Part shown: piece by piece, positions 1 through 64,000 of the stretch
How the letters are laid out: each line of letters starts with the position of its first letter
How positions within the stretch are numbered: the first letter of the stretch is position 1
Source of the DNA: Candidatus Marinacidobacterales bacterium
GTDB lineage: Bacteria; Acidobacteriota; Vicinamibacteria; Marinacidobacterales; DATDRI01
Length of the DNA: 64,000 bases
Assembly (NCBI GenBank): GCA_965226495.1
Contig: OZ245365.1
Location: 5,529,783 to 5,593,782, forward strand
Direction of reading: 5' to 3'
Notes under the pieces: model-generated
Told to the model about the DNA's origin: nothing
What the model saw: the letters and a program-made list of their open reading frames with translations, nothing else
The model's database searches: none
Program-made: the position numbers and the translations under genes

Positions 1-811
1 AACTGCCCAAGCGAACCCGAGCCGAGGTGCCGCGCGGCAAGACGCGCGGAATGTTGTCGGTGAGGCCGCCGCCTGTAATGTGGGCCATCGCCTTGACCAA
101 CCGCTTTTCGAGAAGCGGCTCTAACAAAGGAAGGTAGCACCGGTGTGGCGCGAGGAGGAGATCGGCGACCGAAGCACCTAATTCTTCCACGACGCTATCT
201 GGACTCAACGCTTCCTGGTCGAAGAGAATCTTCCGGGCCAGTGAGTATCCGTTGGTATGGAGACCGGTGGAGCCGAGTCCAATCAGCACGTCGCCGGGCA
301 CGACACTCGACCCATCGATGATGTTCTCTCGCTCCACGACACCGACGATGGTCCCCGCCAGATCGTACTCGCCATCCTGATAGAACCCGGGCATCTCGGC
401 CGTCTCGCCGCCCAGGAGCGACACCCCAAACTCCTCACAAGCCCGAGCGATTCCGGAAACCACCGCCTCTGCCACGTCGGGCACGAGCTTCCCCATCGCC
501 AAGTAGTCGAGGAAGAAGAGAGGGTGGGCCCCCTGCACAAGAATGTCGTTGATACAGTGGGAGACGAGATCGTAACCCACCGTGTCGTGACGGCCGGAGG
601 AGAAAGCGACTTTCAGCTTCGTCCCGACTCCGTCCGCGCTGGCGACCAAGACCGGCTCGCGGTACTTGCTGGTGTCCAGACGGAAGAGCCCCCCGAAGCT
701 TCCGATGTCTCCAAGGGTTCCAGGGGTGAAGGTCTTACGAGCCAGCCGGCGGATCTTCTCCATGGTTTTGGCCGCCGCATCGATATCGACTCCCGCCGAG
801 GAATAGTCCAA
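1..811 (-). CDS. purM: Phosphoribosylformylglycinamidine cyclo-ligase (AIR synthetase); C-terminus runs off the window start
   Basis: Minus-strand translation from about 811 reads LLDYSSAGVDIDAAAKTMEKIRRLARKTFTPGTLGDIGSFGGLFRLDTSKYREPVLVASADGVGTKLKVAF...CINDILVQGAHPLFFLDYLAMGKL...GGETAEMPGFYQDGEYDLAGTIVGVVE. This is colinear with E. coli PurM (SYKDAGVDIDAG, GTDGVGTKL, GGETAEMPG). An in-frame stop at 824-826 bounds the N-terminus. The start is TTG at 811 or ATG at 763. It is absent from the ORF track because no stop falls inside the window. Confidence 0.88.
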   Translation of the reverse strand, partial: MDYSSAGVDIDAAAKTMEKIRRLARKTFTPGTLGDIGSFGGLFRLDTSKYREPVLVASADGVGTKLKVAFSSGRHDTVGYDLVSHCINDILVQGAHPLFFLDYLAMGKLVPDVAEAVVSGIARACEEFGVSLLGGETAEMPGFYQDGEYDLAGTIVGVVERENIIDGSSVVPGDVLIGLGSTGLHTNGYSLARKILFDQEALSPDSVVEELGASVADLLLAPHRCYLPLLEPLLEKRLVKAMAHITGGGLTDNIPRVLPRGTSARVRLGS

Positions 812-836
812 TAGTTGCTTACCTTACCCTCACGCC

Positions 837-918
837 GACCCTCTCCCCAAGGGAGAGGGAGAAGATCAATTGCCCTCACCCCATCCCTCTCCCAGAGGGA
901 GAGGGAGAATTTTCAGGG
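837..918 (+). repeat. Two tandem GC-rich stem-loops, CTCTCCC-caa-GGGAGAG (841-857) and CCCTCTCCC-aga-GGGAGAGGG (885-905); the second is followed by AGAATTTTC
   Basis: Read directly from the sequence. Both are perfect inverted repeats with 3-nt loops in the divergent purM/996 intergenic region. On the + strand the second looks like an intrinsic terminator/attenuator (hairpin then U-run). Confidence 0.5.
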
Positions 919-995
919 CATTATGTCACCTTGACTCATCCCAAGAGAAGCTATAGGCTTCGCCTCCGTAGGGGAGCTTCATGGAGGTTGAGAAA

Positions 996-1619
996 ATGTC
1001 GAAGAGATCAATTCTGCTGAGCATGGCAGTCGCCGGCTTGGCTCTTTCCACGTCACTATTGCTAGCCCAGGACGCGAAGTTCAATGCATTCGATGGCGAA
1101 TCCGAACGCGGTAGCACCAGCATCGCCTATTTCAGCCAACCCTCGGAGGACGAATTCAATGCGGAGGGAGGGTTTGTCATCACGTACGGTCGGCCCGAGT
1201 GGAAGGCCGAGTATGACGCTCAGTTCGATGAACTGACCAAAGGAAAGCGGTGGCGCTTCGGGAGCAATTCCTGGACGACCTTGGATACGAACATCCCGCT
1301 CAAGATTGCGGGAGCCAAAGTCGGCCCGGGTTACTACTACCTCGTCCTCGAGCGCGGCCAGGGTGACGACTGGTCGCTGGTAATTCTCGACCCCAAACCG
1401 CTGCAGAAGAAAAAGATGGCTGCCTCTGGGGCGGAGGAGACTTCCGGGGGCATCAACGCTCCGTTGAAAGCGAGCATGACTGCGGAACCTGCCACAAGGC
1501 TCACGGTAAACTTAACCAAGAATGAAAACGACCTAACGAAGGCGTCGTTGGATATTCAATGGGGCAAGCGCAAGCTCTCCGCTCCGATCGACGTGGGAGT
1601 CGAAGTCCCGAGCTCCTAG
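996..1619 (+). CDS. Secreted hypothetical protein, DUF2911-like (recalled from memory)
   Basis: ATG at 996 lies 8 nt after GGAGG. Signal peptide MSKRSILLSMAVAGLALSTSLLLAQD. Conserved-looking core GRPEWKAEYDAQFDEL...RWRFGSNSWTTLDT...GPGYYYLV. High GC3 coding bias. Confidence 0.65.
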   Translation: MSKRSILLSMAVAGLALSTSLLLAQDAKFNAFDGESERGSTSIAYFSQPSEDEFNAEGGFVITYGRPEWKAEYDAQFDELTKGKRWRFGSNSWTTLDTNIPLKIAGAKVGPGYYYLVLERGQGDDWSLVILDPKPLQKKKMAASGAEETSGGINAPLKASMTAEPATRLTVNLTKNENDLTKASLDIQWGKRKLSAPIDVGVEVPSS

Positions 1620-1643
1620 ATACCGCTGTCCCCAGAGTGGCGT

Positions 1644-1682
1644 AGCCGCCCGGGTAGAGCGGCTGCGCCCTTTCTTCTTTCC
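1644..1682. terminator. Candidate bidirectional intrinsic terminator between convergent genes
   Basis: AGCCGC-ccgggtaga-GCGGCT stem-loop (1644-1664) followed by a T-rich tract (ccctttcttctttcc). It lies between the stop of the + gene (1619) and the stop of the - gene (1682). Confidence 0.4.
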
Positions 1683-2131
1683 TAGCTCTTCTTTCTCACG
1701 ATACGATCCAGCGAAAAGCGGCCCGCCCCCATCAAAACCAAGGCAACAAAGATCAGAAAATAGAGGAGCGCCTTCTCTGGATCTCGCCAGCCCTCGATGG
1801 TCTCCTCCGATGCTTGGTAGAGGCCGAGCCAGACGAGTACGTGCAGCTGAAATTGGTGACGTAAGGTCCCAGCGATCAACATGGTGAAAGCGGAAAAGGA
1901 CGCTGCCCAGCGAGTAAAGAGTCCGAACGCGACGAGAAGACCGCCCGCGAATTCCGCGAGCGCCGCCGCCCAGGCGAACACACCGGGCAGTGGAAACCCC
2001 AACCGAGCAACCCCCTCGATGAAGCCAGCAGCGTCTCCCGAAACAAGGGCCGCGATCTTTCCCCAACCATGCGCCAAAGCAAGTCCGACACCGGCCAAAC
2101 GCAACACCAACAAAGCCACGTCTTTCGTCAT
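1682..2131 (-). CDS. DoxX-family membrane protein
   Basis: 149-aa ORF with four predicted TM helices and DoxX-like hydrophobic pattern (LLRLAGVGLALAHGWGKI...GGLLVAFGLFTRWAA). Confidence 0.7.
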   Translation of the reverse strand: MTKDVALLVLRLAGVGLALAHGWGKIAALVSGDAAGFIEGVARLGFPLPGVFAWAAALAEFAGGLLVAFGLFTRWAASFSAFTMLIAGTLRHQFQLHVLVWLGLYQASEETIEGWRDPEKALLYFLIFVALVLMGAGRFSLDRIVRKKS

Positions 2132-2159
2132 CGTTTATTCCATCTCCCTAACACACCGG

Positions 2160-5100
2160 TCACCTTTGTGATGGCTTGGTTATGACTTCTTGGTGAATCT
2201 CTTGAAGGCTTCTTGGATCGAATCGACCTTGTTTCAGTGCTTCGATACCGGCGACGGTCGCGTTGGCGCCGGTGAGAGTCGTGATGCAGAGGATGCCATG
2301 CTGTATGGCCGTCATGCGAATCGCTTCTTCGTCATAGAAAGACTTTCTTCCGAGGGGCGTATTCACTATCAGGTCGACCTTGCCGCTGATCAGATGATCG
2401 ACGATATGCGGACGTCCTTCGTTTACTTTGAACACTCGCTCGGCGGATAGCCCGTTGGACTCGAGAAACGCCGCCGTCCCACGGCTGGCCACGAGGCGGA
2501 ACCCCAGTCGCGATAATCGTCGCGCCACCGACACTAGGCCCGTCTTATCATTATTGTTTACGGAGAGGAAAGCGGTTCCAGACGTCGGCACCTTGTGGCC
2601 GGCCGCTATTTGCGCCTTCGCAAAGGCGCATCCGAAATCATAGGAGATACCCATGACCTCACCGGTCGACTTCATTTCGGGTCCGAGAAGGGTATCGACC
2701 CCGGGAAATTTCACGAAGGGAAACACTGGAACTTTGATGGAGACTTGCGGGACCGGGAGCTCTGGGGGTAGCCCCAGGGAAGCCACCGATTCACCCAACA
2801 TGACCCGAATCGCCGCCTCAACGAGGGAAACACCGGTCGCCTTGCTTACGAACGGAACGGTTCGAGACGCTCTCGGGTTGGCCTCGAGCACGTAGACTGT
2901 CCCATCTTTAATCGCGTACTGGACGTTGATGAGTCCCTTCACTTGGAGCGCTCGCGCTATCTCTCGCGTATAGTTTCGGATCGTGTCGAGATGCGCCGGC
3001 TCTACCAGATAGGGAGGTAGGACGCTCGAGCTATCCCCAGAATGAATCCCCGCTTCCTCGATATGCTCCATGATCCCGCCGATCACAACGTCCACCCCAT
3101 CGGACAAAGCGTCGACATCGACCTCGAACGCATCCTCCAGAAAGCGGTCGATGTAGACCGGATGAGAAGGTGAAGCCGCAACGGCATGGCTCATATATCC
3201 CCCGAGGTATTCACGGTCGTAAGCGATAGCCATCGCACGACCGCCCAACACGTAAGACGGGCGCACCAAGATGGGGTAGCCGATGGCCGACGCCGCCTCG
3301 AGGGCCTCCGCGATCGAGCTGGCCGTGGCGCTCTCGGGTTGTGGAATTCCTAGCTTGGCTAGGAGCGACGAAAACCGCTGGCGGTCCTCTGCGATGTCGA
3401 TGCTGTCCGGCGAAGTACCAAGGATGGATACTCCCGCAGCTTCCAGCGCACGCGACAGCTTGAGCGGCGTCTGTCCCCCCAATTGCACGATGGCCGCTTC
3501 GGGCCGTTCGGCGTCCACGATGTGAAGGACATCCTCCAAAGTGAGCGGCTCGAAGTAGAGTCGATCCGAGGTGTCGTAGTCCGTCGAGACCGTCTCCGGG
3601 TTGCAGTTGACCATGATGGACTCTATTCCTCGGTCCCGAAGCGCGTAAGCCGCCTGACAGCAACAGTAGTCGAACTCGATGCCTTGCCCGATTCGATTGG
3701 GGCCACTCCCCAAGATCACTAGCTTGCGCCGATCGCTCGGCTCCACTTCGCTCTCCGATTGGTATGTGGAGTAGAGGTACGGCGTGTGGGAAGCGAACTC
3801 CGCAGCGCAGGTGTCGACCCGCTTGAAAACCGGCACGATGTGCTGCCTTGTTCTCTCTTGTCGGATCGACTCCTCGCTGGTGTTGGTCAGAACTGAAATT
3901 TGTCGGTCTGAGAAACCACAGGCCTTCGCCTCGGCGAGAAGCCCATCGAAACCCTCCGAAACAAGCCGGTCCTTGAGCTCAACGATGATACGGAGCTGTT
4001 CTAGAAACCACGGGTCGACTTTGCTGAGTCGGTGAATCTCCTCAATCGAAAACCCTTGCGACAGAGCGCCAATCAACTGCGCCAGCCGATCCGGCGTCGG
4101 TACCGGAAGGAGTTGTCGGAGCTTGCTAGGATCCACCGGCTCGGCGTTCAAGACACTGGTCCCTTCGTCGTTCCGCTCGAGCGAACGGAGCGCCTTCAAT
4201 AGCGCCTCTCGAAAGTTGGACCCGAGGGCCATGACTTCCCCGACCGATTTCATTTGCGTCCCCAGCGTCGGGTCAGCCTTGGGAAATTTCTTGAAGTTCC
4301 ACCGTGGCATCTTGACCACCACGTAATCGATGGTGGGCTCGAAGCTTGCGGGAGTGGTGCGGGTGATGTCGTTCTCGATCTCGTCCAAACGATAGCCGAT
4401 CGCAACCTTCGCGGCGATCTTGGCGATCGGGAAGCCGGTCGCCTTGGAGGCCAAGGCCGAGCTGCGAGAGACACGCGGGTTCATCTCGATGATCACCATG
4501 CGCCCCGTCGAAGGCTCGACGGCGAACTGGATGTTGCTGCCCCCCGTCTCCACGCCAACCGCATCGATGACACGACGAGCTTGATCGCGCATCTGCTGGT
4601 ATTCCACATCGGTCAACGTTTGCGCTGGCGCAACAGTGATGGAGTCCCCGGTATGAACCCCCATCGGATCGAGGTTTTCGATCGAACAGATAACGGTAAA
4701 GTTCGAAGCGCCGTCCCGCATTACTTCGAGCTCGAACTCTTTCCAGCCCAACAGGGACTCTTCAATCAGTACACGCCCTACCGGCGAGAGGAAGAGCCCG
4801 CGTCGCATCAGCTCAATGAACTCGTCCAAGTTGTAAGCAATGCCTCCGCCCGCCCCACCCAAGGTGAAGGACGGCCGTATGATCGCGGGGTAACCTATCT
4901 CTTCGACGAGCGCGACGGCTTCTTCGACGCTCCCTGCATCACCGCTCTCCGGAACGTCGAGACCCGCCTCGGTCATCGCTTGCTTGAATAGTTGTCGATC
5001 TTCGGCGAGTTTCACCGCTTCGAGATTGGCACCGATGAGGCGGACACCGTAGCGATCGAGCACACCCGAATCGGCGAGCTCCACGGCAAGATTGAGTCCG

Positions 5101-5381
5101 GTCTGCCCACCGACGGTCGGAAGGAGCGCATCGGGCCGTTCCCGTTCGATGATGGGTTCGACAAACTTGCCGTTTAGAGGCTCGATATAGGTGCGGTCGG
5201 CGAGCCCCGGATCGGTCATGATCGTCGCCGGGTTCGAGTTCACGAGGATGACCCGAACCCCTTCGCTACGCAACACCTTCACTGCCTGCGTCCCCGCGTA
5301 GTCGAACTCGGCGGCTTGACCGATGACGATCGGGCCCGAGCCCACCACCAAAACGCTTCCGATACTCTTGTCTCGGGGCAT
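2160..5381 (-). CDS. carB: Carbamoyl-phosphate synthase large subunit
   Basis: 1073 aa. Two ATP-grasp halves, N-terminal [25 protein letters not shown], and an MGS-like C-terminus. Unambiguous CarB homology by eye. Confidence 0.97.
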
Positions 5382-5383
5382 AC

Positions 5384-6472
5384 TCAGCCTCTCCGATCCT
5401 CGAGCATCTTCAAGAAGTCTTCGAAAAGATAATGCGCGTCGTGTGGGCCTGGTGAAGCTTCGGGATGATATTGAACACTCATCGTCGGGGCGTTTTTGAG
5501 GCGAAAGCCCTCCAGTGTGCCGTCATTCAAGTTGAAGTGAGTGAGTTCCACAGAAAGACCCCGTAACGAATCCTCCTCCACGGCGAATCCGTGGTTTTGC
5601 GAAGTGATCTCCACCGCACCGTCGGAAGCCCGCTTCACCGGATGGTTCGCCCCGTGATGGCCGAACGGTAGCTTGAAGGTTTTGCCGCCGACCGCAAGGC
5701 CAAGCACTTGGTGTCCGAGGCAGATTCCGAAGACCGGTAAGCGTTCCACGAGCTCTTTGGCGGCTTCGACAGCGTACGTGAGCGGCTCCGGATCGCCGGG
5801 CCCGTTGGAGAAGAAGATGCCGTCGGGCTCGAGAGATAACGCGTCGCGTGCCGGGGTCTGGGCAGGTACGACCGTGGTGCGAATGCCGCAAGCGGCGAGA
5901 CTTCGGAGAATTCCTCGCTTCATCCCCAGATCGTAGGCCACCACGTGGAATCGTTCTTGCGCAGTAGCCGGCCAAAAATATGGCTCGCGGCAGGTCACAA
6001 CCTTCACTAAATCCGCGCCGATCATCTCCGGGATACTGCGAGCCTTCTCCGCATGCTCTCGGACAGGAGCCTCGGTCGTCGTCAGGACCGCACGCATCGC
6101 CCCCTTCGAGCGAATGTGCCGCGTCAGGGCGCGGGTATCGATACCGCAAATGGCAGGAATACCGTGTTCGGTCAGGTAACTCCCCAGCGTGCCCTCGGCA
6201 CGGTGATTGCTCGCCACCGGGGAAGGCTCACGTACAACGAGGGCTGAGACTTGCGGACGGTCGGACTCGACGTCCTCGGAATTGACCCCGTAGTTGCCTA
6301 TGTGCGGATAGGTAAGGGTGACGATCTGCCCGCAGTAGGAGGGATCGGTGAGGATTTCTTGATAACCAGTCAGTGCCGTATTGAAAACGATTTCGCCCGT
6401 AGCGTCACAGGCAGCACCAAAGGACCGACCCTCGAATGAGTGCCCATCCTCCAGTACTAAGTATGCTTTCAC
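5384..6472 (-). CDS. carA: Carbamoyl-phosphate synthase small subunit (glutamine amidotransferase)
   Basis: [20 protein letters not shown]... then a GATase domain. Stop is 2 nt upstream of the carB start. I prefer the GTG at 6472 (gives the conserved MKA-LVLEDG N-terminus). The track ORF extends to the ATG at 6559 with a non-conserved MAPARIANAP... extension. Confidence 0.9.
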
Positions 6473-6670
6473 CCTAAGAGAGACCCTGGGGATTCTAGAC
6501 CATCCTGGCCGAAATGCAAAAAGCAAAATGGGCGCATTCGCGATCCTGGCTGGCGCCAAAATGTGCCGTCGCCCTACCGACTTGGCCGGGCGCCCATTAG
6601 CCAGCGTGGTAACATGACTCCCGCGAGCGCGGCGAGACCAACATCTTCATCGCCGACTGGAGCCCTTGAG

Positions 6671-7783
6671 ATGACCCGCGAAGCGCCCGATGTCGTCATC
6701 ATAGGAGGCGGCGTCATCGGTTCGGCGATCGCGCTCCGCCTGGCCCAGGAAAAACTCCGCGTCACGGTACTGGATCAATCGGAGCCTGGCCGGAAGGCCT
6801 CAGGGGTCGCGGCGGGAATTCTGTCCACGCAAGCGGAGTCCAACGGCCCGACCCCCTTCTTCCAGCTCGCGCACGCGAGTCGAGCGCTCTATCCATCCTT
6901 TGCCGAAGAGCTCCGGGAAACGACGGGCATGGACGTGGAGCTTCGACTGGACGGCGTGGTCTCGGTGGCGGAGAACGAAACCGAGGACGAGGAACTTGCC
7001 GCTCGGTTCCAGTGGCAGAGCGGGGCAGGGCTCGCGGTGGAAAGACTGTCGGCCAAAGAGCTAACCCAGCTCGAACCGTCACTTCGCCCGGGCCTACGGG
7101 GAGGCATCTTTTTTCCGAACGACGGTCATGTCGTGGGTCCACGGGTTACCGAGGCCGTGATCCGAGCCGCCGCTAGCTCCGGCGTACGTTTCGAGTCCGG
7201 AAACCCTGCTCGGCGGATTCTGCACGAAAACGGTAGAGTGACCGGTGTGGAAACGGCGAACGGCTTCGTAGCCTGCGCCCAAGCCGTTAATGCCGCGGGG
7301 GCGTGGTCGGGTTTCGATTCGACGCTGCCGTTTGCGGTTCCGATTCGCCCTGCCCGGGGGGACATCGTGGCTCTCAGGGGACAGCCGGTACCGCGGCATG
7401 TGGTCTACTCACACGAACTTTATGTCGTGCCCCGACTCGACGGTCGTATCCTATTGGGAGCAACGATGGAGTTCGCCGGCTTCGATAGCACTGTCAAGGC
7501 AGCCGGTGTCCAGAAGCTCATGACGAGGTGCTTCGGGCTTCTTCCTTATCTAGAAGGTGCGGAGTTCGATTCCGCCTGGGCGGGACTTCGACCTTGCGCG
7601 CCCGACCAATTACCCATCCTCGGCACCACTCCCATCGAGGGACTCCACGTGGCGACCGGTCATTGCCGGAACGGCATTCTGTTAGCTCCCGTTACGGCTC
7701 GAATCGCGGCCGATATCATCGCCCATGGGACGTCGGAGCTCGACGTTTCTCCGTTTTCCGTCTCTCGATTCGAAAACGCGTGA
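6671..7783 (+). CDS. thiO: FAD-dependent glycine oxidase-like oxidoreductase (ThiO/DAO family)
   Basis: MTREAPDVVIIGGGVIGSAIALRLA (GxGxxG) and DAO-family features. Start chosen at ATG 6671; the alternative ATG 6614 and the track start 6563 add a non-conserved leader. Confidence 0.72.
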   Translation: MTREAPDVVIIGGGVIGSAIALRLAQEKLRVTVLDQSEPGRKASGVAAGILSTQAESNGPTPFFQLAHASRALYPSFAEELRETTGMDVELRLDGVVSVAENETEDEELAARFQWQSGAGLAVERLSAKELTQLEPSLRPGLRGGIFFPNDGHVVGPRVTEAVIRAAASSGVRFESGNPARRILHENGRVTGVETANGFVACAQAVNAAGAWSGFDSTLPFAVPIRPARGDIVALRGQPVPRHVVYSHELYVVPRLDGRILLGATMEFAGFDSTVKAAGVQKLMTRCFGLLPYLEGAEFDSAWAGLRPCAPDQLPILGTTPIEGLHVATGHCRNGILLAPVTARIAADIIAHGTSELDVSPFSVSRFENA

Positions 7784-8466
7784 GCTCTTTCTACCCACCT
7801 CTAGAACCGACTCCCGCAACACCCACAAGAATCGTCCGGGAAACTCACCTCTCGGGAAAACCGGCGGCCGCTAGTGGTTGGATCGCGCTGGCGAGTGTCG
7901 GCGCGCTGTTCTTGGTCTCCGCGATCTATTGGACGGATTTTCTCGGGCTCACTTCACAGCTCGCCGCAACGCCGGAAATGGTCTTCGACCGCAACGAGTA
8001 CTGGCGACTCCTCACCGCCATCGGCACGCATGCGAACTTTCAGCACTTGCTGAGTAATGCCCTCGTTTTCGGAATCTTGAGCTACCTGCTCTACGGCTAT
8101 TTTGGTCCCGTCGCTTATCCGGTGCTCGCAATAGCGGGAGGTGTCGCGGTCATGGCCGTGTCCTTGTCGACGTATCCACCGATGACGATCCTGGTGGGCG
8201 CTTCGGGAGTCACGTATCTGATGGCGGGTTTTTGGCTCACGCTGTATCTTTTCGTCGAGCGACGGTTTTCGCCTGTGAAAAGACTTCTGCGCTCGATAGG
8301 ATTCAGCCTCATCGTATTGATGCCAACGGTATTCGAGCCGACGGTGAGCTACCGCACGCACTTGTTCGGTTTTGCAGTCGGTATGGTGCTCGGGCTGGGT
8401 TATTTCCAGTTCAATAAGGTAAGCCTGCGACGTGCCGAGCGCGTCGAGGTCGATCTCGACGACTAG
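7780..8466 (+). CDS. Rhomboid-family intramembrane serine protease
   Basis: EYWRLLTAIGTHANFQHLLSNALVF, GASGVTYLMAG (GxSG catalytic Ser) and HLFGFAVG (catalytic His), with six TM helices. GTG start at 7780 overlaps the thiO stop (gcGTGAgc). The track N-terminal extension overlaps thiO in another frame and is Arg/Ser-rich. Confidence 0.7.
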   Translation: MSSFYPPLEPTPATPTRIVRETHLSGKPAAASGWIALASVGALFLVSAIYWTDFLGLTSQLAATPEMVFDRNEYWRLLTAIGTHANFQHLLSNALVFGILSYLLYGYFGPVAYPVLAIAGGVAVMAVSLSTYPPMTILVGASGVTYLMAGFWLTLYLFVERRFSPVKRLLRSIGFSLIVLMPTVFEPTVSYRTHLFGFAVGMVLGLGYFQFNKVSLRRAERVEVDLDD

Positions 8467-8506
8467 TAGAGCCGTCAGCTGTCCCGCAGCCGCTCGTCGG
8501 CGAAGG

Positions 8507-8535
8507 GACAAGCCGTGGGGGTGGGGCCCCGCGGC
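8507..8535. repeat. Copy 1 of the dispersed GC-rich motif cGTGGGGGTGGGGCCCCGCGgcac
   Basis: Near-identical to the reverse complement of 49813-49845 and similar to 49899-49930 and 60448-60470. It sits in a convergent intergenic region (rhomboid stop 8466, hypothetical stop 8540). Confidence 0.6.
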
Positions 8536-8539
8536 ACTA

Positions 8540-9160
8540 CTAGAAGTAGAACCGGAGCTCGTTCTCGCGGACGCTTCGTAACGAAGTGGACAGCTGCTCC
8601 AGCAGTGCCACCGCCTGGCTGCGATACATATCGATCCTCTCCATCCGTCGCTGATCCTTCGGGTCACCACTCTCGAGGTACGACTGGCGTAACTCAGCCA
8701 ACCGCCCCTCCGCTTCTTCCAAACTCAATGCAACGGAGATGAAGACCATGAGGTCGAGCTGACGTCGACTGAAGCCTCGACTCTGCCAAACCAGATCTTC
8801 GCGTAAGAGCGCTTGCTGTACCCGCAGGCTGCGTTCGGGATCGAACCCCTCGGCCACTTTCTGTAAGTATGCGGTCGCCGATCGAGTCAGCCGAGGCACG
8901 AGGCCATGCGCCTGCTCGAGAAAGGGACACGGGTCGACTTGGCTCGCCAAAGGTTCCTGAAGGCCGCACCGCCACGCCGTGGTCGGAAGATCCGGGGTAT
9001 CTTCGCTACCCGGACTCCCTGGGGTCGAAGTACCACGCGCTCGTACAGATGTAGGCACAATCCCACACCAGATGAAGGAGACTAAGGCCAGCATCGCCGC
9101 GCCCCTGGCTATGCCGGGGACAGCTAACCTTTTGTCTTTTAATGGGTTGACCTTCATCAC
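8540..9160 (-). CDS. Hypothetical protein with N-terminal signal/TM segment
   Basis: 206-aa ORF. Strong RBS (GAGGAGG) 8 nt before the ATG. Hydrophobic segment AAMLALVSFIWCGIV. No recognisable domain. Confidence 0.45.
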   Translation of the reverse strand: MMKVNPLKDKRLAVPGIARGAAMLALVSFIWCGIVPTSVRARGTSTPGSPGSEDTPDLPTTAWRCGLQEPLASQVDPCPFLEQAHGLVPRLTRSATAYLQKVAEGFDPERSLRVQQALLREDLVWQSRGFSRRQLDLMVFISVALSLEEAEGRLAELRQSYLESGDPKDQRRMERIDMYRSQAVALLEQLSTSLRSVRENELRFYF

Positions 9161-9312
9161 CCCACCTCCTCAGGTTGTGTCGGGAACGTCCTTGTACGTC
9201 TTTACTAATGTACATAGGCAAATTGGATGCCAGGAATGGGGGAAAATGAGCCGACGGGGGGACGTCCAAACTAGGGTTGTGCCAAGGGGTCGACGTGCGC
9301 AGGACGGCGGAC

Positions 9313-10125
9313 TTAGCTTCGACGAGTTCCCTCGCCGCCATAGGCAAGGGCCATGGCGCGCTCGGTCACCTTGGCGTAAAGACGCCCGAGGGCACCGCGG
9401 ATCTCCGGGTGTGCCTTCCAAAACGGAGGAACCCCAAGCCGTTTGAGAAGCGAGACAGACACTGCCGGAGGACCCACCGACACCGCGAAGGTCTTCAGCG
9501 AGTCACCGGCCTGCCAGAATTGGTCGATGGACTCACGTAGCGAAGGCGCGTTTTCGCGCACCCCGGTACGCCCCGAAGCTTCGGCGGCGCGGCGGCCGCG
9601 GAGTGCCTTGAGGATTTTCTCTCGATCCCGGCCGCGAAGACGGAAGAGCAAGAAAGGATCTTGATCCAATTGCTCTGCTAGAGCGTAGTGCACCGCCGCG
9701 ATGTGTTTGCATGGATTCGCGGCATCCGGGCAGGAGCACTCGGTCACCAGATCGCCCTGAGAAGTGGGGAACAAGGACAGTCCCGCGCTTTGAAATGCGT
9801 CCTCGATATTCTGTGGCATCTCGCCAGCAAGGAGCTTGGCGGCGAACAAAGCTTGAGAGGTAAGAGTTTCCAGGGCTTTTTCCCATTGGGCGCGGGTAAG
9901 TGATTTCACCCGGAACGTCACTCGATAGGGATCGTAGCGAGATCCTTGGATGTCTGCTTCGATTCGCCCGGGTTCGATCTCGAGCCGCAGCACACGACCG
10001 GAAGCCGCGTAGCGCCGCCCTCTCTCTAGTCGGTTGGCCAGGCCGAGAAGCTCGAGGACGGCGATCCAACGCTGTGCCCACCATCGCTCTGCGAAATCGT
10101 CTCGTGTCCTGTGCTCGGAAGTCAT
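9313..10125 (-). CDS. SWIM zinc-finger protein (SNF2-associated)
   Basis: CSCPDAANPCKHIAAVHYAL is the CxC...CxH SWIM signature. It lies immediately downstream of, and 12 nt from, the SNF2 helicase gene on the same strand. Confidence 0.8.
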   Translation of the reverse strand: MTSEHRTRDDFAERWWAQRWIAVLELLGLANRLERGRRYAASGRVLRLEIEPGRIEADIQGSRYDPYRVTFRVKSLTRAQWEKALETLTSQALFAAKLLAGEMPQNIEDAFQSAGLSLFPTSQGDLVTECSCPDAANPCKHIAAVHYALAEQLDQDPFLLFRLRGRDREKILKALRGRRAAEASGRTGVRENAPSLRESIDQFWQAGDSLKTFAVSVGPPAVSVSLLKRLGVPPFWKAHPEIRGALGRLYAKVTERAMALAYGGEGTRRS

Positions 10126-10137
10126 CGTCTCATCCCA

Positions 10138-13100
10138 CTAGTCTTGTACCGCGTCCCGCCGCAATGCGAAGAGCTCTTTGAGATCGCCCGTGGAAAGTTC
10201 GGTCAACCATCCCTCTCCGGCACGCACCACCAAATCTGCGAGATCCTTTTTTTGCTCGATGAGCTCGTCGATTTTCTCTTCCACGGTGCCGGCACATATG
10301 AATTTATGCACCGCAACCGATCGTGTCTGGCCGATTCGGAAAACGCGATCGGTCGCTTGGTTCTCGACGGCCGGGTTCCACCAGCGATCGAAATGAAACA
10401 CGTGACGCGCACGCGTCAGGTTCAAACCGAATCCGCCCGCCTTGAGTGAAAGCACGAAGACACTTGGTCCCGGCACTTCCTCTTGGAAACGGGTAATCAT
10501 TTCGTCCCGCTGGCGCACGGGAACCGCGCCATGAAGAAAGAGCACTTCGGTCGACAGCGCTTCGCGCAAATGCCGATGCAGCATACGACCCATCTCGGCG
10601 AACTGAGTAAAGATGAGGGCTCGATCGCCCTCGGCTAACACTTCTTCCAACATTTCGGTGATTCGGGTTAGTTTGCCGGAACGGCCATCGAGCTCGCTGT
10701 CGTCCCCAAGGTAATGAGTGGGATGGTTGCACACCTGTTTCAGCCGCGTGAGCGCAACGAGAACCTCGCCCTTGCGGCCCATGCCTTCGGAGTGGTCGAT
10801 GCGAGTCAGGCTCTCGCGCACTACGGCTTCGTAGAGTGTCGCCTGCTCTCGAGTCAGGCTGCAAAAAACCTTCATTTCGTTCTTGCGTGGAAGATCCTTG
10901 ATCACCGTGGGGTCGGTCTTCACGCGGCGCAGCACGAAAGGTTGCACGAGACGGCGGAGCTCTTCGGTAGCCTCTGGATCGCGGTACCTCTCGATGGGCA
11001 CCGCGAAACGTCGCTTGAACGAGAGATGAGAGCCCAGATACGAGGGGTTCAAAAACTCCATGATCGACCACAGCTCGGAAAGGCGATTCTCGACCGGTGT
11101 GCCGGTAAGAGCCACCCGGATCGGAGCGCCTAGACGCGTCACCGACTTGGTTTGCTTGGCGGCGGGGTTTTTGATGTTTTGTGCCTCGTCTAAGACCAGA
11201 CCATCCCACTGAACTGCCGAAAGACGTTTTAGATCGCGATGAACCAAGCTGTAGCTCGAGACCACCAAATCGTGTCGTGCCGCCTGTCGGACGAAGGCGT
11301 CTCCCTCACGGCGTCCCAATCCGTGGTGAATCAATACTCGCAATGCAGGTGCGAATCGCTCCGCCTCCTTCCTCCAGTTGCTCATCACCGAAGTGGGACA
11401 AATCAGAAGGAACGGGCGTTTCAGCTCGCCCGCTTGCCGGCGATGAAGGAGGAACGCAAGCATCTGAATGGTTTTTCCGAGTCCCATATCATCTGCCAGG
11501 CACGCCCCGAGGCCCCACTTTCCGAGAAAGGTGAGCCAGGAAAGACCGCTAACCTGATAGGGCCGAAGCTGACCCTGGAAGTCACCCGGCGGGTCGAGCA
11601 TTGGCAAAGACTCCATACCCCCGAGCCTCCCCAAAAGTGTTTCGACCCAACCATCCGCCTCCAATCCACGGACCGGCAAGCCGTCTTCGCCGCGGCCGAG
11701 TCCCAACTGCAGGACTTCTCGAAGCGACATCACCGCTCGCGCCGGTTGGGAGCCGATCACTTTTAGCGCTTCCGCGACGTGCTCCTCTTTGAGCTCTACC
11801 CACCGGCCGCGCAGGCGAACCAATGGCTGCTTGAGCGAGACGAGCTGAAGAAACTCTTCACGGTCTAAGCTCTCGTCACCGATGGCGACTTGCCAATCGA
11901 ACTCTACGAGAGCATCGAGACCGAGAGCCGAGTCGACCCTTCCGGGATCCTCGGGGGCCGCCACGTGAAGCTTCAATCCGAAACCCGCTTCCTGCTTTTC
12001 CCACCAGGACGGAACGAGAACGCCGAAACCACTTTCGCGTAAGAGAAAAGCTGACTCGCGAAGAAAAAGATAGGCTTCGTCCAAGTCCAAATCGCAATAC
12101 TCGGGCCTAGATTCCTTCAAGCTTTCTTCGATCGGTGGGAAAAGCGTCGAGGCGCGGCCGAGCGCTTCGAGGGCTCGTTCCTGCGGACGGTCCATCCGAC
12201 GTTGGAGATAACGCCAACTCTGTCCCGCATGTCTCCAAATTCGACCCACGGGAATGAGGAGACTCGGGTCATCGACGGCCTGCAGAAAAAACTGGAGCCT
12301 CCATCTTTCGCCGGCCCCGGCGCCTTCTCCTTCAGGTGGATCGAGTCGGAAAGCGATCCGAAAAGGCGCTTCGGTCTCGTCCTCCAAGGACCGGCGCCAA
12401 TCGGCCAGCTCGAGCTCCAACGAGCGTCTCTCGTTTCCAGTTGCGGAAAGCGCGCCCTGGGAATCCAATAGAGCCGCCGCGAAGTGAGCACCTTGGCTAT
12501 CGATGACACGAGGTCTCAGTCTCAGGCGCGAGGCAGCCTGACGCACGAAGACATCGACGGCGGTCGCCAGGAAATCGTTCAACAAGTCGTCGGGGTCGAC
12601 ACCTTTGCGATTGGCTTGAACGAAAGCGCGGCAAACCGGAGGCATCGCCGAGGCCAAACCTTCCACTCGCTCGTCCTCCTCATCCAGCAAAGGCTCCCAA
12701 AGAGCGCGGGCCCTGGAATTCGACCCGTCCACACCGGGTAAGAATCTCTGACGCGCGAGGAGCTCGAGCGCCATACGCGCCGCAGTAGCCCAAAAGCGCA
12801 CATCCTGCCCTAGCCGTACGCGTAACGGAGTTTGACTGAGCTCGTCAAAATGACCAGGCTCACTGGGGAGGCTCGCCAACCATCCGAGTGCGGTCATGGG
12901 CGCAAGCGATAGGCCCGGGATTCGCCATTTGGCCAAACGTTTCGCGGAAGAGATCTCGCGCTCGTCGACGATCAATTCTGGGGACGCCACCGGTTCCCCG
13001 TGAAGACTCGGCAGGAAAAAATCCGATTCGCCTCGTGAAAAGCTGGCTTGATAACCGTTTTCCCCGAATGCCGCGAAGATCTCCTCTTCGATCTGCCGGC

Positions 13101-13338
13101 GAGGCGAGTGAAACGGATGAAGGGGCGCGGCATCCGCCTTGGTGCGACCGCGAGGGGGCGCGGGAGAACCGGTTTCTCCCCAGAGGAAGAACCCTCCTCC
13201 TCCAGATGACGGAATCCATGTTCCGTGGGCGACAATCACGTGATTCGTCTCAAAAAGCCGAGGCGGCGCGTTCCGTCCAGGCGATCTTTCCAGTCTAGCA
13301 CGAGGCGGCCGAGCCCAAGCCTCCGAAACAAGTGCCAC
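10138..13338 (-). CDS. SNF2-family DEAD/DEAH-box helicase with long N-terminal SNF2-associated region
   Basis: LADDMGLGKTIQ (motif I), DEAQNIKN (motif II), LTGTPVENRLSELWSIMEFLNP and helicase-C motifs (GGFGLNLTRARHVFHFDRWWNPAVENQATDRVFRIGQ). A roughly 550-aa N-terminal non-catalytic region precedes them. Confidence 0.9.
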   Translation of the reverse strand: MALVSEAWARPPRARLERSPGRNAPPRLFETNHVIVAHGTWIPSSGGGGFFLWGETGSPAPPRGRTKADAAPLHPFHSPRRQIEEEIFAAFGENGYQASFSRGESDFFLPSLHGEPVASPELIVDEREISSAKRLAKWRIPGLSLAPMTALGWLASLPSEPGHFDELSQTPLRVRLGQDVRFWATAARMALELLARQRFLPGVDGSNSRARALWEPLLDEEDERVEGLASAMPPVCRAFVQANRKGVDPDDLLNDFLATAVDVFVRQAASRLRLRPRVIDSQGAHFAAALLDSQGALSATGNERRSLELELADWRRSLEDETEAPFRIAFRLDPPEGEGAGAGERWRLQFFLQAVDDPSLLIPVGRIWRHAGQSWRYLQRRMDRPQERALEALGRASTLFPPIEESLKESRPEYCDLDLDEAYLFLRESAFLLRESGFGVLVPSWWEKQEAGFGLKLHVAAPEDPGRVDSALGLDALVEFDWQVAIGDESLDREEFLQLVSLKQPLVRLRGRWVELKEEHVAEALKVIGSQPARAVMSLREVLQLGLGRGEDGLPVRGLEADGWVETLLGRLGGMESLPMLDPPGDFQGQLRPYQVSGLSWLTFLGKWGLGACLADDMGLGKTIQMLAFLLHRRQAGELKRPFLLICPTSVMSNWRKEAERFAPALRVLIHHGLGRREGDAFVRQAARHDLVVSSYSLVHRDLKRLSAVQWDGLVLDEAQNIKNPAAKQTKSVTRLGAPIRVALTGTPVENRLSELWSIMEFLNPSYLGSHLSFKRRFAVPIERYRDPEATEELRRLVQPFVLRRVKTDPTVIKDLPRKNEMKVFCSLTREQATLYEAVVRESLTRIDHSEGMGRKGEVLVALTRLKQVCNHPTHYLGDDSELDGRSGKLTRITEMLEEVLAEGDRALIFTQFAEMGRMLHRHLREALSTEVLFLHGAVPVRQRDEMITRFQEEVPGPSVFVLSLKAGGFGLNLTRARHVFHFDRWWNPAVENQATDRVFRIGQTRSVAVHKFICAGTVEEKIDELIEQKKDLADLVVRAGEGWLTELSTGDLKELFALRRDAVQD

Positions 13339-13406
13339 CCTTTTGGTGAGAACGACCGGATAACCTTCTAACTGTTTGATTCCTGAGGGTATTCAGGCAG
13401 GGAGGT

Positions 13407-13502
13407 TGGCGGAGAGGGTGGGATTCGAACCCACGTGCCCAGTTATTAACCGGACAAGACGCTTTCGAGGCGCCCCCGTTACGACCACTTCGGTACCTCT
13501 CC
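13407..13502 (-). tRNA. tRNA-Ser (anticodon CGA), class II with long variable arm, CCA encoded
   Basis: Reverse complement folds as a cloverleaf: GGAGAGG acceptor stem; D-arm CCG...CGG; anticodon stem GGCGC/GCGTC with loop CTCGAAA (U33, anticodon CGA, A37); long variable arm; T-arm GTGGG-TTCGAAT-CCCAC; CCTCTCC-G-CCA. Confidence 0.9.
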
Positions 13503-13566
13503 GCGCGAGTGCTCGCCGATTCGACGACGTTCCTTATCGGTACGATAGCTTCTCTGGAGCTTCCTC

Positions 13567-14085
13567 CTACACGCGATCCCGCCGGTAGCGGAAAAAGTCC
13601 TGCATCAGTTTTCGGCAGTCATGCTCGAGAACACCTGAAATAACTGCCAGCCGGTGAGGCACCCGGATGCTTTCTAGATCCACAATCGATTCCACGGCCC
13701 CAAACTTGGGCTCCTTCGCTCCGTAGACCAACGTGCTGACCCGCGCGTGAACGATGGCTCCGATACACATCAGGCACGGCTCCACCGTTACATAAAGCGT
13801 CAACCCCCGGAGTCGGTAATCCCCAAGCTCCTTTGCGGCGTGGCGAATCGCAACCAGCTCTGCGTGTGCGGTGGGGTCAACCGTGTGGATGGGCTGATTG
13901 AACCCGGTCGCAACAATCACCTCATCCTTAGTCAGGATGGCGCCAATCGGCACCTCTCCCAAGTGGAGTGCTTTGTGCGCCGCCTCCAGGGCGTGTCGCA
14001 TCAACTCTTCGTGGGTCCCGATTCCTAAGTCCTCAGCGACGACGTTTCGCCTCGCATCACGCCGCGCAAGCCACTCGTCGCACAC
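13567..14085 (-). CDS. tadA: tRNA-specific adenosine deaminase
   Basis: CMP/dCMP deaminase zinc motifs HAELVAIRHA and PCLMCIGAI. N-terminus ELMRHALEAAHKALHLGEVPIGA aligns with E. coli TadA. The exact start is uncertain (ATG 14085 or ATG 14001). Confidence 0.85.
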   Translation of the reverse strand: MCDEWLARRDARRNVVAEDLGIGTHEELMRHALEAAHKALHLGEVPIGAILTKDEVIVATGFNQPIHTVDPTAHAELVAIRHAAKELGDYRLRGLTLYVTVEPCLMCIGAIVHARVSTLVYGAKEPKFGAVESIVDLESIRVPHRLAVISGVLEHDCRKLMQDFFRYRRDRV

Positions 14086-14149
14086 ACATTATAATAGGAA
14101 CCGCCCGATTTCGCGCCCGATTGCCGCTTGAAATCCCAACTATCCGAAG

Positions 14150-14228
14150 TGCTAAAAATTTAGCAAATAAACTTGACGGGACCGCGGTCTCAGTGCTAGA
14201 TTTCCAGCATGATGCTGAAATATTAGCA
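14150..14228. promoter_or_regulatory. Three TGCT-N8-AGCA dyad sites (14150-14165, 14194-14209, 14213-14228) upstream of the blaI-like gene; putative repressor operators overlapping a TTGACG(14173)...TAGATT promoter
   Basis: TGCTAAAaaTTTAGCA is a perfect palindrome. TGCTagatttccAGCA and TGCTgaaatattAGCA share the same half-sites. They lie in the tadA/blaI divergent intergenic region; GAGGAGG RBS at 14241. Confidence 0.5.
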
Positions 14229-14256
14229 TGGCAGGAAGTCGAGGAGGCGAAACCAC

Positions 14257-14664
14257 GTGACCAAGAAACATTCGATGGGCGAAAAAGCGTATCTAAGCTT
14301 GAGCACTCGGGAACGGCAGATCATGGACTTGTTGTATCGCTTTGGCCAGTCTACCGCGGCCGAAGTGCAGGCCAACCTGCCCGATCCTCCGGGTTACTCG
14401 GCGGTGCGGGCAACGCTACGCATCCTGGAGGAAAAGGGACACGTTGGCCACGACCAGGACGGTCCGCGTTACGTCTTCACTCCTACCGTGGGGCAGGACA
14501 AGGCCAAGCGCTCTGCTATCCAACACCTTCTTCACACGTTCTTTAACGGATCGACCGAGCAGGCCGTCGCTACGCTCTTGGACGATTCCACCGCCGATCT
14601 CTCGTCCGAAGAGCTGAGCCGCCTCGCGAAGCTGATCGACAAGGCGCGCACGAAAGGAGCCTAG
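14257..14664 (+). CDS. BlaI/MecI/CopY-family transcriptional repressor
   Basis: Winged-helix N-terminus (LSTRERQIMDLLYRFGQSTAAEVQANL...SAVRATLRILEEKGHV) and C-terminal dimerisation helix. GTG start with RBS. 2-nt gap to the following M56 gene. Confidence 0.8.
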   Translation: MTKKHSMGEKAYLSLSTRERQIMDLLYRFGQSTAAEVQANLPDPPGYSAVRATLRILEEKGHVGHDQDGPRYVFTPTVGQDKAKRSAIQHLLHTFFNGSTEQAVATLLDDSTADLSSEELSRLAKLIDKARTKGA

Positions 14665-14666
14665 CC

Positions 14667-16775
14667 ATGTCTTGGACCCTCTTCACTGCGAACATTCTCG
14701 TCAAAGGATTTGTTGTCCTGGGAGTGGCTTCTCTGATGACCGTCGCACTGAGACAGGCCTCGGCGGCGACGCGGCACGTCGTTTGGGCGTTGGCGCTGAT
14801 CAGTCTTCTGGCCTTGCCTTTCTTGTCTTCGGCCTTGCCCACGTGGCAGCTGCCGCTGCCGGTAATGTTCTTGCCGGCTACGCCTTCACCCGACACCCTT
14901 GTTCCTGAACGCGGCGTCGTTGCTGCGGCCCCGACCACGACCGTTCGACCCAAACGCAACGTGTCGCCCTCTACTGAAACGCGGCCGTCCCCCTCCCAGC
15001 GTCCCGCACCGGCCGGTGATCGCACCGGCTCGACTCTGGCGACCATTGGTTGGCAAACCTGGGTCCTGGCGATCTGGCTCGCCGGATTGGCGCTATTCGC
15101 TTCGCGCATCCTCGTTGGCTTGGTTCGAAGCCGCCATGCCGTGCGCTCGGCGCATGCGATCAAAGATCCCTCGTGGAAGCTTCTGTGTGAAGAAATCGCA
15201 GATAAGTTTGGGATCTCGCAAAGGGTCAGGCTGCTAGAAAGCCCTCGTGCCTCATTGCCTGTGACTTGTGGGTTCTTTCGTTCCTCGGTGCTCCTACCGG
15301 AAAACGCCAACGAATGGACGGCGGAGCGGCGGCGGAGTGTGTTGCTTCATGAGATGGCTCACGTGAAGCGTCGAGACTGCCTCGTCCAGTTGTTCGCGCA
15401 ACTCACCTGTGCTGCACACTGGTGCAACCCGGCTGTTTGGTTCGCGGCAAGAGAGTTACGGCGCGAGAGCGAGCGAGCCTGCGACGATCTGGTCTTGCAC
15501 GCGGGTACCCGCCCTTCCGATTATGCGCACGACCTTCTCGACATGGCTCGGGTATTGACCATGACCCCGACTCCTACCCTGGCCGCGGTCACGCTCGCGC
15601 ACCGTTCAAGGCTCGAGGAGCGACTCCTGGCCATTCTGAATCCCAAGCTCCCGCGGCGAGCCCTGAGTCGCCTTTCCGTCTCGTTAGCCACGCTGGCAGT
15701 CGTTCTCTTCGTTCTCCCATTGGCGACGCTCGTGCCGTCTGCAAAGGCCAGAGAGACATTGCGACCCCACTCGCCGAACCCGCTACTACTCTTAGAAGAG
15801 AGTGCGTTGGAAAATAAAATGAGCGAACGGGTCCGTTTGCAGGGGCGGGAAACGGACGGAGGGATCCAAACGCTTTCCGAAGTGGAAACAAAGGAGCAGG
15901 ACGTGGACTCGGATCGCGACCGTCAGGTGAACGTTCGCGACGTCGATGACGATGGTGACGACGACGATGAGCGAGAGCGTGTGGACGAGCGCTTGTTGAT
16001 CCCGCTAATGGAAGCACTCTCCGATCCGGAACCGGCGGTTCGAGAGCAAGCGGCGGAGGTGCTTGGCGACCTCGAAGACGAAAGAGCGGTCGAGCCCCTC
16101 ATGGCAGCCGTCACCGATGAAAATGAGGACGTGCGAGCGCAGGTCATTTGGGCGCTCGGAAACATGGAAGATCCTCGAACCTTCGAAACCCTCCGTACCG
16201 CACTTCGCGATGAGAGCGAAGAAGTCCAGGAGAGCGCGATCTGGGCTCTTGGGCAACTCGAAGACCCACGGTCGATCGACGCCTTGACCGAAGCGCTCAA
16301 ATCTGCGAATCCCGACATCCGGGAGACGGCCGCCACCTCTCTTGGAAGGATCGAGGACCCTCGCGCGATCGGTGCATTGGAGAGCGTGATCCACGACGAA
16401 AGCTCCGACGTCCGAGAGCAGACCGTCTGGGCACTCGGCATGATCGAAGATCCCGGCTCGGTGCCGGCTTTGAAGGAGGCGCTCCAGGATGAGAATCCTG
16501 ACGTCCGTGAGCAGGCCGCTTGGGCGCTCGGCAAAACGGAAGATCCGAGCGCGCTCGATGCTCTCGCGACCGCAGTAAACGATGAGAGTCCCGATGTCCG
16601 TGAACAAGCCGTCTGGGCAATGGGCATGATCCAGGATGCCCGCTCGGTAGACGCCTTGATCGTTGCGCTCAAAGATCAAGAACCCGACATCCGCGAACAG
16701 GCCGCTTGGGCGCTCGGCATGATCCAGGATTCCCGCGCCGTCGACCCTCTGATCGCCGCCGTCACCGATTCCTAA
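14667..16775 (+). CDS. BlaR1-like M56 metalloprotease signal transducer fused to acidic linker plus about 9 HEAT (PBS-lyase type) repeats
   Basis: N-terminal TM helices; M56 motif SVLLHEMAHVKRRDCLVQL (HExxH); more TM segments; acidic stretch DVDDDGDDDDERERVDE; then about 31-aa repeats (DPxVRxQAAWALGxIxDxRAVxxLxxALKDE). It ends at TAA 16773-16775. Confidence 0.8.
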   Translation: MSWTLFTANILVKGFVVLGVASLMTVALRQASAATRHVVWALALISLLALPFLSSALPTWQLPLPVMFLPATPSPDTLVPERGVVAAAPTTTVRPKRNVSPSTETRPSPSQRPAPAGDRTGSTLATIGWQTWVLAIWLAGLALFASRILVGLVRSRHAVRSAHAIKDPSWKLLCEEIADKFGISQRVRLLESPRASLPVTCGFFRSSVLLPENANEWTAERRRSVLLHEMAHVKRRDCLVQLFAQLTCAAHWCNPAVWFAARELRRESERACDDLVLHAGTRPSDYAHDLLDMARVLTMTPTPTLAAVTLAHRSRLEERLLAILNPKLPRRALSRLSVSLATLAVVLFVLPLATLVPSAKARETLRPHSPNPLLLLEESALENKMSERVRLQGRETDGGIQTLSEVETKEQDVDSDRDRQVNVRDVDDDGDDDDERERVDERLLIPLMEALSDPEPAVREQAAEVLGDLEDERAVEPLMAAVTDENEDVRAQVIWALGNMEDPRTFETLRTALRDESEEVQESAIWALGQLEDPRSIDALTEALKSANPDIRETAATSLGRIEDPRAIGALESVIHDESSDVREQTVWALGMIEDPGSVPALKEALQDENPDVREQAAWALGKTEDPSALDALATAVNDESPDVREQAVWAMGMIQDARSVDALIVALKDQEPDIREQAAWALGMIQDSRAVDPLIAAVTDS

Positions 16776-16935
16776 AGCGACGTCCGGGCCGAGGTCGTTG
16801 GCGCCCTCGGAATGCTCCAGGACCGACGAGCCCTCGACACCTTGACGCAAGCCATCAAGGACGAAGACCCGGGACGTCCGCGCACAGGCACTTTGGGCGA
16901 TCTCCATGTTGGCTCGTGGATCGGACGACGAGTGA
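16776..16935 (+). pseudogene. Decayed continuation of the HEAT-repeat array after an in-frame stop, with an extra G causing a frameshift
   Basis: After the TAA the same frame continues SDVRAEVVGALGMLQDRRALDTLTQAIKDEDPG, a further HEAT unit. Removing one G in CCGGGACGTCCG restores ...KDEDPDVRAQALWAISMLARGSDDE* ending at TGA 16933-16935. Confidence 0.55.
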
Positions 16936-17004
16936 CGACCGCGCGGCATAGCGTCCTCTGAGACACCGGCCAGCCGCCATGCCGGAAGTCGGGGCCGATG
17001 AAGC

Positions 17005-18408
17005 ATGAAGACGGCGCTTTTTTTCCTCCTCTCGTCGACGCTCGTTGCTGCCGCTGAGCAACCGCGAGTCAGCGCCTACGAGCTCGACGTCTCTTTTTTC
17101 CCGGACACGAGGTCGATGGAAGGCCTCGCTCTGATTCGCTTCGAGCCTACCGATAGCGCTCCGCCCACACTCACGTTCTACCTCCACGGCGAGCTCTCGG
17201 TAGACGCGGTTCATCTCGGCGAGGACTCGCTCGAAATAGAGCAGGACCAGGTGTTCTACGACTTCGACTACTCCCTGGTCGCAACCAGAGTCCGACTCGA
17301 GCTCGAAGGAAAGAACCTGGACCAGGGCCTCTCGATAACCTATTCGGGATTTTTCAACCCGTCGCAAGCTCGGTCACGCACCGACTACATGCGCATCGAC
17401 TCGGACGGTGTCTTTCTACGAGCCTATGGATACTCCCTCTGGTTCCCGACCTTCTTGGAAGCGCAACGAGACTCTTACCCGGTCTCCTTTTCCAAGGTCA
17501 TGCTCCGAACGCCGCCCGATTTCGAATCCGTTTTCGTGGGCCGCAAGCTCACAGAGCGCCAAGAGGACGGCCAACGAGTGACCGAATGGATCGCGGAGGG
17601 GATCAACTTGATCGACGCCCAATGTACGGCTCAGCGGTACTCCGTCACCGCTCACGGCGGCTACTTTCTTTATCATCATGATGACCAAGTGTCGCGGGCC
17701 GCGACAGAGCGCATCCTGCTTTTCGCGAAACAGCTGAACGGCTTCTACCAGAACGTATATAAGAAGGATGCGGATGCTCCCCAGTTCCATATTATGGATA
17801 TGCCCCGCTATGGCGACATCTCGAGCGGCAACGTAGTCGGGATCAACCGCGAGTTGTGGGTCGAGCTCGATGAAACCTCTTACCCCGCGCGAGTCCTCGC
17901 TCACGAGCTGGTTCATCCCTTGGTGCATGTTGATACGAATCGTGCCGACCCCTTGGCGGCTTTGGCGGTCGAAGGATTCCCTGCGTACTTCCACCTTCCG
18001 ATCATGGCGGAGTTTTTGGGCGAGGACTACTACCGGACGCACCTAAAGCGGACCGAGACGCGCTATCTAGAGAAAAAATCCTCGGGAACCGATCGTCGCG
18101 GACATCCGTTGCCCCAAGAGAAACCGCTTCTCGATATCGAGGAGGACGAGATCGGTGCCTACAAAGATCCCTTTCTTCTATCGGACCGGGCGCTCTTGTT
18201 CTTCGATTACCTCCGAAGACAAATGGGCCACGATTTGTTCTTCGCCTTCATCCGGACCCTTTTTAACCGCGAAAAGCTAGACTTGGCGACCTTCGAAGCC
18301 ACCGTACTCGATTACCTGCCCGGGACAAAAGGAGAACTCGATCTGTGGCTCAGGACGACCGATTACCCCGAACAGCTTCGACTAGATCACGGGGAAAGGA
18401 CCAGATGA
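17005..18408 (+). CDS. Secreted zinc metallopeptidase, gluzincin (HExxH-X18-E; M1-like)
   Basis: Signal peptide MKTALFFLLSSTLVAAA. HELVHPLVHVDTNRADPLAALAVEGFPAY gives HExxH plus Glu 18 residues after the second His. Stop overlaps the next gene start (ATGA). Confidence 0.65.
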   Translation: MKTALFFLLSSTLVAAAEQPRVSAYELDVSFFPDTRSMEGLALIRFEPTDSAPPTLTFYLHGELSVDAVHLGEDSLEIEQDQVFYDFDYSLVATRVRLELEGKNLDQGLSITYSGFFNPSQARSRTDYMRIDSDGVFLRAYGYSLWFPTFLEAQRDSYPVSFSKVMLRTPPDFESVFVGRKLTERQEDGQRVTEWIAEGINLIDAQCTAQRYSVTAHGGYFLYHHDDQVSRAATERILLFAKQLNGFYQNVYKKDADAPQFHIMDMPRYGDISSGNVVGINRELWVELDETSYPARVLAHELVHPLVHVDTNRADPLAALAVEGFPAYFHLPIMAEFLGEDYYRTHLKRTETRYLEKKSSGTDRRGHPLPQEKPLLDIEEDEIGAYKDPFLLSDRALLFFDYLRRQMGHDLFFAFIRTLFNREKLDLATFEATVLDYLPGTKGELDLWLRTTDYPEQLRLDHGERTR

Positions 18409-20801
18409 TGCAGACGTTCTTCCAAGACATTCGGTTCGGCTGTCGATCGCTGTGGAAACAACCCACCTTCACTGCCGTTGCGGTGATCACCATCGCCTTG
18501 GGCATTGGTGGCAACACGGCCATGTTCAGCGTGGTGAACGCGGTACTCCTCAAACCTTTCTCCTTCCAGGATCCGGAACAACTCGTTCGTGTCGAGAGCC
18601 GCAACTCCTATCCCGATGTGGCCGACTGGATCCAACAGTCTCGGACGGGAGAGAACTTCGGTGGATACGCGACGTTTTTTCTCGACCTGACCCAAGGGGA
18701 CGAGCCGGAGCGCATACCGGGTTCGGCGGTCACCGGAAGCCTCTTTCCGCTACTGGGCGTCAACCCCGCCCTAGGCCGAACACTCGAGCCCGATGACGAC
18801 GTTCCCGGCGGGGCACGTGTCATCCTTCTGAGCGACGGCTTCTGGAAAAGGCATCTGGGTAGCGATCCCGAGATCGTCGGCAAGCCTCTTTCCTTTAATG
18901 GAGATCAATACACGGTGGTGGGGGTCATGCCGATGGGGTTCCAGCTGCCTCTCAATCGTTCCGAGACTTGGGTACCGACTCGGGTGGTGATGCGGGAAGC
19001 CTCCGCGGCACGCGGGGCACACATGTTTCAAGCGGTGGGCCGTCTCAAGACAGACGTGAGCCTCGAACAGGCGCAGGCCGATATGGACAATATCGCAGCT
19101 CGTCTCGAGGAGCTCTACCCTGAGGAGAACCTCGACCGCCGTTTCATTCTCGCTCCGCTACAGGAGTACGTTGCTCGTGGAGCGAGACCCACGCTGGTGA
19201 TCCTTCTCGGCGCGGTCGGTTTTGTCTTGCTCATCGCTTGCGCGAATGTCGCCAACTTGCTGCTGGCGCGAGGGGCGGCGAGACAGCGTGAGATCGCCTT
19301 GCGCGCTGCGCTGGGCGCCGGACGCGCGCGGCTTTTCCGCCAGCTACTGACAGAGAGCGTACTTCTCTCGCTCGCCGGCGGAGCGCTCGCCGCGCCCTTA
19401 GCGTTCGCCATCGTGCGCGTCGTCGTGGCGCTCGGCTCGGAGAGCATCCCTAGACTCGACGAGATCGCACTAGACGGACACGTCTTGGGCTTCGCACTCG
19501 GGCTCTCCGTCCTCACCGGGATCGTGTTCGGACTCATTCCCGCCGCCCACGCCACAGTACCGCGCCTCTTCGATGCACTCAGGGAGGGTGGTCGAGCCTC
19601 GGGTAGCGTTTTGCCCCGCAGATTCCGCAGCGGACTCGTCGTTTCCGAGATGGCGTTGGCAGTCGTGTTGTTGATCGGGGCCGGCCTCTTGCTACGGAGT
19701 TTCTATCAACTACAGAACGTCGAGCCCGGGTTCGACCACGAAAAACTCTTAACGATGGAATTTTCTCTTCCCGCCAGCACCTATCGTGAGATACCCAAAA
19801 GAATTCTCTTCTATCAACGGCTACTCGAAGAGCTCGGCACCCTTCCTGGTGTCGAATCTGCGGCGGCGACCACCGAACTGCCGTTGGGAAGCAACTTCGT
19901 CCCTCACAACTTTGTGGTCGAGGGTAAACCCATGGATCCAGGAACCGAGCCCGAGATCTATTATCGCGGCATCAGCCCGGGCTACTTGGATACGATGGGC
20001 ATTCCGCTCCTTAAGGGTCGCCGCTTCACCGATCAAGACCGAGAGGGGGCCCCGAGCGTCGGCATCATTAATGAGGCCCTCGCTCGACAACTCTTCCCTG
20101 ATGAGGATCCCATCGGGCAAAGGTTCCGATGGGCGCGGCGGTCGGTCCTCTACTGGATCACCATCGTGGGTGTGGCAGGTGACGTGAGGCCCTTCGGGTT
20201 GGATGTCGCCGAGCAAGCGGCCGTCTACATACCATTCACGCAGGAGCGGGATTGGTGGCGAACGTGGATGCACGTTGTGCTCAGAACGACTACCGAGCCC
20301 ATGAGCTTGGCGCCGGCGATCAAGAGTCGCGTCGCGGAACTCGCCAAGACCATCCCGGTCGCCAACATCCGAGGCATGGAAGATCTCATGGCCGACTCGC
20401 TCGCCCCGCGCCGGGCACGATTTTGGTTGCTCGGAGGTTTCGCCGCGATCGCTATGCTCCTGGCCGCGGTTGGAATCTATGGCGTCCTCTCGTTCATGGT
20501 CGTGCAACGCACCAGCGAAATCGGCGTCCGCATGGCCCTGGGGGCGCGCCGGGCCGACGTCTTGAGAATGGTCATTGGCGAAGGAATGCTCTTGGCGATC
20601 GTCGGGATCGCCCTGGGAGTATTGGGAGCACTAGCTTTGACTGGAGTCATGTCGAGCCTTCTTTATGAAGTAAACGCCGCCGACCCGCTGACCTTCGTCA
20701 TCATCGCCGCCCTACTGACCGGTGTGGCTCTCGCCGCGAGCTTCGTGCCCGCCTTCCGGGCCACCCGAGTCGATCCCCTCACCGCACTCCATTACGAGTA
20801 A
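18405..20801 (+). CDS. ADOP-family duplicated ABC permease (MacB-like periplasmic domain plus two FtsX modules)
   Basis: Starts [49 protein letters not shown], the characteristic ADOP N-terminus. Two 4-TM FtsX-like blocks. The 4-bp overlap with the peptidase gene implies translational coupling. Confidence 0.85.
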   Translation: [798 protein letters not shown]

Positions 20802-20815
20802 GCTTCCCTTCCTTA

Positions 20816-20844
20816 TTGACAGCTAGAGTTCTGCCCTCTATCAT
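20816..20844 (+). promoter_or_regulatory. Near-consensus sigma70-type promoter TTGACA-N17-TATCAT
   Basis: TTGACA at 20816-20821, a 17-nt spacer, TATCAT at 20839-20844. It is followed by an unusually AT-rich tract (aatcaaatacaaaattcaaaccttttcagaattt) and a roughly 130-nt leader before the RBS/ATG at 20976. Confidence 0.5.
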
Positions 20845-20975
20845 GTAATCAAATACAAAATTCAAACCTTTTCAGAATTTCCTGCGGCGCACTGCGTATC
20901 GTTCGATGGTGATTCCGCCCTATCTTCCAAGACGGCGCACCACCGAAGTCTCATCACAACTAGAAGAGGAGTCCT

Positions 20976-21176
20976 ATGAATCAAGCGCGTGCCATTTGGG
21001 CGATGTTGACCGTCGCAGCGACTTACCTTAGTGTCACCGGAGCCTTCACGCTCCTGGCTTTTGTCGGCCTCGTCCCCTGGACCGAGGCCAGCGAGGTCGT
21101 CGAGGCCTTCTCCGCCTTGTCGAGCCTCGGCGTAGGCGGGGTTATTGGGCTCTATTTGGGCTCCGGTCCCTCTTAG
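20976..21176 (+). CDS. Small hypothetical 2-TM membrane protein (66 aa)
   Basis: AGGAG RBS 7 nt upstream of the ATG. High GC3. Two hydrophobic helices (AIWAMLTVAATYLSVTGAFTLLAFVGLV ... ALSSLGVGGVIGLYLG). The 3' end overlaps a convergent ORF. Confidence 0.35.
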   Translation: MNQARAIWAMLTVAATYLSVTGAFTLLAFVGLVPWTEASEVVEAFSALSSLGVGGVIGLYLGSGPS

Positions 21177-21507
21177 CACCCACCAGTAGCGACACGACAA
21201 AACAAAGCAAGATGAATCCGATCGTGATGATCGGTGGGTAGATGAAGTACGCGACGCTGATGGCTAGAAGAACCGTCGTGTAGCCGGCGTCCATCCAGGT
21301 CAATGTTCGAAGGAACTCATGATCGTCGCCTCGCGCTCGGACCACAACCAGGCTCAGCGATCCTGCGAAGACCAGACTTGCCGCGAAGATCAAGCTGTAC
21401 CCCTGCAGGAAATCCATCATCGAGCGCTCGATGCCGCCGAAGTCAAAGCGGTAGGTGGTCATCAGCGCGAGGGAGTGTCTCCTCGGTCTCGTTAGCGGGC
21501 TCGGCAC
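21142..21507 (-). CDS. Hypothetical membrane protein
   Basis: 121-aa ORF (possibly starting at the internal ATG 21462) with three hydrophobic helices. No recognisable domain. Convergent 35-bp overlap with the small ORF, so at most one of the two may be real. Confidence 0.3.
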   Translation of the reverse strand: MPSPLTRPRRHSLALMTTYRFDFGGIERSMMDFLQGYSLIFAASLVFAGSLSLVVVRARGDDHEFLRTLTWMDAGYTTVLLAISVAYFIYPPIITIGFILLCFVVSLLVGAKRDRSPNRAQ

Positions 21508-21605
21508 TGCTGAAGTGGCCGATCATATGAAGCCCCGCGGTTCACCAGCATCGCGTAAGCCCCCAGCTTGAACCAGAATGTGCTTTTCTTCATGTCGTAG
21601 CCCGC

Positions 21606-22397
21606 CTATTGGATCAGGTGCGTCGGCAAGGGTTCGCCGGTCTCGAGTAATGTCTTCAGGCTGTTGAGAAGGATGGGCCAACCGCCCGAGGTCTCCTTGT
21701 AGGTCCGGGACTCCCCGTCGAAATCATCATGGGTTACAGTGAGCTTCACGAGGTCGGTATCCCCGAAGCGCTCGATCTCGTACGAGGCGCGGGAAGGCTT
21801 GTCTCCGGTTTGTGGGAAGGAGAAGGTGTGAACGAGTTTCCTTCCTGGGTCGACTTCGAGAACCTTTCCCGTGACCGCCGCTACCCGCTCTCCCTTTTCG
21901 TCGTTCATAAAGTAATTCAGGGGCGAACCGGGCTCTAGGTCGGTTTCGATATCGGTGCCATAAAAGTACTGACGCGTCCGTTCGGGATTAACGAGCGCAT
22001 CCCAGACCTTATCGGGTGTCGAGCGGATGTAGAGAACATAAACCTGCTGCAGCTTGGTTTGGGTGGTCACGGTGTCCTCCTTTTCGAGCTCATCTTTCAA
22101 CGCCGTCAGCCTGGAAGCCCAGCGGGCGCTGTACTGCGACATCCACCGGTCGGAGATGGCCTGGATGGGGATCGCGTTGAGATAGAGCTCCTTGGTCTTG
22201 CCGTTCCGGCGCCGCACGATAAGCCCTGCGTCCTCCAGGACACGAAGGTGTTTGAGGACGGCGTACCGGGTGAAAAAGAAGTGAGAAGCAAGCTCGGAGA
22301 CGGTCATCCCGGGCTGATCTTTCACTAGATCGAGCATTAGCCGGCGATTGGAGTCGGCAAGTGCCCTAAACGTGCGGTCATCTGACATTTCTTTCAT
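21606..22397 (-). CDS. ArsR-family HTH regulator fused to SRPBCC (AHSA1/activator-of-Hsp90-ATPase-like) domain
   Basis: N-terminal RALADSNRRLMLDLVKDQPGMTVSELASHFFFTRYAVLKHLRVLEDAGLIVRRRNGKTKELYL is an ArsR HTH. The C-terminal roughly 150 aa has the SRPBCC fold pattern. Confidence 0.72.
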   Translation of the reverse strand: MKEMSDDRTFRALADSNRRLMLDLVKDQPGMTVSELASHFFFTRYAVLKHLRVLEDAGLIVRRRNGKTKELYLNAIPIQAISDRWMSQYSARWASRLTALKDELEKEDTVTTQTKLQQVYVLYIRSTPDKVWDALVNPERTRQYFYGTDIETDLEPGSPLNYFMNDEKGERVAAVTGKVLEVDPGRKLVHTFSFPQTGDKPSRASYEIERFGDTDLVKLTVTHDDFDGESRTYKETSGGWPILLNSLKTLLETGEPLPTHLIQ

Positions 22398-22468
22398 GTG
22401 AACAATAAGTCACTTTAAATATCAACGATCAGCAATATAGGTTCATTAGGTGCCTTTGTCAATATACT

Positions 22469-22486
22469 AGTGACTATTTAGTCACT
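22469..22486. promoter_or_regulatory. Perfect palindrome AGTGACT-attt-AGTCACT in an AT-rich divergent promoter region; further AGTCACT half-site at 22408-22414
   Basis: Read from the sequence. Located 72-90 bp upstream of the ArsR-family gene start (22397) and upstream of the TonB-receptor gene. Candidate autoregulatory operator. Confidence 0.5.
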
Positions 22487-22789
22487 TATTTGTAGTGTAG
22501 CGCCATGACTAATCGGCAACACCCAGACGCCCTCGAGATAGACGCCTACGAAACTCCAGATCGGAGATCCAAATGGTCGGATTTCGACTCCCCTTCGTCA
22601 CCGTAAACCTATGAATTCAAGCCCTCGGGCTATTGGCTCGCTTGTTGCATTATTGCAGCCGGTGTGGTTTGACAGGTCGACATCATGAGACCTATGCTTC
22701 GTCTACCAATGTCATCCCGGTCCATCTGCAATGTTCTGGAGTGGCCGGCGATTGTGCCGAATCTTCGCTTGGCGCGATAAGGAGCATTA

Positions 22790-23560
22790 ATGTCTAGAAA
22801 ACTTCCTTTGATTGCTAGCTTTCTCGCATTGTTTTCCCTGAGCGTGCCGGTGATGGCCCAGCGCACCACCGGGAACATCGTTGGAGTCGTGTCCGACGAG
22901 ACCGGCGCGATTTTGCCGGGAGTGACAGTCACGATAGCTGGTCAATACCTCATGGCTTCTCAAACCGCGACGTCCACCGCGTCCGGACGCTACCGGTTTC
23001 CCAACTTGCCGCCCGGTCCCTACACACTGACCTTCAGCCTCACCGGGTTCGCTTCCTTAACTCGCAGCGACCTGCGGTTGGAAACCGGCGCGACTCTCGA
23101 AGTGAACGTTGTGCTCAAGTTGAGCCAGGTCGCCGAGTCGGTCACCGTGACCGGAGAACAACCGGTCGTCGACGTACGTTCCTCCGAAATAAGCACCAAC
23201 TACGATCGCGAATGGGTAGAGAATGCTCCGCTTCCACGCTTCACCTTCTTCGACCTCATCAACGCGGCCCCGGGCATCAGCCAGAACGACTCACAGGACT
23301 CCCGATCCACCGCACTCGGCTCGGGAACAGACGAGAACTCCTATATGCTGGACGGCACAGATTTCACGTCCCCTTTTACCGGGGCCGCCTGGCCCTGGCC
23401 CAACACCGATGCCATCGCCGAAGTGGAGGTGCTGTCCTTAGGAGCTCCCGCCGAGTACGGCAACCTCTCCGGCGCTGTCTTCAACATCACCACTCGCCAG
23501 GGAAGTAACGACTTCCACGGGGATGTGAATTACTACTACCAATCCGAGGGCTTGACGGCT
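22790..23560 (+). pseudogene. TonB-dependent receptor, 5' fragment (signal peptide plus CarboxypepD_reg-like and plug start), interrupted by an IS
   Basis: MSRKLPLIASFLALFSLSVPVMAQRTTGNIVGVVSDETGAILPGVTVTI...FHGDVNYYYQSEGLTA, then IS sequence begins. The track ORF tail after 23560 is IS-derived. Confidence 0.75.
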
Positions 23561-24598
23561 TGTGACTTCAAGTTTGAAGCGCACCATTCGTTAGTTCCCA
23601 TGGAAACGTTCCTCCGGTGTGCGGTAACCGAGCCTCTTGCGGGGCCGTGTGTTGAGCTTCTTTGCGATACCATCGCAGTGGCGTTGCGTGAGCGCTGCTT
23701 GGCTGGTGCGCTTCGGCAGGTATTGTCGTAGCAATCCATTGAAGTTCTCGTTGCTGCCTCTCTCCCATGAGTGATAGGGAGTTGCAAAGTAGAACTTGAC
23801 GCCGGTCGCTTCCTCGACGGATTCGTAGTCGTGGAACTCCGTGCCATTGTCCGCGGTGATGGTCTTGACCTGATCCGGCACCCGCCGGAGCAACATCTTC
23901 GTTCGCTGGCTAGTGCCGAACATGCTGCGGTCGGACAGTTTGCCGATCAGCGCATAGCCCGTCTTTCGTTCCACGAGCGTGGTGACGCAGTCCGGCGCGT
24001 CTTTTCCTACCACGGTGTCAATCTCCCAGTGGCCAACGGCACGGCGCTTGTCGATACAAGACGGCCGCTCGGAGATGTGACGCTTCCCGGCCAGGCGGCC
24101 TCGGCTGTCGTAGCTGTTGTGGCGCTTGCGTCTAAGTTTGGGCGAGCATCGAAGGTGGCGGTATAGATGTCCTCCGGCCTCCTTGTCCCGCCAAACGTGG
24201 GTGTAGATCGTCTCGTGGCTGATCGAGAGCTCGCCGTGAAGGCGCAGGTGGCCGGAGATCTGCTCTGGGCTCCAGTCGGCCTTAAGCTTCTTCTCCACCA
24301 GGGCAAAGTCGGCCTTTGTGAAGTACTGGTTCCGGCGAGACCGCGAGCGTCGTCCGTTCGTTCTCTCGATGGCCTTGCTCGGCCGGTAGCATCCATCACT
24401 AGGTGAGCTGTTCCTCCTGACCTCTCTCGAGATGGTGCTCCGGTGGCGCCCCAGGCGCCGCGCGATCTCGGCCGAGCAAAATCCCTCCCGTCGCAGCGCC
24501 GCGATGGTGTAGCGTTCTTCCGAGGTGATCTGGTAATAAGTCATTAGCGAGTCCCCATTCTTGGTTGTTTGAGGAATCGTGGCACATTCCAGGTCACC
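23561..24598 (-). mobile_element. IS30-family insertion sequence (about 1.04 kb) inserted into the TonB-dependent receptor gene
   Basis: Single DDE transposase ORF flanked by imperfect terminal inverted repeats (left tGTGACttcaag...; right ...ccaGGTCACc). The host ORF resumes in frame after it. Boundaries are approximate to a few bp. Confidence 0.78.
23591..24544 (-). CDS. IS30-family transposase
   Basis: 317 aa. N-terminal HTH (YQITSEERYTIAALRREGFCSAEIARRLGRHRSTISRE) and C-terminal DDE integrase core (GHWEIDTV...ITADNGTEF...SWERGSNENFNGLLRQYLPK) typical of IS30. Confidence 0.85.
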   Translation of the reverse strand: MTYYQITSEERYTIAALRREGFCSAEIARRLGRHRSTISREVRRNSSPSDGCYRPSKAIERTNGRRSRSRRNQYFTKADFALVEKKLKADWSPEQISGHLRLHGELSISHETIYTHVWRDKEAGGHLYRHLRCSPKLRRKRHNSYDSRGRLAGKRHISERPSCIDKRRAVGHWEIDTVVGKDAPDCVTTLVERKTGYALIGKLSDRSMFGTSQRTKMLLRRVPDQVKTITADNGTEFHDYESVEEATGVKFYFATPYHSWERGSNENFNGLLRQYLPKRTSQAALTQRHCDGIAKKLNTRPRKRLGYRTPEERFHGN

Positions 24599-26621
24599 TC
24601 ATCCGGGAGCTGTGTTGCACTTACTTTATGAATTCGCGGCTAGTAACACCACTCCGGCGCAGGACGACGGCTTCCCCTTCAACCGCGACTTTTACAACGA
24701 CTTCACGGCGCAGGTCGGTGGACCGATCATAAAGGACAGGCTCTGGTTTTTCGGCTCCTACCAGCACCAAGAGGACTCCAGTACCCAGCCCGGCGTCAAT
24801 CCGGACTTCCCGACCCTGACCGAGAGCGACCGGATGTTCGTCAAGGTCAATTATCAAATTAATGACAACCACCGGCTGCTCTTCGCTCTCCATAACGACT
24901 GGTACTTTCTGCCAGGCGAACAAAATGCCAACACCGCTCCCACCACTGTGGGTGTAGAGTCCGGAAACAACCCGTCACCCAATCTGACGTACACCGGAAT
25001 ATTCTCGGCAAACACTCTCGTCGAGGCCCGCTTCTCGGGTTTCTACGGCACCGACCACGGAGACCCCATAGTGGAGGGAGAGCCCCGAGTAAAACCTCGC
25101 TTCTACAATCTCGATACGGGTCAGATTACGGGAGGGGTCTACTACTGGTACGACAGCAACGTTTTCAAGACCGGCGTTTCCGGCAAAGTCTCTCACTACG
25201 CCGATCAGTTTCTCGGAGGAAGCCACGACTTCAAGTTCGGCGCTCAGTACAGCCGGGGCGGTGTGGACAACGGCGCCTACGGTGCCAACGACTTCATCTA
25301 CACGTACGAGTACTACGGCGAGCCCTATGCCTATGGATACTCCTACGATGCCTTTGGCTACGGCGGCATCGCAGAAACCATTGGTGTCTTTGTCGATGAC
25401 AGCTGGGCGGTCAACGACCGACTCACGCTCAACCTAGGTCTTAGGTACGATCACAAAGTCGCCTCGGTCCCCGAGCTTTCCGTCCCTGACGCGGCCGGGA
25501 ACCTTACGGGTGCAACCTTCCCCGCGAGGGATCTCTACACGTGGGACACTATCTCACCCAGGCTGGGCTTCAACTTGAGACTGACCACGGATGGAAAAAC
25601 AGCCCTGAAGGGACATTGGGGTCGCTACTACCGGGGCATCGTGACCGGCGAGTTTGTCTACGAGCTCGGGTTGACACCCGCCTCGACTTTTGCCGGGTCC
25701 TATGATCTAGCCACACAGCAGTTCACAAGCCTAGAAGAGTTCGAGTCCAGTTTGAACAAGGGCGTGGATCCGGACTACTCCAACCCATACACCGATCAGT
25801 TCATTATTGGTTTCGAGAGAGAGCTCACCACCAATTGGGGGTTCTCCGCCAACTATGTTCACAAGCGGGGGAGGAACAACGCCGCCTGGAGCGCCACCGG
25901 TGAGTACGAGGAGATCACCTATATCGACGACCAAGGCACAGATGCCACCGGCAATCCCATCACGGTCTTGGCTCTGGTGAGTGATCCAGGCGACCGCTTC
26001 TTTACCATCGGCAATGACGACCGGATGTCGACCGACGTGAACGCCGTCACCATCACGCTCAGGAAACGGATGTCCGACCGCTGGCAAATGACCAACTCCC
26101 TGGTCTTCATGAAGACTAGCGGACGACTGCCTTCTAGTATCGACTCCTTCGGTCGTCAGAACGCTTCTCTCGTTTTCAGCGACTTCGGACAAAATCCCAA
26201 CGACTTCATCAATACGGACGGACGACTCGTCAACGACCGACCGGTGGAGTTCAAGACCTCGCTCGTCTACGAGTTCCCCTTCAACCTCATGCTCGCGGCC
26301 GGTTGGAGGCTTCAGAGCGGGAAGCCATGGGCGAGGACGGTTCGGCCCGAGGGAACCGGGCTCGTCACCGAGATCTTGGCAGAGCAGATTGACGGTAGTC
26401 GCCGCGTTTCCACGTGGAACCTCCTCGATCTGAGAGCGCAATATGCCATCGAGCTTGGCGGCGGAACGAATGTCGCGTTTTTCGGCGACGTTTTCAATCT
26501 GTTCAACGAAGACGCCAACGAGGAGGTCTTGAGCACGCTCGGCACGTCGGAAAGCTTTGACTTTCCTAGCTTCTTCGTGCTTCCACGCCGTTTGATGCTT
26601 GGCGCGAAGTTCCGCTTTTAG
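24599..26621 (+). pseudogene. TonB-dependent receptor, 3' fragment (beta-barrel, ends ...AKFRF)
   Basis: ...LLYEFAASNTTPAQDDGFPFNRDFYNDFTAQVGGPIIKDRLWFFGSYQHQ... through to a C-terminal aromatic residue, typical of an outer-membrane barrel. Continues the 22790 ORF in frame once the IS is removed. Confidence 0.75.
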
Positions 26622-26655
26622 AAGAAACACGACCGCACGTCGAGCTTTGCTCCTA

Positions 26656-26680
26656 CAAGGCCCCGGGGCTTTTTTTCGCC
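26656..26680 (+). terminator. Intrinsic terminator after the TonB-receptor gene
   Basis: aaGGCCCCGGGGCtttttttc: a GC palindrome followed by a T7 run, 35 nt past the stop. Confidence 0.6.
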
Positions 26681-26710
26681 CGATGGAGTGGACGGGAATC
26701 TAAGCCCATA

Positions 26711-28306
26711 ATGTCCGTTGCCATGGGTTTTACACCGAGCACCGCCTGTCTCCTTTTGCTTTTGCACGCGCCCGGTGCTTTTCCGCAAACCGTGAAGAAG
26801 TCCTTGGCTCAATTGGAACGACAAGGATTCGAAGCGCTCGGTCAAGGAAGATACGATAGCGCCCTTGACGCATTCGAGTTGCTTCTTGTCGTGAACCCCG
26901 ACCGCGCCTCTGCCCATTACGGCAAAGGGCTCGCACTCACGGGCATGCTGAACTACTCGGCTGCCGTCGACTCCCTCGAGAATGCCGCTTCGCTCGATCC
27001 GAATCGTGCCGAGACCTGGCGACGACTCGTGACGCTCTATTCCCAGCTTCAGCGCGACGAGAAGGCGAAGCGCGCTTTTGAGAACGCTCGAAGACTCGCG
27101 CCGGTGCCGGATGAGGAAAGGCTAGGCCTGGCGCGCGCCTTGAGAAAGACGGGATGGCTTAAGGAAGCCCATGCTTTGCTCCGCGAGGCAGAGCCTCTCG
27201 GTGCGGAAGAATATTTCGAGCTTGGCCTCCTCGCACTGGAGGAAGACGACTCAGGCCGGGCGGAAGCGCACTTCGAGAAAGCGACCGCGGACCCGATACG
27301 CTCCGCAGCGGAGGCGGAATACCAGTACGGACGGACGCTCGAGACTCTGGGTAAGCCTGAGCCGGCGATCCAGCACTACCGTCGGGCGCTATCCAAGGAT
27401 CAGCGCCTTTTGAGCGCTCGCTTCCGATTGGGGACTCTCTTGCTGCGTACGGGCGATGCCGAGCAAGGTCGGGCTTTGCTGCGCGGGTACGAAGAGTTGC
27501 GTCAATGGGATCGGAGGGTAAATCTCTTGCTCTCCATGGTGACATCCGGAACACTCTCCGACACTGCAGAGCGAGAAAAGAAGCTCGAGCTCGTGAATCT
27601 ATTTCTTCAAGCCGGTGCCTTCGAAGACGCAGGCGCACTCATCCACTCGGCACTGGCCAAGGACTCGAACGACCCCGCATTTCTCGTTGCCCAAGCGGAG
27701 TGGCTCCTTTCGTCGGGACAGCCGGATAAGTCACGGGTGGTTCTGGACACCTTGGTCTCAGTATCCAGCCCTCTTCCAGATGCGCTCTGGCTTTCCGGTC
27801 GGCTCCACATTATTGAAGGTGAACCGAAGCAAGCGCTCGAATCCTTCCAACGGCTCATCGCGATCGATCCCGATCCACCCGCCGCCCTCTTGAAGGAGGT
27901 CGCCACCGCCTACGCCATGAGCGGGCAAAGCAGTCAAGCCGAGACCTATTTTCACAGGGCTATTCAGAAAGATCCGCTGCTGGCGGGAGCCCAGGCGGGG
28001 CTCGGCGCGCTTCTAGAGTCCACAGGACGCCTCGAGGAAGCGGAGCAGCGCTATCGCCGCGCCCTCGAGATCAATCCCGATCTTCTTTCCGCACAACAGC
28101 TACTTGCCGAGCTTCTTCTGCGAAGAGGCGATGCAGAAGATGCGGTGACGCTATTGCGAAGGAGTGTAACCACGAACCCCGCGAACGCACTGCTCCGTCG
28201 CAACCTCGCTCGCGCTCTCGAGAGGGTCGGGAACATCGCAGAAGGGGAGGCGGAGCTGGAAAAGGCTCGAGAGATCGAAGCGCGGAAAAGCCCGCGCACG
28301 AAATGA
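26711..28306 (+). CDS. Secreted tetratricopeptide-repeat protein
   Basis: Signal peptide, then at least 10 TPR-like 34-aa units (AHYGKGLALTGMLNYSAAVDSLENAASLDPNRAETW...). Confidence 0.8.
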   Translation: MSVAMGFTPSTACLLLLLHAPGAFPQTVKKSLAQLERQGFEALGQGRYDSALDAFELLLVVNPDRASAHYGKGLALTGMLNYSAAVDSLENAASLDPNRAETWRRLVTLYSQLQRDEKAKRAFENARRLAPVPDEERLGLARALRKTGWLKEAHALLREAEPLGAEEYFELGLLALEEDDSGRAEAHFEKATADPIRSAAEAEYQYGRTLETLGKPEPAIQHYRRALSKDQRLLSARFRLGTLLLRTGDAEQGRALLRGYEELRQWDRRVNLLLSMVTSGTLSDTAEREKKLELVNLFLQAGAFEDAGALIHSALAKDSNDPAFLVAQAEWLLSSGQPDKSRVVLDTLVSVSSPLPDALWLSGRLHIIEGEPKQALESFQRLIAIDPDPPAALLKEVATAYAMSGQSSQAETYFHRAIQKDPLLAGAQAGLGALLESTGRLEEAEQRYRRALEINPDLLSAQQLLAELLLRRGDAEDAVTLLRRSVTTNPANALLRRNLARALERVGNIAEGEAELEKAREIEARKSPRTK

Positions 28307-28435
28307 AGACCGCTGTCCTAGGACTGCGTTATTCTGACCGCTTGAGAAAGGGGGTCAAAGCCTCTGAGTTACGGAGACTTAGGAGGGAGTTAGCATGCTA
28401 CACGCGGATTTTCCAAGAATCGCAGCGAACTCCGA

Positions 28436-29773
28436 GTGACGAGCTACCACGCCCCGCTCGCTTGGCTTGGCGGCCCATCGCTGGCGAGCAACGTCCTTTT
28501 CAGTGTCGAACATGGGCAAGTCACCAACATCCGAGCGGCTGCGGACCCGACCGAGGCATCCCGACTCGGCGGCATCGTCCTCCCCGGCTTGGTAAGCGCG
28601 CATTCGCATGCTTTCCACCGCGCACTTCGTGGGAAGACGCATGGTGAAGGTGGCGATTTCTGGGCCTGGCGAAACAAGATGTACGCAATGGCCAATCGGC
28701 TCAACCCGACCACTTACCGCCGCCTTGCGACCGAGGTGTTCGGCGAGATGCTGCGAGCCGGGATCACAGCAGTCGGCGAATTTCACTACCTCCACCATCA
28801 GCCCGACGGCGCTCCGTATGCTGTAAGGCATGCAATGGAACACGCTATCGTGGGAGCCGCCCGCGACAGCGGTATCCGCCTCACGTTGATCGACACGCGC
28901 TACCTGTCCTCCGACATCGACGGATCGCCCCCGTTGCCCGAGCAACGGCGCTTCTCCGATGGGACCGTGAACGACTGGGCTACGCGAGTACGAGAACTCG
29001 CCGAATCACTCGACACGCCGACAGTTCGACTCGGTGTGGCCGCCCACAGCGTGCGAGCCGTGCCGGCACCAGATCTTCCGAACGTCGCGGCCCTCGCCGA
29101 CGAGCTCGACGCGCCGGTCCATGTCCACATATCGGAGCAGCGCGCCGAGAACGCCGCGTGTCGCGCCGCGCATGGCACCAGTCCCACAGCGCTCCTTCGC
29201 GACACCGGAGTGCTGAACCAGCGTGCGACGGCCGTGCACGCAACTCACTTGGAGGAAAGCAACATCGCAATCTATGGGTCTTCCGGAGCAGGCGTCTGCT
29301 TGTGCCCGACGACCGAACGCGAGCTCGGCGACGGGATCGGCCCGGCCATCGAATTGCGTGACGCAGGCGTACGACTCAGTCTCGGGAGCGACAGCAACGC
29401 GGTCGTCGATCTGTTCGAAGAGGCACGCGCCTTGGAGTTAAACGACCGGCTCCGTCTCGAACGACGCGGGATTCATGCACCCGAGCATCTGATGACGGCC
29501 GCAACAAGCGGCGGGATGCGCGCGTTGGGATGGGGCGACTGGCGGCCGCTCTCGGTCGGCGCTCCTGCCGACTTCATCGTGCTCGACCCGAACGCTGCGG
29601 AACTTGCCGGGTTCGAAACGGCCGACGGTGTCGGCGGGCTGCTGTTCGCGGCAACGCCGAGGGCCGTCTCGGACGTGGTGGTGGCCGGAGAACAGGTCAT
29701 ACGCAATGGTGAAAACGTGGGAGGACAATCTCCAACCGGTCTGGCTGCGGCAATCTTGGCGGTGTCGTCATGA
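28436..29773 (+). CDS. hutF: Formimidoylglutamate deiminase
   Basis: GTG start. YHAPLAWLGG...NVLFSVEHGQVTNI and SAHSHAFHRALRG match HutF (amidohydrolase superfamily, about 450 aa). Confidence 0.82.
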   Translation: MTSYHAPLAWLGGPSLASNVLFSVEHGQVTNIRAAADPTEASRLGGIVLPGLVSAHSHAFHRALRGKTHGEGGDFWAWRNKMYAMANRLNPTTYRRLATEVFGEMLRAGITAVGEFHYLHHQPDGAPYAVRHAMEHAIVGAARDSGIRLTLIDTRYLSSDIDGSPPLPEQRRFSDGTVNDWATRVRELAESLDTPTVRLGVAAHSVRAVPAPDLPNVAALADELDAPVHVHISEQRAENAACRAAHGTSPTALLRDTGVLNQRATAVHATHLEESNIAIYGSSGAGVCLCPTTERELGDGIGPAIELRDAGVRLSLGSDSNAVVDLFEEARALELNDRLRLERRGIHAPEHLMTAATSGGMRALGWGDWRPLSVGAPADFIVLDPNAAELAGFETADGVGGLLFAATPRAVSDVVVAGEQVIRNGENVGGQSPTGLAAAILAVSS

Positions 29774-31002
29774 CAATCTCCGTTGACACCGTGATCGTCG
29801 ACGGGATCGTTGCAACCTTGCAATCCGGATCGGCTGGATCGGAGCCATACGGGCTGCTCAGCGACGCCGTCATAGGGATCACCGATGGCCGCATCAGCTA
29901 TCTCGGTCCGGAGGTCGGTGCCGAAACCAAGCAGCGTTGGTCCGTCGGCGGCCGGTTGATCACACCCGCCCTCATCGACTGTCACACCCACCTCGTCTTC
30001 GGAGGCGAACGCATCACCGAGTTCGAGCGACGACTCGGTGGCACCACTTACGAAGAGATTGCGAGTGCCGGCGGCGGCATCCTTTCGACAGTCACAGCCA
30101 CCAGAGCCGCGTCGAACGACGAACTTTTTGATTCCGGCGCTCGCCGCCTCCGCTGGCTACTACAGAGCGGTGTCGGCACGGTGGAGATCAAGTCGGGCTA
30201 CGGGCTGAATGCCCACCATGAGCTACGCATGCTGCGGGTGGCCCGACGTCTCGGCGACGCGTTGCCGGTGCGGATCGTGACGTCGCTCCTCGCGGCTCAC
30301 GCCATCCCTCCCGAACATCGAGCAGACCCGGACCGTTACATCTCCGAGATCTGCGAAGACATGATCCCGGCGGCGGCGGAAGAGGGATTGGCCGATTCTG
30401 TGGATGCGTATGGCGAACGGATTGCATTTACACCGGCACAGGTCCGCCGGGTCTTCGACGCGGCGCGCGACGCCAATCTAGCAGTGCGATTGCACGCCGA
30501 CCAGTTGAGCGATTCGGGCGGTGCCGCTTTGGCGGCCGAGTATGGCGCGTTGTCCGCGGATCACCTCGAACACACCTCCGATGCAGGCGTTGACGCGTTG
30601 GCGACTGCGGGCACGGTCGCGGTACTGATCCCAGGAGCGTCCGCCTTCCTGAACGAGGAAGCACGCCCACCGATCGCAAAGATGCGTCGCGCCGGCGTGC
30701 GGATCGCGGTCTCAACCGATCTCAACCCCGGGACCGCTCCATTCGGTTCCCTCCAAGAAGCGATGGCATTGGCCAGCGCTCGCTTCCGGCTGACACCTGA
30801 GGAAACGCTGGCCGGGACCACTCGACATGCGGCGGCCGCTCTCGGTTTGGGCGACACCGGGGTTATCCAGCCCGGCATGCGTGCCGACCTCACGGTTTGG
30901 GACGTGAAGTCGCCGGCGGCTTTGTCGTACTGGTCCGGGGCACCACTCTGCGCGGAGGTATGGATCAACGGAATCATCCACTATGAAAGAGACGAACCAT
31001 GA
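29770..31002 (+). CDS. hutI: Imidazolonepropionase
   Basis: LIDCHTHLVFGGERITEFERRLGGTTYEEIASAGGGI is the HutI signature. 4-bp ATGA overlap with hutF. Confidence 0.9.
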   Translation: MTISVDTVIVDGIVATLQSGSAGSEPYGLLSDAVIGITDGRISYLGPEVGAETKQRWSVGGRLITPALIDCHTHLVFGGERITEFERRLGGTTYEEIASAGGGILSTVTATRAASNDELFDSGARRLRWLLQSGVGTVEIKSGYGLNAHHELRMLRVARRLGDALPVRIVTSLLAAHAIPPEHRADPDRYISEICEDMIPAAAEEGLADSVDAYGERIAFTPAQVRRVFDAARDANLAVRLHADQLSDSGGAALAAEYGALSADHLEHTSDAGVDALATAGTVAVLIPGASAFLNEEARPPIAKMRRAGVRIAVSTDLNPGTAPFGSLQEAMALASARFRLTPEETLAGTTRHAAAALGLGDTGVIQPGMRADLTVWDVKSPAALSYWSGAPLCAEVWINGIIHYERDEP

Positions 31003-31580
31003 TCCGCCCCATTCCACAGATCGGCGACCCCATCCTGCGAACCGCCGCCACCGCCGTTACCCTCGAAGAGCTCCGTGGCGAGGAGACGCAGCAACTCATC
31101 GACGACATGATCGAAACGATGCGCCATGCCGAAGGTGCCGGAATCGCCGCCCAGCAAGTCGGCGTCCCGGTAAGAATCTGCATCCTCAGTGTGGAGCGGA
31201 ACGAGCGGTATCCCTACAAGCCACCGCTTCCCCTCACCGTGCTCGTCAACCCGGTGCTCGAGGTTCTCGAGGACGTCACCTTTCTCAACAACGAAGGCTG
31301 CTTGAGCGTGCCGCTACGTGGCGATCTCCATCGTTTCATGACCGTACGCGTCCGCTCCTTGGATCGGCATGGGGAGAAGTTCGAACAGACCTATCGCGGT
31401 TTGAGTGCCGGCAGCGTGCAACACGAGCTCGATCATCTCGACGGGCACCTCATCGTCGACCGGATCCACGACCCCACTACGTTCTCGACTTGGGACAACT
31501 TCAAGATGTACGGGTATGACGACTACATCCGGCGGATCCAGCCCGTGATCGAAAAGACCGAACCGCGATCGGAGAAGTGA
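30999..31580 (+). CDS. def: Peptide deformylase-family metallohydrolase (paralog embedded in the hut operon)
   Basis: All three PDF motifs are present: GAGIAAQQVGV, EGCLSVP, QHELDHLDG. 193 aa. 4-bp ATGA overlap with hutI. No fmt gene adjacent. Confidence 0.85.
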   Translation: MIRPIPQIGDPILRTAATAVTLEELRGEETQQLIDDMIETMRHAEGAGIAAQQVGVPVRICILSVERNERYPYKPPLPLTVLVNPVLEVLEDVTFLNNEGCLSVPLRGDLHRFMTVRVRSLDRHGEKFEQTYRGLSAGSVQHELDHLDGHLIVDRIHDPTTFSTWDNFKMYGYDDYIRRIQPVIEKTEPRSEK

Positions 31581-31615
31581 TAACCGGCATCGCCTCGCCG
31601 GCACTTTACCTAGAC

Positions 31616-32147
31616 CTACTTGCGGGCGGTCTCGGTATCCTTCTCAGCTTTTTCAGGTGCAGGATTTTCGGGCTCCGGAGGTGGACTCCAGAAGTTCGGG
31701 CTGCCTCCGGCCTTTGCGGCATGCTCACCATGGTAGAGAGCGCAGTTGAAGACGATGCGGAAGGTGCCAAACGATTGGCCTCGCCATTGCGGTCGAAAGC
31801 CAAGCAGGACGACGTGACCCTTGCCGTGGCGAACATCCAAAGCGGCAGCGAAACCGTTGATGTGCTCCTCACCTAGCAAGTAGCCCGACAGAAGGGGAGA
31901 GCCCGCCTCGCCAGGCCACCATCGCAATGAGTGTGGGTATCGATGAATCCGGGAGCGACGACCAAACTCTCAGCATCAATGATCTGGGCGGCCGTTTTCC
32001 CGGCCAGCTCCCCTATCTCGACGATGGTGTCTCCCATGATGCCGACGTCGCCTCGAAACCCGGAATCTCCGGAACCATCAACGTTCCGTTCGTTCTGATG
32101 AGGATGTCAAAATCTTCACCAGCGCTGACACAACCGAACGAGATCAA
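31616..32147 (-). pseudogene. Remnant of an N-acyl-D-amino-acid deacylase-like amidohydrolase (frameshifted, internally deleted)
   Basis: Minus-strand frames read (M)CVSAGEDFDILIRTNGT then a shift, then [53 protein letters not shown], the classic amidohydrolase N-terminus. It is followed by a stop and an unrelated about 100-aa ORF. It is far too short for the roughly 480-aa family. Confidence 0.5.
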
Positions 32148-32267
32148 AATGAGAATTAAGCTGCGTTCGGGCATGGTTCCCCTCGTGGCCCGGAACTGTA
32201 CCGACGGAAACGTAGCCCGGCAAGAGTAGAGCGCCCTGAACCACCGTGGGGAGATTCCTTTCCGAGT

Positions 32268-33140
32268 GTGTTACGCTCGCGCGAAATGCCAGTCTACAAC
32301 GGCACCGGCATGCTCAAGAAGGTCTTGCTCTGTCCGTCCACCTATTACGAGCTGGTTCCAGTCGACGACTACGCGCGAACCGCGCTCGAACGAGGCGACA
32401 AGGTCGACCACGAGAAGGCCGAGGCACAGCACAACGAACTAGTTGATATCTACCGAGATGCAGGGGTTGACGTCTTTTGGACCGAGGAGCCCGACCCCAC
32501 CCGCCACTACGCAGTCAACGCGCGGGATTTCGCCGTCAACTCTCCTGAAGGGTTCGTCATCTGTCGCTTCAAGTATTCGGAGCGCCGAGGAGAAGAGATT
32601 CCCGGCGAAAAACAATTACGGAAATTGGGCTACAACATTTTCGGACACATCGAGCGCGGTTGTTGGGAAGGCGGTGACAATAAGTACATCGACGACAAGA
32701 ATCTCGCCACCGGAACAGGGGAGCGAAGCACCTGGCCCGGTATTCACAACGCACAAGAGATATTCGCCAAACAAGGCATCAAGGTGCATGGCATTCCCTT
32801 CCCACCGAAATGGACTCATCTTGATTGTCTTTTCGCTCCCGTCGCCCCGAAGCTGGCTTTGATCGTGAAATCCGAGGTCCCCGACTGGTTCGTGGGATTT
32901 CTCGAAGGCCGAGAATGCGAGCTGGTAGACATCCCCGTAGAAAAAGCCGAAGGAGAGGTCGCCCTCAACGTATTGTGTCTTGGCAAGGATCGAGTTATCT
33001 CTTTCAAAGACAACACGTATATCAATGACATCTTGAAAGGCCTGGGGCTAACTGTCTACGCACCAGATCTAAGCGAGTACACCGAGCGCGGTCAGGGACC
33101 GCATTGCCTGACCTGCGAGCTCGATCGAGATCGGGAATAG
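32268..33140 (+). CDS. Amidinotransferase-superfamily enzyme (DDAH/arginine-deiminase-like fold)
   Basis: CWEGGDNKYIDDKNLATGTGERS (EGGD...G.SERT motif) and C-terminal GQGPHCLTCEL (GG.HC catalytic Cys). About 290 aa fits DDAH-size enzymes. Start is GTG 32268 or ATG 32286. Confidence 0.6.
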   Translation: MLRSREMPVYNGTGMLKKVLLCPSTYYELVPVDDYARTALERGDKVDHEKAEAQHNELVDIYRDAGVDVFWTEEPDPTRHYAVNARDFAVNSPEGFVICRFKYSERRGEEIPGEKQLRKLGYNIFGHIERGCWEGGDNKYIDDKNLATGTGERSTWPGIHNAQEIFAKQGIKVHGIPFPPKWTHLDCLFAPVAPKLALIVKSEVPDWFVGFLEGRECELVDIPVEKAEGEVALNVLCLGKDRVISFKDNTYINDILKGLGLTVYAPDLSEYTERGQGPHCLTCELDRDRE

Positions 33141-33215
33141 GCATGCTCGTCAGCTCGGGTCGTATCAACAATATTTATTTTGAAAAAGCCCGCTAGTGAA
33201 CGGGTAGGAGATGCC

Positions 33216-33568
33216 ATGAAGATCACTCTATTTCGACGCCTGGCTCTAACCGTTTTGTTACGGGGTGATGGGCGGCAGCATGCAACCAACAAGGCCACGT
33301 CCAGGTGCTCCTCAACATGATCGAGTTCGGGATGAATGTGCAGGAGGCGGGTGAGGCACCACGGTTCCGGCACTTCACCGGTCCAAACGTCGGCTTCGAA
33401 TCGGGGATCGACATCGAAGTGCTGCAGGAGCTCATCCGAAAGGGTCATCGGCCCATGACGCGCATGGGAGTCTATGGCGGATACCAAGCCATCCGGATTG
33501 ATTGGGAAACCGGCGTCCTCATCGGAGGCTCCGATCCCCGCAAGGACGGGGCCGCCATGGGTTATTGA
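33216..33568 (+). pseudogene. ggt: gamma-Glutamyltranspeptidase remnant: signal-peptide-like start plus only the last about 90 aa of the small subunit
   Basis: 33305-33568 encodes (Q)VLLNMIEFGMNVQEAGEAPRFRHF...GGYQAIRIDWETGVLIGGSDPRKDGAAMGY*, which matches the GGT C-terminus (…LQMVVNSIDYGMNVAEATNAPRFHHQW...GASDPRSVDDLTAGY). 33216 encodes MKITLFRRLALTVLL in another frame. The N-terminal 400+ aa are missing. Confidence 0.7.
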
Positions 33569-33628
33569 GCTGAATCAGGGGAGGTGCAGTTCAACCGCAG
33601 TTTGTGTCGGGGCCGAGTCGAAGGAGAC

Positions 33629-35638
33629 CTATTTCTTCTCTTGCTTTTCACGTTTCCACGGTTCCCAGTCCATCCCCATGACATATTTCTGCATCCACCT
33701 GATCTCTTCATTGTCGCGGGTGCGCTGGTGTCTAGCTTCCTGGAAACGATGTGGCTCGCGCGGAAATCTCACATAACGCACCGGCGCCTTGCCGATGTCT
33801 TTGAGGGCGGTAAAGAACATCATGGCCTGGTTGGCGGTACTGACCAGATCGCGATCCCCGTGGAGTAGGATCGTTGGGGTCGTCACGTTCTTGACGTACC
33901 AGAGTGACGAAACCCGGCGCCACTCCTCCGGATTGATCCAGTGGGCTCCCCCAATATAGTGAAGCCTGAGGTCAAAGCTGTTCCCGGGTCCCGTCTCTGC
34001 CGTCCAACTTCCCACCATCGCCCCGAGCGACGCGGCCTTGAAACGGTTGGTCTGAGTAATAACCCAGCTCCCAAGAATTCCTCCCCAACTCCAGCCGCGC
34101 AGCGCCAGCCGCTCTGGATCGACGTTTCGCTCTGCAATCACATAGTCGACGCCGGTCATGAGATCCTCGTACTCGCCACCGCCCACGTCGCCCATTAGTG
34201 CAGTCAGAAGATCATCGCCATAGCTGTCGCTACCGCGGATGTTCGGCCCCAGGGAGGCGTACCCCAGGCCCCCGAAAATGTGGAACTCGGTCCGGAACCG
34301 GTTCCAATAGTGATCCTCGGGGCCGCCGTGGATGTGGAGGATGAGGGGAAGCTTGGTCCCGGCCCGATGGTCCCCGGGCAGATAGAACACCCCTTCGATC
34401 TCCATCCCATCCTTGCTCTTCCAGCGGATTATCTCCGCCTTCGCCATCAGAATCTCTTTTTCGATCCAGGGGTTGGCGTTCGTTAGACGCACTGGGTTGA
34501 GCTCATCCAACGAAGACGAATACAAATCGGTCGGAGTTTTGAAATCGTTGAGCGAGTAGACCATTCTCGATCGATCTTTCGAGAAATCGAGAGCGCGGAG
34601 GGTACCGCTGACGCTCGTGACGTCGGTGACACGGTTCGTCGCGACGTCGAGGCGCTGGAGATTGCTGTTCGTCCGGCGCGTCTCGTTGAACAGCAGGCTC
34701 TTGCTGTCCGGCGCCCAAGTAAGATTGGAGATCTCGCCTTGATTCTGACCTTGAAGTTTCTTCTTCTCTTTTGTTTCCGGATTCATCACCCAGATAAAAC
34801 CGTTGGTTAGTTCGTACTCGCCGTCGGAAGGGGCGTGGTAGGCAATGGTTTCGCCATCCGGAGACCAGATAACGCTGCTTTCGGGAGCGTTGTTATTGGT
34901 GAGGCGAACGATCTCAGGCTTCCCGGTATCGACGAGGTAGAGCTCCGACAAGTAGAAGTAATCATCGAGTTCCTGCCGCTCCGCCGCAAAGACTGCTCGC
35001 TCGCCGTCCGGCGAGATGTCGAACTCACTGATGACGAGCTCTTCGTCCGTGAGGCGGATCTCTTCCATGGAAGAAAGGTCGAGCGCCCAAAGGTTGCGCC
35101 AACTTCCTTCCTCTCGCCCATGCGGGCCCTCACGGACGAAGTATGCATCCTCCCCCTTGTCATGCTCCTTTTCCTTTTCCTCGCTCAGCGCCTCGTCGGC
35201 GGTGAAGAATATCCCACGCCCGTCCGGAGACCATTTGTAAGACTCGACACCGTTCTCATGATCGGTGAGTCTCGTGGCCTCGCCACCATCGGTTCTCATC
35301 CAAAAGACCTGGTCGTCGTCATCGATGGACCTAAAAAAAGAGAGATACTTCCCGTCCGGGGAGAACTGGAACGATTCGCCCCCCGCGTCCCCAATGAACT
35401 GAGTGGCATCCCCGCCTCCGGCGGGAATCATGTAGTATTTCTTCTTCCTCTCGTTCTCGTCCCAATCGAGCTCCGATTCAGAAAAGAAGACCCATTCGCC
35501 ATCCGGGGCCATGATCACGTCTGCGATGCGGATCATGTTCAGGGCGTCGTCGACAGTCATGGGACGGCGTGCCGAACCTTGTGCGAGAAGGCTCGAACCA
35601 ATGAACACACCAGTAACGATGCTGATGCTTACGCGCAT
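33629..35638 (-). CDS. S9-family serine peptidase (N-terminal beta-propeller plus prolyl-oligopeptidase/acylaminoacyl-peptidase catalytic domain)
   Basis: Signal peptide. WD40-like propeller repeats (FSPDGKYLSF, WSPDGRGIFF, WSPDGETIAY). Catalytic GWSWGGILGS (GxSxGG) with downstream Asp/His region (LLHGDRD...PHRF). Confidence 0.85.
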   Translation of the reverse strand: MRVSISIVTGVFIGSSLLAQGSARRPMTVDDALNMIRIADVIMAPDGEWVFFSESELDWDENERKKKYYMIPAGGGDATQFIGDAGGESFQFSPDGKYLSFFRSIDDDDQVFWMRTDGGEATRLTDHENGVESYKWSPDGRGIFFTADEALSEEKEKEHDKGEDAYFVREGPHGREEGSWRNLWALDLSSMEEIRLTDEELVISEFDISPDGERAVFAAERQELDDYFYLSELYLVDTGKPEIVRLTNNNAPESSVIWSPDGETIAYHAPSDGEYELTNGFIWVMNPETKEKKKLQGQNQGEISNLTWAPDSKSLLFNETRRTNSNLQRLDVATNRVTDVTSVSGTLRALDFSKDRSRMVYSLNDFKTPTDLYSSSLDELNPVRLTNANPWIEKEILMAKAEIIRWKSKDGMEIEGVFYLPGDHRAGTKLPLILHIHGGPEDHYWNRFRTEFHIFGGLGYASLGPNIRGSDSYGDDLLTALMGDVGGGEYEDLMTGVDYVIAERNVDPERLALRGWSWGGILGSWVITQTNRFKAASLGAMVGSWTAETGPGNSFDLRLHYIGGAHWINPEEWRRVSSLWYVKNVTTPTILLHGDRDLVSTANQAMMFFTALKDIGKAPVRYVRFPREPHRFQEARHQRTRDNEEIRWMQKYVMGMDWEPWKREKQEKK

Positions 35639-35639
35639 A

Positions 35640-36130
35640 ATTGAATCACGGAGCTATTCCAACCTTCCTCTGTGTTCTGGGCACCGCGGATGCCGACCTG
35701 CACCGCCCGCTTGGGATCGAGCAACCCCTCTTCGACAGCCCGTCGGAACGGCGCGGCGTGCACCTTACGGCAGAACTCCGCAATATCTTCGAGCGCTTCT
35801 TCCACGTTGTAACCATGTGTCAGAATGACGTCACCCCAAATCGGCCACGCGGCAAAGCTCGTAGGGATCGATCTTGCTGACGTGATGGATAGCGCGCATC
35901 AGGCTCGAGCTGTTTCGCATTTCGCAAGGGCCATGCCGTGCGCCGGTCCTATTGGTGACCGCGATGTCGAACGGCACACCAATCAAGCCGATGTCTACTT
36001 CAGAGGGATCACGAACGAGCGGGGCACGCATGAAGGTAGCGATGTCCGTGTAGCGCGGCGACAGCACGGGGTTATAGTCGTCGGCCACGAGCCGTGTCCG
36101 CTCCTTTGGCTTGTTCACGATATATAGCTT
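35640..36130 (-). pseudogene. Agmatinase/arginase-family (ureohydrolase) remnant: frameshift, about 50-aa internal deletion removing the Mn-binding motifs, and 3' truncation
   Basis: Frame 1 reads DIATFMRAPLVRDPSEVDIGLIGVPFDIAVTNRTGARHGPCEMRNSS...RVADLG*, the family N-terminus. After a +1 slip at TTGGGG it continues DLGDVILTHGYNVEEALEDIAEFCRKVHAAPFRRAVEEGLLDPKRAVQVGIRGAQNTEEGW...LCA*. This skips the GGDH/DAHxD region and ends where the S9 gene starts. Confidence 0.65.
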
Positions 36131-36170
36131 CCCCGTGCTCGTTGAACCCTCTTGGACAGTGCCCGGACCG

Positions 36171-38318
36171 ATGATGATAATGATAGCCGTGACGACAAGG
36201 CAAACCGCTGCTCGGTTGGCCGCCTGCACCTGCCTCTGGGTGACAGCGCTCTTTGCCACATCGTGCAATTGGCTCTCAGATGAGCCACCACCAGCGGCAC
36301 GGCACCTCGTCCTCGTCACCATCGACACGTTGCGCGCCGATCGTCTCGGGATCTACGGCAACAAGGACGTGGCCACACCACACATGGACCGGCTGGCGGA
36401 AGAAGGAGCGATGGCACCGGACGCAACGGTCCATGTGCCTCTGACTCGTCCCTCACACGCGTCCCTGTTTTCCGGTCTCCTGCCTTCAGAGCATGGTATC
36501 CGCGATAATGTCGCACCGAGCCTCGACCCCGACATCCCGTTGCTAGCCGAGGTCCTGAAGGCAGCGCGCTTTCGCACCGCCGCCTTCGTCTCTTCGGTCG
36601 TGCTCGAAGCGCAGTCCGGCCTCGACCGAGGCTTCGAACTCTACGGCGATGAGTTCGAAGAAGAAGACGGTGACGACGCGCGTTTCCTGAACACGGTCCA
36701 GAAACGTGGTGACCTCACGATGGACGACGCCCTGGCTTGGCTCGAGTCGAATAGCGCCGGCGACAGGCTCTTCGCGTGGATCCATCTTTACGATCCGCAC
36801 GACCCCTACGAACCTCCCGAGCCCTATGCCACTCAATACGCCGACCGACCCTACGACGGCGAGGTGGCGTGGTCCGATGAGCTGCTCGGTCGCCTCGACG
36901 AGAAACTAGAACTATTGGGTCTACGGGACGACACGCTCCTCATCGTGACATCTGATCACGGCGAAGGCTTGGGAGACCACGGGGAAACCCTTCACGGTTT
37001 CTTCCTCTACCAATCGACTCTCGCCGTGCCACTCCTCTTTCGTGGGCCCGGCGTGGTTCCCGGTCAGCGCCTGTCGGTGACCGCGCGAACTATCGATCTG
37101 TTTCCAACAATGCTCGACCTGCTGGGCTTGAACATTCCGCCGGAGATCCACGTCTCCGGACGTAGCCTGGCAGGTGCGCTGCGGGGAAGGGAAGACCTCG
37201 CCGAGGAATCGTCTTATGCCGAAACCTTGGTGCCGCTTCTCCATTTCGGATGGAGCGATCTCCGATCATTCCGCAAAGGTCGTTGGAAATACATCGAGGC
37301 ACCTCGCCCGGAGCTTTACGACTTGGAGAACGATCCGGGGGAGACGAAGAATCTGGTGAGATCGAAATCGTCCGCGGCCGACTCCCTCCGGTCCAGTCTC
37401 GCTCAAGTTCTCGAGGCGGAGCGCGCGACAGCAAAGTCCGACGTGAGCGATGTCCCTCGCGATCTTCTCGAGAAGCTGGGGGCGCTCGGTTACCTCGGTG
37501 CCGGCGCGTCGGCGACGGAATCCCCGGGAGCGGATCCCAAGGACAAGATCGAAGAGTTTCGTGTCGCGAACGCCTTGATCCGGGAAGGACTCACTCTCTT
37601 CCGCGAGAAGAAATTTTCTCAAAGCATCGAGCGGTTCGAGGAATTGCTCCGTCGACGAATCGAGAGTTTCGAAGTGCACTACTATCTTGGCCGTGGGCTT
37701 TTGGCCTCGAAACGATACTCGGAGGCGGCACCTCACTTCGAAAAGGCGATCGAGCTCCAACCGAGTTACGCAGCTGCCTACGAAGCGCTTGCCGAGTGCC
37801 GCGCCAGCAACGAGGATCTGGAAGGCGCGGTGGCGGCCCTGCAGGAGGGTCAGCGGGCCGTTCCCGGCGACGCCGGGCTGTTCAAACGCGAAGCGAGGGT
37901 TTGGCGATTGCTCAAGAACGGACAGGAGGCACGCCGCGCTTATGAAGCCGCCCTTCCGCTGGCACCCGATGACGCCCTCCTTCGCGTGCAGCTCGGGGAG
38001 CTTCTCCGCGATTTGGGTCACTTAGACGATTCGGTGCGGCGCCTGAAGGAAGCGATCGAGCTCGAGCCTGACCGGGCGTCCTTCTGGAACTCCCTCGGAA
38101 TGGTGCTGGGAGGAAGGGACCAACTCGACGAAGCCGAAAACGCCTTCCGGGAGGCATGGAAGCGGGACGAGTCCAACGCCCAGTACGCCTACAACCTCGG
38201 TTTGGCGCTTCTCCGTCTAGGACGCGCTGAGGAAGCTCGGGGTTTCTTCGAAACCACCCTTCAACTAGACCCGAAGTTCGAAGCCGCCCGCGTCCGTCTC
38301 GTCCAAATGGGCTCCTGA
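36171..38318 (+). CDS. Sulfatase-like (alkaline-phosphatase superfamily) domain fused to C-terminal TPR repeats; Thr in place of the formylglycine Cys/Ser
   Basis: LVLVTIDTLRADRLGIYGN, TPHMDRLAEEGA, then VPLTRPSHASLFSG aligned to the canonical C-T-P-S-R-A-S-L-L-T-G gives T-R-P-S-H (nucleophile Thr, Arg to His). The C-terminal about 280 aa are TPR units. Lipoprotein-like signal (…ALFATSC). Start ATG 36171; the track start is 36111. Confidence 0.72.
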   Translation: MMIMIAVTTRQTAARLAACTCLWVTALFATSCNWLSDEPPPAARHLVLVTIDTLRADRLGIYGNKDVATPHMDRLAEEGAMAPDATVHVPLTRPSHASLFSGLLPSEHGIRDNVAPSLDPDIPLLAEVLKAARFRTAAFVSSVVLEAQSGLDRGFELYGDEFEEEDGDDARFLNTVQKRGDLTMDDALAWLESNSAGDRLFAWIHLYDPHDPYEPPEPYATQYADRPYDGEVAWSDELLGRLDEKLELLGLRDDTLLIVTSDHGEGLGDHGETLHGFFLYQSTLAVPLLFRGPGVVPGQRLSVTARTIDLFPTMLDLLGLNIPPEIHVSGRSLAGALRGREDLAEESSYAETLVPLLHFGWSDLRSFRKGRWKYIEAPRPELYDLENDPGETKNLVRSKSSAADSLRSSLAQVLEAERATAKSDVSDVPRDLLEKLGALGYLGAGASATESPGADPKDKIEEFRVANALIREGLTLFREKKFSQSIERFEELLRRRIESFEVHYYLGRGLLASKRYSEAAPHFEKAIELQPSYAAAYEALAECRASNEDLEGAVAALQEGQRAVPGDAGLFKREARVWRLLKNGQEARRAYEAALPLAPDDALLRVQLGELLRDLGHLDDSVRRLKEAIELEPDRASFWNSLGMVLGGRDQLDEAENAFREAWKRDESNAQYAYNLGLALLRLGRAEEARGFFETTLQLDPKFEAARVRLVQMGS

Positions 38319-38325
38319 CCTCCGG

Positions 38326-39507
38326 TTAGGTCGCTGCCTCCAACGCCTGCGTCAAATCGGCAATGAGATCTTCCGTGTCTTCGATCCCCACCGAGTAACG
38401 GACGAGCCCTTCCGGAATCCCCAATGACTCGCGCTCTTGGGGCGTGAGCTCTACGTGACTCGTCGTCGCGGGAGGGCCGGCAATGGTCTCCACCGAGCCC
38501 AAGTGCGCGGCCAAGTGTGCGTATCGGAGCCGCGGTAAGAAACCTCGAACGCTTTCGAACCCTCCCTTCAATTTGAAGCTGACAATGCCACCGAAGCCCG
38601 TCATTTGTCGACGCGCAATCTCATGGTGAGGATCCGACTCGAGCCCAGGATAATAAACCTGATCGATGGTGGGATGTTTTTCGAGGAAGCGTGCGATTTC
38701 GAGAGCGCTGGCGTTTTGTTGGCGGATACGGAGGTGCAGCGTCTTCATTCCTCGGAGCAGTAAATAGGCGGCCATCGGATGAAGCGAGGGGCCGGTGATC
38801 TCTCGATAGTGTGATATCTGCTGGACGAGATCGTGCCTTCCACAGACCACACCTCCCAACGCGTCGGCGTGTCCACCCAGGAATTTCGTCGCACTGTGAA
38901 CGACCAGATCTGCGCCGAGCTCGAGAGGTCTCTGGTTCACTGGTGTTGCAAAGGTATTGTCGACAACAACGATGGCACCTGTTTCGTGAGCCGCTTTCGA
39001 AAGATGGGCGATATCGACCAACTTCAGAGTCGGGTTGGTCGGGGTCTCGAGGTATACGATCCGGCATCCCCGAGCGATGGCGGCTTCGATCGCTTCGGGA
39101 TCGGTGGTTTCACAAAGCGTCGCTTCCATCTTGACGCGCGGAAAAAACTCGAGGAATAGCTTACTCGTCCCACCATAGGTGTCTTTGGTGGAGACGACGC
39201 GGTCTCCCGAGGAAAGCAGGCCAAAAAACGTACTGGTGACGGCCGCCATGCCGGTGGAAAAGCTGGTCGCCGCCTCGGCGCCTTCGAGCGCGCGCACTTT
39301 TTCTTCGAAGACCTGGACGGTGGGATTCGACTGGCGGCCGTAGATGTGTCCCGACTCCTCGGACTTGGCAACGCGCAGCCATTCGTCCAGATCCGGATAG
39401 CCGAACGAAACGCTGTGGACAACGGGCACCTGGGTCGCGTGCTGCCACCCCTCGCCGCCTTCGCCCGCCCAAACGGCTTGCGTCCCTATCTTGGGTTTTT
39501 TTTCCAT
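38326..39507 (-). CDS. Cys/Met-metabolism PLP-dependent enzyme (cystathionine gamma-synthase/gamma-lyase family)
   Basis: Fold-type I PLP-enzyme pattern with ...VVHSATKFLGGHADALGGVV (PLP lysine in SATK) and conserved N-terminal GTQAVWAGE. Confidence 0.8.
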   Translation of the reverse strand: MEKKPKIGTQAVWAGEGGEGWQHATQVPVVHSVSFGYPDLDEWLRVAKSEESGHIYGRQSNPTVQVFEEKVRALEGAEAATSFSTGMAAVTSTFFGLLSSGDRVVSTKDTYGGTSKLFLEFFPRVKMEATLCETTDPEAIEAAIARGCRIVYLETPTNPTLKLVDIAHLSKAAHETGAIVVVDNTFATPVNQRPLELGADLVVHSATKFLGGHADALGGVVCGRHDLVQQISHYREITGPSLHPMAAYLLLRGMKTLHLRIRQQNASALEIARFLEKHPTIDQVYYPGLESDPHHEIARRQMTGFGGIVSFKLKGGFESVRGFLPRLRYAHLAAHLGSVETIAGPPATTSHVELTPQERESLGIPEGLVRYSVGIEDTEDLIADLTQALEAAT

Positions 39508-39541
39508 GCATGCCACCTATTCCTCTCCTAATTCCTCCGAG

Positions 39542-41239
39542 CTATCGGAAGGGGAACGTACCGACGACTCCTAACCCCTCGACCACGAGAGCCAGTTCAC
39601 CCGCCCGCAGTGGTCCCAACGTCTCCTCGCCGGCGCCTGGCCAATAGATACGCGCACTCGGAACCTCGGTCTTGGATCCCAGACCAATGTGTACCACGAG
39701 CTCGTTCTGGGATGCATAGCTCGAGCCGGCGCGGACCTCGGTCGTCATAGGCTCGTCTCCTCCAATGTCCAAGACCAGGCGAGCACCGACCGCGTTGCGG
39801 TTGGCGGCCCGTCCGATTAGCAAAAGACGAAGTGCGTTCCCTGACGATGTCTCGTTTGCAAGCAAGTCCGGCCGGTCACCCGAGTTGGCAAAGAGCAGGT
39901 CTAGATCGCCGTCTCCTTCGAGGTCAGCCACCGCTAGACCGCGGCTGACCTTCACCAGCTCGAAACCCGGGCCGACCTCCAGGACCTCGTTGAATCGACC
40001 ACTACCTCGATTCCAAAAGATTTGATTCCGCTGCGGGTAGGACGAACCCTCGGTCAATTCTGAGGTGTTATCCAGAACATGCCCGTTGGCCGCGACGATG
40101 TCGAGAAATCCATCATTATTCAAATCGGCGAAGGCGGTTCCGAACCCGAGAGAGCGGAGCGAAGGACGACCAACCCCTGCATAAGAAGACACATCGGTAA
40201 AGAAACCACCCTGGTCGTTTCGATACAGCGTGTTGAGCTCACCTTGGAAGTTCGTGACGACGAGATCGAGATCACCGTCCCGATCGTAATCACCTACATC
40301 AACACCCATTCCAGCGAGGGCTCGGCCATCCCCATCGTAGGCCACACCGGATTGGAGAGCCTCTTCCGTGAAGTATAACCCTCCGTGGTTTCGAAAGAGA
40401 AAATTGGGAACGGTGTCGTTGGCCACGTACAGATCGCTGAGACCGTCCCCGTCGTAGTCGAACGCCAGGACGCCGAGACCTTTCCCCGACGGTAGTGCGA
40501 TGCCCGCTTGCTGACTCACATCTTCGAACGTGCCGTCGCCTCGATTACGGAATAGAGCATCGGGCAACCCACGAAAAGCGTCGGGCAGGCAATAGGAGCG
40601 AAGAACCTTGCCTCCTTTACGCTGTGAACAATCGGGATTGTTGTCGAAGCCGAAGTCCAGGTAGTTCGACACATAGAGGTCCAAGTTGCCGTCGCCATCG
40701 AGATCGGACCAACTCGCACCGACACTCCAAAGGTGGCTGACGACACCGGCCCACTCCGCCACCTCGGCAAAACTCCCGTCGCCGTTGTTGCGGAAGAGTC
40801 GGTTGGGACCAAACTCCGTGACGTAGAGATCTACGTCACCGTCATTGTCGTAGTCACTCGCGGCGGCACCCATTCCATAGCCTGGGAAAGTCAATCCGGA
40901 AAAAGCTGTGACGTTCGAAAAACGTCCCTGGCCATCGTTCCGGTAAAGGGCACCGGTCACAGACTCTTCCCGTTGGAAGCCGGGAAGCATACCTCCGTTT
41001 ACCAAGTAGAGGTCCGGGTCGAGATCTCCGTCGTAGTCGAAGAAGACCACGCCGGCGCCCATCGTCTCGATCATGTACTTCTCCCCCGAGGCTCCGGTGA
41101 CGTGGGTGAAATCGATTCCCGCACGTGCAGTAATGTCGACGAATTGGAAGGTCGGGGGTTCCTGTGCGGGAGACAAAGACGGTAGGGCGATTACAATCGC
41201 GATGACCGGGACGTGAGAAAGACGCTCCACGCGCGGCAT
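39542..41239 (-). CDS. CRTAC1-like secreted protein (FG-GAP/VCBS repeats plus ASPIC/UnbV C-terminal domain)
   Basis: Signal peptide. Repeated FDYDGDGxxDLYV motifs (seven-bladed integrin-like propeller). C-terminal ...RNAVGARLVLDIGGDEPMTTEVRAGSSYASQNELVVHIGLG. Confidence 0.7.
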   Translation of the reverse strand: MPRVERLSHVPVIAIVIALPSLSPAQEPPTFQFVDITARAGIDFTHVTGASGEKYMIETMGAGVVFFDYDGDLDPDLYLVNGGMLPGFQREESVTGALYRNDGQGRFSNVTAFSGLTFPGYGMGAAASDYDNDGDVDLYVTEFGPNRLFRNNGDGSFAEVAEWAGVVSHLWSVGASWSDLDGDGNLDLYVSNYLDFGFDNNPDCSQRKGGKVLRSYCLPDAFRGLPDALFRNRGDGTFEDVSQQAGIALPSGKGLGVLAFDYDGDGLSDLYVANDTVPNFLFRNHGGLYFTEEALQSGVAYDGDGRALAGMGVDVGDYDRDGDLDLVVTNFQGELNTLYRNDQGGFFTDVSSYAGVGRPSLRSLGFGTAFADLNNDGFLDIVAANGHVLDNTSELTEGSSYPQRNQIFWNRGSGRFNEVLEVGPGFELVKVSRGLAVADLEGDGDLDLLFANSGDRPDLLANETSSGNALRLLLIGRAANRNAVGARLVLDIGGDEPMTTEVRAGSSYASQNELVVHIGLGSKTEVPSARIYWPGAGEETLGPLRAGELALVVEGLGVVGTFPFR

Positions 41240-41323
41240 TATAGCGGTAGTCGGCCGGAGTGGCCGGATCCTGACACCCGTCCTATACTACCGCCACCAT
41301 TCACCGGGAACCCGGGTTTCATC

Positions 41324-42109
41324 ATGAGCCACAAGAAACCACCTTCTGGAACGCAGGCAGTATTGCGTGCAATCGCGTTACTCAAAGCCTTCACCGGAGA
41401 CAAGCCGGAGATGGACCTTCCAGATCTCGCCGATCGGGTGGGCCTTACCAGGACGACGACACACCGCTTGTTGTCCGCTCTGGAAAGTGAGGACCTCGTT
41501 GCCAAGGATCCGTTGTCCCATGGTTACCGCTTGGGGCCGGCCGCGATCGCTCTAGGGTCTCGAGCGTTGCGCACGAACGACTTGCGTAAGATTGCCCGGC
41601 CGTACCTTGAATCGCTAGCCGCTCGCACTCGGGAAACGGCAACACTCGAAGTATTGGTAGATGGCTGGATGTTGATCCTCGATGAAGTGCTGGGGGCGCA
41701 TTTGGTCGGTACGACTCCTTCGGTCGGAACGTCCTGGGCCATCCATGCGACCTCCACCGGTAAGGTGTTGCTCGCACACCTGCCGGAAACCGATCGAAAG
41801 AAGCTCTTGAAGAAACCTCTTACTCGCTATACCCCGCGCACCATTACCGACTCGCGAGAGCTGCAAAAAGAATTCGATCAGGCGCGCCAGCGGGGTTACG
41901 CGATTGCTGCGGAAGAGCTCGAGGAGGGTTACGTGGCGGTGGGCGCGACCATCACCGGTCCACTCGGGAACCCAGTCGGAAGTCTGAGCGTCGGAGGTCC
42001 CAGTGTTCGTCTCAAGCGGAACCAGCTTTCCGATCTGGGAAAGCTCGTCACCGCAGCTGCCCGCCAGGTCTCGATACGTCTAGGCTACGAGACCACCGAC
42101 TTCAAGTGA
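41324..42109 (+). CDS. IclR-family transcriptional regulator
   Basis: N-terminal HTH (VLRAIALLKAFTGDKPEMDLPDLADRVGLTRTTTHRLLSALESEDLV) and C-terminal IclR effector-binding fold. Start chosen at ATG 41324. Confidence 0.8.
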   Translation: MSHKKPPSGTQAVLRAIALLKAFTGDKPEMDLPDLADRVGLTRTTTHRLLSALESEDLVAKDPLSHGYRLGPAAIALGSRALRTNDLRKIARPYLESLAARTRETATLEVLVDGWMLILDEVLGAHLVGTTPSVGTSWAIHATSTGKVLLAHLPETDRKKLLKKPLTRYTPRTITDSRELQKEFDQARQRGYAIAAEELEEGYVAVGATITGPLGNPVGSLSVGGPSVRLKRNQLSDLGKLVTAAARQVSIRLGYETTDFK

Positions 42110-42441
42110 GACCGCAACTCGAAACGAGGAGCAGACAGGTCCTCGCGGCCCTCGATGACCGCGACATCTTCATTGTTGGCGGCGACTCCGAACAACCGAG
42201 AGGGGAATTCCCCTCCGCCAATGCTCTTCTCGCCGCGATCCGGAACTCCAAGCATCAATTCGATGAGATCGAGATGGCTGCCTATCCGGAAGGCCATCCC
42301 TTCCTCAGTGACGCAGAGTTACTCGAAGCTCTTCACGAGAAACAACCCTTCGCCTCCTATATGAGCAATGGCGGAAGAAACTGCTGGCACGGCTCGAAAC
42401 CATGTTGGCTTGAGGGTAGGATAGACCGGCCAGGAATGTAA
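42106..42441 (+). pseudogene. Methylenetetrahydrofolate reductase (MetF) internal fragment, about 80 aa
   Basis: DIFIVGGDSEQPRGEFPSANALLAAIRNSKHQFDEIEMAAYPEGHPFLSDAELLEALHEKQ aligns with E. coli MetF residues about 110-190 (IVALRGDLPP...[28 protein letters not shown]). No FAD-binding N-terminus or C-terminus is present. Confidence 0.6.
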
Positions 42442-42461
42442 ACGGACGAGGAGAACTCGGC

Positions 42462-43694
42462 ATGGAGCTCTATGACTTGGGAGATCGCCCGGCGCTGGGA
42501 GAAGTTCCATCGAAGATGCACGCATTCACCGTACGGCAAGACCGTTTCGGAGAACCGCGCGATGCCTGGAAGCGAGAGGTCATCCCGACGCCCACGATCG
42601 GTGATCAAGAGGTTCTTGTCTACGTCATGGCGACAGGGATCAACTACAACAACGTCTGGGCCGCTCTTGGCAAACCCCTGGACGTGATCGCCGAGCGACA
42701 GAAGAAAGGCGAGCCGGAAGATTTTCACGCCGGCGGGAGCGACTGTTCGGGGATCGTCTGGAAAGTGGGTGAGAAGGTCACGAACGTCAAGCCGGGAGAC
42801 GAAGTCGTCGTCCATAGCGGTTGGTGGGAACCGGACGATCCGTGGGTCCTATCGGGCAAGGATCCCATGCTCGCGGAGAGCACGCGGATCTGGGGGTATC
42901 AGACCAACTACGGTAGCTATTGCCAATTCGCACGGGCGCAATCGCATCAATGCCAACCCAAGCCCAAACATCTGACCTGGGATGCAGCCGGGTGCTACAT
43001 GCTTTGCGCCTCCACCGCTTATCGAATGCTGATGGGTTGGTCCCCCAACGTCGTGGAGTCAGGAGACGTGGTACTGGTTTGGGGCGCAGCGGGTGGACTA
43101 GGAAGCATTGCCTTACAAATCGTCAAAGCCGCGGGAGGGCGGGCCGTCGCGGTCGTCTCCGACGATGCCAAGAAAGAGTTTTGCCTCGAGCACGGAGCGG
43201 TAGGGGTCATCAATCGCAAGAACTTCGACCACTGGGGAGCCATGCCGAACACGGCCAGCCCTGAGTACGGAGCGTGGGCGAAGGGTGCGCGGTCCTTCGG
43301 CAAAGCCTTATGGGAGGCCCTCGGCGAGAGGACGAATCCACGAATCGTTTTCGAGCATCCGGGTGAGGCGACGCTTCCGACTTCGATCTTCGTCGCCGCC
43401 ACCGGCGGCATGGTCGTTATATGCGCCGGGACCACCGGATACACCGCGACCATGGACCTTCGTTATCACTGGATGCGTCAAAAGCGATTTCAAGGAAGCC
43501 ACTTGTCCAATGACGAACAGGCGGCGGCCATCAATCAGCTCGTCATCGATGGCAAAGTTGACCCCTGCCTTTCGAAGACTTTGTCTTTCGACGAGATCGG
43601 TGAGGCTCATCAATTGATGCATGAGAACCGTCATCCGTACGGAAACATGGCCTGTCTGGTGAACGCGACGGAGCCCGGGCAAGGCGCATCGTAG
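42462..43694 (+). CDS. ccr: Crotonyl-CoA carboxylase/reductase-family enoyl reductase (MDR superfamily)
   Basis: [25 protein letters not shown] is the characteristic Ccr segment. NADPH-binding [19 protein letters not shown]. Confidence 0.72.
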
Positions 43695-43713
43695 ATCCCA
43701 ACCTTGTGAAGAT

Positions 43714-44229
43714 TTGAAGCTCGATAAAGCTCTCTTCGCACTCGTGCTAGCCCTGTGCGTCTTGGTCGGCGCACTGATGCTCGTTCCCGACCGGTCGGAC
43801 TACCACGGTATCACCCACCCGGACTTCCCGAGCTTGTTGCAAGGCGGCCCCGGCGCGGAGCGGCACGCGCGCGTCATGGGGCTCGGATGGGCCTTCGGTA
43901 CTCTTCAACTCGTATTCTTCGCCTGCCTCATCGCCTTCGGAGCTAAAAAGCAGCATGGCTTACGCGGTCTCGGGAAGCCGCTTCTCTTCGGCCTAGCCTT
44001 GAATACGGCCGTTTGGACACTCTGTGTTCTTACATACCGTGTTTATTTGACGGAGCCGACTCACATGCTCCTGCTGGGACTTCCGCTATCGACCGCGATC
44101 ATGGCCTACGGAATGTGGCTCGCCCCGACCATCTACACTTTTCTCTTCGTGTTCGGCTTCAAGCGTTGGTACCTCTCGGACCAAGATCTCGCAGCTTACG
44201 ATCGTCTTATGGAAAGCAAACAGCAATGA
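43714..44229 (+). CDS. Small membrane protein, DUF4212-like putative symporter small subunit (recalled from memory)
   Basis: 171 aa, four TM helices. Its stop overlaps the start of the adjacent Na+/solute symporter (ATGA), the usual arrangement for this small-subunit family. Confidence 0.5.
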   Translation: MKLDKALFALVLALCVLVGALMLVPDRSDYHGITHPDFPSLLQGGPGAERHARVMGLGWAFGTLQLVFFACLIAFGAKKQHGLRGLGKPLLFGLALNTAVWTLCVLTYRVYLTEPTHMLLLGLPLSTAIMAYGMWLAPTIYTFLFVFGFKRWYLSDQDLAAYDRLMESKQQ

Positions 44230-45719
44230 TGGAGTCACTGCGAAACCCGATCGTCCTCGGGAGCGTCGCCCTCTACATGGCTGTGTGCGTCGGCATGGGC
44301 ATCTGGGCACTCCAACGAACGAAGTCGACGCGCGACTTCTTCATGGCCGGTCGCAACCTCGGCATGCTCGTTACCGGGGTGGCTCTTTTCTCCAGCATGA
44401 TGAGTGGATTCGGTTTCGTGGGAGGCCCTGGCCTCGTGTACCTCATGGGGATGAGCTCGGTTTGGATGATCGCAACGGTGCCCGCCGGCTGGGCAGTCAC
44501 CGATTTTCTGGTCGCCAAACGTCTACGAGTATTTGCGGGCGTCTTCGACACCATCTCCCTCCCCGACGCGGTGGCGGCCCGATACGGCAGCGAGACAAGC
44601 CGCCTTCTTACTGCGGTTGCTCTCCTCTTGGGTGTCATGGGCTACCTGGCCACACAGATACTCGCCATGGCGATCGTGTTGCAAACGATCCTCCAAAACT
44701 CGCTCGGCGAGATCGGACTGGTGACCTGCGCGGCGATCGCCTGTACGGTCCTCGTTTTCTACAGTGTCACTGGTGGGATCATCGCATCCGTCTACACCGA
44801 TATCGTGCAGGGCACGGTGATGGTCGTGGCGGGTGTGCTCATTTTTTTCACTGCCATCTCTGTATTCGAAGGTGGCGGGAACGCGGCGACGACGATGATC
44901 ATGAACGATGATCCAGAGGCGATCGGTCCCTGGGGAACGCTGGGCATGATCGGCTGTCTCTCTTGGTTCTTCATGTTCACCGTGGGCAATGCCGGACAAC
45001 CTCACATCGTGACCAAAGGCATGATGATCCGGCGGCTCCAAGACTATCAATACATTCCGCTCATTTCCGTTTTCGGATACACCCTGACCGCACTACTTTG
45101 GGTCAGCATCGGACTCGTGATGCGAGCACTGGTCCTCCAGGGGGCTCACCCCGAGCTCGCTACGGCCGACGCCGCCGCACCGGAGTTTCTCCAACACTAC
45201 GCCCATCCGATCCTTGCTGGTTTGGTTTTCGCGGCGCTGTTTGCCGCCATCATGTCGACGGCGGACGTCTTCCTCAATATCGGGGCCGCCGCCGCCGTCC
45301 ACGACATCCCGCGGGCGATCCTCCGCCGTCCCCTCGCGAACGAGCTCTTCTGGGCTCGCGCGGGCACGATTGTCATCGCGGTCGTCGCTCTACTCTTCGC
45401 GATGTACTCCTACTATGAGAACGCTCGTTTTGTCGCGTTGCTGGGCGCTTTCGGATGGGGTACTTTCGGAGCGGCGCTGGTGCCGGTGGTCGCCATCGGG
45501 TTCAATTGGAAACGGGCTACACCTTTGGCGGCTAACGTCGCCATCGTATCGAGTCTGCTCGTGAACTTTGGTATCGAAGTCTTCGACGTCAGCATCCCTC
45601 ATAACATTCACGGCGGCACGATTTCGTTGCTGGTTTCCTTATTCCTGTTTTTCACAATCTCTTTTGCTTCGACCCCGCCGAAATTGAGTGCCGACGTCGA
45701 AGCTGCGATGGACATCTGA
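44226..45719 (+). CDS. Sodium:solute symporter (SSS family)
   Basis: Starts MMESLRNPIVLGSVALYMAVCVGMGIWALQRTKSTRDFFMAGRNLG, the SSS N-terminus, with about 13 TM helices. The track ORF start at 44013 is an out-of-context extension. Confidence 0.85.
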   Translation: MMESLRNPIVLGSVALYMAVCVGMGIWALQRTKSTRDFFMAGRNLGMLVTGVALFSSMMSGFGFVGGPGLVYLMGMSSVWMIATVPAGWAVTDFLVAKRLRVFAGVFDTISLPDAVAARYGSETSRLLTAVALLLGVMGYLATQILAMAIVLQTILQNSLGEIGLVTCAAIACTVLVFYSVTGGIIASVYTDIVQGTVMVVAGVLIFFTAISVFEGGGNAATTMIMNDDPEAIGPWGTLGMIGCLSWFFMFTVGNAGQPHIVTKGMMIRRLQDYQYIPLISVFGYTLTALLWVSIGLVMRALVLQGAHPELATADAAAPEFLQHYAHPILAGLVFAALFAAIMSTADVFLNIGAAAAVHDIPRAILRRPLANELFWARAGTIVIAVVALLFAMYSYYENARFVALLGAFGWGTFGAALVPVVAIGFNWKRATPLAANVAIVSSLLVNFGIEVFDVSIPHNIHGGTISLLVSLFLFFTISFASTPPKLSADVEAAMDI

Positions 45720-46994
45720 TGCCGACGAAACTCCTCAACTTCCTTTTGTTGATTCTCCTCGCGGTGCCGTCCTTCCCACAGGGGTTGCCTAGCGCAAAGC
45801 CCGAGGATGTCGGCATGTCGACGGCGCGACTGGAGCGCATCCGCCCGGTCATGCAGGCCTATGTCGATGAGGGAAAGGTGCCCGGCATGATCACCGCCGT
45901 GGCACGGCGGGGGAAGCTGGTCCATGTCGATCAGCTGGGAATGATGGACCTCGAGCCAGGGAAGAAGATGAGATCCGACACCATCTTCCGCATCTACTCC
46001 ATGACCAAGCCGGTTACCGCCGTGGCGATGATGATCCTCTATGAGGAGGGGCGGCATCGCTTGAACGAACCGGTCTCGAAGTACCTCCCCGAATTGCAGA
46101 ACTTGACGGTCTAGCTGGGGGGGGCTGGGCAAGAATCTGCGCACGGAGCCGGCGAGGCCGATGACGATCAAGCACCTCCTCCTTCACACCTCAGGTTTGA
46201 TCTATGGAGCCGATGAGCCCGGAGTCCCCCAACTCTACCGGGACGCCGAGATCTGGGAAGCGGTCAGCCTTGAGGACTTCGTCGACAAGCTTGCGGGGCT
46301 TCCGCTTCTCGCCCAACCGGGAACGGAGTGGAATTATGGCGTATCGACGGACGTTCTCGGTCGATTGGTAGAAGTCCTTTCCGGAGAACGTTTCGAAGAA
46401 TTCCTGGAAGAGCGCATTTTTCTGCCCCTCGGGATGGTGGACACGGCCTTCTACGTTCCGGACGAAAAGCTCGACCGCTTCGCAGCCAACTACCAAGCCA
46501 CACCAGAGGGTGGCTTGAAGCTCATCGACTCGCCCAAAAACAGCGAGTTCCGAAATCCGAATCCAGTGCCCTACGGCGGTCAAGGCCTGGTCTGCACCGT
46601 CGGCGACTTCGTACGTTTCGCCCAGATGCTCGCCAACGGTGGAGAGCTCGACGGGGTTCGGATCCTCGGACGCAAGACCGTAGACTTCATGATGCTCGAC
46701 CATTTGGGACCCGAGCTGGGGCCCGCGCCGCTCGGCGAGGCCGCGGGTTGGTACGGGATGAGCCCCGAAGGCTTGGGCTTCGGACTTGGCGGCTCCGTCG
46801 TGCGCAACGTCGCTCAGAACTCCTTGATCGGCTCGACCGGCGACTTTTCCTGGGGCGGGGTAGCGAGTACCTACTTCTGGATCGATCGGAGCGAAGCGCT
46901 CATCGCCGTGCAGTTCACCCAACTCATGCCCTCCGACAAGTATCCGATCCGTGCCGAGATGAAAATCCTCACCAATCAAGCCATCATCGACTGA
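45719..46994 (+). pseudogene. Beta-lactamase-family serine hydrolase interrupted by an in-frame TAG plus a frameshift at a G8 homopolymer (46117-46124)
   Basis: Part 1 (45719-46114) carries the signal peptide and SMTK (SxxK) motif and ends ...LPELQNLTV*. Part 2 continues in another frame: GGLGKNLRTEPARPMTIKHLLLHTSGL...WNYGVSTDVLG... Removing one G alone does not remove the TAG. The stop of the SSS gene overlaps the ATG (TGATG). Confidence 0.7.
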
Positions 46995-47012
46995 ACGCAA
47001 AAAGCGCAGAAT

Positions 47013-48152
47013 ATGACACAAGACGTTTTCGCTCCCCAACTGAGCATCGGACCTCGCGTCCGCAAGTCACCCTACTTCGACGCCACGTTGCGGTGGGGGG
47101 TCAAAGCCTTCACGATTTACAACCATATGTACATGCCGACCGTCTTTACCGATCCGGTGGACGAGTACTGGAAGCTCGTGAAGAACGTCACGTTATGGGA
47201 CGTGGCCTGCGAGCGACAGGTCGAGATCACCGGTCCCGACGCAGCCAGGTTCGTCCAGCTCTTGACACCGCGGAATCTCGCGAAATGCGCGGTAGGTCAG
47301 TGCAGGTACGTGATCTTCACGACAGAGGACGGCGGGATTCTGAACGACGCGGTCCTGCTACGCCTCGGCGAGAACCAGTTCTGGCTCTCCCCGGGGGACG
47401 GCGACGTGCTCCTATGGGCGCAAGGCGTCGCGGTGAACTCCGGGATGGACGTCACTATCGACGAGCCCGATGCGTCACCACTCCAGCTTCAAGGGCCGAA
47501 GGCGCCTCTGGTGGCCCAAGCCCTTTTCGGTGACCGGGCACTCGACCTCTCCTACTACCACTTACGGGAGACTGAGCTCGACGGGATTCCACTTGTCTTA
47601 TCTCGCACCGGCTGGAGCGGCGAGCTCGGCTACGAGCTCTTCTTGAGAGATCGCCGCCAGGGCGATGCCCTTTGGGAAAAAGTCATGACGGCAGGCAAAC
47701 CATACGGCATCGCCCCCATCGCGCCGAATCTCATTCGGAGCGTCGAGGGTGCCATCTTTTCTTACGTCTCCGACATCACGCGCGAAGACAATCCATTCAC
47801 CATCGGTTTCGATCGCATGGTCGATCTCGACCATGACTTCATCGGCCGCCAGGCGCTCACAAAGATCAAAGCAGATGGCGTCAAGCGCCGCTTGGTAGGT
47901 GTCGAGATCTCCGGCGATCCGTTACCCGGGAACGATCAATTCTGGTATGTAACGGTCGGCGGAAAGAGGGTCGGACGTGTGACTCGATGCGTTCACTCGC
48001 CTCGATTGAAGAAGAACATCGGCTTCGTCAACGTGCCGACCGAATATTCCGAAGCCGGTTCGAAGCTCACCATCGCCGTGCCTTCAGGCGACGCCGAGGC
48101 CACGGTGGTACCGACGCCGTTCGTCGCGTCTCAGAAGAAGATCCCACGGTAA
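47013..48152 (+). CDS. Aminomethyltransferase-family (GcvT-like) folate-binding protein
   Basis: GcvT fold pattern (…LWDVACERQVEITGPDAARFVQLLTPRNL..., GWSGELGYELF...). 379 aa. Confidence 0.72.
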   Translation: MTQDVFAPQLSIGPRVRKSPYFDATLRWGVKAFTIYNHMYMPTVFTDPVDEYWKLVKNVTLWDVACERQVEITGPDAARFVQLLTPRNLAKCAVGQCRYVIFTTEDGGILNDAVLLRLGENQFWLSPGDGDVLLWAQGVAVNSGMDVTIDEPDASPLQLQGPKAPLVAQALFGDRALDLSYYHLRETELDGIPLVLSRTGWSGELGYELFLRDRRQGDALWEKVMTAGKPYGIAPIAPNLIRSVEGAIFSYVSDITREDNPFTIGFDRMVDLDHDFIGRQALTKIKADGVKRRLVGVEISGDPLPGNDQFWYVTVGGKRVGRVTRCVHSPRLKKNIGFVNVPTEYSEAGSKLTIAVPSGDAEATVVPTPFVASQKKIPR

Positions 48153-48159
48153 CCCGCGC

Positions 48160-49776
48160 TCATTTACCGTCCGCGAACTGCTCTCTGAGCTTCGTTTTCA
48201 AGAATTTTCCTGTCGATGTACGGGGGATCGCTTCCACGAACTCGTAGGCATCGGGGATCCACCACTTGGCGAATTTGGGCGCGAGAAAAGCGCGGAGCTC
48301 TTCGGCCGTGGCCTTCGCTCCTTCTTTGAGAACCACAACGGCGAGAGGGCGTTCTTGCCATTTGGGATCGGGGATCGCGATGACCGCCGCCTCCTGAACC
48401 GCTTGGTGACCCATGAGCGCTCCCTCAAGATCCACGGAGCTGATCCACTCGCCCCCCGATTTGATAAGGTCCTTCGTGCGATCGGTGATCTTGACGTAGC
48501 CTTCGGGATCGATCGTCGCTACGTCTCCCGTACAGAACCACCCGTCTTCGGTCCATCGGTCTCGCTCGGACACCTTGAAGTAGCTTGACGCGACCCAGGG
48601 TCCGCGAACCTGAATTTCTCCCATCGTCTTTCCGTCCCACGGAACTTCACCGTCTTCGGAGACGGCGCGCAGATCCACCAGCGGAGAAGGTATACCTTGC
48701 TTCGCGCGGTAGGCGTATCGCTCGTCCTCTGAGAGATCCCTCATGCTGGCCTTTACCTTGCTCAACGTCCCCAGGGGTGTCGTCTCGGTCATGCCCCACG
48801 CCTGGATGACCTCGATACCGTGACGATCGAACGCTCGGATCAATGTTTCTGGGACGGCGGATCCTCCGACCAAGGCCCGCATTCCTGGAGAGAGGGTCCA
48901 ACGGTCCGGAGTCTTATCCAGCTCTTGCACCATCCCGAGCCAGATGGTGGGAACGCCCGCGGTGACCGTGACCTTCTCTTTTTCGTATAGATCCAGGAGA
49001 CTTGGTGGGTCCAAGTGCGGACCGGGGAACACCAGCTTACAACCGACGAGAGTCACGGTGAATGGAAGCCCCCAGCAATTGACGTGGAACATCGGCACCA
49101 CCGGCAAGACGACGTCCCGCTGGGAAAGTCCCATCATGTCTTCGAGTGCACAGGCAAAGGAATGCAGCACGAGAGCGCGATGGGAGTACACGACGCCCTT
49201 GGGACGGCCCGTGGTGCCGGAGGTGTAGCAGAGGCCGGCCGCATCGTTCTCCTCGATCTCCGGTTCCTCGAAATCTCCAGTGGCACGATCCAGTAGCTTT
49301 TCGTAGCTTTCACAACCTTCGGGGATCGCGTCCTCCGAATGAGAGACCACGAAGATACGCTTGAATTTAACGCGGTCGGCGAACTTCTCGAAGAGTGGCA
49401 GCAAGACATCATCGACGATCAGGAACCGATCTTCGGCGTGCTCGACGATGTAGACCAAGTCGTCGGGGTGAAGGCGGAGATTCAGCGTGTGGACGACCCC
49501 ACCGGCAGCCGGAATCCCAAAGTAGGCCTCCAGGTGTGCGTGATGATTCCACATGAACGTCGCCACGCGGTCGCCGCGATTGAGACCCGCTTTGAGCAAC
49601 CCCTCGCTCAGAGCTCGAGACCGGCGTTCGATGTCCGCATACGTGTGCCGCCGGAGCGACTTGTCGGGTTCCTGCGAAACGATCTCGACTCGAGCGAAGA
49701 GCTTCGCAGCCCGCCGGAGGAGGTGGGTCAACGTGAGAGGGTAGTTCATCATGTTCCCTTGCATGCATCCCTCCAT
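48160..49776 (-). CDS. AMP-dependent acyl-CoA synthetase (fatty-acid--CoA ligase family)
   Basis: LCYTSGTTGRPKGVVYSHR (AMP-binding motif I), and Gly-rich/DxxR/K motifs further on. Probable start MMNYPLTL (about 49752). Confidence 0.85.
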   Translation of the reverse strand: MEGCMQGNMMNYPLTLTHLLRRAAKLFARVEIVSQEPDKSLRRHTYADIERRSRALSEGLLKAGLNRGDRVATFMWNHHAHLEAYFGIPAAGGVVHTLNLRLHPDDLVYIVEHAEDRFLIVDDVLLPLFEKFADRVKFKRIFVVSHSEDAIPEGCESYEKLLDRATGDFEEPEIEENDAAGLCYTSGTTGRPKGVVYSHRALVLHSFACALEDMMGLSQRDVVLPVVPMFHVNCWGLPFTVTLVGCKLVFPGPHLDPPSLLDLYEKEKVTVTAGVPTIWLGMVQELDKTPDRWTLSPGMRALVGGSAVPETLIRAFDRHGIEVIQAWGMTETTPLGTLSKVKASMRDLSEDERYAYRAKQGIPSPLVDLRAVSEDGEVPWDGKTMGEIQVRGPWVASSYFKVSERDRWTEDGWFCTGDVATIDPEGYVKITDRTKDLIKSGGEWISSVDLEGALMGHQAVQEAAVIAIPDPKWQERPLAVVVLKEGAKATAEELRAFLAPKFAKWWIPDAYEFVEAIPRTSTGKFLKTKLREQFADGK

Positions 49777-49812
49777 CGGTGAATCAGTGCGCGCTCACTC
49801 TTCCATTCGTGG

Positions 49813-49930
49813 CGCGGGGCCCCACCCCCACGCCTCTCGCTTCGCTGGCGCTGCGCTCGGGCTGAGGGCTCCGCTCGGGCCGGGCTCGCTCCTTCATCAA
49901 CGCGGCGGGGCCCCACCCCGGCCGCCGTCG
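49813..49930. repeat. Two tandem divergent copies (49813-49851 and 49899-49940) of the GGCGAAGCGA...GTGGGGGTGGGGCCCCGCG motif, in reverse orientation
   Basis: + strand GCGCGGGGCCCCACCCCCACGCCTCTCGCTTCGCTGGCG and GCGGCGGGGCCCCACCCCGGCCGCCGTCGCTTCGCCGGCA. The reverse complement of copy 1 is nearly identical to 8507-8535. Lies between the MFS stop and the acyl-CoA synthetase start. Confidence 0.6.
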
Positions 49931-49975
49931 CTTCGCCGGCAAGCGGCTTCGCGACAGCTGACGGCTCCTCGCAGA

Positions 49976-50008
49976 GGGTGCAGTGAATCCGTAGGCACCC
50001 TCTGGTGA
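49976..50008. other. Perfect 10-bp inverted repeat CAGAGGGTGC-N13-GCACCCTCTG
   Basis: Read from the sequence. 47 nt downstream of the MFS stop on the minus strand. Not followed by a U-run in either orientation. Confidence 0.5.
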
Positions 50009-50054
50009 CTCAATGGTGCTTCTACTACTACTTTGACTTGCTGGCAAGTCGACA

Positions 50055-51336
50055 TCACCGGTCTTGAAACGTTTCGTCGGAGCGGATCCCGAGCCAGAGA
50101 AGAGCGGCGATCCAACTCACCACAGCGGCGCTTCCCAAGGCGAAAGACCAGCCGAACCAACTAACCAGCAAAGGGACCAAGGGTGTACAGATGACGCCAC
50201 CCAAGTTGGTCCACATGTTCATCACTCCGCTTGCCGAGCCCGCATGGCGCCCCGAGACGTCCACGATGGACGACCAGTAGGCGCCCTCGGTGAGCTCACC
50301 GAATCCGAAACACGACGAAAGCGCGAGGACCGCGTGCCCGGTATTGGCACCGATCACGAGTGTAATGCCGGATAGCGTCATCCCGATGAGGCCCACCCAC
50401 CTTCTACCCCAACGTCGTCCGATGCGAATCGACAAGCGGTCGGTAATGTGTCCCCCGACCGGCGCCGCGATCCCGCCCACGATGAAGGGCATGCTCGCGA
50501 AGAAACCGCTTTCCAGTATCGTGAACCCTCGCACGTCGATCAGATACAAGAAAACCAGAATACGAAATATAGAAGACGTAGCCGTAGCAGAAGTAGCTTA
50601 TCGAAAGGAGGAAAACGTTCTTGTTCCTGAACAATAGCCACGGATTCGCTGCGGTGGGCGTCGAAACGGTGGTTTCTTCTCCACCTTGGGAAATGATCGC
50701 TAGCTCTCCGCGCGTCACGGCGCGGTGATCCTCCGGTCGCTCGGTGGCGTACCAGCGGTACAACACGGCGATCAAGAAGGCGAAACCGGCGGCCACGTAG
50801 AACGCGTTACGCCACCCTACTGTCACCATCAACGACGAAATCACGGGCGGCGTAAAGGCGGAACCGATCGATAGCCCGCCGATCAAAAGAGCGAGCGGGA
50901 AAGCTCGCCCGTTCGAAGGAAACCAGTTTGCTACCGCCCGGGCCGCTACCGGATAAGTGGGTGCTTCCACGACGACCCCCAGGAGGAAGCGCAACACGAG
51001 CAAAGAAACTAGCGCGGCGAACCCGCCGGGAACGAGCAGACCGGGAACCAACCCGCTCAAGACGGTGAAGATTCCCCAGAAGAAGGCCGCTCCCCATAGA
51101 ACCCGCCACGCCCCGAAACGGTCCCCAATCCAACCGGCCGGAATCTGGCAGATGGTATAGCCGATCATGAAGCTGCTGAAGACCCAACCCATCTGCTGTT
51201 CAGACAGGTCGAGCTCGGGCATCATGAACGCCGAGGCAACGGAGATGTTCATCCGCTGCAGATAGCTGACGAAGCTAAACCCGACCAAGAGGGCCAGGAT
51301 CTTCCACCGAACTCTGGAAGCCCTGGAAGGGGACAT
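50055..51336 (-). pseudogene. MFS transporter with an apparent +1 frameshift around 50575 (or sequencing error)
   Basis: N-half ORF (51336-50404) has TM1-6 and ends ...YFCYGYVFYI then nonsense. C-half ORF (50549-50055) resumes ...IFRILVFLYLIDVRGFTILESGFFASMPF... in the +1 frame (TTG/ATA region). Together they make one 12-TM MFS. Confidence 0.65.
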
Positions 51337-51376
51337 TGTGGAGGATAGGCGGCGGGAAGACGGTCGATCCGTCTTG

Positions 51377-52000
51377 CTACGGACCGACCCATTCGACGTG
51401 TGCGTACTCGCCGCTCTTGCCGGACAGGTCCCAGTTCCGCCCCCAGTCGCGAAAGCGGCTCTTGGTCCCGGTGCACACGACGACGTCCGGAGACATCCAG
51501 TAGCTCGTGTTCTTTATCTCGGTGACGCCTAGGCCACCGGCTCCGACGATGGGCTCGATTAAGCCGTCGATCGTCTTCGGGATGGTCACTTGCCATCCTC
51601 TGCCCTTTTTCTCGAAGCTGATGGGCACTTGCTTGCTGCCGAGAAAGTTGGCGATCATGATCCGGAACCAACCGACCGGGCCACCAGCCTGACCGGAAAG
51701 GATGTCGGTCATGGCCTTGGCGGCGGCGGGACTCGCCTGGTCGTCGATGTAGAGAGCGAAGGTCCAGCCACCTTCGGCGAGAGGACCGGGCACCTCCATC
51801 AGCACCGCCGCCTTCAGGCCGTCCAGCTTCTCGTCACCCGCATGCCCCTTGTGGATGTTGAGCCCCCACCAAGTCTGACAAACACCGTGGCTGGGCTTCG
51901 CCTTACCGAGGGAAACAACGCAGGGACAAAAAACCTCGCAGTTGCAACTGAGTGCCAGCTCTCCTTTGATCTTCCAAGGTGCCACTTCTTCCTTCTTCAC
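51377..52000 (-). CDS. DUF1326-like protein (CNCxxxCPC N-terminal motif; recalled from memory)
   Basis: ELALSCNCEVFCPCVVSLGKAKPSHGVCQTW. 207 aa, soluble. 28 bp downstream of the DUF2182-like membrane-protein gene. Confidence 0.6.
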   Translation of the reverse strand: MKKEEVAPWKIKGELALSCNCEVFCPCVVSLGKAKPSHGVCQTWWGLNIHKGHAGDEKLDGLKAAVLMEVPGPLAEGGWTFALYIDDQASPAAAKAMTDILSGQAGGPVGWFRIMIANFLGSKQVPISFEKKGRGWQVTIPKTIDGLIEPIVGAGGLGVTEIKNTSYWMSPDVVVCTGTKSRFRDWGRNWDLSGKSGEYAHVEWVGP

Positions 52001-52028
52001 GTTCGTTCCTTTCGCCGTTACGTTGTCG

Positions 52029-52844
52029 CTAGTTCATCAGGCCCAACCTCAACAAGTACAGCCCCCAAACTACGAACAACACGCCCGCCCCGCGTCCGAT
52101 CTGGTGCCCCGATGGGGCCAGTTTCTCAACCAGAACCAAGCCAGCGATCGCCGCCAGCCATAGAAGGTTCATGACCCCGGCGACGAACATCAGAGCCATC
52201 AACGCCCAGCAGCAACCTACGCAGAACGCCCCATGCTCGAGCCCCATCACCAGTGCCCCCGACCTACCAGGCCGCCAAGACGTCATGAAGAAGGCGAGAG
52301 GAGACCGACAGTGAGTCAGACATGCGTTCTTCAGTCGACTCCATTGAAAGAGGCCGGCCACCACCAAGACGAGTCCGCCGAAGATCACATTGGTGCTCAC
52401 GCCCGCCGCCGAAACGAGTGCCGCATGGTGAAGGCCCCATTGAGCCACCGCGCCAAGCGCGCTGAAACCGGTCCACACGACGATGTAGCCGAGCAAGAAC
52501 GCCGCCGTGGGGGAGAAGGGTTCACGATCGGGATCTGTTTGTTGTTTCCGGTTGATCTTCGCAAAAGTCAAAATCATCTGAGAGGCCGAAGGAACCATCA
52601 TCGCGATCATCATGACCGTCCACATCACGAACAGAAACAGGAAGTCCCGGACGCTCCACGCCTCGATGTGCGGATGGGTGATGCTCGTGCCAACAAATGT
52701 ATGCGCGGGGTTTGTCGCCAGGTAGGCAGTGTAGGTCCAGGCGAGGAGCGACACACCGATGAGGCCACTCATCACGACCGCGCGGTCGCGACTCAATACC
52801 GACTCCAGGGCGGTAACTCCTTCATGCGTATGATGCGTCACCAT
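52029..52844 (-). CDS. DUF2182-like integral membrane protein (predicted metal-binding; recalled from memory)
   Basis: Six TM helices, His/Cys-containing loops (HAFCVGCCWALMALMFVAGVMN, THCRSP). Paired with the DUF1326-like gene. Confidence 0.6.
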   Translation of the reverse strand: MVTHHTHEGVTALESVLSRDRAVVMSGLIGVSLLAWTYTAYLATNPAHTFVGTSITHPHIEAWSVRDFLFLFVMWTVMMIAMMVPSASQMILTFAKINRKQQTDPDREPFSPTAAFLLGYIVVWTGFSALGAVAQWGLHHAALVSAAGVSTNVIFGGLVLVVAGLFQWSRLKNACLTHCRSPLAFFMTSWRPGRSGALVMGLEHGAFCVGCCWALMALMFVAGVMNLLWLAAIAGLVLVEKLAPSGHQIGRGAGVLFVVWGLYLLRLGLMN

Positions 52845-52900
52845 TTGCTTTTCGATGAGTACTCTTTCCCAGTTTGTGTGTCAACTTGCAGGCTAAGTGA

Positions 52901-54192
52901 CTAATCGCCGTCTTTCTCGAAACGGGACAGCGAAAAGAATGGGTCGGGGGTCCGCTTTTCTAGCACGAGCTCGGCAACCTGTTCGCCAACCGCGGGGCCG
53001 TGTTTAAACCCGTGTCCGGAGCCTCCACCAACCAGCCACACGTTCTCTAAACGTGGATGGCGATCGAGTATGAAGTGTGAGTCGGGACTGTTCTCGTACT
53101 GACACACGCGCGCCTCGAGAAGGGGAGCCCCCTTGAGGCCGGGGAATCGGAACTCGACATAGTCACGTGCCGCCGATAGTGCGGTCGGCGAGTAGGTTCT
53201 TTCACCGTCAGTAGGATCGAACGGCTCGCCTCGACCATCGTCTGCGATTTTGAATCCCCGCCACTCGCTTCCTGGAATGCCATAGAAGAGACGCTCGCCG
53301 TTATCGATCCATACCGGAAGGGTGTGGCCCGAGTAGCGAGAGTCTCCAGGCGGCGTGCCAAAGTAAAAGATTTCCTGTCGCGTCGGGCGGATGCGATCTC
53401 CTAGGACATCGGGGAAAAGCCTGCCGAGCCAAGGACCGCAGGCGAAAACGAACTGGTCGCCGGAAACGAGGGACCCATCCGGGAGCAGGACCCCTCCCAA
53501 CTTTCCGTTCTCATCGGGTCTCGGTTTAGCCGCACTCTGAAGGTACTGACCTCCTTCGGCGAGGAAGCCTTCGAGAACAGCGGCGCAAGCCCGACGCGCC
53601 AGCAAGTAGCCCGCGTCTTGTTCCTGGATCGCCCAACGGACGCCCTCGAAATGGATCTGGGGAAACCGTCGTCGCGCCTCTGCCACATCGAGCTCCTCGA
53701 ACCGGAGTCCGACGTCGCGCAATATGGGTAGAGATGCTTTTTCGTAGCCGTCGTTCTCCCCAACCATCCATAAGGCGCCGGTCGGTCGGTAAAGCGGACG
53801 GTTCCAGAGTTTCTCGTTCTCTTTCCAGAGCGCGAGCGAACGGGCCACCATCTCGGCGTAGATCCGATCCGGACCGTAGGTTCCCCGAATGACCCGCGAC
53901 TCGCCCCCCGAGCTTGCCCGGGAGTTCCCGGTCCCCAGGTGTCGAGGAGAGTCACCTTGGCACCGCTCCTCGAGAGATGAAGCGCAGTCCAACCCCCGAA
54001 GGCTCCGGCGCCTACCACAACCACTCGCGGTCCTTGGCGCGTCGCGACCTTAGCCGGCTTCCCCTGCGAGCCGAATCCCGGAATCATTGCCACTGCGGCA
54101 CTCGCCTTCAAAAGCGAGCGGCGTGAAACGCCGCCTTCCTTTCGGCTAGGACCACCCCCCTTTTTCGCCATCAGACCTCCTCGGTCCCGCAA
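52901..54192 (-). pseudogene. Sarcosine-oxidase-like FAD oxidoreductase (DAO family) with twin-arginine signal; 1-nt deletion frameshift near 53940 (or sequencing error)
   Basis: Upstream ORF has SRRSLLKASAAVAMIPGFG (a Tat motif) and RVVVVGAGAFGGWTALHLSRSGAKVTLLDTWGPG. Downstream ORF continues NSRASSGGESRVIRGTYGPDRIY... through a C-terminal HGFKHGP. The junction sits in the CCGGGAACTCCCGGG run. Confidence 0.65.
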
Positions 54193-54246
54193 AGCCTCTG
54201 CACGGTTGAACTTGTCGTCCAGCCCCCCGCCGCGAGGCCTAACGGT

Positions 54247-54267
54247 TTGACCATAATATGGTAAAAT
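54247..54267. promoter_or_regulatory. Palindrome ACCATA-a-TATGGT (54252-54264, overlapping a TTGACC hexamer at 54247-54252) with a second ATATGGT 17 bp downstream, immediately upstream of the Rieske oxygenase gene
   Basis: Read from the sequence. Sits in the divergent region between the FAD-oxidoreductase and Rieske genes. TAAAAT at 54262-54267. Confidence 0.4.
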
Positions 54268-54277
54268 CCATCACGAT

Positions 54278-55420
54278 ATGGTCAAGACCCGTGCTCCGGT
54301 TGTGGGCTCACTCGGCGCCAAGGGGACGCGCCGGCCATTCGAGCAAGCCTCTCCGCTTCCAGGCGATTTCTTCCATTCTTCAGAGGTCCTTTCCGCAGAG
54401 CTCGACCGAATCTTCGCAAGAACGTGGATCGTCGTCGGCCGCGAGGAAGACATTTCCGAGCCCGGGAGCTATTTCACTCGTGAGATCGGTAAGGAGTCCA
54501 TCGTATTGCTCCGTGGTACCGGCGGTGAACCCAGAGCGTTCTTCAACGTCTGCCGCCACCGAGGTGCCAAGCTCTTAGAGAGCTGTGACGGAGCCAAGCT
54601 CAAGAAGATCCAATGCCCTTATCATGCCTGGACCTACGATCTCGACGGGCGACTCGCCGCCGCTCCGCTCATGGAGTCGACGCCCGGCTTCTCGAGGGAG
54701 GATTATCCACTAGTTCCTGTAAGGGTCGAAACATGGGAAGGTTTCCTTTTCGTGAACTTGGATGACGATGTTGAGCCTCTCGAGCCGCAACTCGCAGGCT
54801 TCCCCAACGTCTCGCGCTTCCAGCTTCCCAACCTGCGCCGGGGCGGGCGCGTCGCCTACGATGTGGCCGCCAACTGGAAGCTCATCGGCGAGAACTACAA
54901 CGAGTGCTACCACTGCGCTCTCGTTCATCCTCAACTTCATCGCATCAGCCACTATCAAAGTGGCGGGAGAATAGAATCGGGGATGAATTTCACCGGAGGT
55001 CCCATGACCCTCAACGAGGGGTTTACGACCATGACCATGAGCGGGAGGAGCACACGCCCTCCCATTCCTGATCTCGTTCCAGAGGATCATCGGACCGTTC
55101 ACTATTTCCACCTCTACCCAGGCTTTCTGCTCAGCCTCCATCCTGACTACGTCTTGACGCACACCGTTTGGCCGGTCGACACATCCCACAGCCGCGTGAT
55201 TTGTGAATGGCTCTTTACGCAAGATGCCATGGCCCGGGAAGACTTCGACCCCAGCGATGCTATTGAGTTTTGGGACGTCACCAACCGGCAAGACTGGGAA
55301 CTTTGCGAGATCGCTCAGAAAGGAGTCCGATCTCGAGGCTACCGGCCCGGCCGCTATCAAGCGGGCGAGAGCTCGGTCCACGCCTTCGACAACTGGTGCC
55401 TCGATCAACTGGAGAGCTAA
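54278..55420 (+). CDS. Rieske [2Fe-2S] non-haem-iron oxygenase alpha subunit (GbcA/CntA/VanA-like demethylase/monooxygenase family)
   Basis: CRHRGAKLLESCDGAKLKKIQCPYHAWTY (CxH-X17-CxxH) and the catalytic NYNECYHCALVHPQLH (Fe ligands). 380 aa. Confidence 0.8.
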   Translation: MVKTRAPVVGSLGAKGTRRPFEQASPLPGDFFHSSEVLSAELDRIFARTWIVVGREEDISEPGSYFTREIGKESIVLLRGTGGEPRAFFNVCRHRGAKLLESCDGAKLKKIQCPYHAWTYDLDGRLAAAPLMESTPGFSREDYPLVPVRVETWEGFLFVNLDDDVEPLEPQLAGFPNVSRFQLPNLRRGGRVAYDVAANWKLIGENYNECYHCALVHPQLHRISHYQSGGRIESGMNFTGGPMTLNEGFTTMTMSGRSTRPPIPDLVPEDHRTVHYFHLYPGFLLSLHPDYVLTHTVWPVDTSHSRVICEWLFTQDAMAREDFDPSDAIEFWDVTNRQDWELCEIAQKGVRSRGYRPGRYQAGESSVHAFDNWCLDQLES

Positions 55421-55576
55421 CTAACCGACCGCTCTCGGTGCTGGCATCGAAGCTCCTACCTGTGGTACTCAACTCCGCCGGGGGCGATCGTTCAGAGGTC
55501 AGCCACGATCGTGCCCACGCGCTTAAATCGTAATCATCCAAACCCACTGTGCTGCTAGCCGAGGAGATCCAAACCC

Positions 55577-57253
55577 ATGCCCAAGTCTGCCATCCCTCCC
55601 GACATAGAGATCGCGCAATCGGCCAAGATCCGACCCATCGTGGACGTAGCCTCTGAGCTAGGACTGGCGCCCGAAGACATCGAACCTTACGGCCACTACA
55701 AGGCCAAGGTGCGTCTCGAGGTGTTGGATCGAGCCAAGAAGAAAGCTCGTTTGGTCTTGGTGACCGCTACCAGCCCCACTACAGCGGGGGAGGGGAAAAC
55801 CACCATGACCGTCGGGCTGGCTCAAGCGCTCAGGCGGCTGGGTCACAAGGCGGCGCCGTGCATCCGTGAGCCGAGTCTCGGTCCGCTCTTTGGTATGAAG
55901 GGCGGGGCGGCAGGAGGCGGTTACTCTCAAGTCATCCCGATGGAAGACATCAATCTGCATTTCACCGGTGACTTTCATGCCATTACTTCTGCGCACATGC
56001 TCCTTTCCGCCACCATCGACAACCATCTTCACCAAGGGAACACACTGGGACTGGACCCCCGCCGGATCCCATGGACTCGATGCTTGGACATGAACGACCG
56101 AGCCCTGAGACAGGTCGTGGTTGGGTTGGGCGGCCCGACCGGAGGTGTTCCACGGCAAGAAGAGTATGTCATCACCGCCGCGAGCGAGATCATGGCGATC
56201 CTTTGTTTGTCGACGGACCTTGCCGATCTAGAAAAGAGGCTCGGGAACATCCTCGTGGGCTACAACCAGGAGCGAAAGCCGGTCCGGGCGCGCGAGCTCG
56301 AGGTCCAAGGCGCGATGACGATCCTTCTCAAAGATGCCTTGAAGCCCAACCTGGTACAAACGCTCGAAGGAGGACCCGCCTTTATTCACGGCGGACCCTT
56401 CGGGAATATCGCGCATGGATGTAACTCTATCCTGGGAACTCGAATGGCCATGGCTTTGTCCGACATCGTCGTCACCGAGGCCGGTTTCGGAAGTGATCTG
56501 GGAGCCGAGAAGTTCTGCGATATCAAGTGTCGCGCGGCGGGTCTCACTCCCGACGCTGCGGTCATCGTGACTACGGTAAGAGCACTCAGGTACAACGGTG
56601 GTCAACCGAAGGGTGAGACCGGGGAGAATTCAAAAGCGCTCGAGGCTGGCTTCGCCAACTTGGATAAGCATATCGAAAACGTCGCTACGTTCGGCTTGCC
56701 TGCTATCGTCGCGGTGAATCGCTTCCCCACGGACACCGACGCCGAAATTGAACAAGTGATTACCCACTGCGAGAAGGTCGGCGCCGCCGCGGCAGATGCC
56801 GATATCTTCTCGAGAGGGGGAGAAGGGGGAGAAGCCTTGGCCGAGGCGGTGGTCGAGGTGCTGGAAACTAAGAAGTCCGAATTCCGGTTCGCCTACGAAG
56901 TCGACGAGCCGATCAAAGACAAGGTCCACGCGGTGGCCACCAAGATGTACGGTGCCGACGGTGTCGACTACACCGCCAAAGCGGAGAAAGCGATCGCCGC
57001 TTTAGAGCGAAACAGTCTTTCCAATCTTCCCGTCTGTATCGCCAAGACGCAGTATTCACTCAGCGACGAGCCGACCAGGCTCGGGCGCCCACGAGGTTTC
57101 CGGATCCAAGTGCAAGACGTGATCGCCTCCGCCGGAGCAGGATTCCTAGTCGTGTTGGCAGGGTCGGTGATGAGAATGCCGGGGCTTCCTCGCGTTCCGG
57201 CCGCTACTCAGATGCACATCGGCCCCGATGGAAAAACGGTGGGACTCTCGTAA
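55577..57253 (+). CDS. fhs: Formate--tetrahydrofolate ligase
   Basis: TPTTAGEGKTTMTVGLAQAL (the PxGEGKxT signature). 558 aa. Colinear with FTHFS. Confidence 0.95.
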   Translation: MPKSAIPPDIEIAQSAKIRPIVDVASELGLAPEDIEPYGHYKAKVRLEVLDRAKKKARLVLVTATSPTTAGEGKTTMTVGLAQALRRLGHKAAPCIREPSLGPLFGMKGGAAGGGYSQVIPMEDINLHFTGDFHAITSAHMLLSATIDNHLHQGNTLGLDPRRIPWTRCLDMNDRALRQVVVGLGGPTGGVPRQEEYVITAASEIMAILCLSTDLADLEKRLGNILVGYNQERKPVRARELEVQGAMTILLKDALKPNLVQTLEGGPAFIHGGPFGNIAHGCNSILGTRMAMALSDIVVTEAGFGSDLGAEKFCDIKCRAAGLTPDAAVIVTTVRALRYNGGQPKGETGENSKALEAGFANLDKHIENVATFGLPAIVAVNRFPTDTDAEIEQVITHCEKVGAAAADADIFSRGGEGGEALAEAVVEVLETKKSEFRFAYEVDEPIKDKVHAVATKMYGADGVDYTAKAEKAIAALERNSLSNLPVCIAKTQYSLSDEPTRLGRPRGFRIQVQDVIASAGAGFLVVLAGSVMRMPGLPRVPAATQMHIGPDGKTVGLS

Positions 57254-57279
57254 GAATGAAAGTAGCCTGGGGTCCCGTA

Positions 57280-58488
57280 TCACACACTAGGTCTCTTCAG
57301 AACGCTCCGCTTTCTTTCCGGATCGAAAAAGGGAAGCGGTGCGACTTTGGCAGCCACACGCTTGCGCGCGTACTCAATGGTCATCTCGAGTTCGACGCGC
57401 GTGCCCGGCTTAGCGTGCTCGGACCTGACGCTCGCAAGCGCGATGAACTTCTTCAGAAGCTTTGACCAACAGCTACTGGTTGCCCGACCGACCTGCCGAT
57501 CGTCGACGTAAACGGGAACCGGTTCCCGCGAAGCAACGTTCGACAGTTGCGGGAGCAAACCCACTTCCTCGTGGAGCTTCTCTAGCTCCTCCCACTTGAT
57601 TTCAAGCCCCACGAAGGCGTATGTCGAGCCCTTCTCCTTCTCTTTCTCGAGCGCCTCGCGACCGATGAAGTAGGGCTTGTTGAAATTCACCGCCCATCCC
57701 AGTCCTATTTCGTAAGGAGAAGACTTTTGCGACTCGATGAGAGCCTTCTCGGCGCTAATGAAGTCCACCTCGATGAGCGGATACCCGGCTTCGATGCGAG
57801 CCAGATCCAACGCAAGCATGCCGGCCGGAGTGATACCCCGACCCTTCCCGGCTTCCATCAAGAGATCCCATACCTGCTCGGCGTGATCCCGCGAAACCCA
57901 AACCTCGTACCCCAAATCGCCCGTGAAGCCGGTTCGGCTTACCCAGGTTGGAATGTTTCCCAAATTGGTGCGCGTGATCCAGAAGTACTTTAGATCGGAC
58001 AAATCGGAGCTCGAGAGCTCCATTAAGATCTCTCGCGAGCGCGGCCCTTGAAGAGCGAGCGCGCCCACTTGCTCGGAGAGATCTTCTATCTCCACTTCCA
58101 TTCCTTCGGCGTTCAGCTCGAACCACCGAAGCGTGGGGTCGGCAGCGGTGGCTCGAAAGGTGGTCTCGCCGAGACGCTGAAACGTGCCGTCTTGGATGAC
58201 TTTGCCTTCTCGATCACACCAAGGCACATAAAGGACCTGCCCTACTTTAGCCTTCGCCGCGTTCCTCGTGACGACACGGTTGACAAGCTTTGCCGCATCC
58301 CGGCCACGGATTTCGTATTTGAAGAGCGGAGAGACATCGATGAGGCCCGCGCCGTTCCGCATTGCGTGGTACTCCGGGTCATGAAAATCGTCGTAAGAGC
58401 TGGGAGCGAAGTACCCGGACCAATGACGCCAGTTCATACTGGTGCAGAGCACGGAAGTCCGAGAATGAAAGGGCGTTCCTACGGCCAT
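57280..58488 (-). CDS. Aminomethyltransferase-family (GcvT-like) protein
   Basis: GcvT-family fold (…YHAMRNGAGLIDVSPLFKYEIRGRDAAKLVNRVVT...GFTGDLGYEVWV...). 402 aa. Convergent with fhs. Confidence 0.78.
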   Translation of the reverse strand: MAVGTPFHSRTSVLCTSMNWRHWSGYFAPSSYDDFHDPEYHAMRNGAGLIDVSPLFKYEIRGRDAAKLVNRVVTRNAAKAKVGQVLYVPWCDREGKVIQDGTFQRLGETTFRATAADPTLRWFELNAEGMEVEIEDLSEQVGALALQGPRSREILMELSSSDLSDLKYFWITRTNLGNIPTWVSRTGFTGDLGYEVWVSRDHAEQVWDLLMEAGKGRGITPAGMLALDLARIEAGYPLIEVDFISAEKALIESQKSSPYEIGLGWAVNFNKPYFIGREALEKEKEKGSTYAFVGLEIKWEELEKLHEEVGLLPQLSNVASREPVPVYVDDRQVGRATSSCWSKLLKKFIALASVRSEHAKPGTRVELEMTIEYARKRVAAKVAPLPFFDPERKRSVLKRPSV

Positions 58489-58659
58489 GATGCCCTGGCT
58501 TGGAAGGTGGTCATAGAAAACTCCTCGTGGTCGGCAGTCTAGGTAGCCGCTTTTTTCGCGTCAACTCTACTACCTTATTACTATTGCCCATGCTATTCTC
58601 TTGGACCGCGTACCACAATGCAACCAGCGGTTCCATAATGTGGTTCGGATCGACCGGGT

Positions 58660-60246
58660 ATGGCAAAAAGCTACGACGTCATCGTCATCGGTGCGGGACA
58701 CAACGGCTTGGTGCACGCGGCCTATCTCGCAAAAGCCGGCAAGAAAGTTCTGGTGTTGGAACGTCGGCATCTCGTCGGCGGCGCCACCGTCACCGAGGAG
58801 ATCTACCCCGGTTTCAAGTACTCGGTTTGCTCCTACGTCGTGAGCCTTCTCCGACCGGAAATCATCGAAGACCTGGACCTTGCTAGCCACGGACTTCAGC
58901 TTCTTTCTCTCGACGGCACCTTCACTCCTCTTCCTAACGGCGACTACCTCGCCCGTTGGGGTGATCATGATAAGACGCGCCAAGAGCTGATCCGTCACTC
59001 CCGAAAGGACGCCGAGGCTTACGACCAGTTCGGAACGTTGATGTACCACCTTTCGCGGGCAGTTCGGTCCATGCTTTCCACGGTGCCTCCCGATCCCACC
59101 TCTTTCAAACCGTCCGATCTCGCCGGACTTGCACGAATCGGACATCAATTTCACGGCCTGGGAGAGGAGCGTCTCTACGATCTCACCAAGCTCATGACGA
59201 TGAGCTCCGTCGATTTCCTCGACGAATGGTTCGAGTACGAGCCGTTGAAGGCGACTATGGCTGCGAGCGGTATCATCGGTACGTTTCTCGGTCCCCGCTC
59301 GCCGGGAACGGCCTACGTCCTCCTCCATCACTACATGGGGGAGATCGACGGTGTCTTTCGTTCTTGGGGATTTCCGCGGGGGGGCATGGGTTCGGTCGCC
59401 GAGTCCATCGCTTCGTCGGCGAGAAGCCTCGGCGCTGAAGTTCGCACCGAAGCTCCCATCGCTCGTCTCCTCGTCAAGAATGGCAAGGCAGAAGGCGTGG
59501 TGCTCGAAAGCGGTGAGGAGATCCGTGCGCGAGCCGTCGCCTCGAGCCTGGATCCCAAGCGGACCTTCTTGAAACTGATCGAACCGAGCGATCTTGACTC
59601 CGATTTCGCGGAATCCGTACGTCGCTTCAAGATTCGTGGCTCTTCTGGAAAAGTGAACCTGGCGCTCGACGAGCTTCCCAACTTCACCTGTTTGCCTGGC
59701 GACGGCCCGCATCTCCGCGGATCGATCTCCATCAGTCCGAGCATCGACTACTTAGAGGAAGCCTACGACGACGCCAAGTACGGAGATTTTTCGAGAAAAC
59801 CGTACATGGACATCCTCATTCCCTCTGTAATCGATCCATCGATGGCCCCACCGGGAAAGCATGTGATGTCGATCTTCGTGCAATACGCCCCCTACCATTT
59901 GAAGGAAGGTACTTGGGAGGAAAAACGCGAAGCGTTCGGTGACGCCGTCGTGAATACGCTCAGTGAGTACGCGCCTAATCTAAAGAACTCCATTCTTCAT
60001 CGACAAGTGCTCACGCCTTGGGATCTCGAGCAGAAGATCGGGCTCACCGAAGGGAATATCTTTCATGGCGAGTTGACTATGGATCAACTCTTTTTCCTCC
60101 GACCCGTCCCCGGTTGGGCGAAGTATCGCACCCCTATTCGCAACTTCTATCTCTGCGGATCGGGAGCTCACCCAGGTGGGGGCGTGATGGGCTCACCGGG
60201 TAAGCTCGCCGCCCAAGAATTGCTAAAGGATTGGGAAAGCCTGTAG
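58660..60246 (+). CDS. FAD-dependent oxidoreductase, phytoene-desaturase (CrtI) family, paralog 1
   Basis: MAKSYDVIVIGAGHNGLVHAAYLAKAGKKVLVLERRHLVGGATVTEE (Rossmann GxGxxG) and the CrtI-family C-terminus ...GSGAHPGGGVMGSPG. Confidence 0.8.
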   Translation: MAKSYDVIVIGAGHNGLVHAAYLAKAGKKVLVLERRHLVGGATVTEEIYPGFKYSVCSYVVSLLRPEIIEDLDLASHGLQLLSLDGTFTPLPNGDYLARWGDHDKTRQELIRHSRKDAEAYDQFGTLMYHLSRAVRSMLSTVPPDPTSFKPSDLAGLARIGHQFHGLGEERLYDLTKLMTMSSVDFLDEWFEYEPLKATMAASGIIGTFLGPRSPGTAYVLLHHYMGEIDGVFRSWGFPRGGMGSVAESIASSARSLGAEVRTEAPIARLLVKNGKAEGVVLESGEEIRARAVASSLDPKRTFLKLIEPSDLDSDFAESVRRFKIRGSSGKVNLALDELPNFTCLPGDGPHLRGSISISPSIDYLEEAYDDAKYGDFSRKPYMDILIPSVIDPSMAPPGKHVMSIFVQYAPYHLKEGTWEEKREAFGDAVVNTLSEYAPNLKNSILHRQVLTPWDLEQKIGLTEGNIFHGELTMDQLFFLRPVPGWAKYRTPIRNFYLCGSGAHPGGGVMGSPGKLAAQELLKDWESL

Positions 60247-60447
60247 CAACTATGTGTGTTGATCGCCCCAGGGTCCCAGTGAACTACCGTCCCCGCCGGA
60301 GGGCAACGTGGCCAAGACGGCCCGGCAGGGCCGCCGGCCGGGAGGAATTGACTCATGAATTACACGGTCAAGGGAACCGGCCGGGTTTTTCGCCCGAGCG
60401 AAGCCTTGAAACGATGTCGTAGTCGCGAAGTCGACGGAGCATCAAGG

Positions 60448-60470
60448 CTTGGGGGTGGGGCCCCACTCGC
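60448..60470. repeat. Copy 4 of the GTGGGGGTGGGGCCCC motif (cttGGGGGTGGGGCCCCactcgc), preceded by gcgaagtcgacgg
   Basis: Shares the palindromic core GTGGGGCCCCAC and the upstream GCGAAG..CGACGG flank with the other three copies. Confidence 0.55.
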
Positions 60471-60500
60471 ATTAATCAAAGATTGGGAAGGCCTGTAGCC

Positions 60501-62108
60501 GTGAGCACGAACCACGATGTCATTATTATCGGCGCAGGACACAACGGCCTCGTCACCGCGGCCTACCTAGCCAAGGCCGGCAAGAAGGTCCTGGTCCTCG
60601 AGCGACGAGACATTGTCGGCGGTTCGGTGGTCACCGAGAAGTTCGCGCCCGGCTTCAAGGCCTCCCCGACGACGGACCTGTGTGGTCTTCTTCTTCCCCA
60701 GGTTGTCCGTGAGTTGGATCTAAAGAGTCACGGTCTCGAGCTTCTTCCCGTGAACCCCGCAGTTTTTCTACCTCTTGAAGACGGTAGTCATCTCACGATC
60801 TGGCGCGAACGAGAGAAGACGCTCCGCGAGATCGAGCGTCACTCGTCTGCCGATGCGAAGGCGTATCCGCGTTTCGCCAAGCTCGTTCAGAGCCTCACGT
60901 CGTTCATGCGACCCCAGCTTTCGCGCCCCGCGCCGAAACCCGGCAGCGGGAGCCCAGGTGACCTCTTGGAGTTATTGAGGCTCGGATGGGGTATGCGAAG
61001 TCTGGGTGCCAACGACATGCATCAACTTCTCCGCGTCCTGCCGATGTCGGTAGCGGACTGGGTCAATGAGTGGTTCGAAGGAGATGGCTTGAAGGCAGCG
61101 TTGGTAGCACGCGGCATCGGCGGCGTGTTTCTGAGCCCCCGAGACGCGGGCAGCGCCGCCGTCTTCCTCTACCACCATCTGGGACGACCGGATTGGCCTC
61201 TCGTGTCTTGGGGATTTCCTCGTGGCGGCATGGGCGGCGTGACCCAGGCGCTTGCAAGGGCTGCTAAAGCGGCGGGCGTCGAGGTTCGCACCGGCACCTC
61301 TGTCGCCCACGTCATCTTGAAGAACGGTCGAGCCACCGGCGTCGCCCTCGATAACGGAGATGAGCTCACGTCTAGACTCGTCGTTTCCAATGCCGATCCG
61401 CACACCACGTTCCTGAAACTCGTCGAGCCCCATGAGCTCGAAACCGAGTTCATCGGTCGTGTCAAGGCCATTCGTTACCGAGGCGTCGTCGCCAAGATCA
61501 ACATGGCCGTTTCCGAGCTCCCTAATTTCTCTTGTCTTCCGGGCAAGGAGCCTGCCGCTCATCATCAAGGCCTGATCCAGATCGGAGCCGAGATCGATTA
61601 CTTGGAGCGCGCTTTCGACGACGCGAAGTACGGTCGCTTCTCGTCCAAGCCCTTCCTTCAGGCAACGATACCGTCATTGACTGATCCCAATCTAGCCCCT
61701 TCCGGACAGCACGTCGTGTCGGTTCTCATGCAGTACGCTCCCTACCATCTCCGTGAAGGGACCTGGGACAATCGAAGAGAAGAGCTAGGTGACGTGGTGG
61801 TCGACACACTGAACGCGTACGCTCCGAACTTGAGGCAATCGATTCTCCATCGTGAGGTACTGACGCCGCTGGACTTCGAAACAAGGTTTGGATTGACAGA
61901 AGGTAATCTCCATCAAGGAGATCTCGCTCTCGACCAATTTCTTTTCATGAGGCCGGTGCCCGGCTGGGCACGCTACCGGACTCCCGTTCCCAACCTCTAC
62001 CTCTGCGGTGCTGCAACTCACCCCGGCGGTGGCGTCAGCGGTGCCCCCGGCTACAATGCTAGCCGTCAGATCTTGAAAGACTGGGGAACGATCGAAGCGA
62101 ACCGCTGA
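60501..62108 (+). CDS. FAD-dependent oxidoreductase, CrtI family, paralog 2 (tandem duplicate)
   Basis: VSTNHDVIIIGAGHNGLVTAAYLAKAGKKVLVLERRDIVGGSVVTEK. Roughly 55-60% identical by eye to paralog 1 along its full length. GTG 60501 is preferred over the track TTG 60483. Confidence 0.8.
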   Translation: MSTNHDVIIIGAGHNGLVTAAYLAKAGKKVLVLERRDIVGGSVVTEKFAPGFKASPTTDLCGLLLPQVVRELDLKSHGLELLPVNPAVFLPLEDGSHLTIWREREKTLREIERHSSADAKAYPRFAKLVQSLTSFMRPQLSRPAPKPGSGSPGDLLELLRLGWGMRSLGANDMHQLLRVLPMSVADWVNEWFEGDGLKAALVARGIGGVFLSPRDAGSAAVFLYHHLGRPDWPLVSWGFPRGGMGGVTQALARAAKAAGVEVRTGTSVAHVILKNGRATGVALDNGDELTSRLVVSNADPHTTFLKLVEPHELETEFIGRVKAIRYRGVVAKINMAVSELPNFSCLPGKEPAAHHQGLIQIGAEIDYLERAFDDAKYGRFSSKPFLQATIPSLTDPNLAPSGQHVVSVLMQYAPYHLREGTWDNRREELGDVVVDTLNAYAPNLRQSILHREVLTPLDFETRFGLTEGNLHQGDLALDQFLFMRPVPGWARYRTPVPNLYLCGAATHPGGGVSGAPGYNASRQILKDWGTIEANR

Positions 62109-62118
62109 GGTCCTGAAC

Positions 62119-62830
62119 ATGCGTAAGCTTCTACTCGCCTTTCTCTTTCGGCGATGGTCGCGTACGCTCAGGAATACGATTCGAGCCTTCCTACTCCCGA
62201 GTCGGTGCTTGGATCTCGGCTCGGTGCCCAGGTCACCGACCACGCCGGCATGGAGCGGTACCTGGCCGCGCTCGCCCAAGCCTCACCGCGTATCGTCTAC
62301 GGCGCCTACGGATCGGATTACGAAAACCGAGAGCTTCGCTACCTCGTCGTCTCGAGCGAAGAGAACATAGGACGCCTGGACGACATCAAATCTGCGAACA
62401 ACCGCCTGACCGACCCCAGAACACTTTCCGTCGGAGATGCTTCGTCTCTCATCGAGAAGACACCGGTAACGGTGTGGCTCAACTGCAGCACGGATGGAAA
62501 CGAGACCGCAGGTTTGGAATCGGCGCTCATGATGGCCTACTACCTCGCATCGGCGACGGACATCGAGACGAAGAACCTGCTCGAAGGGGCGGTGGTCGTT
62601 CTCACTCCCCTCATGAACCCGAGCTCCCGCGGGCCCCACCGGTAATCCCGATGCACAATCCTCCGTGGGGCATCCTGACCAACAATAACCATTACCTCGT
62701 CGACCTCAATCGAGAATCGATCCGGGCAACACAGAAAGAATCGGCAGCGCTCCGCGACTTTTACTACGAATGGAACCCGATGGTCTTCATCGACCTCCAC
62801 GGGCTCCTCCATGGGTCGTCGACCGCCTTC
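62119..62830 (+). pseudogene. M14-family carboxypeptidase remnant (signal-peptide frameshift, internal frameshift near 62640, truncated after the IDLHG region)
   Basis: MRKLLLAFLF(shift)AMVAYAQEYDSS...GMERYLAALAQASPRIVYGAYGSDYENRELRYLVV...VWLNCSTDGNETAGLESALMMAYYLAS...VVLTPLMNP then (shift) ...HYLVDLNRE...WNPMVFIDLHG. This matches the M14 order (W.D...H..EW, NPDG, DLNRN, His196). It ends abruptly and abuts S9 sequence. Confidence 0.5.
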
Positions 62831-64000
62831 AATTCAAGCAAGACTACATCGGCTACCTGGATCGTCGCCGTACGCATCTCTACGTTTTGAACGTCGACAC
62901 CGGAAAGCAAACGCAGCTTACCTTCGGCGACTACGACGACTCGCAGCCTGCCTGGTCGCCCGACGGCCAGCGGATCGCGTTTGTGAGCAACCGCACCGAA
63001 GAACCCGACATCAACTACAACACCGACATATGGGTCGTGGATGTCGACCGCCCGGCCGAGCCTGCCAAGCCTGCTAAAGAAGGCAAGCTCACCCAGATCA
63101 CAACCAACCCCGGACCCGATCGCTCGCCGGCTTGGAGCCCCGATGGCCAGTCCATCTATTTTCTTCTCGAGGATAGTGGCGAATTGAACCTGGCGAGCAT
63201 TTCGGCCGGTGGAGGTTCGGTGGCGCGTATCGTCCAATGACCTCGCGTCGTCAACACGTACTCTCTAGGGGCGAGGCGGGGCAGTCGTCGCGCTCGTCAG
63301 CGAGACTCATTTCACACCAGAGGTGTTCACACTCAAGGACGGGAAACTCGAGCAGATCACCCACGCCAACCGCGACCTTTTGGCCGAAGTTCGCCTTGGC
63401 GAAACCGAGAACATCCACTTCAAGAGCAAAGACGGTACCCACATCGAGGGCTTTATTACCAAACCTCCCGACTTTCAGCAGGGCACGCGTTATCCCACAC
63501 TTCTTCGCATCCACGGGGGGCCGATTTCGCAATACGATTTTGGATTCAGTTTCGACGCACAGCTCTTCGCGGCCAACGGCTATGTCGTGGTCCGAACCAA
63601 TCCGCGAGGGATCCTCGGGCTATGGTCAGACCTTCTCGCTCGGAATCTGGCAGAGCTGGGGGGAGAAAGATTCTGAGGATGTGCTAGCAGGTGTTGACTA
63701 CGCGATCGAGCAGGGCTACGCCGATCCTGAACGGCTCGGTGTCGGGGGTTGGTCGTACGGCGGCATTCTGACCAACCACGTCATTACCCGAACCGATCGG
63801 TGCAAGACGGCGATCACCGGAGCCAGCGAGACCCTTTACATCGTCAACTACGGGCACGACATTTATCAGCGGTGGTGGGAGCGCGAGCTAGGACTTCCTT
63901 GAAAGAACCGGGAACTGTGGGAGAAGATGTCTCCGTTCAACAACGTCGAGAAAATCGTCACCCCCACCCTCATCATGGGCGGCGAGAAGGACTGGAACGT
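62770..64000 (+). pseudogene. S9-family peptidase paralog, 5'-truncated, with at least 3 frameshifts; runs off the window end
   Basis: Frame a: ...YVLNVDTGKQTQLTFGDYDDSQPAWSPDGQRIAFVSNR...SPAWSPDGQSIYF...IVQ*. Frame b: ETHFTPEVFTLKDGKLEQITHANRDL...LLRIHGGPISQYDFGFSFDAQLFAANGYVVVRTNPRG. Frame c: SSGYGQTFSLGIWQSWGEKDSEDVLAGVDYAIEQGYADPERLGVGGWSYGGILTNHVI...ELGLP*. Then KNRELWEKMSPFNNVEKIVTPTLIMGGEKD. Same architecture as the intact S9 at 33629-35638. Confidence 0.6.

What the first reader, a model, noticed from the sequence alone, without database searches (positions are those of the whole stretch)
31600..64000. Non-random concentration of frameshifts, premature stops and gene relics
At least eleven loci carry lesions: the HEAT tail, the TonB receptor (IS), D-aminoacylase, GGT, agmatinase, MetF, the serine hydrolase, MFS, the FAD oxidase, M14 and S9b. 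Every long housekeeping or large intact ORF (carB 1073 aa, SNF2 1066 aa, ADOP 818 aa, sulfatase-TPR, S9a 669 aa, fhs) is clean. A uniform sequencing-error process would not spare 3-kb genes, so most lesions are probably biological. That would mean ongoing pseudogenisation in accessory hydrolase/transport genes plus an active IS30. Still, several lesions sit in G/C runs (G8, TTGGGG, CCGGGA), so some may be homopolymer miscalls.
Basis: inference. Interest (0 to 1): 0.5.

Follow-up and report, generated by a model that had tools for sequence, protein, structure and literature searches.

The report
Real gene decay plus active IS30
All eleven damaged genes are really there and almost all are genuine decaying genes, one of them split by a recently active jumping element, in an uncultured Acidobacteriota-like genome; this is ordinary bacterial gene decay, not a sequencing artefact and not a new kind of system.

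Summary
All eleven listed loci carry lesions. Nine lie inside 31600-64000; the HEAT tail (about 16.8 kb) and the TonB receptor with its IS (22.8-26.6 kb) lie outside.

Five loci are deletion relics: D-aminoacylase, GGT, agmatinase, MetF and M14. S9b has an N-terminal truncation, two nonsense codons and two frameshifts. The serine hydrolase has a TAG nonsense codon as well as a G7->G8 insertion, so correcting the G run cannot rescue it. The BlaR1-HEAT tail has a TAA nonsense codon and a frameshift. The TonB receptor is split by a 1078-bp IS30-family element with a 3-bp duplication. Nine other copies are 99.7-100% identical, and precise excision restores a 916-aa ORF. Only MFS and the FAD oxidase rest on one single-base indel each.

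The lesions recur base for base in several other assemblies, including a haplotype that differs by SNPs. Assembly-specific indels exist too, but they are singletons in other genes. Close relatives keep intact GGT, MetF, FAD oxidase and serine hydrolase, and a sister species shows different decay in the same neighbourhood.

The statistics are modest: clustering within genes p=0.008, sparing of the big genes p=0.035, second half against first half p=0.08.

Interest is low.

The parts
14667..16935 (+). BlaR1-type M56 sensor with a C-terminal HEAT-repeat array. TAA nonsense codon at 16773-16775, then a decayed tail with a 1-nt insertion at CCGGGAC (16869-16875). The original stop was at about 16933.
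   Evidence: Pfam M56 and HEAT. HEAT repeats align in frame across the stop. Three-frame reading. The 702-aa product occurs on 6 contigs, and the contig_31 haplotype has yet another frameshift here.
22790..26621 (+). TonB-dependent receptor gene interrupted by an IS. The N-terminal part is 22790-23560 and the C-terminal part is 24642-26621.
   Evidence: CarboxypepD_reg and Plug domains in the N part, OMP_b-brl_4 in the C part. Removing the IS and one GCT copy gives an uninterrupted 916-aa ORF.
23561..24638 (-). IS30-family insertion sequence of 1078 bp. Transposase at 23591-24544 (317 aa), imperfect terminal inverted repeats, GCT target-site duplication at 23558-23560 and 24639-24641.
   Evidence: NCBIfam NF033563 at 290.7 bits against a cutoff of 80. 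Pfam HTH_38 and rve. Nine other insertion sites carry 99.7-100% identical copies, eight of them with 3-bp duplications.
31905..32174 (-). D-aminoacylase (Amidohydro_3) relic. It retains residues 1-98 of a 574-aa gene and has an internal frameshift near residue 35-40.
   Evidence: blastn at 87% to L100 3795-4006. blastx in two frames against the relative's 574-aa protein.
33113..33577 (+). Scar of a beta-lactamase-GGT gene pair. It holds the last ~28 codons of a 477-aa beta-lactamase, then the GGT start codon (33216), a 1325-nt internal deletion (junction 33245-33256) and the last ~100 GGT codons with a further frameshift.
   Evidence: Pfam G_glu_transpept positions 430-512 of 512. blastn to L100. 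Junction sequence. blastx. Full-length GGTs of 554-560 aa fall in the same 90% cluster.
35629..36322 (-). Agmatinase/arginase-family relic in two frames. The middle and C-terminus are lost, and its 3' end abuts the S9a start.
   Evidence: Pfam Arginase 2-57 of 280 and 133-167 of 280. blastx to L072 residues 119-193 and 234-295 in different frames. The same relic occurs on at least 6 contigs.
42055..42417 (+). MetF (MTHFR) relic of roughly 120 of 265-290 codons, strongly diverged.
   Evidence: blastx to MTHFRs that sit beside gcvT homologues in other genomes. Weak Pfam MTHFR hit. Relative L099 has an intact 265-aa MTHFR at the syntenic place, and the relic is only 73% identical.
45719..46994 (+). 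Serine hydrolase (Beta-lactamase family) pseudogene. TAG replaces Tyr at 46112-46114, and a G7->G8 insertion lies at 46117-46124.
   Evidence: Pfam profile positions 4-87 and 88-320 fall in two frames. Alignments to L005 and to the intact 432-aa P0006, which reads ...NLTVYLGGLGKN.... Correcting G8 alone leaves the stop. One inter-assembly SNP, 46584 Gly->Ser.
50055..51336 (-). MFS transporter with a single 1-nt insertion. The frames overlap over 50406-50600, and the event most likely lies in the T-rich stretch 50541-50571 as T3->T4.
   Evidence: Pfam MFS_1 in two frames. Three-frame reading. Deleting any single base in 50406-50600 restores a 426-aa ORF. The fragments occur on 6-7 contigs.
52901..54171 (-). 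FAD-dependent oxidoreductase (DAO family, Tat signal) with a single 1-nt deletion just after the Rossmann motif. Coding strand GGGAAAC has become GGGAAC at 53924-53931.
   Evidence: Pfam DAO positions 36-353 only. The N-terminal GxGxxG motif lies in another frame. Relatives of 423-429 aa are intact and read CCGGGAAAC. Adding one A restores 423 aa.
62154..62761 (+). M14 carboxypeptidase relic. It keeps roughly the first 230 residues of a ~900-aa protein, with a ~50-nt deletion and frameshift at about 62630-62640, and is fused to the S9b remnant.
   Evidence: Pfam Peptidase_M14 positions 1-100 of 286. blastx to L096 (906-aa ORF; gene aa) and to L099 M14 in two frames.
62773..64000 (+). S9b prolyl-oligopeptidase-family pseudogene, which continues to about 64184 beyond the window. 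The first ~130 residues are lost. There is a 153-nt in-frame deletion near 63150, TGA at 63238-63240, G3->G4 at 63265-63272, a 1-nt insertion at 63606-63613 and TGA at 63900-63902.
   Evidence: Pfam PD40 and Peptidase_S9 in three frames. blastx to S9a, L019 and L099. Codon context. Three inter-assembly SNPs lie inside it.

Best explanation
The window comes from an IS-rich, roughly 6.3-Mb genome of an uncultured Acidobacteriota-like bacterium. In it, dispensable accessory genes are being lost by ordinary mutational decay. These are mainly paralogous hydrolases, two transporters and parts of a methylated-osmolyte/one-carbon catabolic neighbourhood.

The proposed sequence of events, with its basis:
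1. Selection on these genes relaxed (inferred).
2. Inactivating events followed: nonsense substitutions, slippage-type single-base indels and one IS30-family insertion (shown).
3. Further point lesions and a deletional bias then cut dead genes down to short relics and fused neighbours (shown by comparison with relatives).

The loci show different ages.
- Recent: the TonB receptor carries only the IS. The MFS and the FAD oxidase carry one indel each, and the FAD oxidase's dN/dS is still like that of intact genes.
- Intermediate: the serine hydrolase and the HEAT tail have two lesions each.
- Old: S9b, M14, agmatinase, MetF, GGT and D-aminoacylase are relics.

Housekeeping genes stay intact because purifying selection removes such mutations there.
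For: Lesion types that base-calling cannot produce:
- A 1325-nt deletion in GGT, about 550 nt lost from metF, 476 of 574 codons lost from the D-aminoacylase, and the M14-S9b fusion.
- Four in-frame nonsense codons, each aligned to a sense residue in homologues or repeat units.
- An IS with a target duplication.

Reproducibility:
- The window is 99.95-100% identical to ENA contigs from two other assemblies and to Logan contigs from two runs across the lesions.
- The fragment proteins occur on 5-9 contigs, including one of 6.34 Mb.
- The contig_31 haplotype differs by 6 SNPs in 15 kb yet shares every lesion there.

Control for random consensus error: indels private to one assembly hit other genes (ADOP and hutF in L098, fhs in a Logan contig) and are not shared.

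No homopolymer signature:
- Only 1 of 8 runs of 7 nt or more is affected. Five of six single-base indels lie in runs of 4 nt or fewer.
- The unmutated contexts are read correctly many times in intact genes.

Relatives:
- Intact FAD oxidase (423-429 aa), serine hydrolase (432 aa), GGT (554-560 aa) and MTHFR (265 aa) exist in relatives.
- Sister species L099 has lost the MFS, gcvT-1 and both amine oxidases instead.

Relaxed constraint:
- 6 of 7 SNPs between near-identical assemblies fall in pseudogenes, and 5 of those 6 are nonsynonymous.
- The metF relic is 73% identical against about 87% for neighbours.
- dN/dS is 0.22-0.31 for S9b and M14, against 0.07-0.22 for intact genes.

IS activity: there are 99.7-100% identical copies at nine other sites, several inside genes, and excision restores the TonB ORF.
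Against: - No raw reads or quality values were available. The sequencing platform is unknown. A noisy stretch in ERZ25071126 contig_1 shows that some of these assemblies derive from error-prone long reads.
- The ENA assemblies may not all be independent; they could share a study, samples or reads.
- MFS and the FAD oxidase each depend on one single-base indel. The FAD oxidase's dN/dS (0.12) does not differ from that of intact genes.
- No intact allele of the same strain was found in the collection, so polymorphism at the lesions could not be shown.
- Local enrichment against the first half of the window is not significant (p=0.08).
- No genome-wide pseudogene census was done.
- Relaxed selection and loss of function are inferred; no expression data exist.
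Confidence: 0.85

Rival explanations
1. Most of the small lesions (single-base indels, perhaps also the stops) are long-read consensus errors, so the genes are intact in the real organism.
For: - All but one of the single-base indels sit at or next to G runs (G3, G3, G4 and G8). Two share the context CCGGGA.
- Assembly-specific indels do occur in these data sets, in L098, L084 and L086.
- One assembly has a very noisy stretch.
- A single-base correction restores the FAD oxidase and the MFS.
Against: - The same lesions appear in every assembly examined, including a SNP-distinct haplotype and two Logan run assemblies.
- Errors private to one assembly fall in other genes.
- Only 1 of 8 long homopolymers is affected, and the same short contexts are read correctly elsewhere.
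- The G8 indel lies two codons after a TAG stop, so correcting it rescues nothing.
- Nonsense substitutions, kilobase deletions and the IS cannot be indel miscalls.
- The 12 small lesions cluster in 7 genes (P=0.008).
Confidence: 0.06
2. The lesions are real but there is no local concentration. The whole genome carries pseudogenes and IS copies at about this density, and the window is simply typical of it.
For: - Second half against first half of the window: Fisher p=0.08 only.
- Two of the eleven loci lie in the first half.
- Flanks of other IS30 copies elsewhere in the genome also show interrupted genes and fragments of other transposases.
Against: - Nine damaged loci lie in 32 kb, four of them packed into two multi-gene scars (31.9-33.6 kb and 62.1-64.2 kb).
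- The sister species shows independent losses in the same neighbourhood. That points to a dispensable, rearrangement-prone region rather than a uniform background.
- No genome-wide count is available either way.
Confidence: 0.3
3. Some frameshifts are functional, for example phase variation at the G8 tract or programmed frameshifting in the MFS or FAD oxidase genes.
For: A G8 tract inside a coding region is the classic form of a contingency locus.
Against: - The G8 tract is preceded by an in-frame TAG, so no tract length gives a full protein.
- All assemblies show the same tract length.
- The other indels lie in runs of 2-4 nt, with no slippery heptamer or downstream structure examined or evident.
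- Relatives encode these proteins in a single frame.
Confidence: 0.02
4. The relics and fusions are assembly chimeras, for example strain or paralogue collapse in a metagenome assembly.
For: - The gene families involved are multi-copy: S9, M14, amidohydrolase and beta-lactamase.
- One assembly differs structurally in the TonB gene.
Against: - The same junctions are found in contigs with two different naming styles, which suggests different assemblers, and in de Bruijn Logan contigs.
- Relic sequences diverge from the relatives' intact copies by 11-27% and carry their own frameshifts. That is not what a chimeric join of intact paralogues would give.
Confidence: 0.02

Closest known systems
Bacterial pseudogene formation and deletional decay of dispensable genes, as described for recently host-restricted or niche-shifted bacteria such as Serratia symbiotica and Sodalis glossinidius (PMC3056288, PMC7067036; listed, papers not read)
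   Same: - The same mix of nonsense codons, short-run indels, truncations and IS insertions.
- Multiple hits accumulate in already dead genes.
- Relics shrink by deletion.
- Core genes remain intact.
   Different: - The genome here is large: the longest contig carrying these fragments is 6.34 Mb.
- Host association is not established.
- The genome-wide pseudogene fraction is unknown.
- Decay is documented only for one accessory neighbourhood.
IS30-family insertion sequences (family properties recalled from my own knowledge of the ISfinder definition: single DDE transposase, about 1.0-1.7 kb, 2-3 bp target duplication)
   Same: - The transposase matches NCBIfam IS30 end to end, well above the cutoff.
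- It has HTH_38 and rve domains.
- The element is 1078 bp with a 3-bp duplication.
- There are many identical copies.
   Different: - The terminal inverted repeats are weak, about 14 of 23 matches.
- No named ISfinder element could be compared.
IS-driven reductive evolution in symbionts, for example anglerfish luminous symbionts and the Azolla cyanobiont (PMC6020299, PMC4369082; listed, papers not read)
   Same: - Several IS families are present near IS30 copies.
- IS copies sit inside genes and inside other IS elements.
- IS content is polymorphic between assemblies.
   Different: - Only a sample of the genome was seen.
- No evidence yet of genome shrinkage, or that the IS elements mediated the deletions seen here.
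Long-read homopolymer frameshift artefacts in metagenome-assembled genomes
   Same: Single-base indels in G runs that split ORFs. Such artefacts do occur in sister assemblies: ADOP and hutF in L098, fhs in L086.
   Different: The lesions in the window are shared by all assemblies, mostly lie in runs of 4 nt or fewer, co-occur with stops and deletions in the same genes, and spare seven of the eight longest homopolymers.

Membership tests
IS30-family insertion sequence | DDE transposase matching the IS30 family model above its curated cutoff | tested here: met
   NF033563 at 290.7 bits against a cutoff of 80, profile positions 1-267 of 267. Pfam HTH_38 and rve.
IS30-family insertion sequence | Compact element of about 1-1.7 kb with one transposase ORF | tested here: met
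   1078 bp, delimited by identity among ten copies. It holds one 317-aa ORF.
IS30-family insertion sequence | Short (2-3 bp) target-site duplication | tested here: met
   GCT on both sides in the window. Eight of nine other copies have 3-bp duplications.
IS30-family insertion sequence | Terminal inverted repeats of about 20-30 bp | tested here: inconclusive
   The ends align at only about 14 of 23 positions.
IS30-family insertion sequence | Evidence of recent transposition | tested here: met
   Copies at nine other sites are 99.7-100% identical (seven at 100%). Excision restores a lesion-free 916-aa ORF. An empty-site allele was not found.
Bacterial pseudogene | Homologous full-length gene exists in relatives | tested here: met
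   Found for the FAD oxidase, serine hydrolase, GGT, MetF, D-aminoacylase and M14. For S9b, arginase and MFS only distant homologues, paralogues or profiles were available.
Bacterial pseudogene | Lesion removes or disrupts conserved domain sequence | tested here: met
   Profile coverage is split or truncated at every locus. The exception is the HEAT tail, where only the last 1.5 repeats are lost.
Bacterial pseudogene | Lesion is a property of the organism, not of one assembly | tested here: met
   The sequence is identical in other ENA assemblies and in Logan contigs, and the fragments occur on 5-9 contigs. Read-level confirmation was not possible.
Bacterial pseudogene | Relaxed selective constraint | tested here: inconclusive
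   The SNP distribution and the divergence of the metF relic support it. dN/dS is only mildly raised for S9b and M14 and not raised for the FAD oxidase. Samples are small.
Bacterial pseudogene | No functional product | not testable with these tools
   This needs transcript or protein data.
Homopolymer sequencing artefact | Indels concentrated in the longest homopolymers | tested here: not met
   One of eight runs of 7 nt or more is affected. Five of six indels lie in runs of 4 nt or fewer.
Homopolymer sequencing artefact | Not reproducible between independent assemblies | tested here: not met
   The lesions are shared by all assemblies. Private indels lie elsewhere.
Genome-wide reductive evolution with IS expansion | High IS load | tested here: inconclusive
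   At least six identical IS30 copies lie on one 2.18-Mb contig, and IS481- and IS256-type transposases lie nearby. No full census was made.
Genome-wide reductive evolution with IS expansion | Elevated genome-wide pseudogene fraction, host restriction | not tested
   Only this window and about 120 kb of IS flanks were seen. The habitat is unknown.

The most novel reading that the evidence does not exclude
The organism is an uncultured marine Acidobacteriota lineage caught early in an IS-driven transition, possibly towards host association. Ankyrin and spondin-N domain proteins lie next to IS copies elsewhere in the genome. Sister species and co-occurring haplotypes show different, datable stages of decay in the same methylated-osmolyte (DMSP / glycine betaine type) catabolic neighbourhood. 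That would give a natural time series of gene loss in a phylum where reductive evolution has hardly been described.
Probability: 0.25. Interest if true: 0.45.

Novelty: new member of a known kind. Interest (0 to 1): 0.22.

Why it matters
**Practical.** Split ORFs in this genome should be annotated as pseudogenes rather than 'repaired' as long-read frameshift errors. The IS30-family element is a useful marker of recent activity. The cross-assembly comparison used here separates true lesions from consensus errors without access to reads.

**Biological.** It documents lineage-specific loss of paralogous peptidases and hydrolases, two transporters, and parts of a one-carbon/methylated-amine catabolic cluster in an uncultured Acidobacteriota-like bacterium.

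It does not reveal a new mechanism.

Tried and rejected
- **Tandem amidohydrolases as the 'D-aminoacylase' lesion.** I first took the genes at 28394-31002 to be this locus. They are intact hutF (GTG start at 28436) and hutI. The real relic is at 31905-32174.
- **Single non-homopolymer insertion in the serine hydrolase.** I considered this model. It was rejected once the intact 432-aa relative showed ...TVYLGGLGKN..., which fits TAG plus G7->G8.
- **The 468-aa ORF at 17002-18405 as a continuation of the HEAT protein.** It is not. It has its own signal peptide and an HExxH motif.
- **GTDB genome scan.** It found no conspecific genome; the best match was 71% amino-acid identity. It gave only partial synteny.
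- **Exact look-ups of 'repaired' alleles.** The TonB empty site, FAD oxidase, serine hydrolase and two MFS models were not found in the collection.
- **The longer 761-aa BlaR1-HEAT product of contig_31.** It is not an intact allele but carries another frameshift.
- **Literature search for the run and assembly accessions.** It found nothing, so the platform and habitat remain unknown.
- **Local homologue set.** It had no good subject for the MFS, so its indel is placed only to about 30 nt.
- **Some dN/dS rows.** The rows for the FAD oxidase N part, the serine hydrolase C-terminus and the MetF relic were out of frame or too short, and are not used.

Full report
**Layout of the window.** GC content is about 59% throughout. 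Profile scans of all coding-like ORFs give the gene map.
- The first half holds purM, carB/carA, an SNF2 helicase, tadA, blaI with a blaR1-HEAT gene, an HExxH protein, an ADOP-type MacB/FtsX permease and an ArsR-AHSA1 regulator. It also holds a TonB-dependent receptor interrupted by a transposase gene, a TPR protein, hutF, hutI and def.
- The second half holds a DDAH-like amidinotransferase, S9a peptidase, a sulfatase-TPR protein, a Cys/Met PLP enzyme, an FG-GAP/ASPIC protein and IclR.
- After these comes a methyl-group/one-carbon catabolic neighbourhood. Its genes are a Zn-ADH, an SSF transporter, a DmdA-like GcvT, a DmdB-like CoA ligase, DUF1326, PpoB2, a GbcA-like Rieske oxygenase, fhs, a second GcvT-family protein and two amine oxidases.
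- The damaged genes lie between these.
- The ADOP permease, and the best GcvT relatives in Acidobacteriota/Polarisedimenticolia MAGs at 70-71% identity, suggest an Acidobacteriota-like organism. This is inference.

**Checking the eleven loci: all are real.**

*Deletion relics.*
- The D-aminoacylase remnant (31905-32174, minus strand) keeps only residues 1-98 of a 574-aa gene that is intact in a relative. It also carries a frameshift.
- The GGT remnant keeps its start codon, lacks 1325 nt internally, and has the last ~100 codons with another frameshift. Just upstream lie the last 28 codons of the 477-aa beta-lactamase that precedes GGT in the relative.
- The arginase-family remnant keeps profile positions 2-57 and 133-167 of 280, in two frames, and runs into the S9a start.
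- The metF remnant has lost about 550 nt. It is 73% identical to the syntenic intact gene of the sister species, where flanking genes are about 87% identical.
- The M14 remnant keeps about 230 of about 900 residues and is fused to S9b.

*Multi-lesion genes.*
- S9b lacks its first ~130 residues. It has a 153-nt in-frame deletion between two PD40 motifs. TGA replaces Gly at 63238 and TGA replaces Trp at 63900. There are single-base insertions at 63265-63272 and 63606-63613.
- The serine hydrolase has TAG where an intact 432-aa relative has Tyr, followed two codons later by G8 where that relative's reading needs G7. Correcting the G run alone leaves the stop.
- The blaR1-HEAT gene has a TAA 53 codons before its original stop and a 1-nt insertion in the now untranslated tail.

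*Single-lesion genes.*
- The FAD oxidase has GGGAAAC shortened to GGGAAC right after its Rossmann motif. One added A restores a 423-aa Tat-signal protein like those of relatives.
- The MFS has one extra base, probably T3->T4. Deleting any one base in 50406-50600 restores 426 aa.

*IS insertion.*
- A 1078-bp element at 23561-24638 is flanked by a GCT duplication. Its removal gives a clean 916-aa TonB receptor ORF.

*Other checks.*
- The tandem amidohydrolases at 28436-31002 are intact hutF and hutI.

**Artefact or biology?** I could not see reads, but exact-protein look-ups retrieved the same locus from several other assemblies.
- Contigs from two ENA assemblies and Logan contigs from two runs match the window at 99.95-100% across the lesions.
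- The fragment proteins occur on 5-9 contigs, the longest of 6.34 Mb.
- One haplotype (contig_31) differs by six SNPs in 15 kb and still has every lesion in that span.
- The data also provide a control. Indels private to a single assembly do exist: C4->C3 in ADOP and an extra A in hutF in L098, G5->G4 in fhs in a Logan contig, and one intergenic indel in contig_31. Each is a singleton and hits a gene that is intact everywhere else.
- The window has eight homopolymers of 7 nt or more, and only the G8 lies at a lesion. Five of six single-base indels are in runs of 4 nt or fewer. The unmutated contexts (GGGAAAC x13, CCGGAC x49, GAGGATC x19, a G7 at 59378) are read correctly in intact genes.
- Nonsense substitutions, kilobase deletions and an IS with a target duplication cannot be homopolymer miscalls.
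- A caveat remains. One assembly has a very noisy stretch, so error-prone long reads were involved somewhere, and the ENA assemblies may share samples.
- For the MFS and the FAD oxidase an artefact is unlikely but not excluded.

**Evolutionary context.**
- Relatives in the same 90% protein clusters have intact FAD oxidase, serine hydrolase and GGT.
- A sister species (L099, 84-90% nucleotide identity) has intact metF and FAD oxidase. It has instead lost the MFS, gcvT-1, part of the CoA ligase, most of the serine hydrolase and both amine oxidases, and it carries an inversion near M14/S9b. The neighbourhood therefore decays independently in both lineages.
- dN/dS against L099 is 0.07-0.22 for intact genes, 0.12 for the FAD oxidase (suggesting recent inactivation) and 0.22-0.31 for M14 and S9b.
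- Six of the seven SNPs between near-identical assemblies fall inside pseudogenes, and five of those six are nonsynonymous. This gives p=5.5e-4 under uniformity and 0.03 if only about 30% of sites in intact genes are treated as free to vary. That fits relaxed constraint, including in the two single-lesion genes, though the sample is small.

**The IS.**
- The transposase matches the NCBIfam IS30 model end to end at 290.7 bits against a cutoff of 80.
- Nine other insertion sites, on a 2.18-Mb contig and in three other assemblies, carry 99.7-100% identical copies. Eight have 3-bp duplications, and several lie inside genes or inside other IS elements. One older degenerate copy is 95.6% identical.
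- Another assembly has an IS256-like insert in the same dead TonB gene.
- The element is therefore recently active. An empty-site allele was not found.

**Is the distribution non-random?** The support is moderate.
- Twelve small lesions fall in seven of 48 genes: P=0.008 if spread uniformly.
- Nine of 27 loci are damaged in the second half against two of 21 in the first: p=0.08.
- The stronger case for biology rests on lesion type, reproducibility and comparison with relatives.
- Whether this region is richer in pseudogenes than the rest of the genome is untested.

**Comparison with known systems and verdict.**
- This is ordinary bacterial gene decay with a deletional bias plus IS30-family transposition. 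The pattern is long known from niche-shifted and host-restricted bacteria (titles and abstracts listed; papers not read).
- The genome is large, and host association is only hinted at by ankyrin and spondin-N domain proteins beside IS copies.
- Novelty is limited to a new instance in a little-studied lineage, and interest is low.

Noticed in passing
window 41300-62100: The intact genes around the pseudogenes form a methylated-osmolyte/one-carbon catabolic neighbourhood. It contains a DmdA-like GcvT (359.7 bits, below the 410 cutoff), a DmdB-like CoA ligase, a GbcA-like Rieske oxygenase, a TMAO-demethylase-like GcvT domain protein, fhs, two amine oxidases, an SSF transporter and IclR. The best GcvT relatives outside Acidobacteriota are marine Gammaproteobacteria, where metF sits directly upstream.
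   Followed up: partly
L087 19957-21317 (ERZ25071126 contig_1), corresponding to window ~25683-25712: Another assembly carries a ~1.36-kb insert in the C-terminal part of the same TonB receptor gene. It matches an IS256-type (Transposase_mut) element seen in L091. The insert is only 88% identical with many gaps, and the flank is 95.6% identical, so this part of that contig is of low quality.
   Followed up: partly
L098 (ERZ28763718 ctg123690), corresponding to window 20050 and 28963: That assembly has private single-base indels that split ADOP (C4->C3) and hutF (A->AA), both intact in the window. A Logan contig (L086) likewise has G5->G4 in fhs at window 56816. These are probably consensus errors and served as a control.
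   Followed up: yes
window 46584, 50044, 50407, 53142, 63095, 63713, 63849: All seven SNPs found between near-identical assemblies lie inside pseudogenes or, for one, 11 nt beyond the end of one. None lies in the ~28 kb of intact coding sequence compared.
   Followed up: yes
window 17002-18405: A 468-aa ORF with a signal peptide and an HELVH (HExxH) motif has a clear coding composition but no Pfam or NCBIfam match.
   Followed up: no
window 43714-44229: A conserved 171-aa ORF with no family match overlaps the start of the SSF transporter gene by 4 nt. It is also present in the sister species (193 aa) and may be a small accessory subunit.
   Followed up: no
window 20799-21608 and 8464-9315: These stretches hold only short or unassigned ORFs with no family match. 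Either could hide further relics.
   Followed up: no
L099 3032-3649: In the sister species the two amine oxidase genes are reduced to four short, scrambled fragments. M14 is 270 aa, and its S9b copy also seems frameshifted near residue 405.
   Followed up: partly
L089-L097 (other sites of the same IS30 element): IS30 copies interrupt an amidohydrolase (L092), a PD40/protein-kinase gene (L093) and another transposase gene (L096). The flanks also carry IS481- and IS256-type transposases, an ankyrin-repeat protein and a Spond_N domain protein (L094).
   Followed up: partly
window 16755 region, contig_31 haplotype (P0038): The contig_31 assembly encodes a 761-aa BlaR1-HEAT product, because an additional frameshift about five codons before the TAA sends it into a wrong frame. 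This is either further decay or an error in that assembly.
   Followed up: partly

Follow-up and report, generated by a model that had tools for sequence, protein, structure and literature searches.

The locus under study comprises the remnant of an arginase-family gene (hereafter, the relic), an intact gene for an S9 peptidase adjoining it, an intact gene of the DDAH/arginine-deiminase superfamily and fragments of neighbouring genes. All lie within the window, the whole 64-kb stretch of DNA that was analysed, which is part of a ~6.3-Mb genome. The features are listed below in descending order of coordinates.

36174-36203, minus strand: promoter-like, sigma-70-like site TTGCCT-18-TATCAT, candidate for the relic-S9 transcript (consensus scan)
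36128-36134, minus strand: weakened Shine-Dalgarno sequence, GGAGG to GGAAG (DNA alignment)
36121-35654, minus strand: arginase-family relic, remnant of a 327-codon gene (six-frame translation and DNA alignment)
36116-36121, minus strand: former start codon ATG changed to ATC (36121-36119), followed by GTG (36118-36116) (alignment)
35834-36118, minus strand: relic segment 1, ortholog codons 2-96, frame A, holding R65C (translation, alignment, tblastn)
35834-35837, minus strand: GGGG run with a +1 G insertion that makes a TGA stop at 35833-35831 (alignment)
35752-35833, minus strand: relic segment 2, ortholog codons 97-123 (DVILTHGYNVEEALEDIAEFCRKVHAA), frame B (translation, alignment)
35751-35756, minus strand: junction of a 153-bp in-frame deletion (two blastn HSPs with a 10-nt overlap and offsets 153 apart; alignment)
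35659-35751, minus strand: relic segment 3, ortholog codons 175-205 (PFRRAVEEGLLDPKRAVQVGIRGAQNTEEGW) (blastn, alignment)
35654-35658, minus strand: junction of a 364-bp 3' deletion (~35658/35657), then a probable ancestral TAG (35656-35654) (alignment, blastn)
33629-35638, minus strand: complete gene for a 669-aa S9 peptidase of the prolyl-oligopeptidase family that bears a signal peptide (Pfam Peptidase_S9, E = 4e-39)
32268-33140: intact DDAH/arginine-deiminase-superfamily gene ('amidinotransferase')
31616-32110, minus strand: last ~65-100 codons of an M14 carboxypeptidase-like gene fused to the first ~70-100 codons of a frameshifted amidohydrolase gene

Six-frame translation of the minus strand yielded two reading frames for the relic. 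Frame A reads VNKPKERTRLVADDYNP...CRVADLG (36118-35834) and terminates at 35833-35831; in the translation of 36400-35600 it ends in VNKPKERTRLVADDYNPVLSPRYTDIATFMRAPLVRDPSEVDIGLIGVPFDIAVTNRTGARHGPCEMRNSSSLMRAIHHVSKIDPYELCRVADLG. Frame B, one base out of step with frame A, contains DVILTHGYNVEEALEDIAEFCRKVHAA joined to PFRRAVEEGLLDPKRAVQVGIRGAQNTEEGW, and its full read, DVILTHGYNVEEALEDIAEFCRKVHAAPFRRAVEEGLLDPKRAVQVGIRGAQNTEEGWNSSVIQLCA, stops at 35631-35629, i.e., within the S9 gene. Both pieces scored above the gathering threshold of the Pfam Arginase profile (PF00491), of whose 280 positions they cover 2-57 (E = 1.8e-8) and 132-166 (E = 1.4e-6), and the intact ortholog used as a tblastn query retrieved the relic with an E value of 9e-73. 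Segment 1 shared 91.7% amino-acid identity with the ortholog of the related locus L004. No other arginase-family sequence, including the C-terminal half, was found by tblastn in the 64-kb window. The relic is the descendant of a PF00491 member and not a functional member: it matches the profile, and it has neither an uninterrupted frame of ~300-330 codons with a start codon nor any of the metal-ligand motifs GGDH, DAHxD and SxDxDxxDP, all three of which fall within the deletions.

The lesions were defined by DNA alignment with three related loci (L003, L004 and L007), by blastn offsets and by coordinate look-ups. The start region reads ATG GTG AAC in L003, L004, L007 and L085 and ATC GTG AAC in the window, and the Shine-Dalgarno stretch is GGGGAAG in the window versus AGGAGG or GGGAG in the relatives. 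The R65C substitution (TGC at 35926-35924) affects the arginine of the GPRE motif, which is invariant in the protein alignment. These three changes add to the original prediction, which had described an arginase-family gene inactivated by a frameshift and by the loss of its metal-binding core and C-terminus; the PF00491 matches and the aligned lesions bear this description out. The frame-shifting extra G is real, as GAT CTG GGC GAC of the orthologs reads GAT TTG GGG TGA in the window. The predicted internal skip of about 50 aa corresponds to the in-frame 153-bp deletion of 51 codons (ortholog residues 124-174, HAA to PFRR), with which GGDHS (131-135) and DAHTD (156-160) were lost; its junction shows CGCG microhomology within an imperfect 9-nt repeat, CACGCCGCG / CATGGCGCG. 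The 364-bp deletion removed ortholog residues 206-327, the C-terminal 122 codons, together with SFDVDGLDP (245-253). Homology to the orthologs ends past EEGW (35659), with a breakpoint that is exact only to within a few nucleotides, and the length balance of the relic closes (984 + 1 - 153 - 364 = 468 nt, equal to 36121-35654). The TAGC..ATTCA..ATG stretch that precedes S9 in the window matches TAGCATTCAGCCATG of L003 and TAGCCGTG of L004, and because it resembles their native stop and spacer, the ancestral TAG was probably kept at 35656-35654. The MAFFT placement suggests another origin of the 3' deletion, by recombination at ATGCGCGT between the S9 start ATGCGCGTA and ATGCGCGTC inside the gene (codons GMRV); this was judged less likely, as the 19-22 nt before the ATG fit the native stop and spacer better than coding sequence (6/20 matches). 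Together, the two deletions eliminated 173 of the 327 codons, and 153 homologous codons remain. In the arginase fold, the Mn ligands are supplied by the GGDHS, DAHTD and SFDVDGLDP motifs. Since all three signature motifs lie within the deletions, the relic cannot encode an active enzyme, and none can be produced from what remains of it.

An assembly or sequencing artefact, with read or assembly errors behind the frameshift and deletions and an intact gene in the organism itself, is brought to mind by the position of the frameshift within a homopolymer, and also by the records of the relatives, which look like long-read assemblies with some neighbouring genes split as well. However, the relic stretch was 100% identical in the window, in the ENA contig ERZ25071126 and in a separately assembled Logan contig (run ERR14231557); the three assemblies possibly stem from the same sample, and their agreement argues against an assembler-specific artefact. 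In addition, two clean microhomology deletions combined with changes to the start codon, the Shine-Dalgarno sequence and R65 are atypical error patterns, and the flanking genes are full length. We consider an artefact highly improbable. The junction of the first deletion (AAGGTGCAYGCCGCGCCGTTYCGNCG) was not found among JGI metagenome contigs, and a literature search for 'Marinacidobacter' found no papers.

Elsewhere in the window, at 25683-25712, the ENA contig (L001, 19956-21318), otherwise identical to the window, has ~1.3 kb extra in or beside a TonB-dependent-receptor-like gene, past which its identity drops to 95.6%; the two assemblies may simply differ here, or the indel may distinguish strains.

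The intact 327-codon gene was found in at least eight related Acidobacteriota loci (L003/L005, L004, L007, L088/L089, L090, L091, L092 and L094). In six of them the same S9 peptidase gene follows after a stop-to-start spacer of 2-60 nt, which measures 9 nt in L003/L005, 2 nt in L004, 14 nt in L007, ~47 nt in L088 (L088/L089), ~30 nt in L091 and ~60 nt in L094; these six are all the intact-gene loci with sufficient downstream sequence that retain an S9 gene. No S9 match (E < 1e-10) followed the intact gene within the next 4 kb of L090 or 0.6 kb of L092. L005, a Candidatus Marinacidobacterales MAG (class Vicinamibacteria, Acidobacteriota) and the one named relative, and L007, an Acidobacteria MAG, came from a scan of species-representative genomes, and the intact gene upstream of S9 was confirmed in both by tblastn. 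More distant S9 loci in that scan were without the ureohydrolase gene. In L003 and L004, the intact gene is on the same strand as S9 and divergent from a sulfatase-TPR gene, as in the window, and it faces away from this gene wherever upstream sequence is available. Collinearity of the window with L004 extends from 45.9 kb to the end of S9 at 33.6 kb, and the S9 peptidase of the window is ~81% identical to the L003 and L004 orthologs, both on megabase contigs. Some genes of the relatives are themselves broken: the sulfatase-TPR ortholog of L004 (7414-8885) has lost ~0.8 kb and is called as pieces of 328 aa and 144 aa, and hutH of L003 (15383-16959) is split between ORFs of 221 and 302 aa.

As the intact orthologs also end 2-60 nt before S9, the abutment of the relic and S9 is ancestral and not the signature of a breakpoint. 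The gene had been predicted to end exactly at the S9 start codon; it does adjoin S9, but homology stops 20 nt before the ATG at 35638 and the frame-B ORF runs on to its stop at 35631-35629. As judged from these relatives, which carry the intact gene, the truncated form itself is not ancestral. Eight independent intact syntenic orthologs, together with the disabling lesions in the window, identify the relic as a pseudogene that arose by in-situ decay. It is very probable that the gene decayed in place. It stood first in a two-gene unit that is conserved in this Acidobacteriota lineage and consists of a GpuA-like guanidino-acid ureohydrolase gene followed by the gene for a secreted S9 peptidase, transcribed away from the sulfatase-TPR gene. 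In the window, the ureohydrolase gene took at least five lesions, namely the 153-bp and 364-bp deletions, both at short direct repeats, the +1 G frameshift, the change of the ATG start together with the weakening of the ribosome-binding site, and R65C. A related 584-bp contig (L085; 39-584) encodes a product with 90% amino-acid identity to the relic N-terminus and keeps the ATG, R65 and the reading frame. Near codon 106 it carries a TAA in frame, and both GGDHS and DAHTD are preserved downstream. In a single short contig this stop is possibly an error; if real, it hints at a second, independent inactivation of the same ureohydrolase and, hence, at repeated loss.

According to the original prediction, a segment carrying the S9 and 'amidinotransferase' (DDAH-like) genes had been inserted or rearranged into the locus, where it truncated three hydrolase genes (arginase-family, GGT and amidohydrolase). 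Such an event would account for relics on both sides of two intact genes. It would also suit the DDAH-like gene, which has a lower G+C content (0.52-0.55 vs about 0.60-0.65) and few homologs: a search of 5.8 billion proteins gave 46 hits at E ≤ 1e-10, most of them from Anaerolineae and a few from Acidobacteriota. The product of this gene scores under every NCBIfam equivalog cutoff. However, six related lineages have the S9 gene directly behind the intact arginase-family gene, and in the locus L086 a DDAH-like homolog, 93% identical to the window protein, stands within an intact five-gene block. There, the amidohydrolase (590 aa) and M14 peptidase (908 aa) genes run in one direction, and the DDAH-like, beta-lactamase-like (470 aa) and GGT (557 aa) genes run in the other. 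Because L086 carries this block intact, the DDAH-like gene of the window is a survivor and not an insertion. By blastn, the window maps onto the L086 block with 80-89% identity (85-89% at the DNA level for the relics) and three gaps. Gap 1 (3.88 kb) fused the amidohydrolase N-terminus to the M14 C-terminus, with a junction (~31905-31909) at an imperfect 11-12-nt direct repeat, GAGCCCGCTTC / GAGCCGGGCTTC. Gap 2 (1.38 kb, at 33140-33161) brought the beta-lactamase-like gene down to ~90 bp (region 33140-33574), and gap 3 (1.33 kb, at 33252-33257, within GGT) left the last ~85 codons. These three deletions total 6.6 kb, lie 2-4 kb from the relic and left only the DDAH-like gene of the block intact. 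With the two focal ones included, there are five deletions in ~4.5 kb, with a loss of ~7.1 kb. Each junction is explained by an internal deletion, so that the damage ascribed to an insertion is that of deletions within resident genes. The synteny of the 31-36 kb region agrees, as S9 is present in six of the relatives with an intact ureohydrolase and both amidohydrolase and GGT are intact in L086. The search for mobile elements revealed no transposase, long inverted repeat or tRNA, only short, chance-level repeats were found between 31.0 and 36.4 kb, and the scans with Rfam (E ≤ 1) and for tRNAs (31-37 kb and 28-40 kb) gave no hit, with neither a guanidine riboswitch nor an integration-site tRNA. 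An insertion or rearrangement is hardly likely at all, and decay in place remains the preferred reading.

The same genes occur in different orders among the relatives, which suggests a functionally linked but fluid neighbourhood. In L088/L089 the order is DDAH-like, arginase-like and S9, with a convergent beta-lactamase-like gene (L088); in L090 the arginase-like gene is followed by a convergent beta-lactamase-like gene and then by a DDAH-like gene in that same convergent orientation, with no S9. An Aminicenantes locus (L019) shows permease, amidohydrolase, S9, beta-lactamase-like and M14 genes in that order. Transposase genes (Transposase_mut, DDE_Tnp_1, ISL3, IS91 and DDE_3) flank the neighbourhood in several relatives (L003, 1-1629 and 21443-22028; L086, 758-1654; L088, 1-2759 and 14255-15382), which fits the shuffled gene order; none was present at 31-38 kb of the window.

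The enzyme type of the lost gene was assessed from the L004 ortholog and from the relic. The ortholog scored 422 bits against 3NIP, the Pseudomonas aeruginosa 3-guanidinopropionase, 307 bits against the guanidinobutyrase 3NIO, ~210 bits against agmatinases and less than 100 bits against arginases. The best match of the relic itself was also 3NIP (140 bits; 79 bits for 3NIO). Among the NCBIfam models, the ortholog passed the agmatinase model TIGR01230 (190.8 vs a cutoff of 174.3), so annotation pipelines would label it 'agmatinase', and it fell below the cutoff of the agmatinase model NF002564 (289.9 vs 302). On the hutG model TIGR01227, the ortholog reached 129 bits, under the cutoff of 229.15, and the relic 35 bits. 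By these bit scores, both stand closer to the GpuA/GbuA type than to agmatinase, arginase or HutG, and the relic is, as judged from sequence, a GpuA-like guanidino-acid hydrolase and not HutG.

This bears on the proposal that the relic goes back to a hutG that once belonged to the hut genes nearby and became redundant through the hutF route. The window does carry hutF (formimidoylglutamate deiminase, 28436-29773) and hutI (29770-31002) ~5 kb from the relic, as a separate block, and hutU, FTCD and hutH adjoin S9 in L003. However, the orthologs are not encoded within a hut operon; they are paired and co-directional with S9 and divergent from the sulfatase-TPR gene. The hut cluster near the L003 ortholog is on the opposite strand and has its own FTCD, and hut genes are absent from that position in L004, L088 and L090. 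Given also the shortfall on TIGR01227 and the match of both ortholog and relic to 3-guanidinopropionase, a hutG origin is extremely improbable. A peptide-deformylase-family gene follows hutI in the window (region 28436-31580), with a start at 30999 that overlaps the hutI stop, and it could serve as a stand-in for N-formylglutamate amidohydrolase. This gene and hutF are missing at the syntenic place in L004, where hutI is kept.

Over the 153 retained codons of the GpuA-like relic, dN/dS was 0.084 versus L003 and 0.039 versus L004, and the intact L003-L004 pair gave 0.036. By parsimony, unique nonsynonymous and synonymous changes numbered 5:16 in the window versus 3:17 and 2:25 in the relatives. 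R65C was missed by this count because L003 and L004 use different Arg codons; with R65C added, the window branch has 6:16, and the terminal-branch nonsynonymous excess is only modest. The retained codons thus evolved at the same dN/dS as between intact orthologs, which indicates purifying selection for most of the divergence and points to a recent inactivation. The dN/dS values of the S9 gene (0.14) and the DDAH-like gene (0.06) show that both are still under purifying selection.

The low dN/dS could also be read as a sign of coding function in the remnant, either as a new small protein made up of the N-terminal ~95 aa or as a coupling ORF in frame B (35805-35629) that overlaps the S9 start. 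A GTG follows the lost ATG, and the frame-B stop overlaps the S9 ATG region (ATGCGCGTAA). However, the dN/dS equally matches a shared history followed by recent loss, the ATG is gone and the Shine-Dalgarno sequence degraded, the invariant arginine is replaced, and a family of similarly truncated proteins was not seen in the syntenic relatives. A new function as a protein is, on balance, very unlikely, and recent decay of the resident gene accounts for the retained codons.

The candidate promoter sits between the relic and the divergently transcribed sulfatase-TPR gene, and the consensus scan found no promoter-like or terminator-like site on the minus strand between the relic start and S9. The intergenic stretch upstream of the relic is well conserved in L003 and L004 (alignment columns 1-60) and in part encodes the sulfatase N-terminus on the other strand. 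Both deletions are internal and left untouched the promoter region, the 5' portion of the gene and the start of S9. Judging from the consensus scan, S9 would still be transcribed from a promoter upstream of the relic, and the remnant probably persists as a promoter-bearing leader of the S9 transcript, a role that would account for this placing of the deletions. In the relatives (L003), S9 is preceded by the SD-like AAGGAAAGG; this stretch was lost with the 3' end of the gene, and translation of S9 may therefore be initiated differently in the window. A wider scenario, which is offered tentatively and which we regard as rather doubtful when taken as a whole, joins these observations. The remnant would be kept as the S9 leader, possibly with a short coupling ORF, while a peptide/guanidino neighbourhood would have been dismantled gene by gene with retention of S9 and the DDAH-like gene, the latter of which could take over guanidino-group metabolism.

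The locus holds an ordinary pseudogene, decayed recently, that comes from a known enzyme family and lies within a conserved gene pair, and nothing in it would surprise a specialist. For annotation, it should be marked as a GpuA-like guanidino-acid hydrolase pseudogene, instead of two 'arginase family' ORFs or hutG, and the S9 and DDAH-like genes should not be read as horizontally inserted cargo. The comparison also brings out a recurrent neighbourhood in this Acidobacteriota lineage, composed of guanidino-acid hydrolase, S9 peptidase, DDAH-like, beta-lactamase-like, GGT, amidohydrolase and M14 genes. As a clear case of clustered short-direct-repeat deletions, the locus is modestly useful for the study of gene loss in uncultured lineages.

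Among known systems, GpuA (PDB 3NIP/3NIQ) aligns end to end with the L004 ortholog (residues 21-323 of the ortholog vs 14-316 of GpuA), and the surviving segments of the relic align to residues 14-115 and 164-192 of 3NIP. GpuA and GbuA (3NIO), both of PF00491, differ from the frameshifted window copy in that GGDHS, DAHTD, SxDxDxxDP, 173 of the 327 codons and the ATG are absent from the latter. The likeness of the intact orthologs to GpuA and GbuA is one of sequence, from which a guanidino-acid substrate is predicted, and their pairing with S9 is not repeated among the more distant homologues sampled. The agmatinase SpeB (TIGR01230 / NF002564) belongs to the same fold family, but the ortholog scores ~210 bits against PDB agmatinases versus 422 bits against GpuA. 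The formimidoylglutamase HutG (TIGR01227) is of the same superfamily, but the ortholog scores far under its cutoff and has no place in a hut operon. The closest parallel in mode of decay is with bacterial pseudogenes formed by short-direct-repeat deletion upstream of a retained operon partner, which the locus resembles in its microhomology junctions, its homopolymer frameshift and its intact downstream gene, and from which it differs only in local density, with five deletions in ~4.5 kb.

Follow-up and report, generated by a model that had tools for sequence, protein, structure and literature searches.

A possible junction of three gene modules around a group V Rieske oxygenase in an acidobacterial metagenome contig

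Do a Rieske oxygenase, a flavoprotein with a twin-arginine (Tat) signal, a formate-tetrahydrofolate ligase (Fhs), and two GcvT-like proteins encoded in close proximity form a single pathway? The window (the whole stretch of 64,000 nucleotides that was analyzed) belongs to an acidobacterial (Vicinamibacteria-like) long-read contig from a soil-type metagenome, and G+C content is uniform throughout the region. A sequence-only reading proposed stepwise betaine demethylation by one cluster (e.g., of glycine betaine to glycine by way of dimethylglycine and sarcosine). In this scheme, the Rieske protein is a GbcA-type N-demethylase, the Tat flavoprotein works as a sarcosine-type oxidase, formaldehyde is accepted by both GcvT-like proteins, and Fhs provides the way out to formate. 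We put the chances at about even that the interval is instead, judging from sequence, a junction of three neighboring modules, here called A, B, and C. Pfam and NCBIfam profile models confirmed all five gene types where they had been placed. Four genes in between had been missed (those for a DmdB-like acyl-CoA ligase, an MFS transporter, a DUF1326 protein, and a DUF2182/PpoB2 protein), and the genes truly co-conserved with the Rieske gene, which encode two CrtI-like flavoproteins (58660-62108), lie beyond the 58488 end of the earlier finding. The features are as follows.

41213-42109, plus strand: IclR-family regulator heading the plus-strand module A operon (Pfam HTH_IclR and IclR_C)
42106-42441, plus strand: MTHFR-like gene remnant (weak Pfam MTHFR match; residues 71-146 of 265 left)
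42462-43694, plus strand: crotonyl-CoA carboxylase/reductase-type enoyl-CoA reductase (TIGR01751, 549.6 bits; cutoff, 378.55)
44226-45719, plus strand: sodium:solute symporter (SSF) family transporter, 497 aa (Pfam SSF)
45719-46994, plus strand: beta-lactamase-fold serine hydrolase or esterase (Pfam Beta-lactamase on both halves)
47013-48152, plus strand: GcvT-like protein 1, DmdA sister family (NCBIfam DmdA, 359.7 bits; cutoff, 410)
48160-49776, minus strand: DmdB-like acyl-CoA ligase, convergent with GcvT-like protein 1 (passes the PRK06187 subfamily model)
50055-51336, minus strand: MFS transporter, split into two ORFs (Pfam MFS_1)
51377-52000, minus strand: DUF1326 protein, DmdF-like (Pfam PF07040, 153 bits)
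52029-52844, minus strand: DUF2182/PpoB2 membrane metal-binding protein, DmdE-like (Pfam PF09948, 225 bits)
52901-54171, minus strand: Tat-signal MSOX/MTOX-family (DAO) flavoprotein, one-base frameshift at 53927-53929
54278-55420, plus strand: Rieske oxygenase alpha subunit (Rieske and Ring_hydroxyl_A; Pfam, NCBIfam, and residue signatures), no linked reductase
55577-57253, plus strand: Fhs (NCBIfam NF010030, 858 bits; cutoff, 652)
57280-58488, minus strand: GcvT-like protein 2, a Tdm/DMGO/SoxA-type folate-binding protein that stands alone (NCBIfam, PDB matches, and co-conservation)
58660-60246, plus strand: CrtI/CrtO-like FAD oxidoreductase 1 (FADox1; Amino_oxidase superfamily), with orthologues up to 69% identical adjoining Rieske homologues
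60483-62108, plus strand: CrtI/CrtO-like FAD oxidoreductase 2 (FADox2), a paralogue 52% identical to FADox1

By its residues and matches, the Rieske protein is a group V (quaternary-ammonium) oxygenase with a CntA-type tyrosine. It aligns over its whole length with CntA (186 bits; 6y8j, residues 26-359, the best solved relative) and Stc2 (177 bits), whereas aromatic alpha subunits score at most 112 bits and align with its N-terminal half alone. These scores and the signature residues place it in the quaternary-ammonium clade rather than among aromatic-ring dioxygenases. The E-C-Y-H-C signature (bridging Glu and Cys pair), a group V feature (PMC10952381), is present, and the invariant positions of alignment A1 are C92/H94/C113/H116, E209-C210-Y211-H212-C213, H217, and D339. 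Tyr207 is the clade Va tyrosine, equivalent to the pi-cation residue Y203 of CntA; tyrosine marks CntA/choline-type enzymes, whereas asparagine marks the N-demethylases GbcA, BmoA, and Stc2 (PMC7948474). GbcA is the top NCBIfam model, but it reaches 224 bits against a cutoff of 670. Because of the tyrosine and this low score, the step from glycine betaine to dimethylglycine is not favored for this enzyme. The lack of a Rieske reductase partner, remarked on earlier, is real, as no ferredoxin/FNR-type reductase is encoded by the genes called in the window or by its major ORFs, nor does any reductase family recur beside Rieske homologues across 80 related loci. The same called genes and ORFs include no gcvH or gcvP, also as originally described.

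The 80 loci were obtained by scanning the Rieske alignment against one genome per species, and their neighbors were compared by tblastn and clustering. Only GcvT-like protein 2 and the two CrtI-like flavoproteins travel with the Rieske gene in these loci. At least one member of the flavoprotein family lies nearby in about 30 of the 80, and GcvT-like protein 2 is kept in 13 to 14. The four genes form a co-directional operon (GcvT2>FADox1>FADox2>Rieske) in L017, L018, L029, L037, L052, and L058 and are laid out as in the window in L004, L006, L008, L046, L085, and L172; the phyla represented are Acidobacteriota, Gemmatimonadota, and Bacteroidota. Cytoplasmic MSOX-like DAO proteins (14 loci), APC amino acid permeases (10), BetI-type TetR regulators (9), class III aminotransferases (8), and aldehyde dehydrogenases (6) also recur. 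We conclude that the four genes make up a widespread, uncharacterized module that probably acts on quaternary amines. The 11-kb set, in contrast, is not conserved together as a single pathway: in none of the 80 loci does the Rieske gene occur with Fhs, DUF1326, or DUF2182, and the Tat flavoprotein accompanies it solely in the closest relatives (81 to 85% identity). L083 and L171 have Fhs, whereas L085, L172, and all 80 genome loci lack it; on this distribution, it is an insertion specific to this lineage, placed between the Rieske gene and the gene for GcvT-like protein 2.

GcvT-like protein 2 is a separate 402-aa protein. Its top NCBIfam match is the C-terminal half of trimethylamine N-oxide (TMAO) demethylase (287 bits), and its PDB matches are Tdm (9q5a, 179 bits), DMGO (112 bits), and DmdA (86 bits). 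It is similar to the domains with which Tdm, dimethylglycine oxidase/dehydrogenase (DMGO), and the sarcosine oxidase alpha subunit (SoxA) capture formaldehyde, which supports the proposed formaldehyde/methylene-THF route for this protein but not for the DmdA-like GcvT-like protein 1. The CrtI-like proteins are closer to carotenoid desaturases and ketolases than to any characterized amine oxidase, and a role in amine oxidation is therefore read from their context alone. Their best named matches are the beta-carotene ketolase CrtO, at 352 and 327 bits, and CrtI, a phytoene desaturase (PDB 4dgk). These would suit a scheme in which they and the Rieske protein modify a carotenoid or other isoprenoid, as in aromatic or oxidized carotenoid pathways, with the folate genes there by coincidence. 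We consider this highly improbable, as both proteins fall far below the curated cutoffs (CrtO, 1000; crtI_fam, 238), the Rieske protein bears quaternary-amine signatures, and the annotated recurrent neighbor families include no carotenoid gene but are related to amines and amino acids (permeases, BetI-type TetR, aminotransferase, GcvT-like).

The flavoprotein of module C carries the twin-arginine motif VSRRSLLKASAAVAMIPGFG, and in 86 of its 120 best homologues an SRRxLL-type motif stands ahead of the FAD motif. The signal noticed in the sequence-only reading is thus genuine and conserved, and the protein is therefore predicted to be periplasmic. Its gene lies in two frames, broken at a GGG run (53927-53929); with one G added, it encodes 423 aa that are colinear with orthologues whose frames are whole (431 and 423 aa). 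Intact orthologues are found in L083 and L171. The frameshift is probably a long-read homopolymer error, and several apparent frameshifts at homopolymers of this assembly are probably errors as well. MTOX is the top NCBIfam model for the repaired protein (222.6 bits; cutoff, 257), and the C-terminal V-C-Q-Y-E-N-S-P-D may match the covalent-FAD cysteine region of MSOX. More distant homologues come after TonB-dependent receptors.

GcvT-like protein 1 is closest in the PDB to Pelagibacter ubique DmdA (3tfh, 256 bits, 36% identity), compared with 147 bits for the best true T-protein, and has a GcvT-like S-G-E-x-G-Y-E where P. ubique DmdA has S-K-Q-G-G-Y-E. This likeness to DmdA implies methyl transfer to 5-methyl-THF rather than formaldehyde capture, and we infer that the protein is an onium:THF methyltransferase. 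Homologues 59 to 69% identical (GcvT1) were surveyed in 80 metagenome loci, which stem from few sediment data sets, so that the lineages are not independent; their neighbors are Cys/Met PLP enzymes (31 of 80), an acyl-CoA dehydrogenase (ACAD) of about 590 aa (23), FadB-like proteins (22), and MetA (12). Among the 60 loci that have 2 kb or more of flanking sequence, 10 have an MTHFR-like gene adjoining GcvT1; BCCT transporters are further neighbors. This family context of sulfur and methionine metabolism with MTHFR, together with the DmdA likeness, argues against the role of formaldehyde acceptor. The betaine scheme has in its favor that every component lies within 11.5 kb, that the block is syntenic in two relatives (L083 and L171, 81 to 85% identity), that GbcA is the best NCBIfam match of the Rieske protein, and that cytoplasmic MSOX-like DAO proteins stand beside Rieske homologues. 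Yet besides the low GbcA score, the tyrosine, and the DmdA-like character and context of GcvT-like protein 1, it would put the flavoprotein in the periplasm, apart from Rieske and GcvT-like proteins that have no signal peptides, and co-conservation of the Tat flavoprotein, Fhs, and GcvT-like protein 1 with the Rieske gene does not extend past the closest relatives. We regard this scheme as quite unlikely.

Several other genes of module A recall the metabolism of dimethylsulfoniopropionate (DMSP), of which DmdA is the demethylase. The MTHFR remnant is 76% identical over 42142-42369 to an intact 265-aa MTHFR-like gene of L171 and is homologous to those adjoining GcvT1 homologues. The enoyl-CoA reductase, syntenic in L083 and L171, would hold the slot that AcuI, an acryloyl-CoA reductase, has in roseobacterial dmdA operons. 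A small ORF upstream of the SSF gene (43714-44229) has no family match. The beta-lactamase-fold gene is broken by a G8 homopolymer, giving two ORFs, and its best NCBIfam match is the methyl acetate hydrolase AcmB (122 bits, under the cutoff). For the DmdB-like ligase, syntenic in L083 and truncated in L171, the best model is 3-(methylthio)propionyl-CoA ligase (665.8 bits; cutoff, 822). The islands of close relatives vary; the MFS gene, for instance, is missing from L083 and left as a 31-aa remnant in L171. DmdE (DUF2182) and DmdF (DUF1326), the latter a peroxidase needed for growth on DMSP, are operonic with dmdA and required for DMSP demethylation in one roseobacter, and dmdEF-like genes outside Rhodobacterales are reported not to lie near DMSP genes (PMC12992908). 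In L089 the order is GcvT1, DUF1326, DUF2182, with a DUF1326 homologue 70% identical to that of the window. No homologue of DmdC or DmdD is encoded in the window.

The modules may be linked to each other. A DmdA-like paralogue directly adjoins the Rieske gene in L171, where it lies between that gene and Fhs, and in L079, a Chloroflexia metagenome-assembled genome, where it is directly upstream. The IclR regulator is 91% identical in L171, and at the head of the four-gene Rieske operon of L018 stands an IclR of 47% identity. With island synteny in three genomes, these arrangements would fit modules A, B, and C serving one substrate family, the DmdA-like and Rieske enzymes offering alternative or sequential removal of methyl groups from the same onium compounds. 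We consider this rather unlikely, given that L079 is the only one of 80 Rieske loci with a GcvT1-type neighbor above 35% identity, that Rieske matches (30 to 38% identical) occur near GcvT1 in just 4 of its 80 loci, and that relatives at 68% identity retain module B alone. Truncations also differ among relatives: MTHFR is truncated here, L171 has truncated FADox1, FADox2, GcvT1, and ligase genes, and L083 lacks the MFS gene. Transposases adjoin the module in L084 and L085. Such a pattern might be expected if genes without shared function had come together in a region prone to rearrangement, where some of them are turning into pseudogenes. That is very unlikely in our view: the four-gene module is found again as an operon in different phyla, several of the frameshifts are probably assembly errors, and the common theme of folate and methyl groups would hardly arise by chance.

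Returning to three neighboring modules, we propose the following division of labor. In module B (54278-62108), the conserved core, the Rieske enzyme would attack quaternary ammonium compounds, the CrtI-family flavoproteins would oxidize the resulting tertiary and secondary methylamines, and GcvT-like protein 2 would trap the freed formaldehyde or iminium as 5,10-methylene-THF; in the host lineage, the inserted Fhs would connect the folate C1 pool with formate and ATP. Because the Rieske protein carries the clade Va tyrosine, its step may free trimethylamine or an oxidized side chain, as CntA and choline monooxygenase do, instead of demethylating. In module A (41213-52844), the DmdA-like protein would move an onium methyl group (of DMSP or a relative) to THF, giving 5-methyl-THF, with the MTHFR-like remnant, enoyl-CoA reductase, transporter, esterase, DmdB-like ligase, and DmdE/DmdF-like pair as partners. 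In module C (52901-54171), the MSOX-family flavoprotein would be exported by Tat with its flavin already bound and oxidize an N-alkyl or N-methyl amino compound in the periplasm.

Each module overlaps only in part with known systems. The carnitine monooxygenase CntAB (YeaW/YeaX), choline monooxygenase, and OxyBAC are clade Va relatives within group V. The Rieske protein shares N-Y-x-E-C-Y-H-C (pi-cation Tyr, bridging Glu, and Cys pair) with CntA, whose carnitine-site comparison covers Y203 (PMC7948474, PMC10952381). Like CntA it is an alpha subunit without a beta subunit, but the two are distant, and neither here nor in related loci does a CntB-type reductase lie next to it. Its partners here are instead a GcvT-like protein and CrtI-like flavoproteins, which cnt clusters, to our knowledge, do not include. 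The route by which Pseudomonas and Chromohalobacter break down glycine betaine (GbcAB/BmoAB, followed by DgcAB or DMGO and finally SoxBDAG; Stc2 is the stachydrine demethylase) likewise sets a Rieske enzyme on a quaternary amine before flavin-dependent demethylations with folate capture; here, however, tyrosine replaces the clade Vb asparagine of GbcA and Stc2, the GbcA score is far under its cutoff, there is no GbcB, and the flavoproteins are of the CrtI family, not DAO-GcvT fusions or heterotetrameric Sox, with a stand-alone folate-binding protein. The Tat flavoprotein shares the DAO fold with monomeric sarcosine oxidase (MSOX) and N-methyltryptophan oxidase (MTOX/SolA) but differs in its conserved Tat signal, its predicted periplasmic location, and a score under the MTOX cutoff. 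The roseobacter DMSP regulon (dmdA-acuI, dmdEF; DmdB, DmdC, DmdD) is echoed in the DmdA-like protein, in the ligase resembling DmdB, in the enoyl-CoA reductase of the MDR family, and in DUF2182 and DUF1326 lying side by side; GcvT1 neighbors resemble DmdC and an enoyl-CoA hydratase and also include methionine genes that consume methanethiol (MeSH) or methyl-THF. It differs in that the DmdA and DmdB scores are under curated cutoffs (with 36% identity to P. ubique DmdA), the reductase is Ccr type rather than AcuI, DmdC and DmdD are lacking from the window, and the genome is acidobacterial, from a soil-type metagenome. The folate domains of Tdm, DMGO, and SoxA are the best matches of GcvT-like protein 2 (Tdm model, 287 bits), which, unlike them, is not fused to a catalytic domain.

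The methyl-group and folate theme that the sequence-only reading recognized at 47013-58488 holds up, but the single N-demethylation pathway that it drew there, with a betaine-type route as the example, does not, and neither do the roles that it gave to the individual parts. All five genes that it listed are recovered by Pfam and NCBIfam. Four genes lying in between had been left out of that list, namely those for an acyl-CoA ligase, an MFS protein, DUF1326, and DUF2182/PpoB2. The principal features are as follows.

Genes of the region (coordinates in the window, strand, identity)
42106-42441, plus strand, MTHFR-like remnant (residues 71-146 of 265 remain, with 76% identity to the full-length L171 gene)
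47013-48152, plus strand, GcvT-like #1 (Pfam, NCBIfam)
52901-54171, minus strand, DAO flavoprotein (Pfam, NCBIfam)
54278-55420, plus strand, Rieske and Ring_hydroxyl_A protein (Pfam, NCBIfam)
55577-57253, plus strand, Fhs (NCBIfam NF010030, 858.1 bits over the full length; cut-off, 652)
57280-58488, minus strand, GcvT-like #2 (Pfam, NCBIfam)

The score on the curated NF010030 model supports the identity of Fhs as a formate-tetrahydrofolate ligase. As had been claimed, neither GCV_H nor GDC-P is encoded by any gene of the window, and the two GcvT-like proteins reach 139.9 and 162.3 bits on the gcvT model TIGR00528 (cut-off, 235.85). With scores below the cut-off and the gcvH and gcvP partners missing, we rejected a glycine cleavage role for either GcvT-like gene.

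The window is identical or nearly identical to ENA metagenome contigs ERZ25069189 contig_31 (850 kb) and ERZ25071126 contig_1, from which it differs by 2 to 7 mismatches and no more than one gap across 19.7 kb. The composition profile is even across the region (G+C, 0.57 to 0.61) and thus gives no sign of recent transfer. Several reading frames are interrupted. The flavoprotein frame is broken at a GGG run (53927-53929), and a single added G restores a 423-aa protein that is colinear with intact orthologues of 431 and 423 aa in the closest relatives, L083 and L171, respectively. A beta-lactamase-fold gene (45719-46994) is split beside a G8 run, and the MFS gene (50055-51336) likewise lies in two frames. 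Most likely, judging from the Flye-style contig names and from where the splits fall relative to homopolymers, these are long-read indel errors. Further fragments, of arginase and peptidase S9, occur around 35.8-36.1 kb and 62.1-63.9 kb, and the genes that are split in L083 are other than those split in the window. A promoter and terminator scan of 46.9-62.3 kb returned counts equal to the shuffled expectation and is therefore uninformative on operon boundaries. Elsewhere in the window, on the plus strand, two tandem amidohydrolase genes are followed by a peptide deformylase gene (28436-31002), and another cytoplasmic DAO-family flavoprotein gene lies beside a rhomboid gene (6563-7783).

The neighborhoods of Rieske homologues argue against one pathway. 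Scanning one genome per species with an alignment of the Rieske family yielded 80 loci, mostly in soil MAGs of Acidobacteriota, Gemmatimonadota, and similar phyla, with homologues that are 36 to 49% identical. Neighbors were counted in two independent ways, by tblastn with all window proteins and by clustering the ORFs in the flanks. Clusters of antisense shadow ORFs, which greedy ORF calling produced in G+C-rich loci, were left out. Fhs, DUF1326, and DUF2182 each adjoin the Rieske gene in none of the 80 loci, so the 11-kb set is not one co-conserved pathway. Fhs was found only in the window and in the relatives whose Rieske proteins are 81 to 85% identical (L083 and L171). The Tat-flavoprotein finds only weak cross-matches (26 to 33% identity) in the Rieske loci, to a different, cytoplasmic MSOX-like DAO protein that adjoins the Rieske homologue in 14 of them.

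What does recur beside the Rieske gene are CrtI-like flavoproteins (window 58660-60246 and 60483-62108, here FADox1 and FADox2), with at least one member in about 30 of the 80 loci, and GcvT-like #2, seen in 13 or 14. These genes form a co-directional operon, in the order GcvT-like #2, FADox1, FADox2, Rieske, in Gemmatimonadota (L017, L018, L029, and L037) and in Bacteroidota (L052, Saprospiraceae; L058, Roseivirgaceae), and they have a divergent, window-like layout in Acidobacteriota (L004, L006, L008, and L046). Two loci at 68% identity (L085 and L172) keep the four-gene core and none of the other genes of the 47013-58488 set. We found no description of this four-gene set in the literature searched. 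Additional recurrent neighbors are APC amino-acid permeases (10 loci), BetI-type TetR regulators (9 loci), and class-III aminotransferases (8 loci), along with oligopeptide- or PotD-type ABC transporter components, aldehyde dehydrogenases, and amidohydrolases. Together, the recurrent neighbors point to amine or amino-acid catabolism.

Three further observations concern these loci. In L018, a Gemmatimonadaceae MAG, the four-gene operon is headed by an IclR gene (4742-5527) whose product is 47% identical to the window IclR (41213-42109), which itself heads the DmdA-like operon. Pairs of Rieske and CrtI-like genes are also present on archaea-binned contigs (L010 and L031, Methanobacteriota and Thermoplasmata MAGs), either through horizontal transfer or through mis-binning. 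Finally, a DDAH-type hydrolase gene lies directly upstream of the four-gene operon in L052 (4319-5245). Members of the same DDAH_eukar/ADI-type family, which has weak NCBIfam scores here, are encoded in the window 21 kb upstream (32268-33140, plus strand) and near a Tat-flavoprotein homologue in L087 (8800-9774). DDAH is the dimethylarginine dimethylaminohydrolase family, and these neighbors may be a clue that the related substrates include methylated arginine or dimethylamine.

The Rieske protein, whose closest named homologue is from a Vicinamibacteria MAG, carries the residues expected of an oxygenase of quaternary ammonium compounds. In an alignment of 26 sequences (A1), the Rieske ligands C92, H94, C113, and H116 and the iron-site residues H212, H217, and D339 (2-His-1-carboxylate) are all invariant and align with the CntA ligands. 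E209-C210-Y211-H212-C213 is identical to E205-C206-Y207-H208-C209 of CntA and to the ECYHC motif of Stc2; the bridging glutamate and the Cys-x-x-Cys pair are features of group V (quaternary-ammonium) oxygenases (PMC7948474, PMC10952381). Among solved structures, the carnitine monooxygenase CntA (6y8j) scores 186 bits in a single alignment over residues 26-359, followed by the stachydrine demethylase Stc2 (3vca, 177 bits) and 3n0q (163 bits), each in two stretches. Aromatic ring-hydroxylating alpha subunits reach at most 112 bits, over the N-terminal half only, which places the protein with the CntA/Stc2-type enzymes and not among the aromatic dioxygenases. No beta-subunit gene was seen among the window genes.

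Group V has been split according to which residue stands two places ahead of the bridging Glu. In clade Va (CntA, choline monooxygenases, and OxyBAC) it is Tyr or Phe, which makes a pi-cation contact with the ammonium group; in clade Vb, the oxidative N-demethylases GbcA, BmoA, and Stc2, it is Asn (PMC7948474). In HMMER alignments, Y207 of the window protein aligns with Y203 of CntA (N-Y-N-E and N-Y-M-E, respectively), and Stc2 and 3n0q have N-N-R-E in the same columns. Tyr207 is invariant in A1, and the protein thus has the aromatic residue of clade Va and not the Asn of clade Vb. On the curated GbcA model NF058607 it scores 223.8 bits in two stretches, well below the cut-off of 670. Because of the Tyr and the low GbcA score, we assign the protein, on sequence features, to group V but outside the GbcA-type demethylase sub-clade, and a CntA- or choline-monooxygenase-like attack on the carbon beside the nitrogen is no less likely than N-demethylation. 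A rough NJ tree with unreliable deep branches, built from 85 Rieske homologues, spreads the module-associated proteins over several clades. The lack of a reductase noticed earlier is borne out, as no ferredoxin/FNR-type reductase is encoded among the genes of the whole window. No CntB/GbcB/Stc3-type NAD(P)H reductase partner lies nearby, and no reductase family recurs in 82 related loci; we therefore take the absence to be family-wide.

The best match of GcvT-like #2, one of the partners of the Rieske protein, is the folate domain at the C terminus of TMAO demethylase (NCBIfam, 287 bits; PDB 9q5a, 179 bits). T-proteins come next, along with the corresponding domains of dimethylglycine oxidase and sarcosine oxidase, and DmdA scores only 86 bits. 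The folate domains of those enzymes capture formaldehyde or iminium as 5,10-methylene-THF. FADox1 and FADox2 are 52% identical to each other and belong to the Amino_oxidase/CrtI superfamily. Both remain far under the curated cut-offs for CrtI (TIGR02734, 124.8 and 158.5 bits; cut-off, 238.1) and CrtO (NF045689, 351.9 and 327 bits; cut-off, 1000). Their only full-length solved relative is CrtI (4dgk, 84 to 94 bits).

Judging by gene context, the Rieske enzyme might attack a quaternary center, after which FADox1 and FADox2 would oxidize the resulting tertiary and secondary methylamines, GcvT-like #2 would trap the C1 units, and Fhs would link the C1 pool to formate. We regard it as unlikely, although conceivable, that the Rieske protein, GcvT-like #2, and the two CrtI-like flavoproteins constitute a hitherto undescribed system, complete in itself, for removing the methyl groups or the trimethylamine moiety from a quaternary ammonium compound. 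In such a system, CrtI-family enzymes would replace the usual DAO-type demethylases and, since no reductase is ever linked to these genes, electrons that the flavoproteins gain from amine oxidation might reach the Rieske center with no need for an NAD(P)H reductase.

The flavoprotein encoded divergently from the Rieske gene appears to be a separate matter. After frame repair, the 423-aa protein scores 222.6 bits on the MTOX model NF008425 (cut-off, 257), and on this basis it can be placed at the level of the DAO/MSOX superfamily only. It contains a V-C-Q-Y-E-N-S-P-D motif, which may be equivalent to the covalent-flavin cysteine region of MSOX. The Tat signal reported earlier is present: the N terminus carries the twin-arginine motif VSRRSLLKASAAVAMIPGFG, of the S/T-R-R-x-F-L-K type, with a hydrophobic stretch. 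By pattern matching, 86 of the 120 best homologues have an SRRxLL-type motif ahead of the FAD-binding GxGxxG, and those without it are mostly N-terminally truncated calls; the Tat signal is therefore a family trait. The flavoprotein gene is divergent from the Rieske gene and lies upstream of DUF2182-DUF1326 in the window, in L083, and in L171. Homologues that are 62 to 65% identical lie downstream of a TonB-dependent receptor gene in two of three cases and have no DUF genes nearby. A conserved operon of the oxidase with DUF2182 and DUF1326 was accordingly dropped except for the closest relatives, as the DUF genes are not conserved beside distant homologues. TonB-dependent receptor genes lie upstream of distant Tat-flavoprotein homologues (L086, 3329-5956; L087, 1511-5802) and also directly upstream of the Rieske gene (L085, 7752-9989; L172, 7101-9997), which suggests outer-membrane uptake of the substrates. 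In one of these four cases, SusD accompanies the receptor. The flavoprotein is best read as a predicted periplasmic oxidase, carrying its cofactor, that would act on an imported N-alkyl or N-methyl amino compound. Its association with the other modules is confined to this lineage.

GcvT-like #1 is only 31% identical to GcvT-like #2 and resembles a different enzyme. Its best family model is DmdA (NF009133, 359.7 bits, just under the cut-off of 410), and among solved structures it is closest to Pelagibacter ubique DmdA (3tfh, 256 bits; 36% identity across 357 aligned positions). T-proteins reach at most 147 bits, which sets the protein apart from true T-proteins, with DmdA as the nearest characterized relative. 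Thousands of proteins that are 60 to 70% identical occur in soil and sediment metagenomes, all generically annotated. In a metagenome scan that yielded 80 loci, with flanks clustered and Pfam annotated, the neighborhood of these homologues is strikingly constant. It includes one or two Cys/Met-metabolism PLP enzymes (31 loci), a ca. 590-aa acyl-CoA dehydrogenase with an Acyl-CoA_dh_C domain (23 loci), an alpha/beta hydrolase (23 loci), a FadB-like hydroxyacyl-CoA dehydrogenase/enoyl-CoA hydratase (22 loci), homoserine O-succinyltransferase (MetA; 12 loci), an MTHFR-like protein (10 of the 60 loci with at least 2 kb of flank), an SDR (10 loci), a carboxylesterase (9 loci), and a BCCT transporter (8 loci). 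By analogy with the DMSP demethylation pathway (summarized in PMC5395565), the MTHFR-like partner would serve the need of a demethylase that forms 5-methyl-THF, the CoA-dependent neighbors would parallel DmdC and DmdD/AcuH, and the methionine genes could use methanethiol or methyl-THF.

In this lineage, the plus-strand operon runs IclR, MTHFR-like, crotonyl-CoA carboxylase/reductase (TIGR01751, 549.6 bits; cut-off, 378.55), a small ORF, an SSF transporter, a serine hydrolase, and the DmdA-like gene, with the MTHFR-like gene intact in L171. Convergent with it lies the acyl-CoA ligase gene, whose product scores 665.8 bits on the MMPA-CoA ligase (DmdB) model NF005426, the best among 107 acyl-CoA ligase models and below the cut-off of 822. 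A cystathionine gamma-synthase-family PLP enzyme (38326-39516, minus strand; NCBIfam, 656 bits; cut-off, 600) is encoded 1.7 kb upstream of IclR and belongs to the same Pfam family as the commonest GcvT-like #1 neighbor in sediments.

Next to the DmdB-like ligase gene, and 3.2 kb from the DmdA-like gene, are the adjacent genes for PF09948 (DUF2182) and PF07040 (DUF1326) (51377-52844). On an estuarine contig (L089), a GcvT-like #1 homologue (69% identical) lies directly beside DUF1326 (70%) and DUF2182 (56%). These families have been described as DmdE (DUF2182) and DmdF (DUF1326), which are operonic with dmdA-acuI in roseobacters; mutants in either gene cannot grow on DMSP, DmdF acts as a peroxidase in purified form, and dmdEF-like genes outside Rhodobacterales were not near DMSP or acrylate genes (PMC12992908, 2026). 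The window and L089 thus place a DmdA-like gene with a DUF1326/DUF2182 pair, DmdE/DmdF-like by Pfam family, in at least two non-alphaproteobacterial lineages.

The island is being remodeled among close relatives. L083, with a Rieske protein 81% identical, keeps all of the genes except that for MFS. In L171 (85% identical), the hydrolase gene is missing its 5' part and the ligase gene its 3' part, GcvT-like #1 is lost, and only fragments of FADox1 and FADox2 remain. L171 also carries a second DmdA-like paralogue, located between Rieske and Fhs, which is 58% identical to GcvT-like #1 and scores 387.2 bits on the DmdA model (cut-off, 410); the L171 coordinates for the DmdA-like paralogue and the CrtI-like fragments are 11230-12378 and 16131-16772. 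In a Chloroflexia MAG (L079), a GcvT-like #1-type gene directly precedes the Rieske gene. The L171 differences and the L079 arrangement show a region in flux, and both place a DmdA-like gene next to a Rieske gene, which leaves some probability to the rival, less likely view that the two systems, here treated as distinct modules, act on related substrates.

Both the DmdA-like and the Rieske modules are widespread and unannotated. Choline, betaines, carnitine, methylated amino acids, and sulfonium compounds are major currencies of carbon, nitrogen, and sulfur, and trimethylamine, methanethiol, and dimethylsulfide derive from such amines and sulfonium compounds. Acidobacteriota, Gemmatimonadota, and Bacteroidota, in which the four-gene module occurs, are abundant in soil but poorly represented in culture. 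Should the module prove to be a quaternary-amine pathway, methylamine cycling would gain a Rieske enzyme without a linked reductase, flavoproteins of the CrtI family, and a folate-capture protein that stands alone, and the routine "phytoene dehydrogenase" label of these flavoproteins would be corrected. The DMSP demethylation pathway was described as confined to Alphaproteobacteria (PMC5395565, 2017 review), and our literature search on dmdA in Acidobacteria returned nothing relevant. The DmdC-like, MTHFR-like, and methionine-gene neighbors, together with the DmdE/DmdF-like pair in the window and L089, suggest that DMSP-type demethylation chemistry and the DmdEF association reach sediment and soil lineages. 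The DmdA-like unit resembles the roseobacterial dmdA-acuI-dmdEF regulon but scores below the curated DmdA and DmdB thresholds, and its host is an acidobacterium. The Rieske module is like the glycine-betaine and carnitine systems in outline, whereas it differs from them in its oxygenase sub-clade, in having no reductase, and in its use of CrtI-family flavoproteins and a free-standing folate protein.
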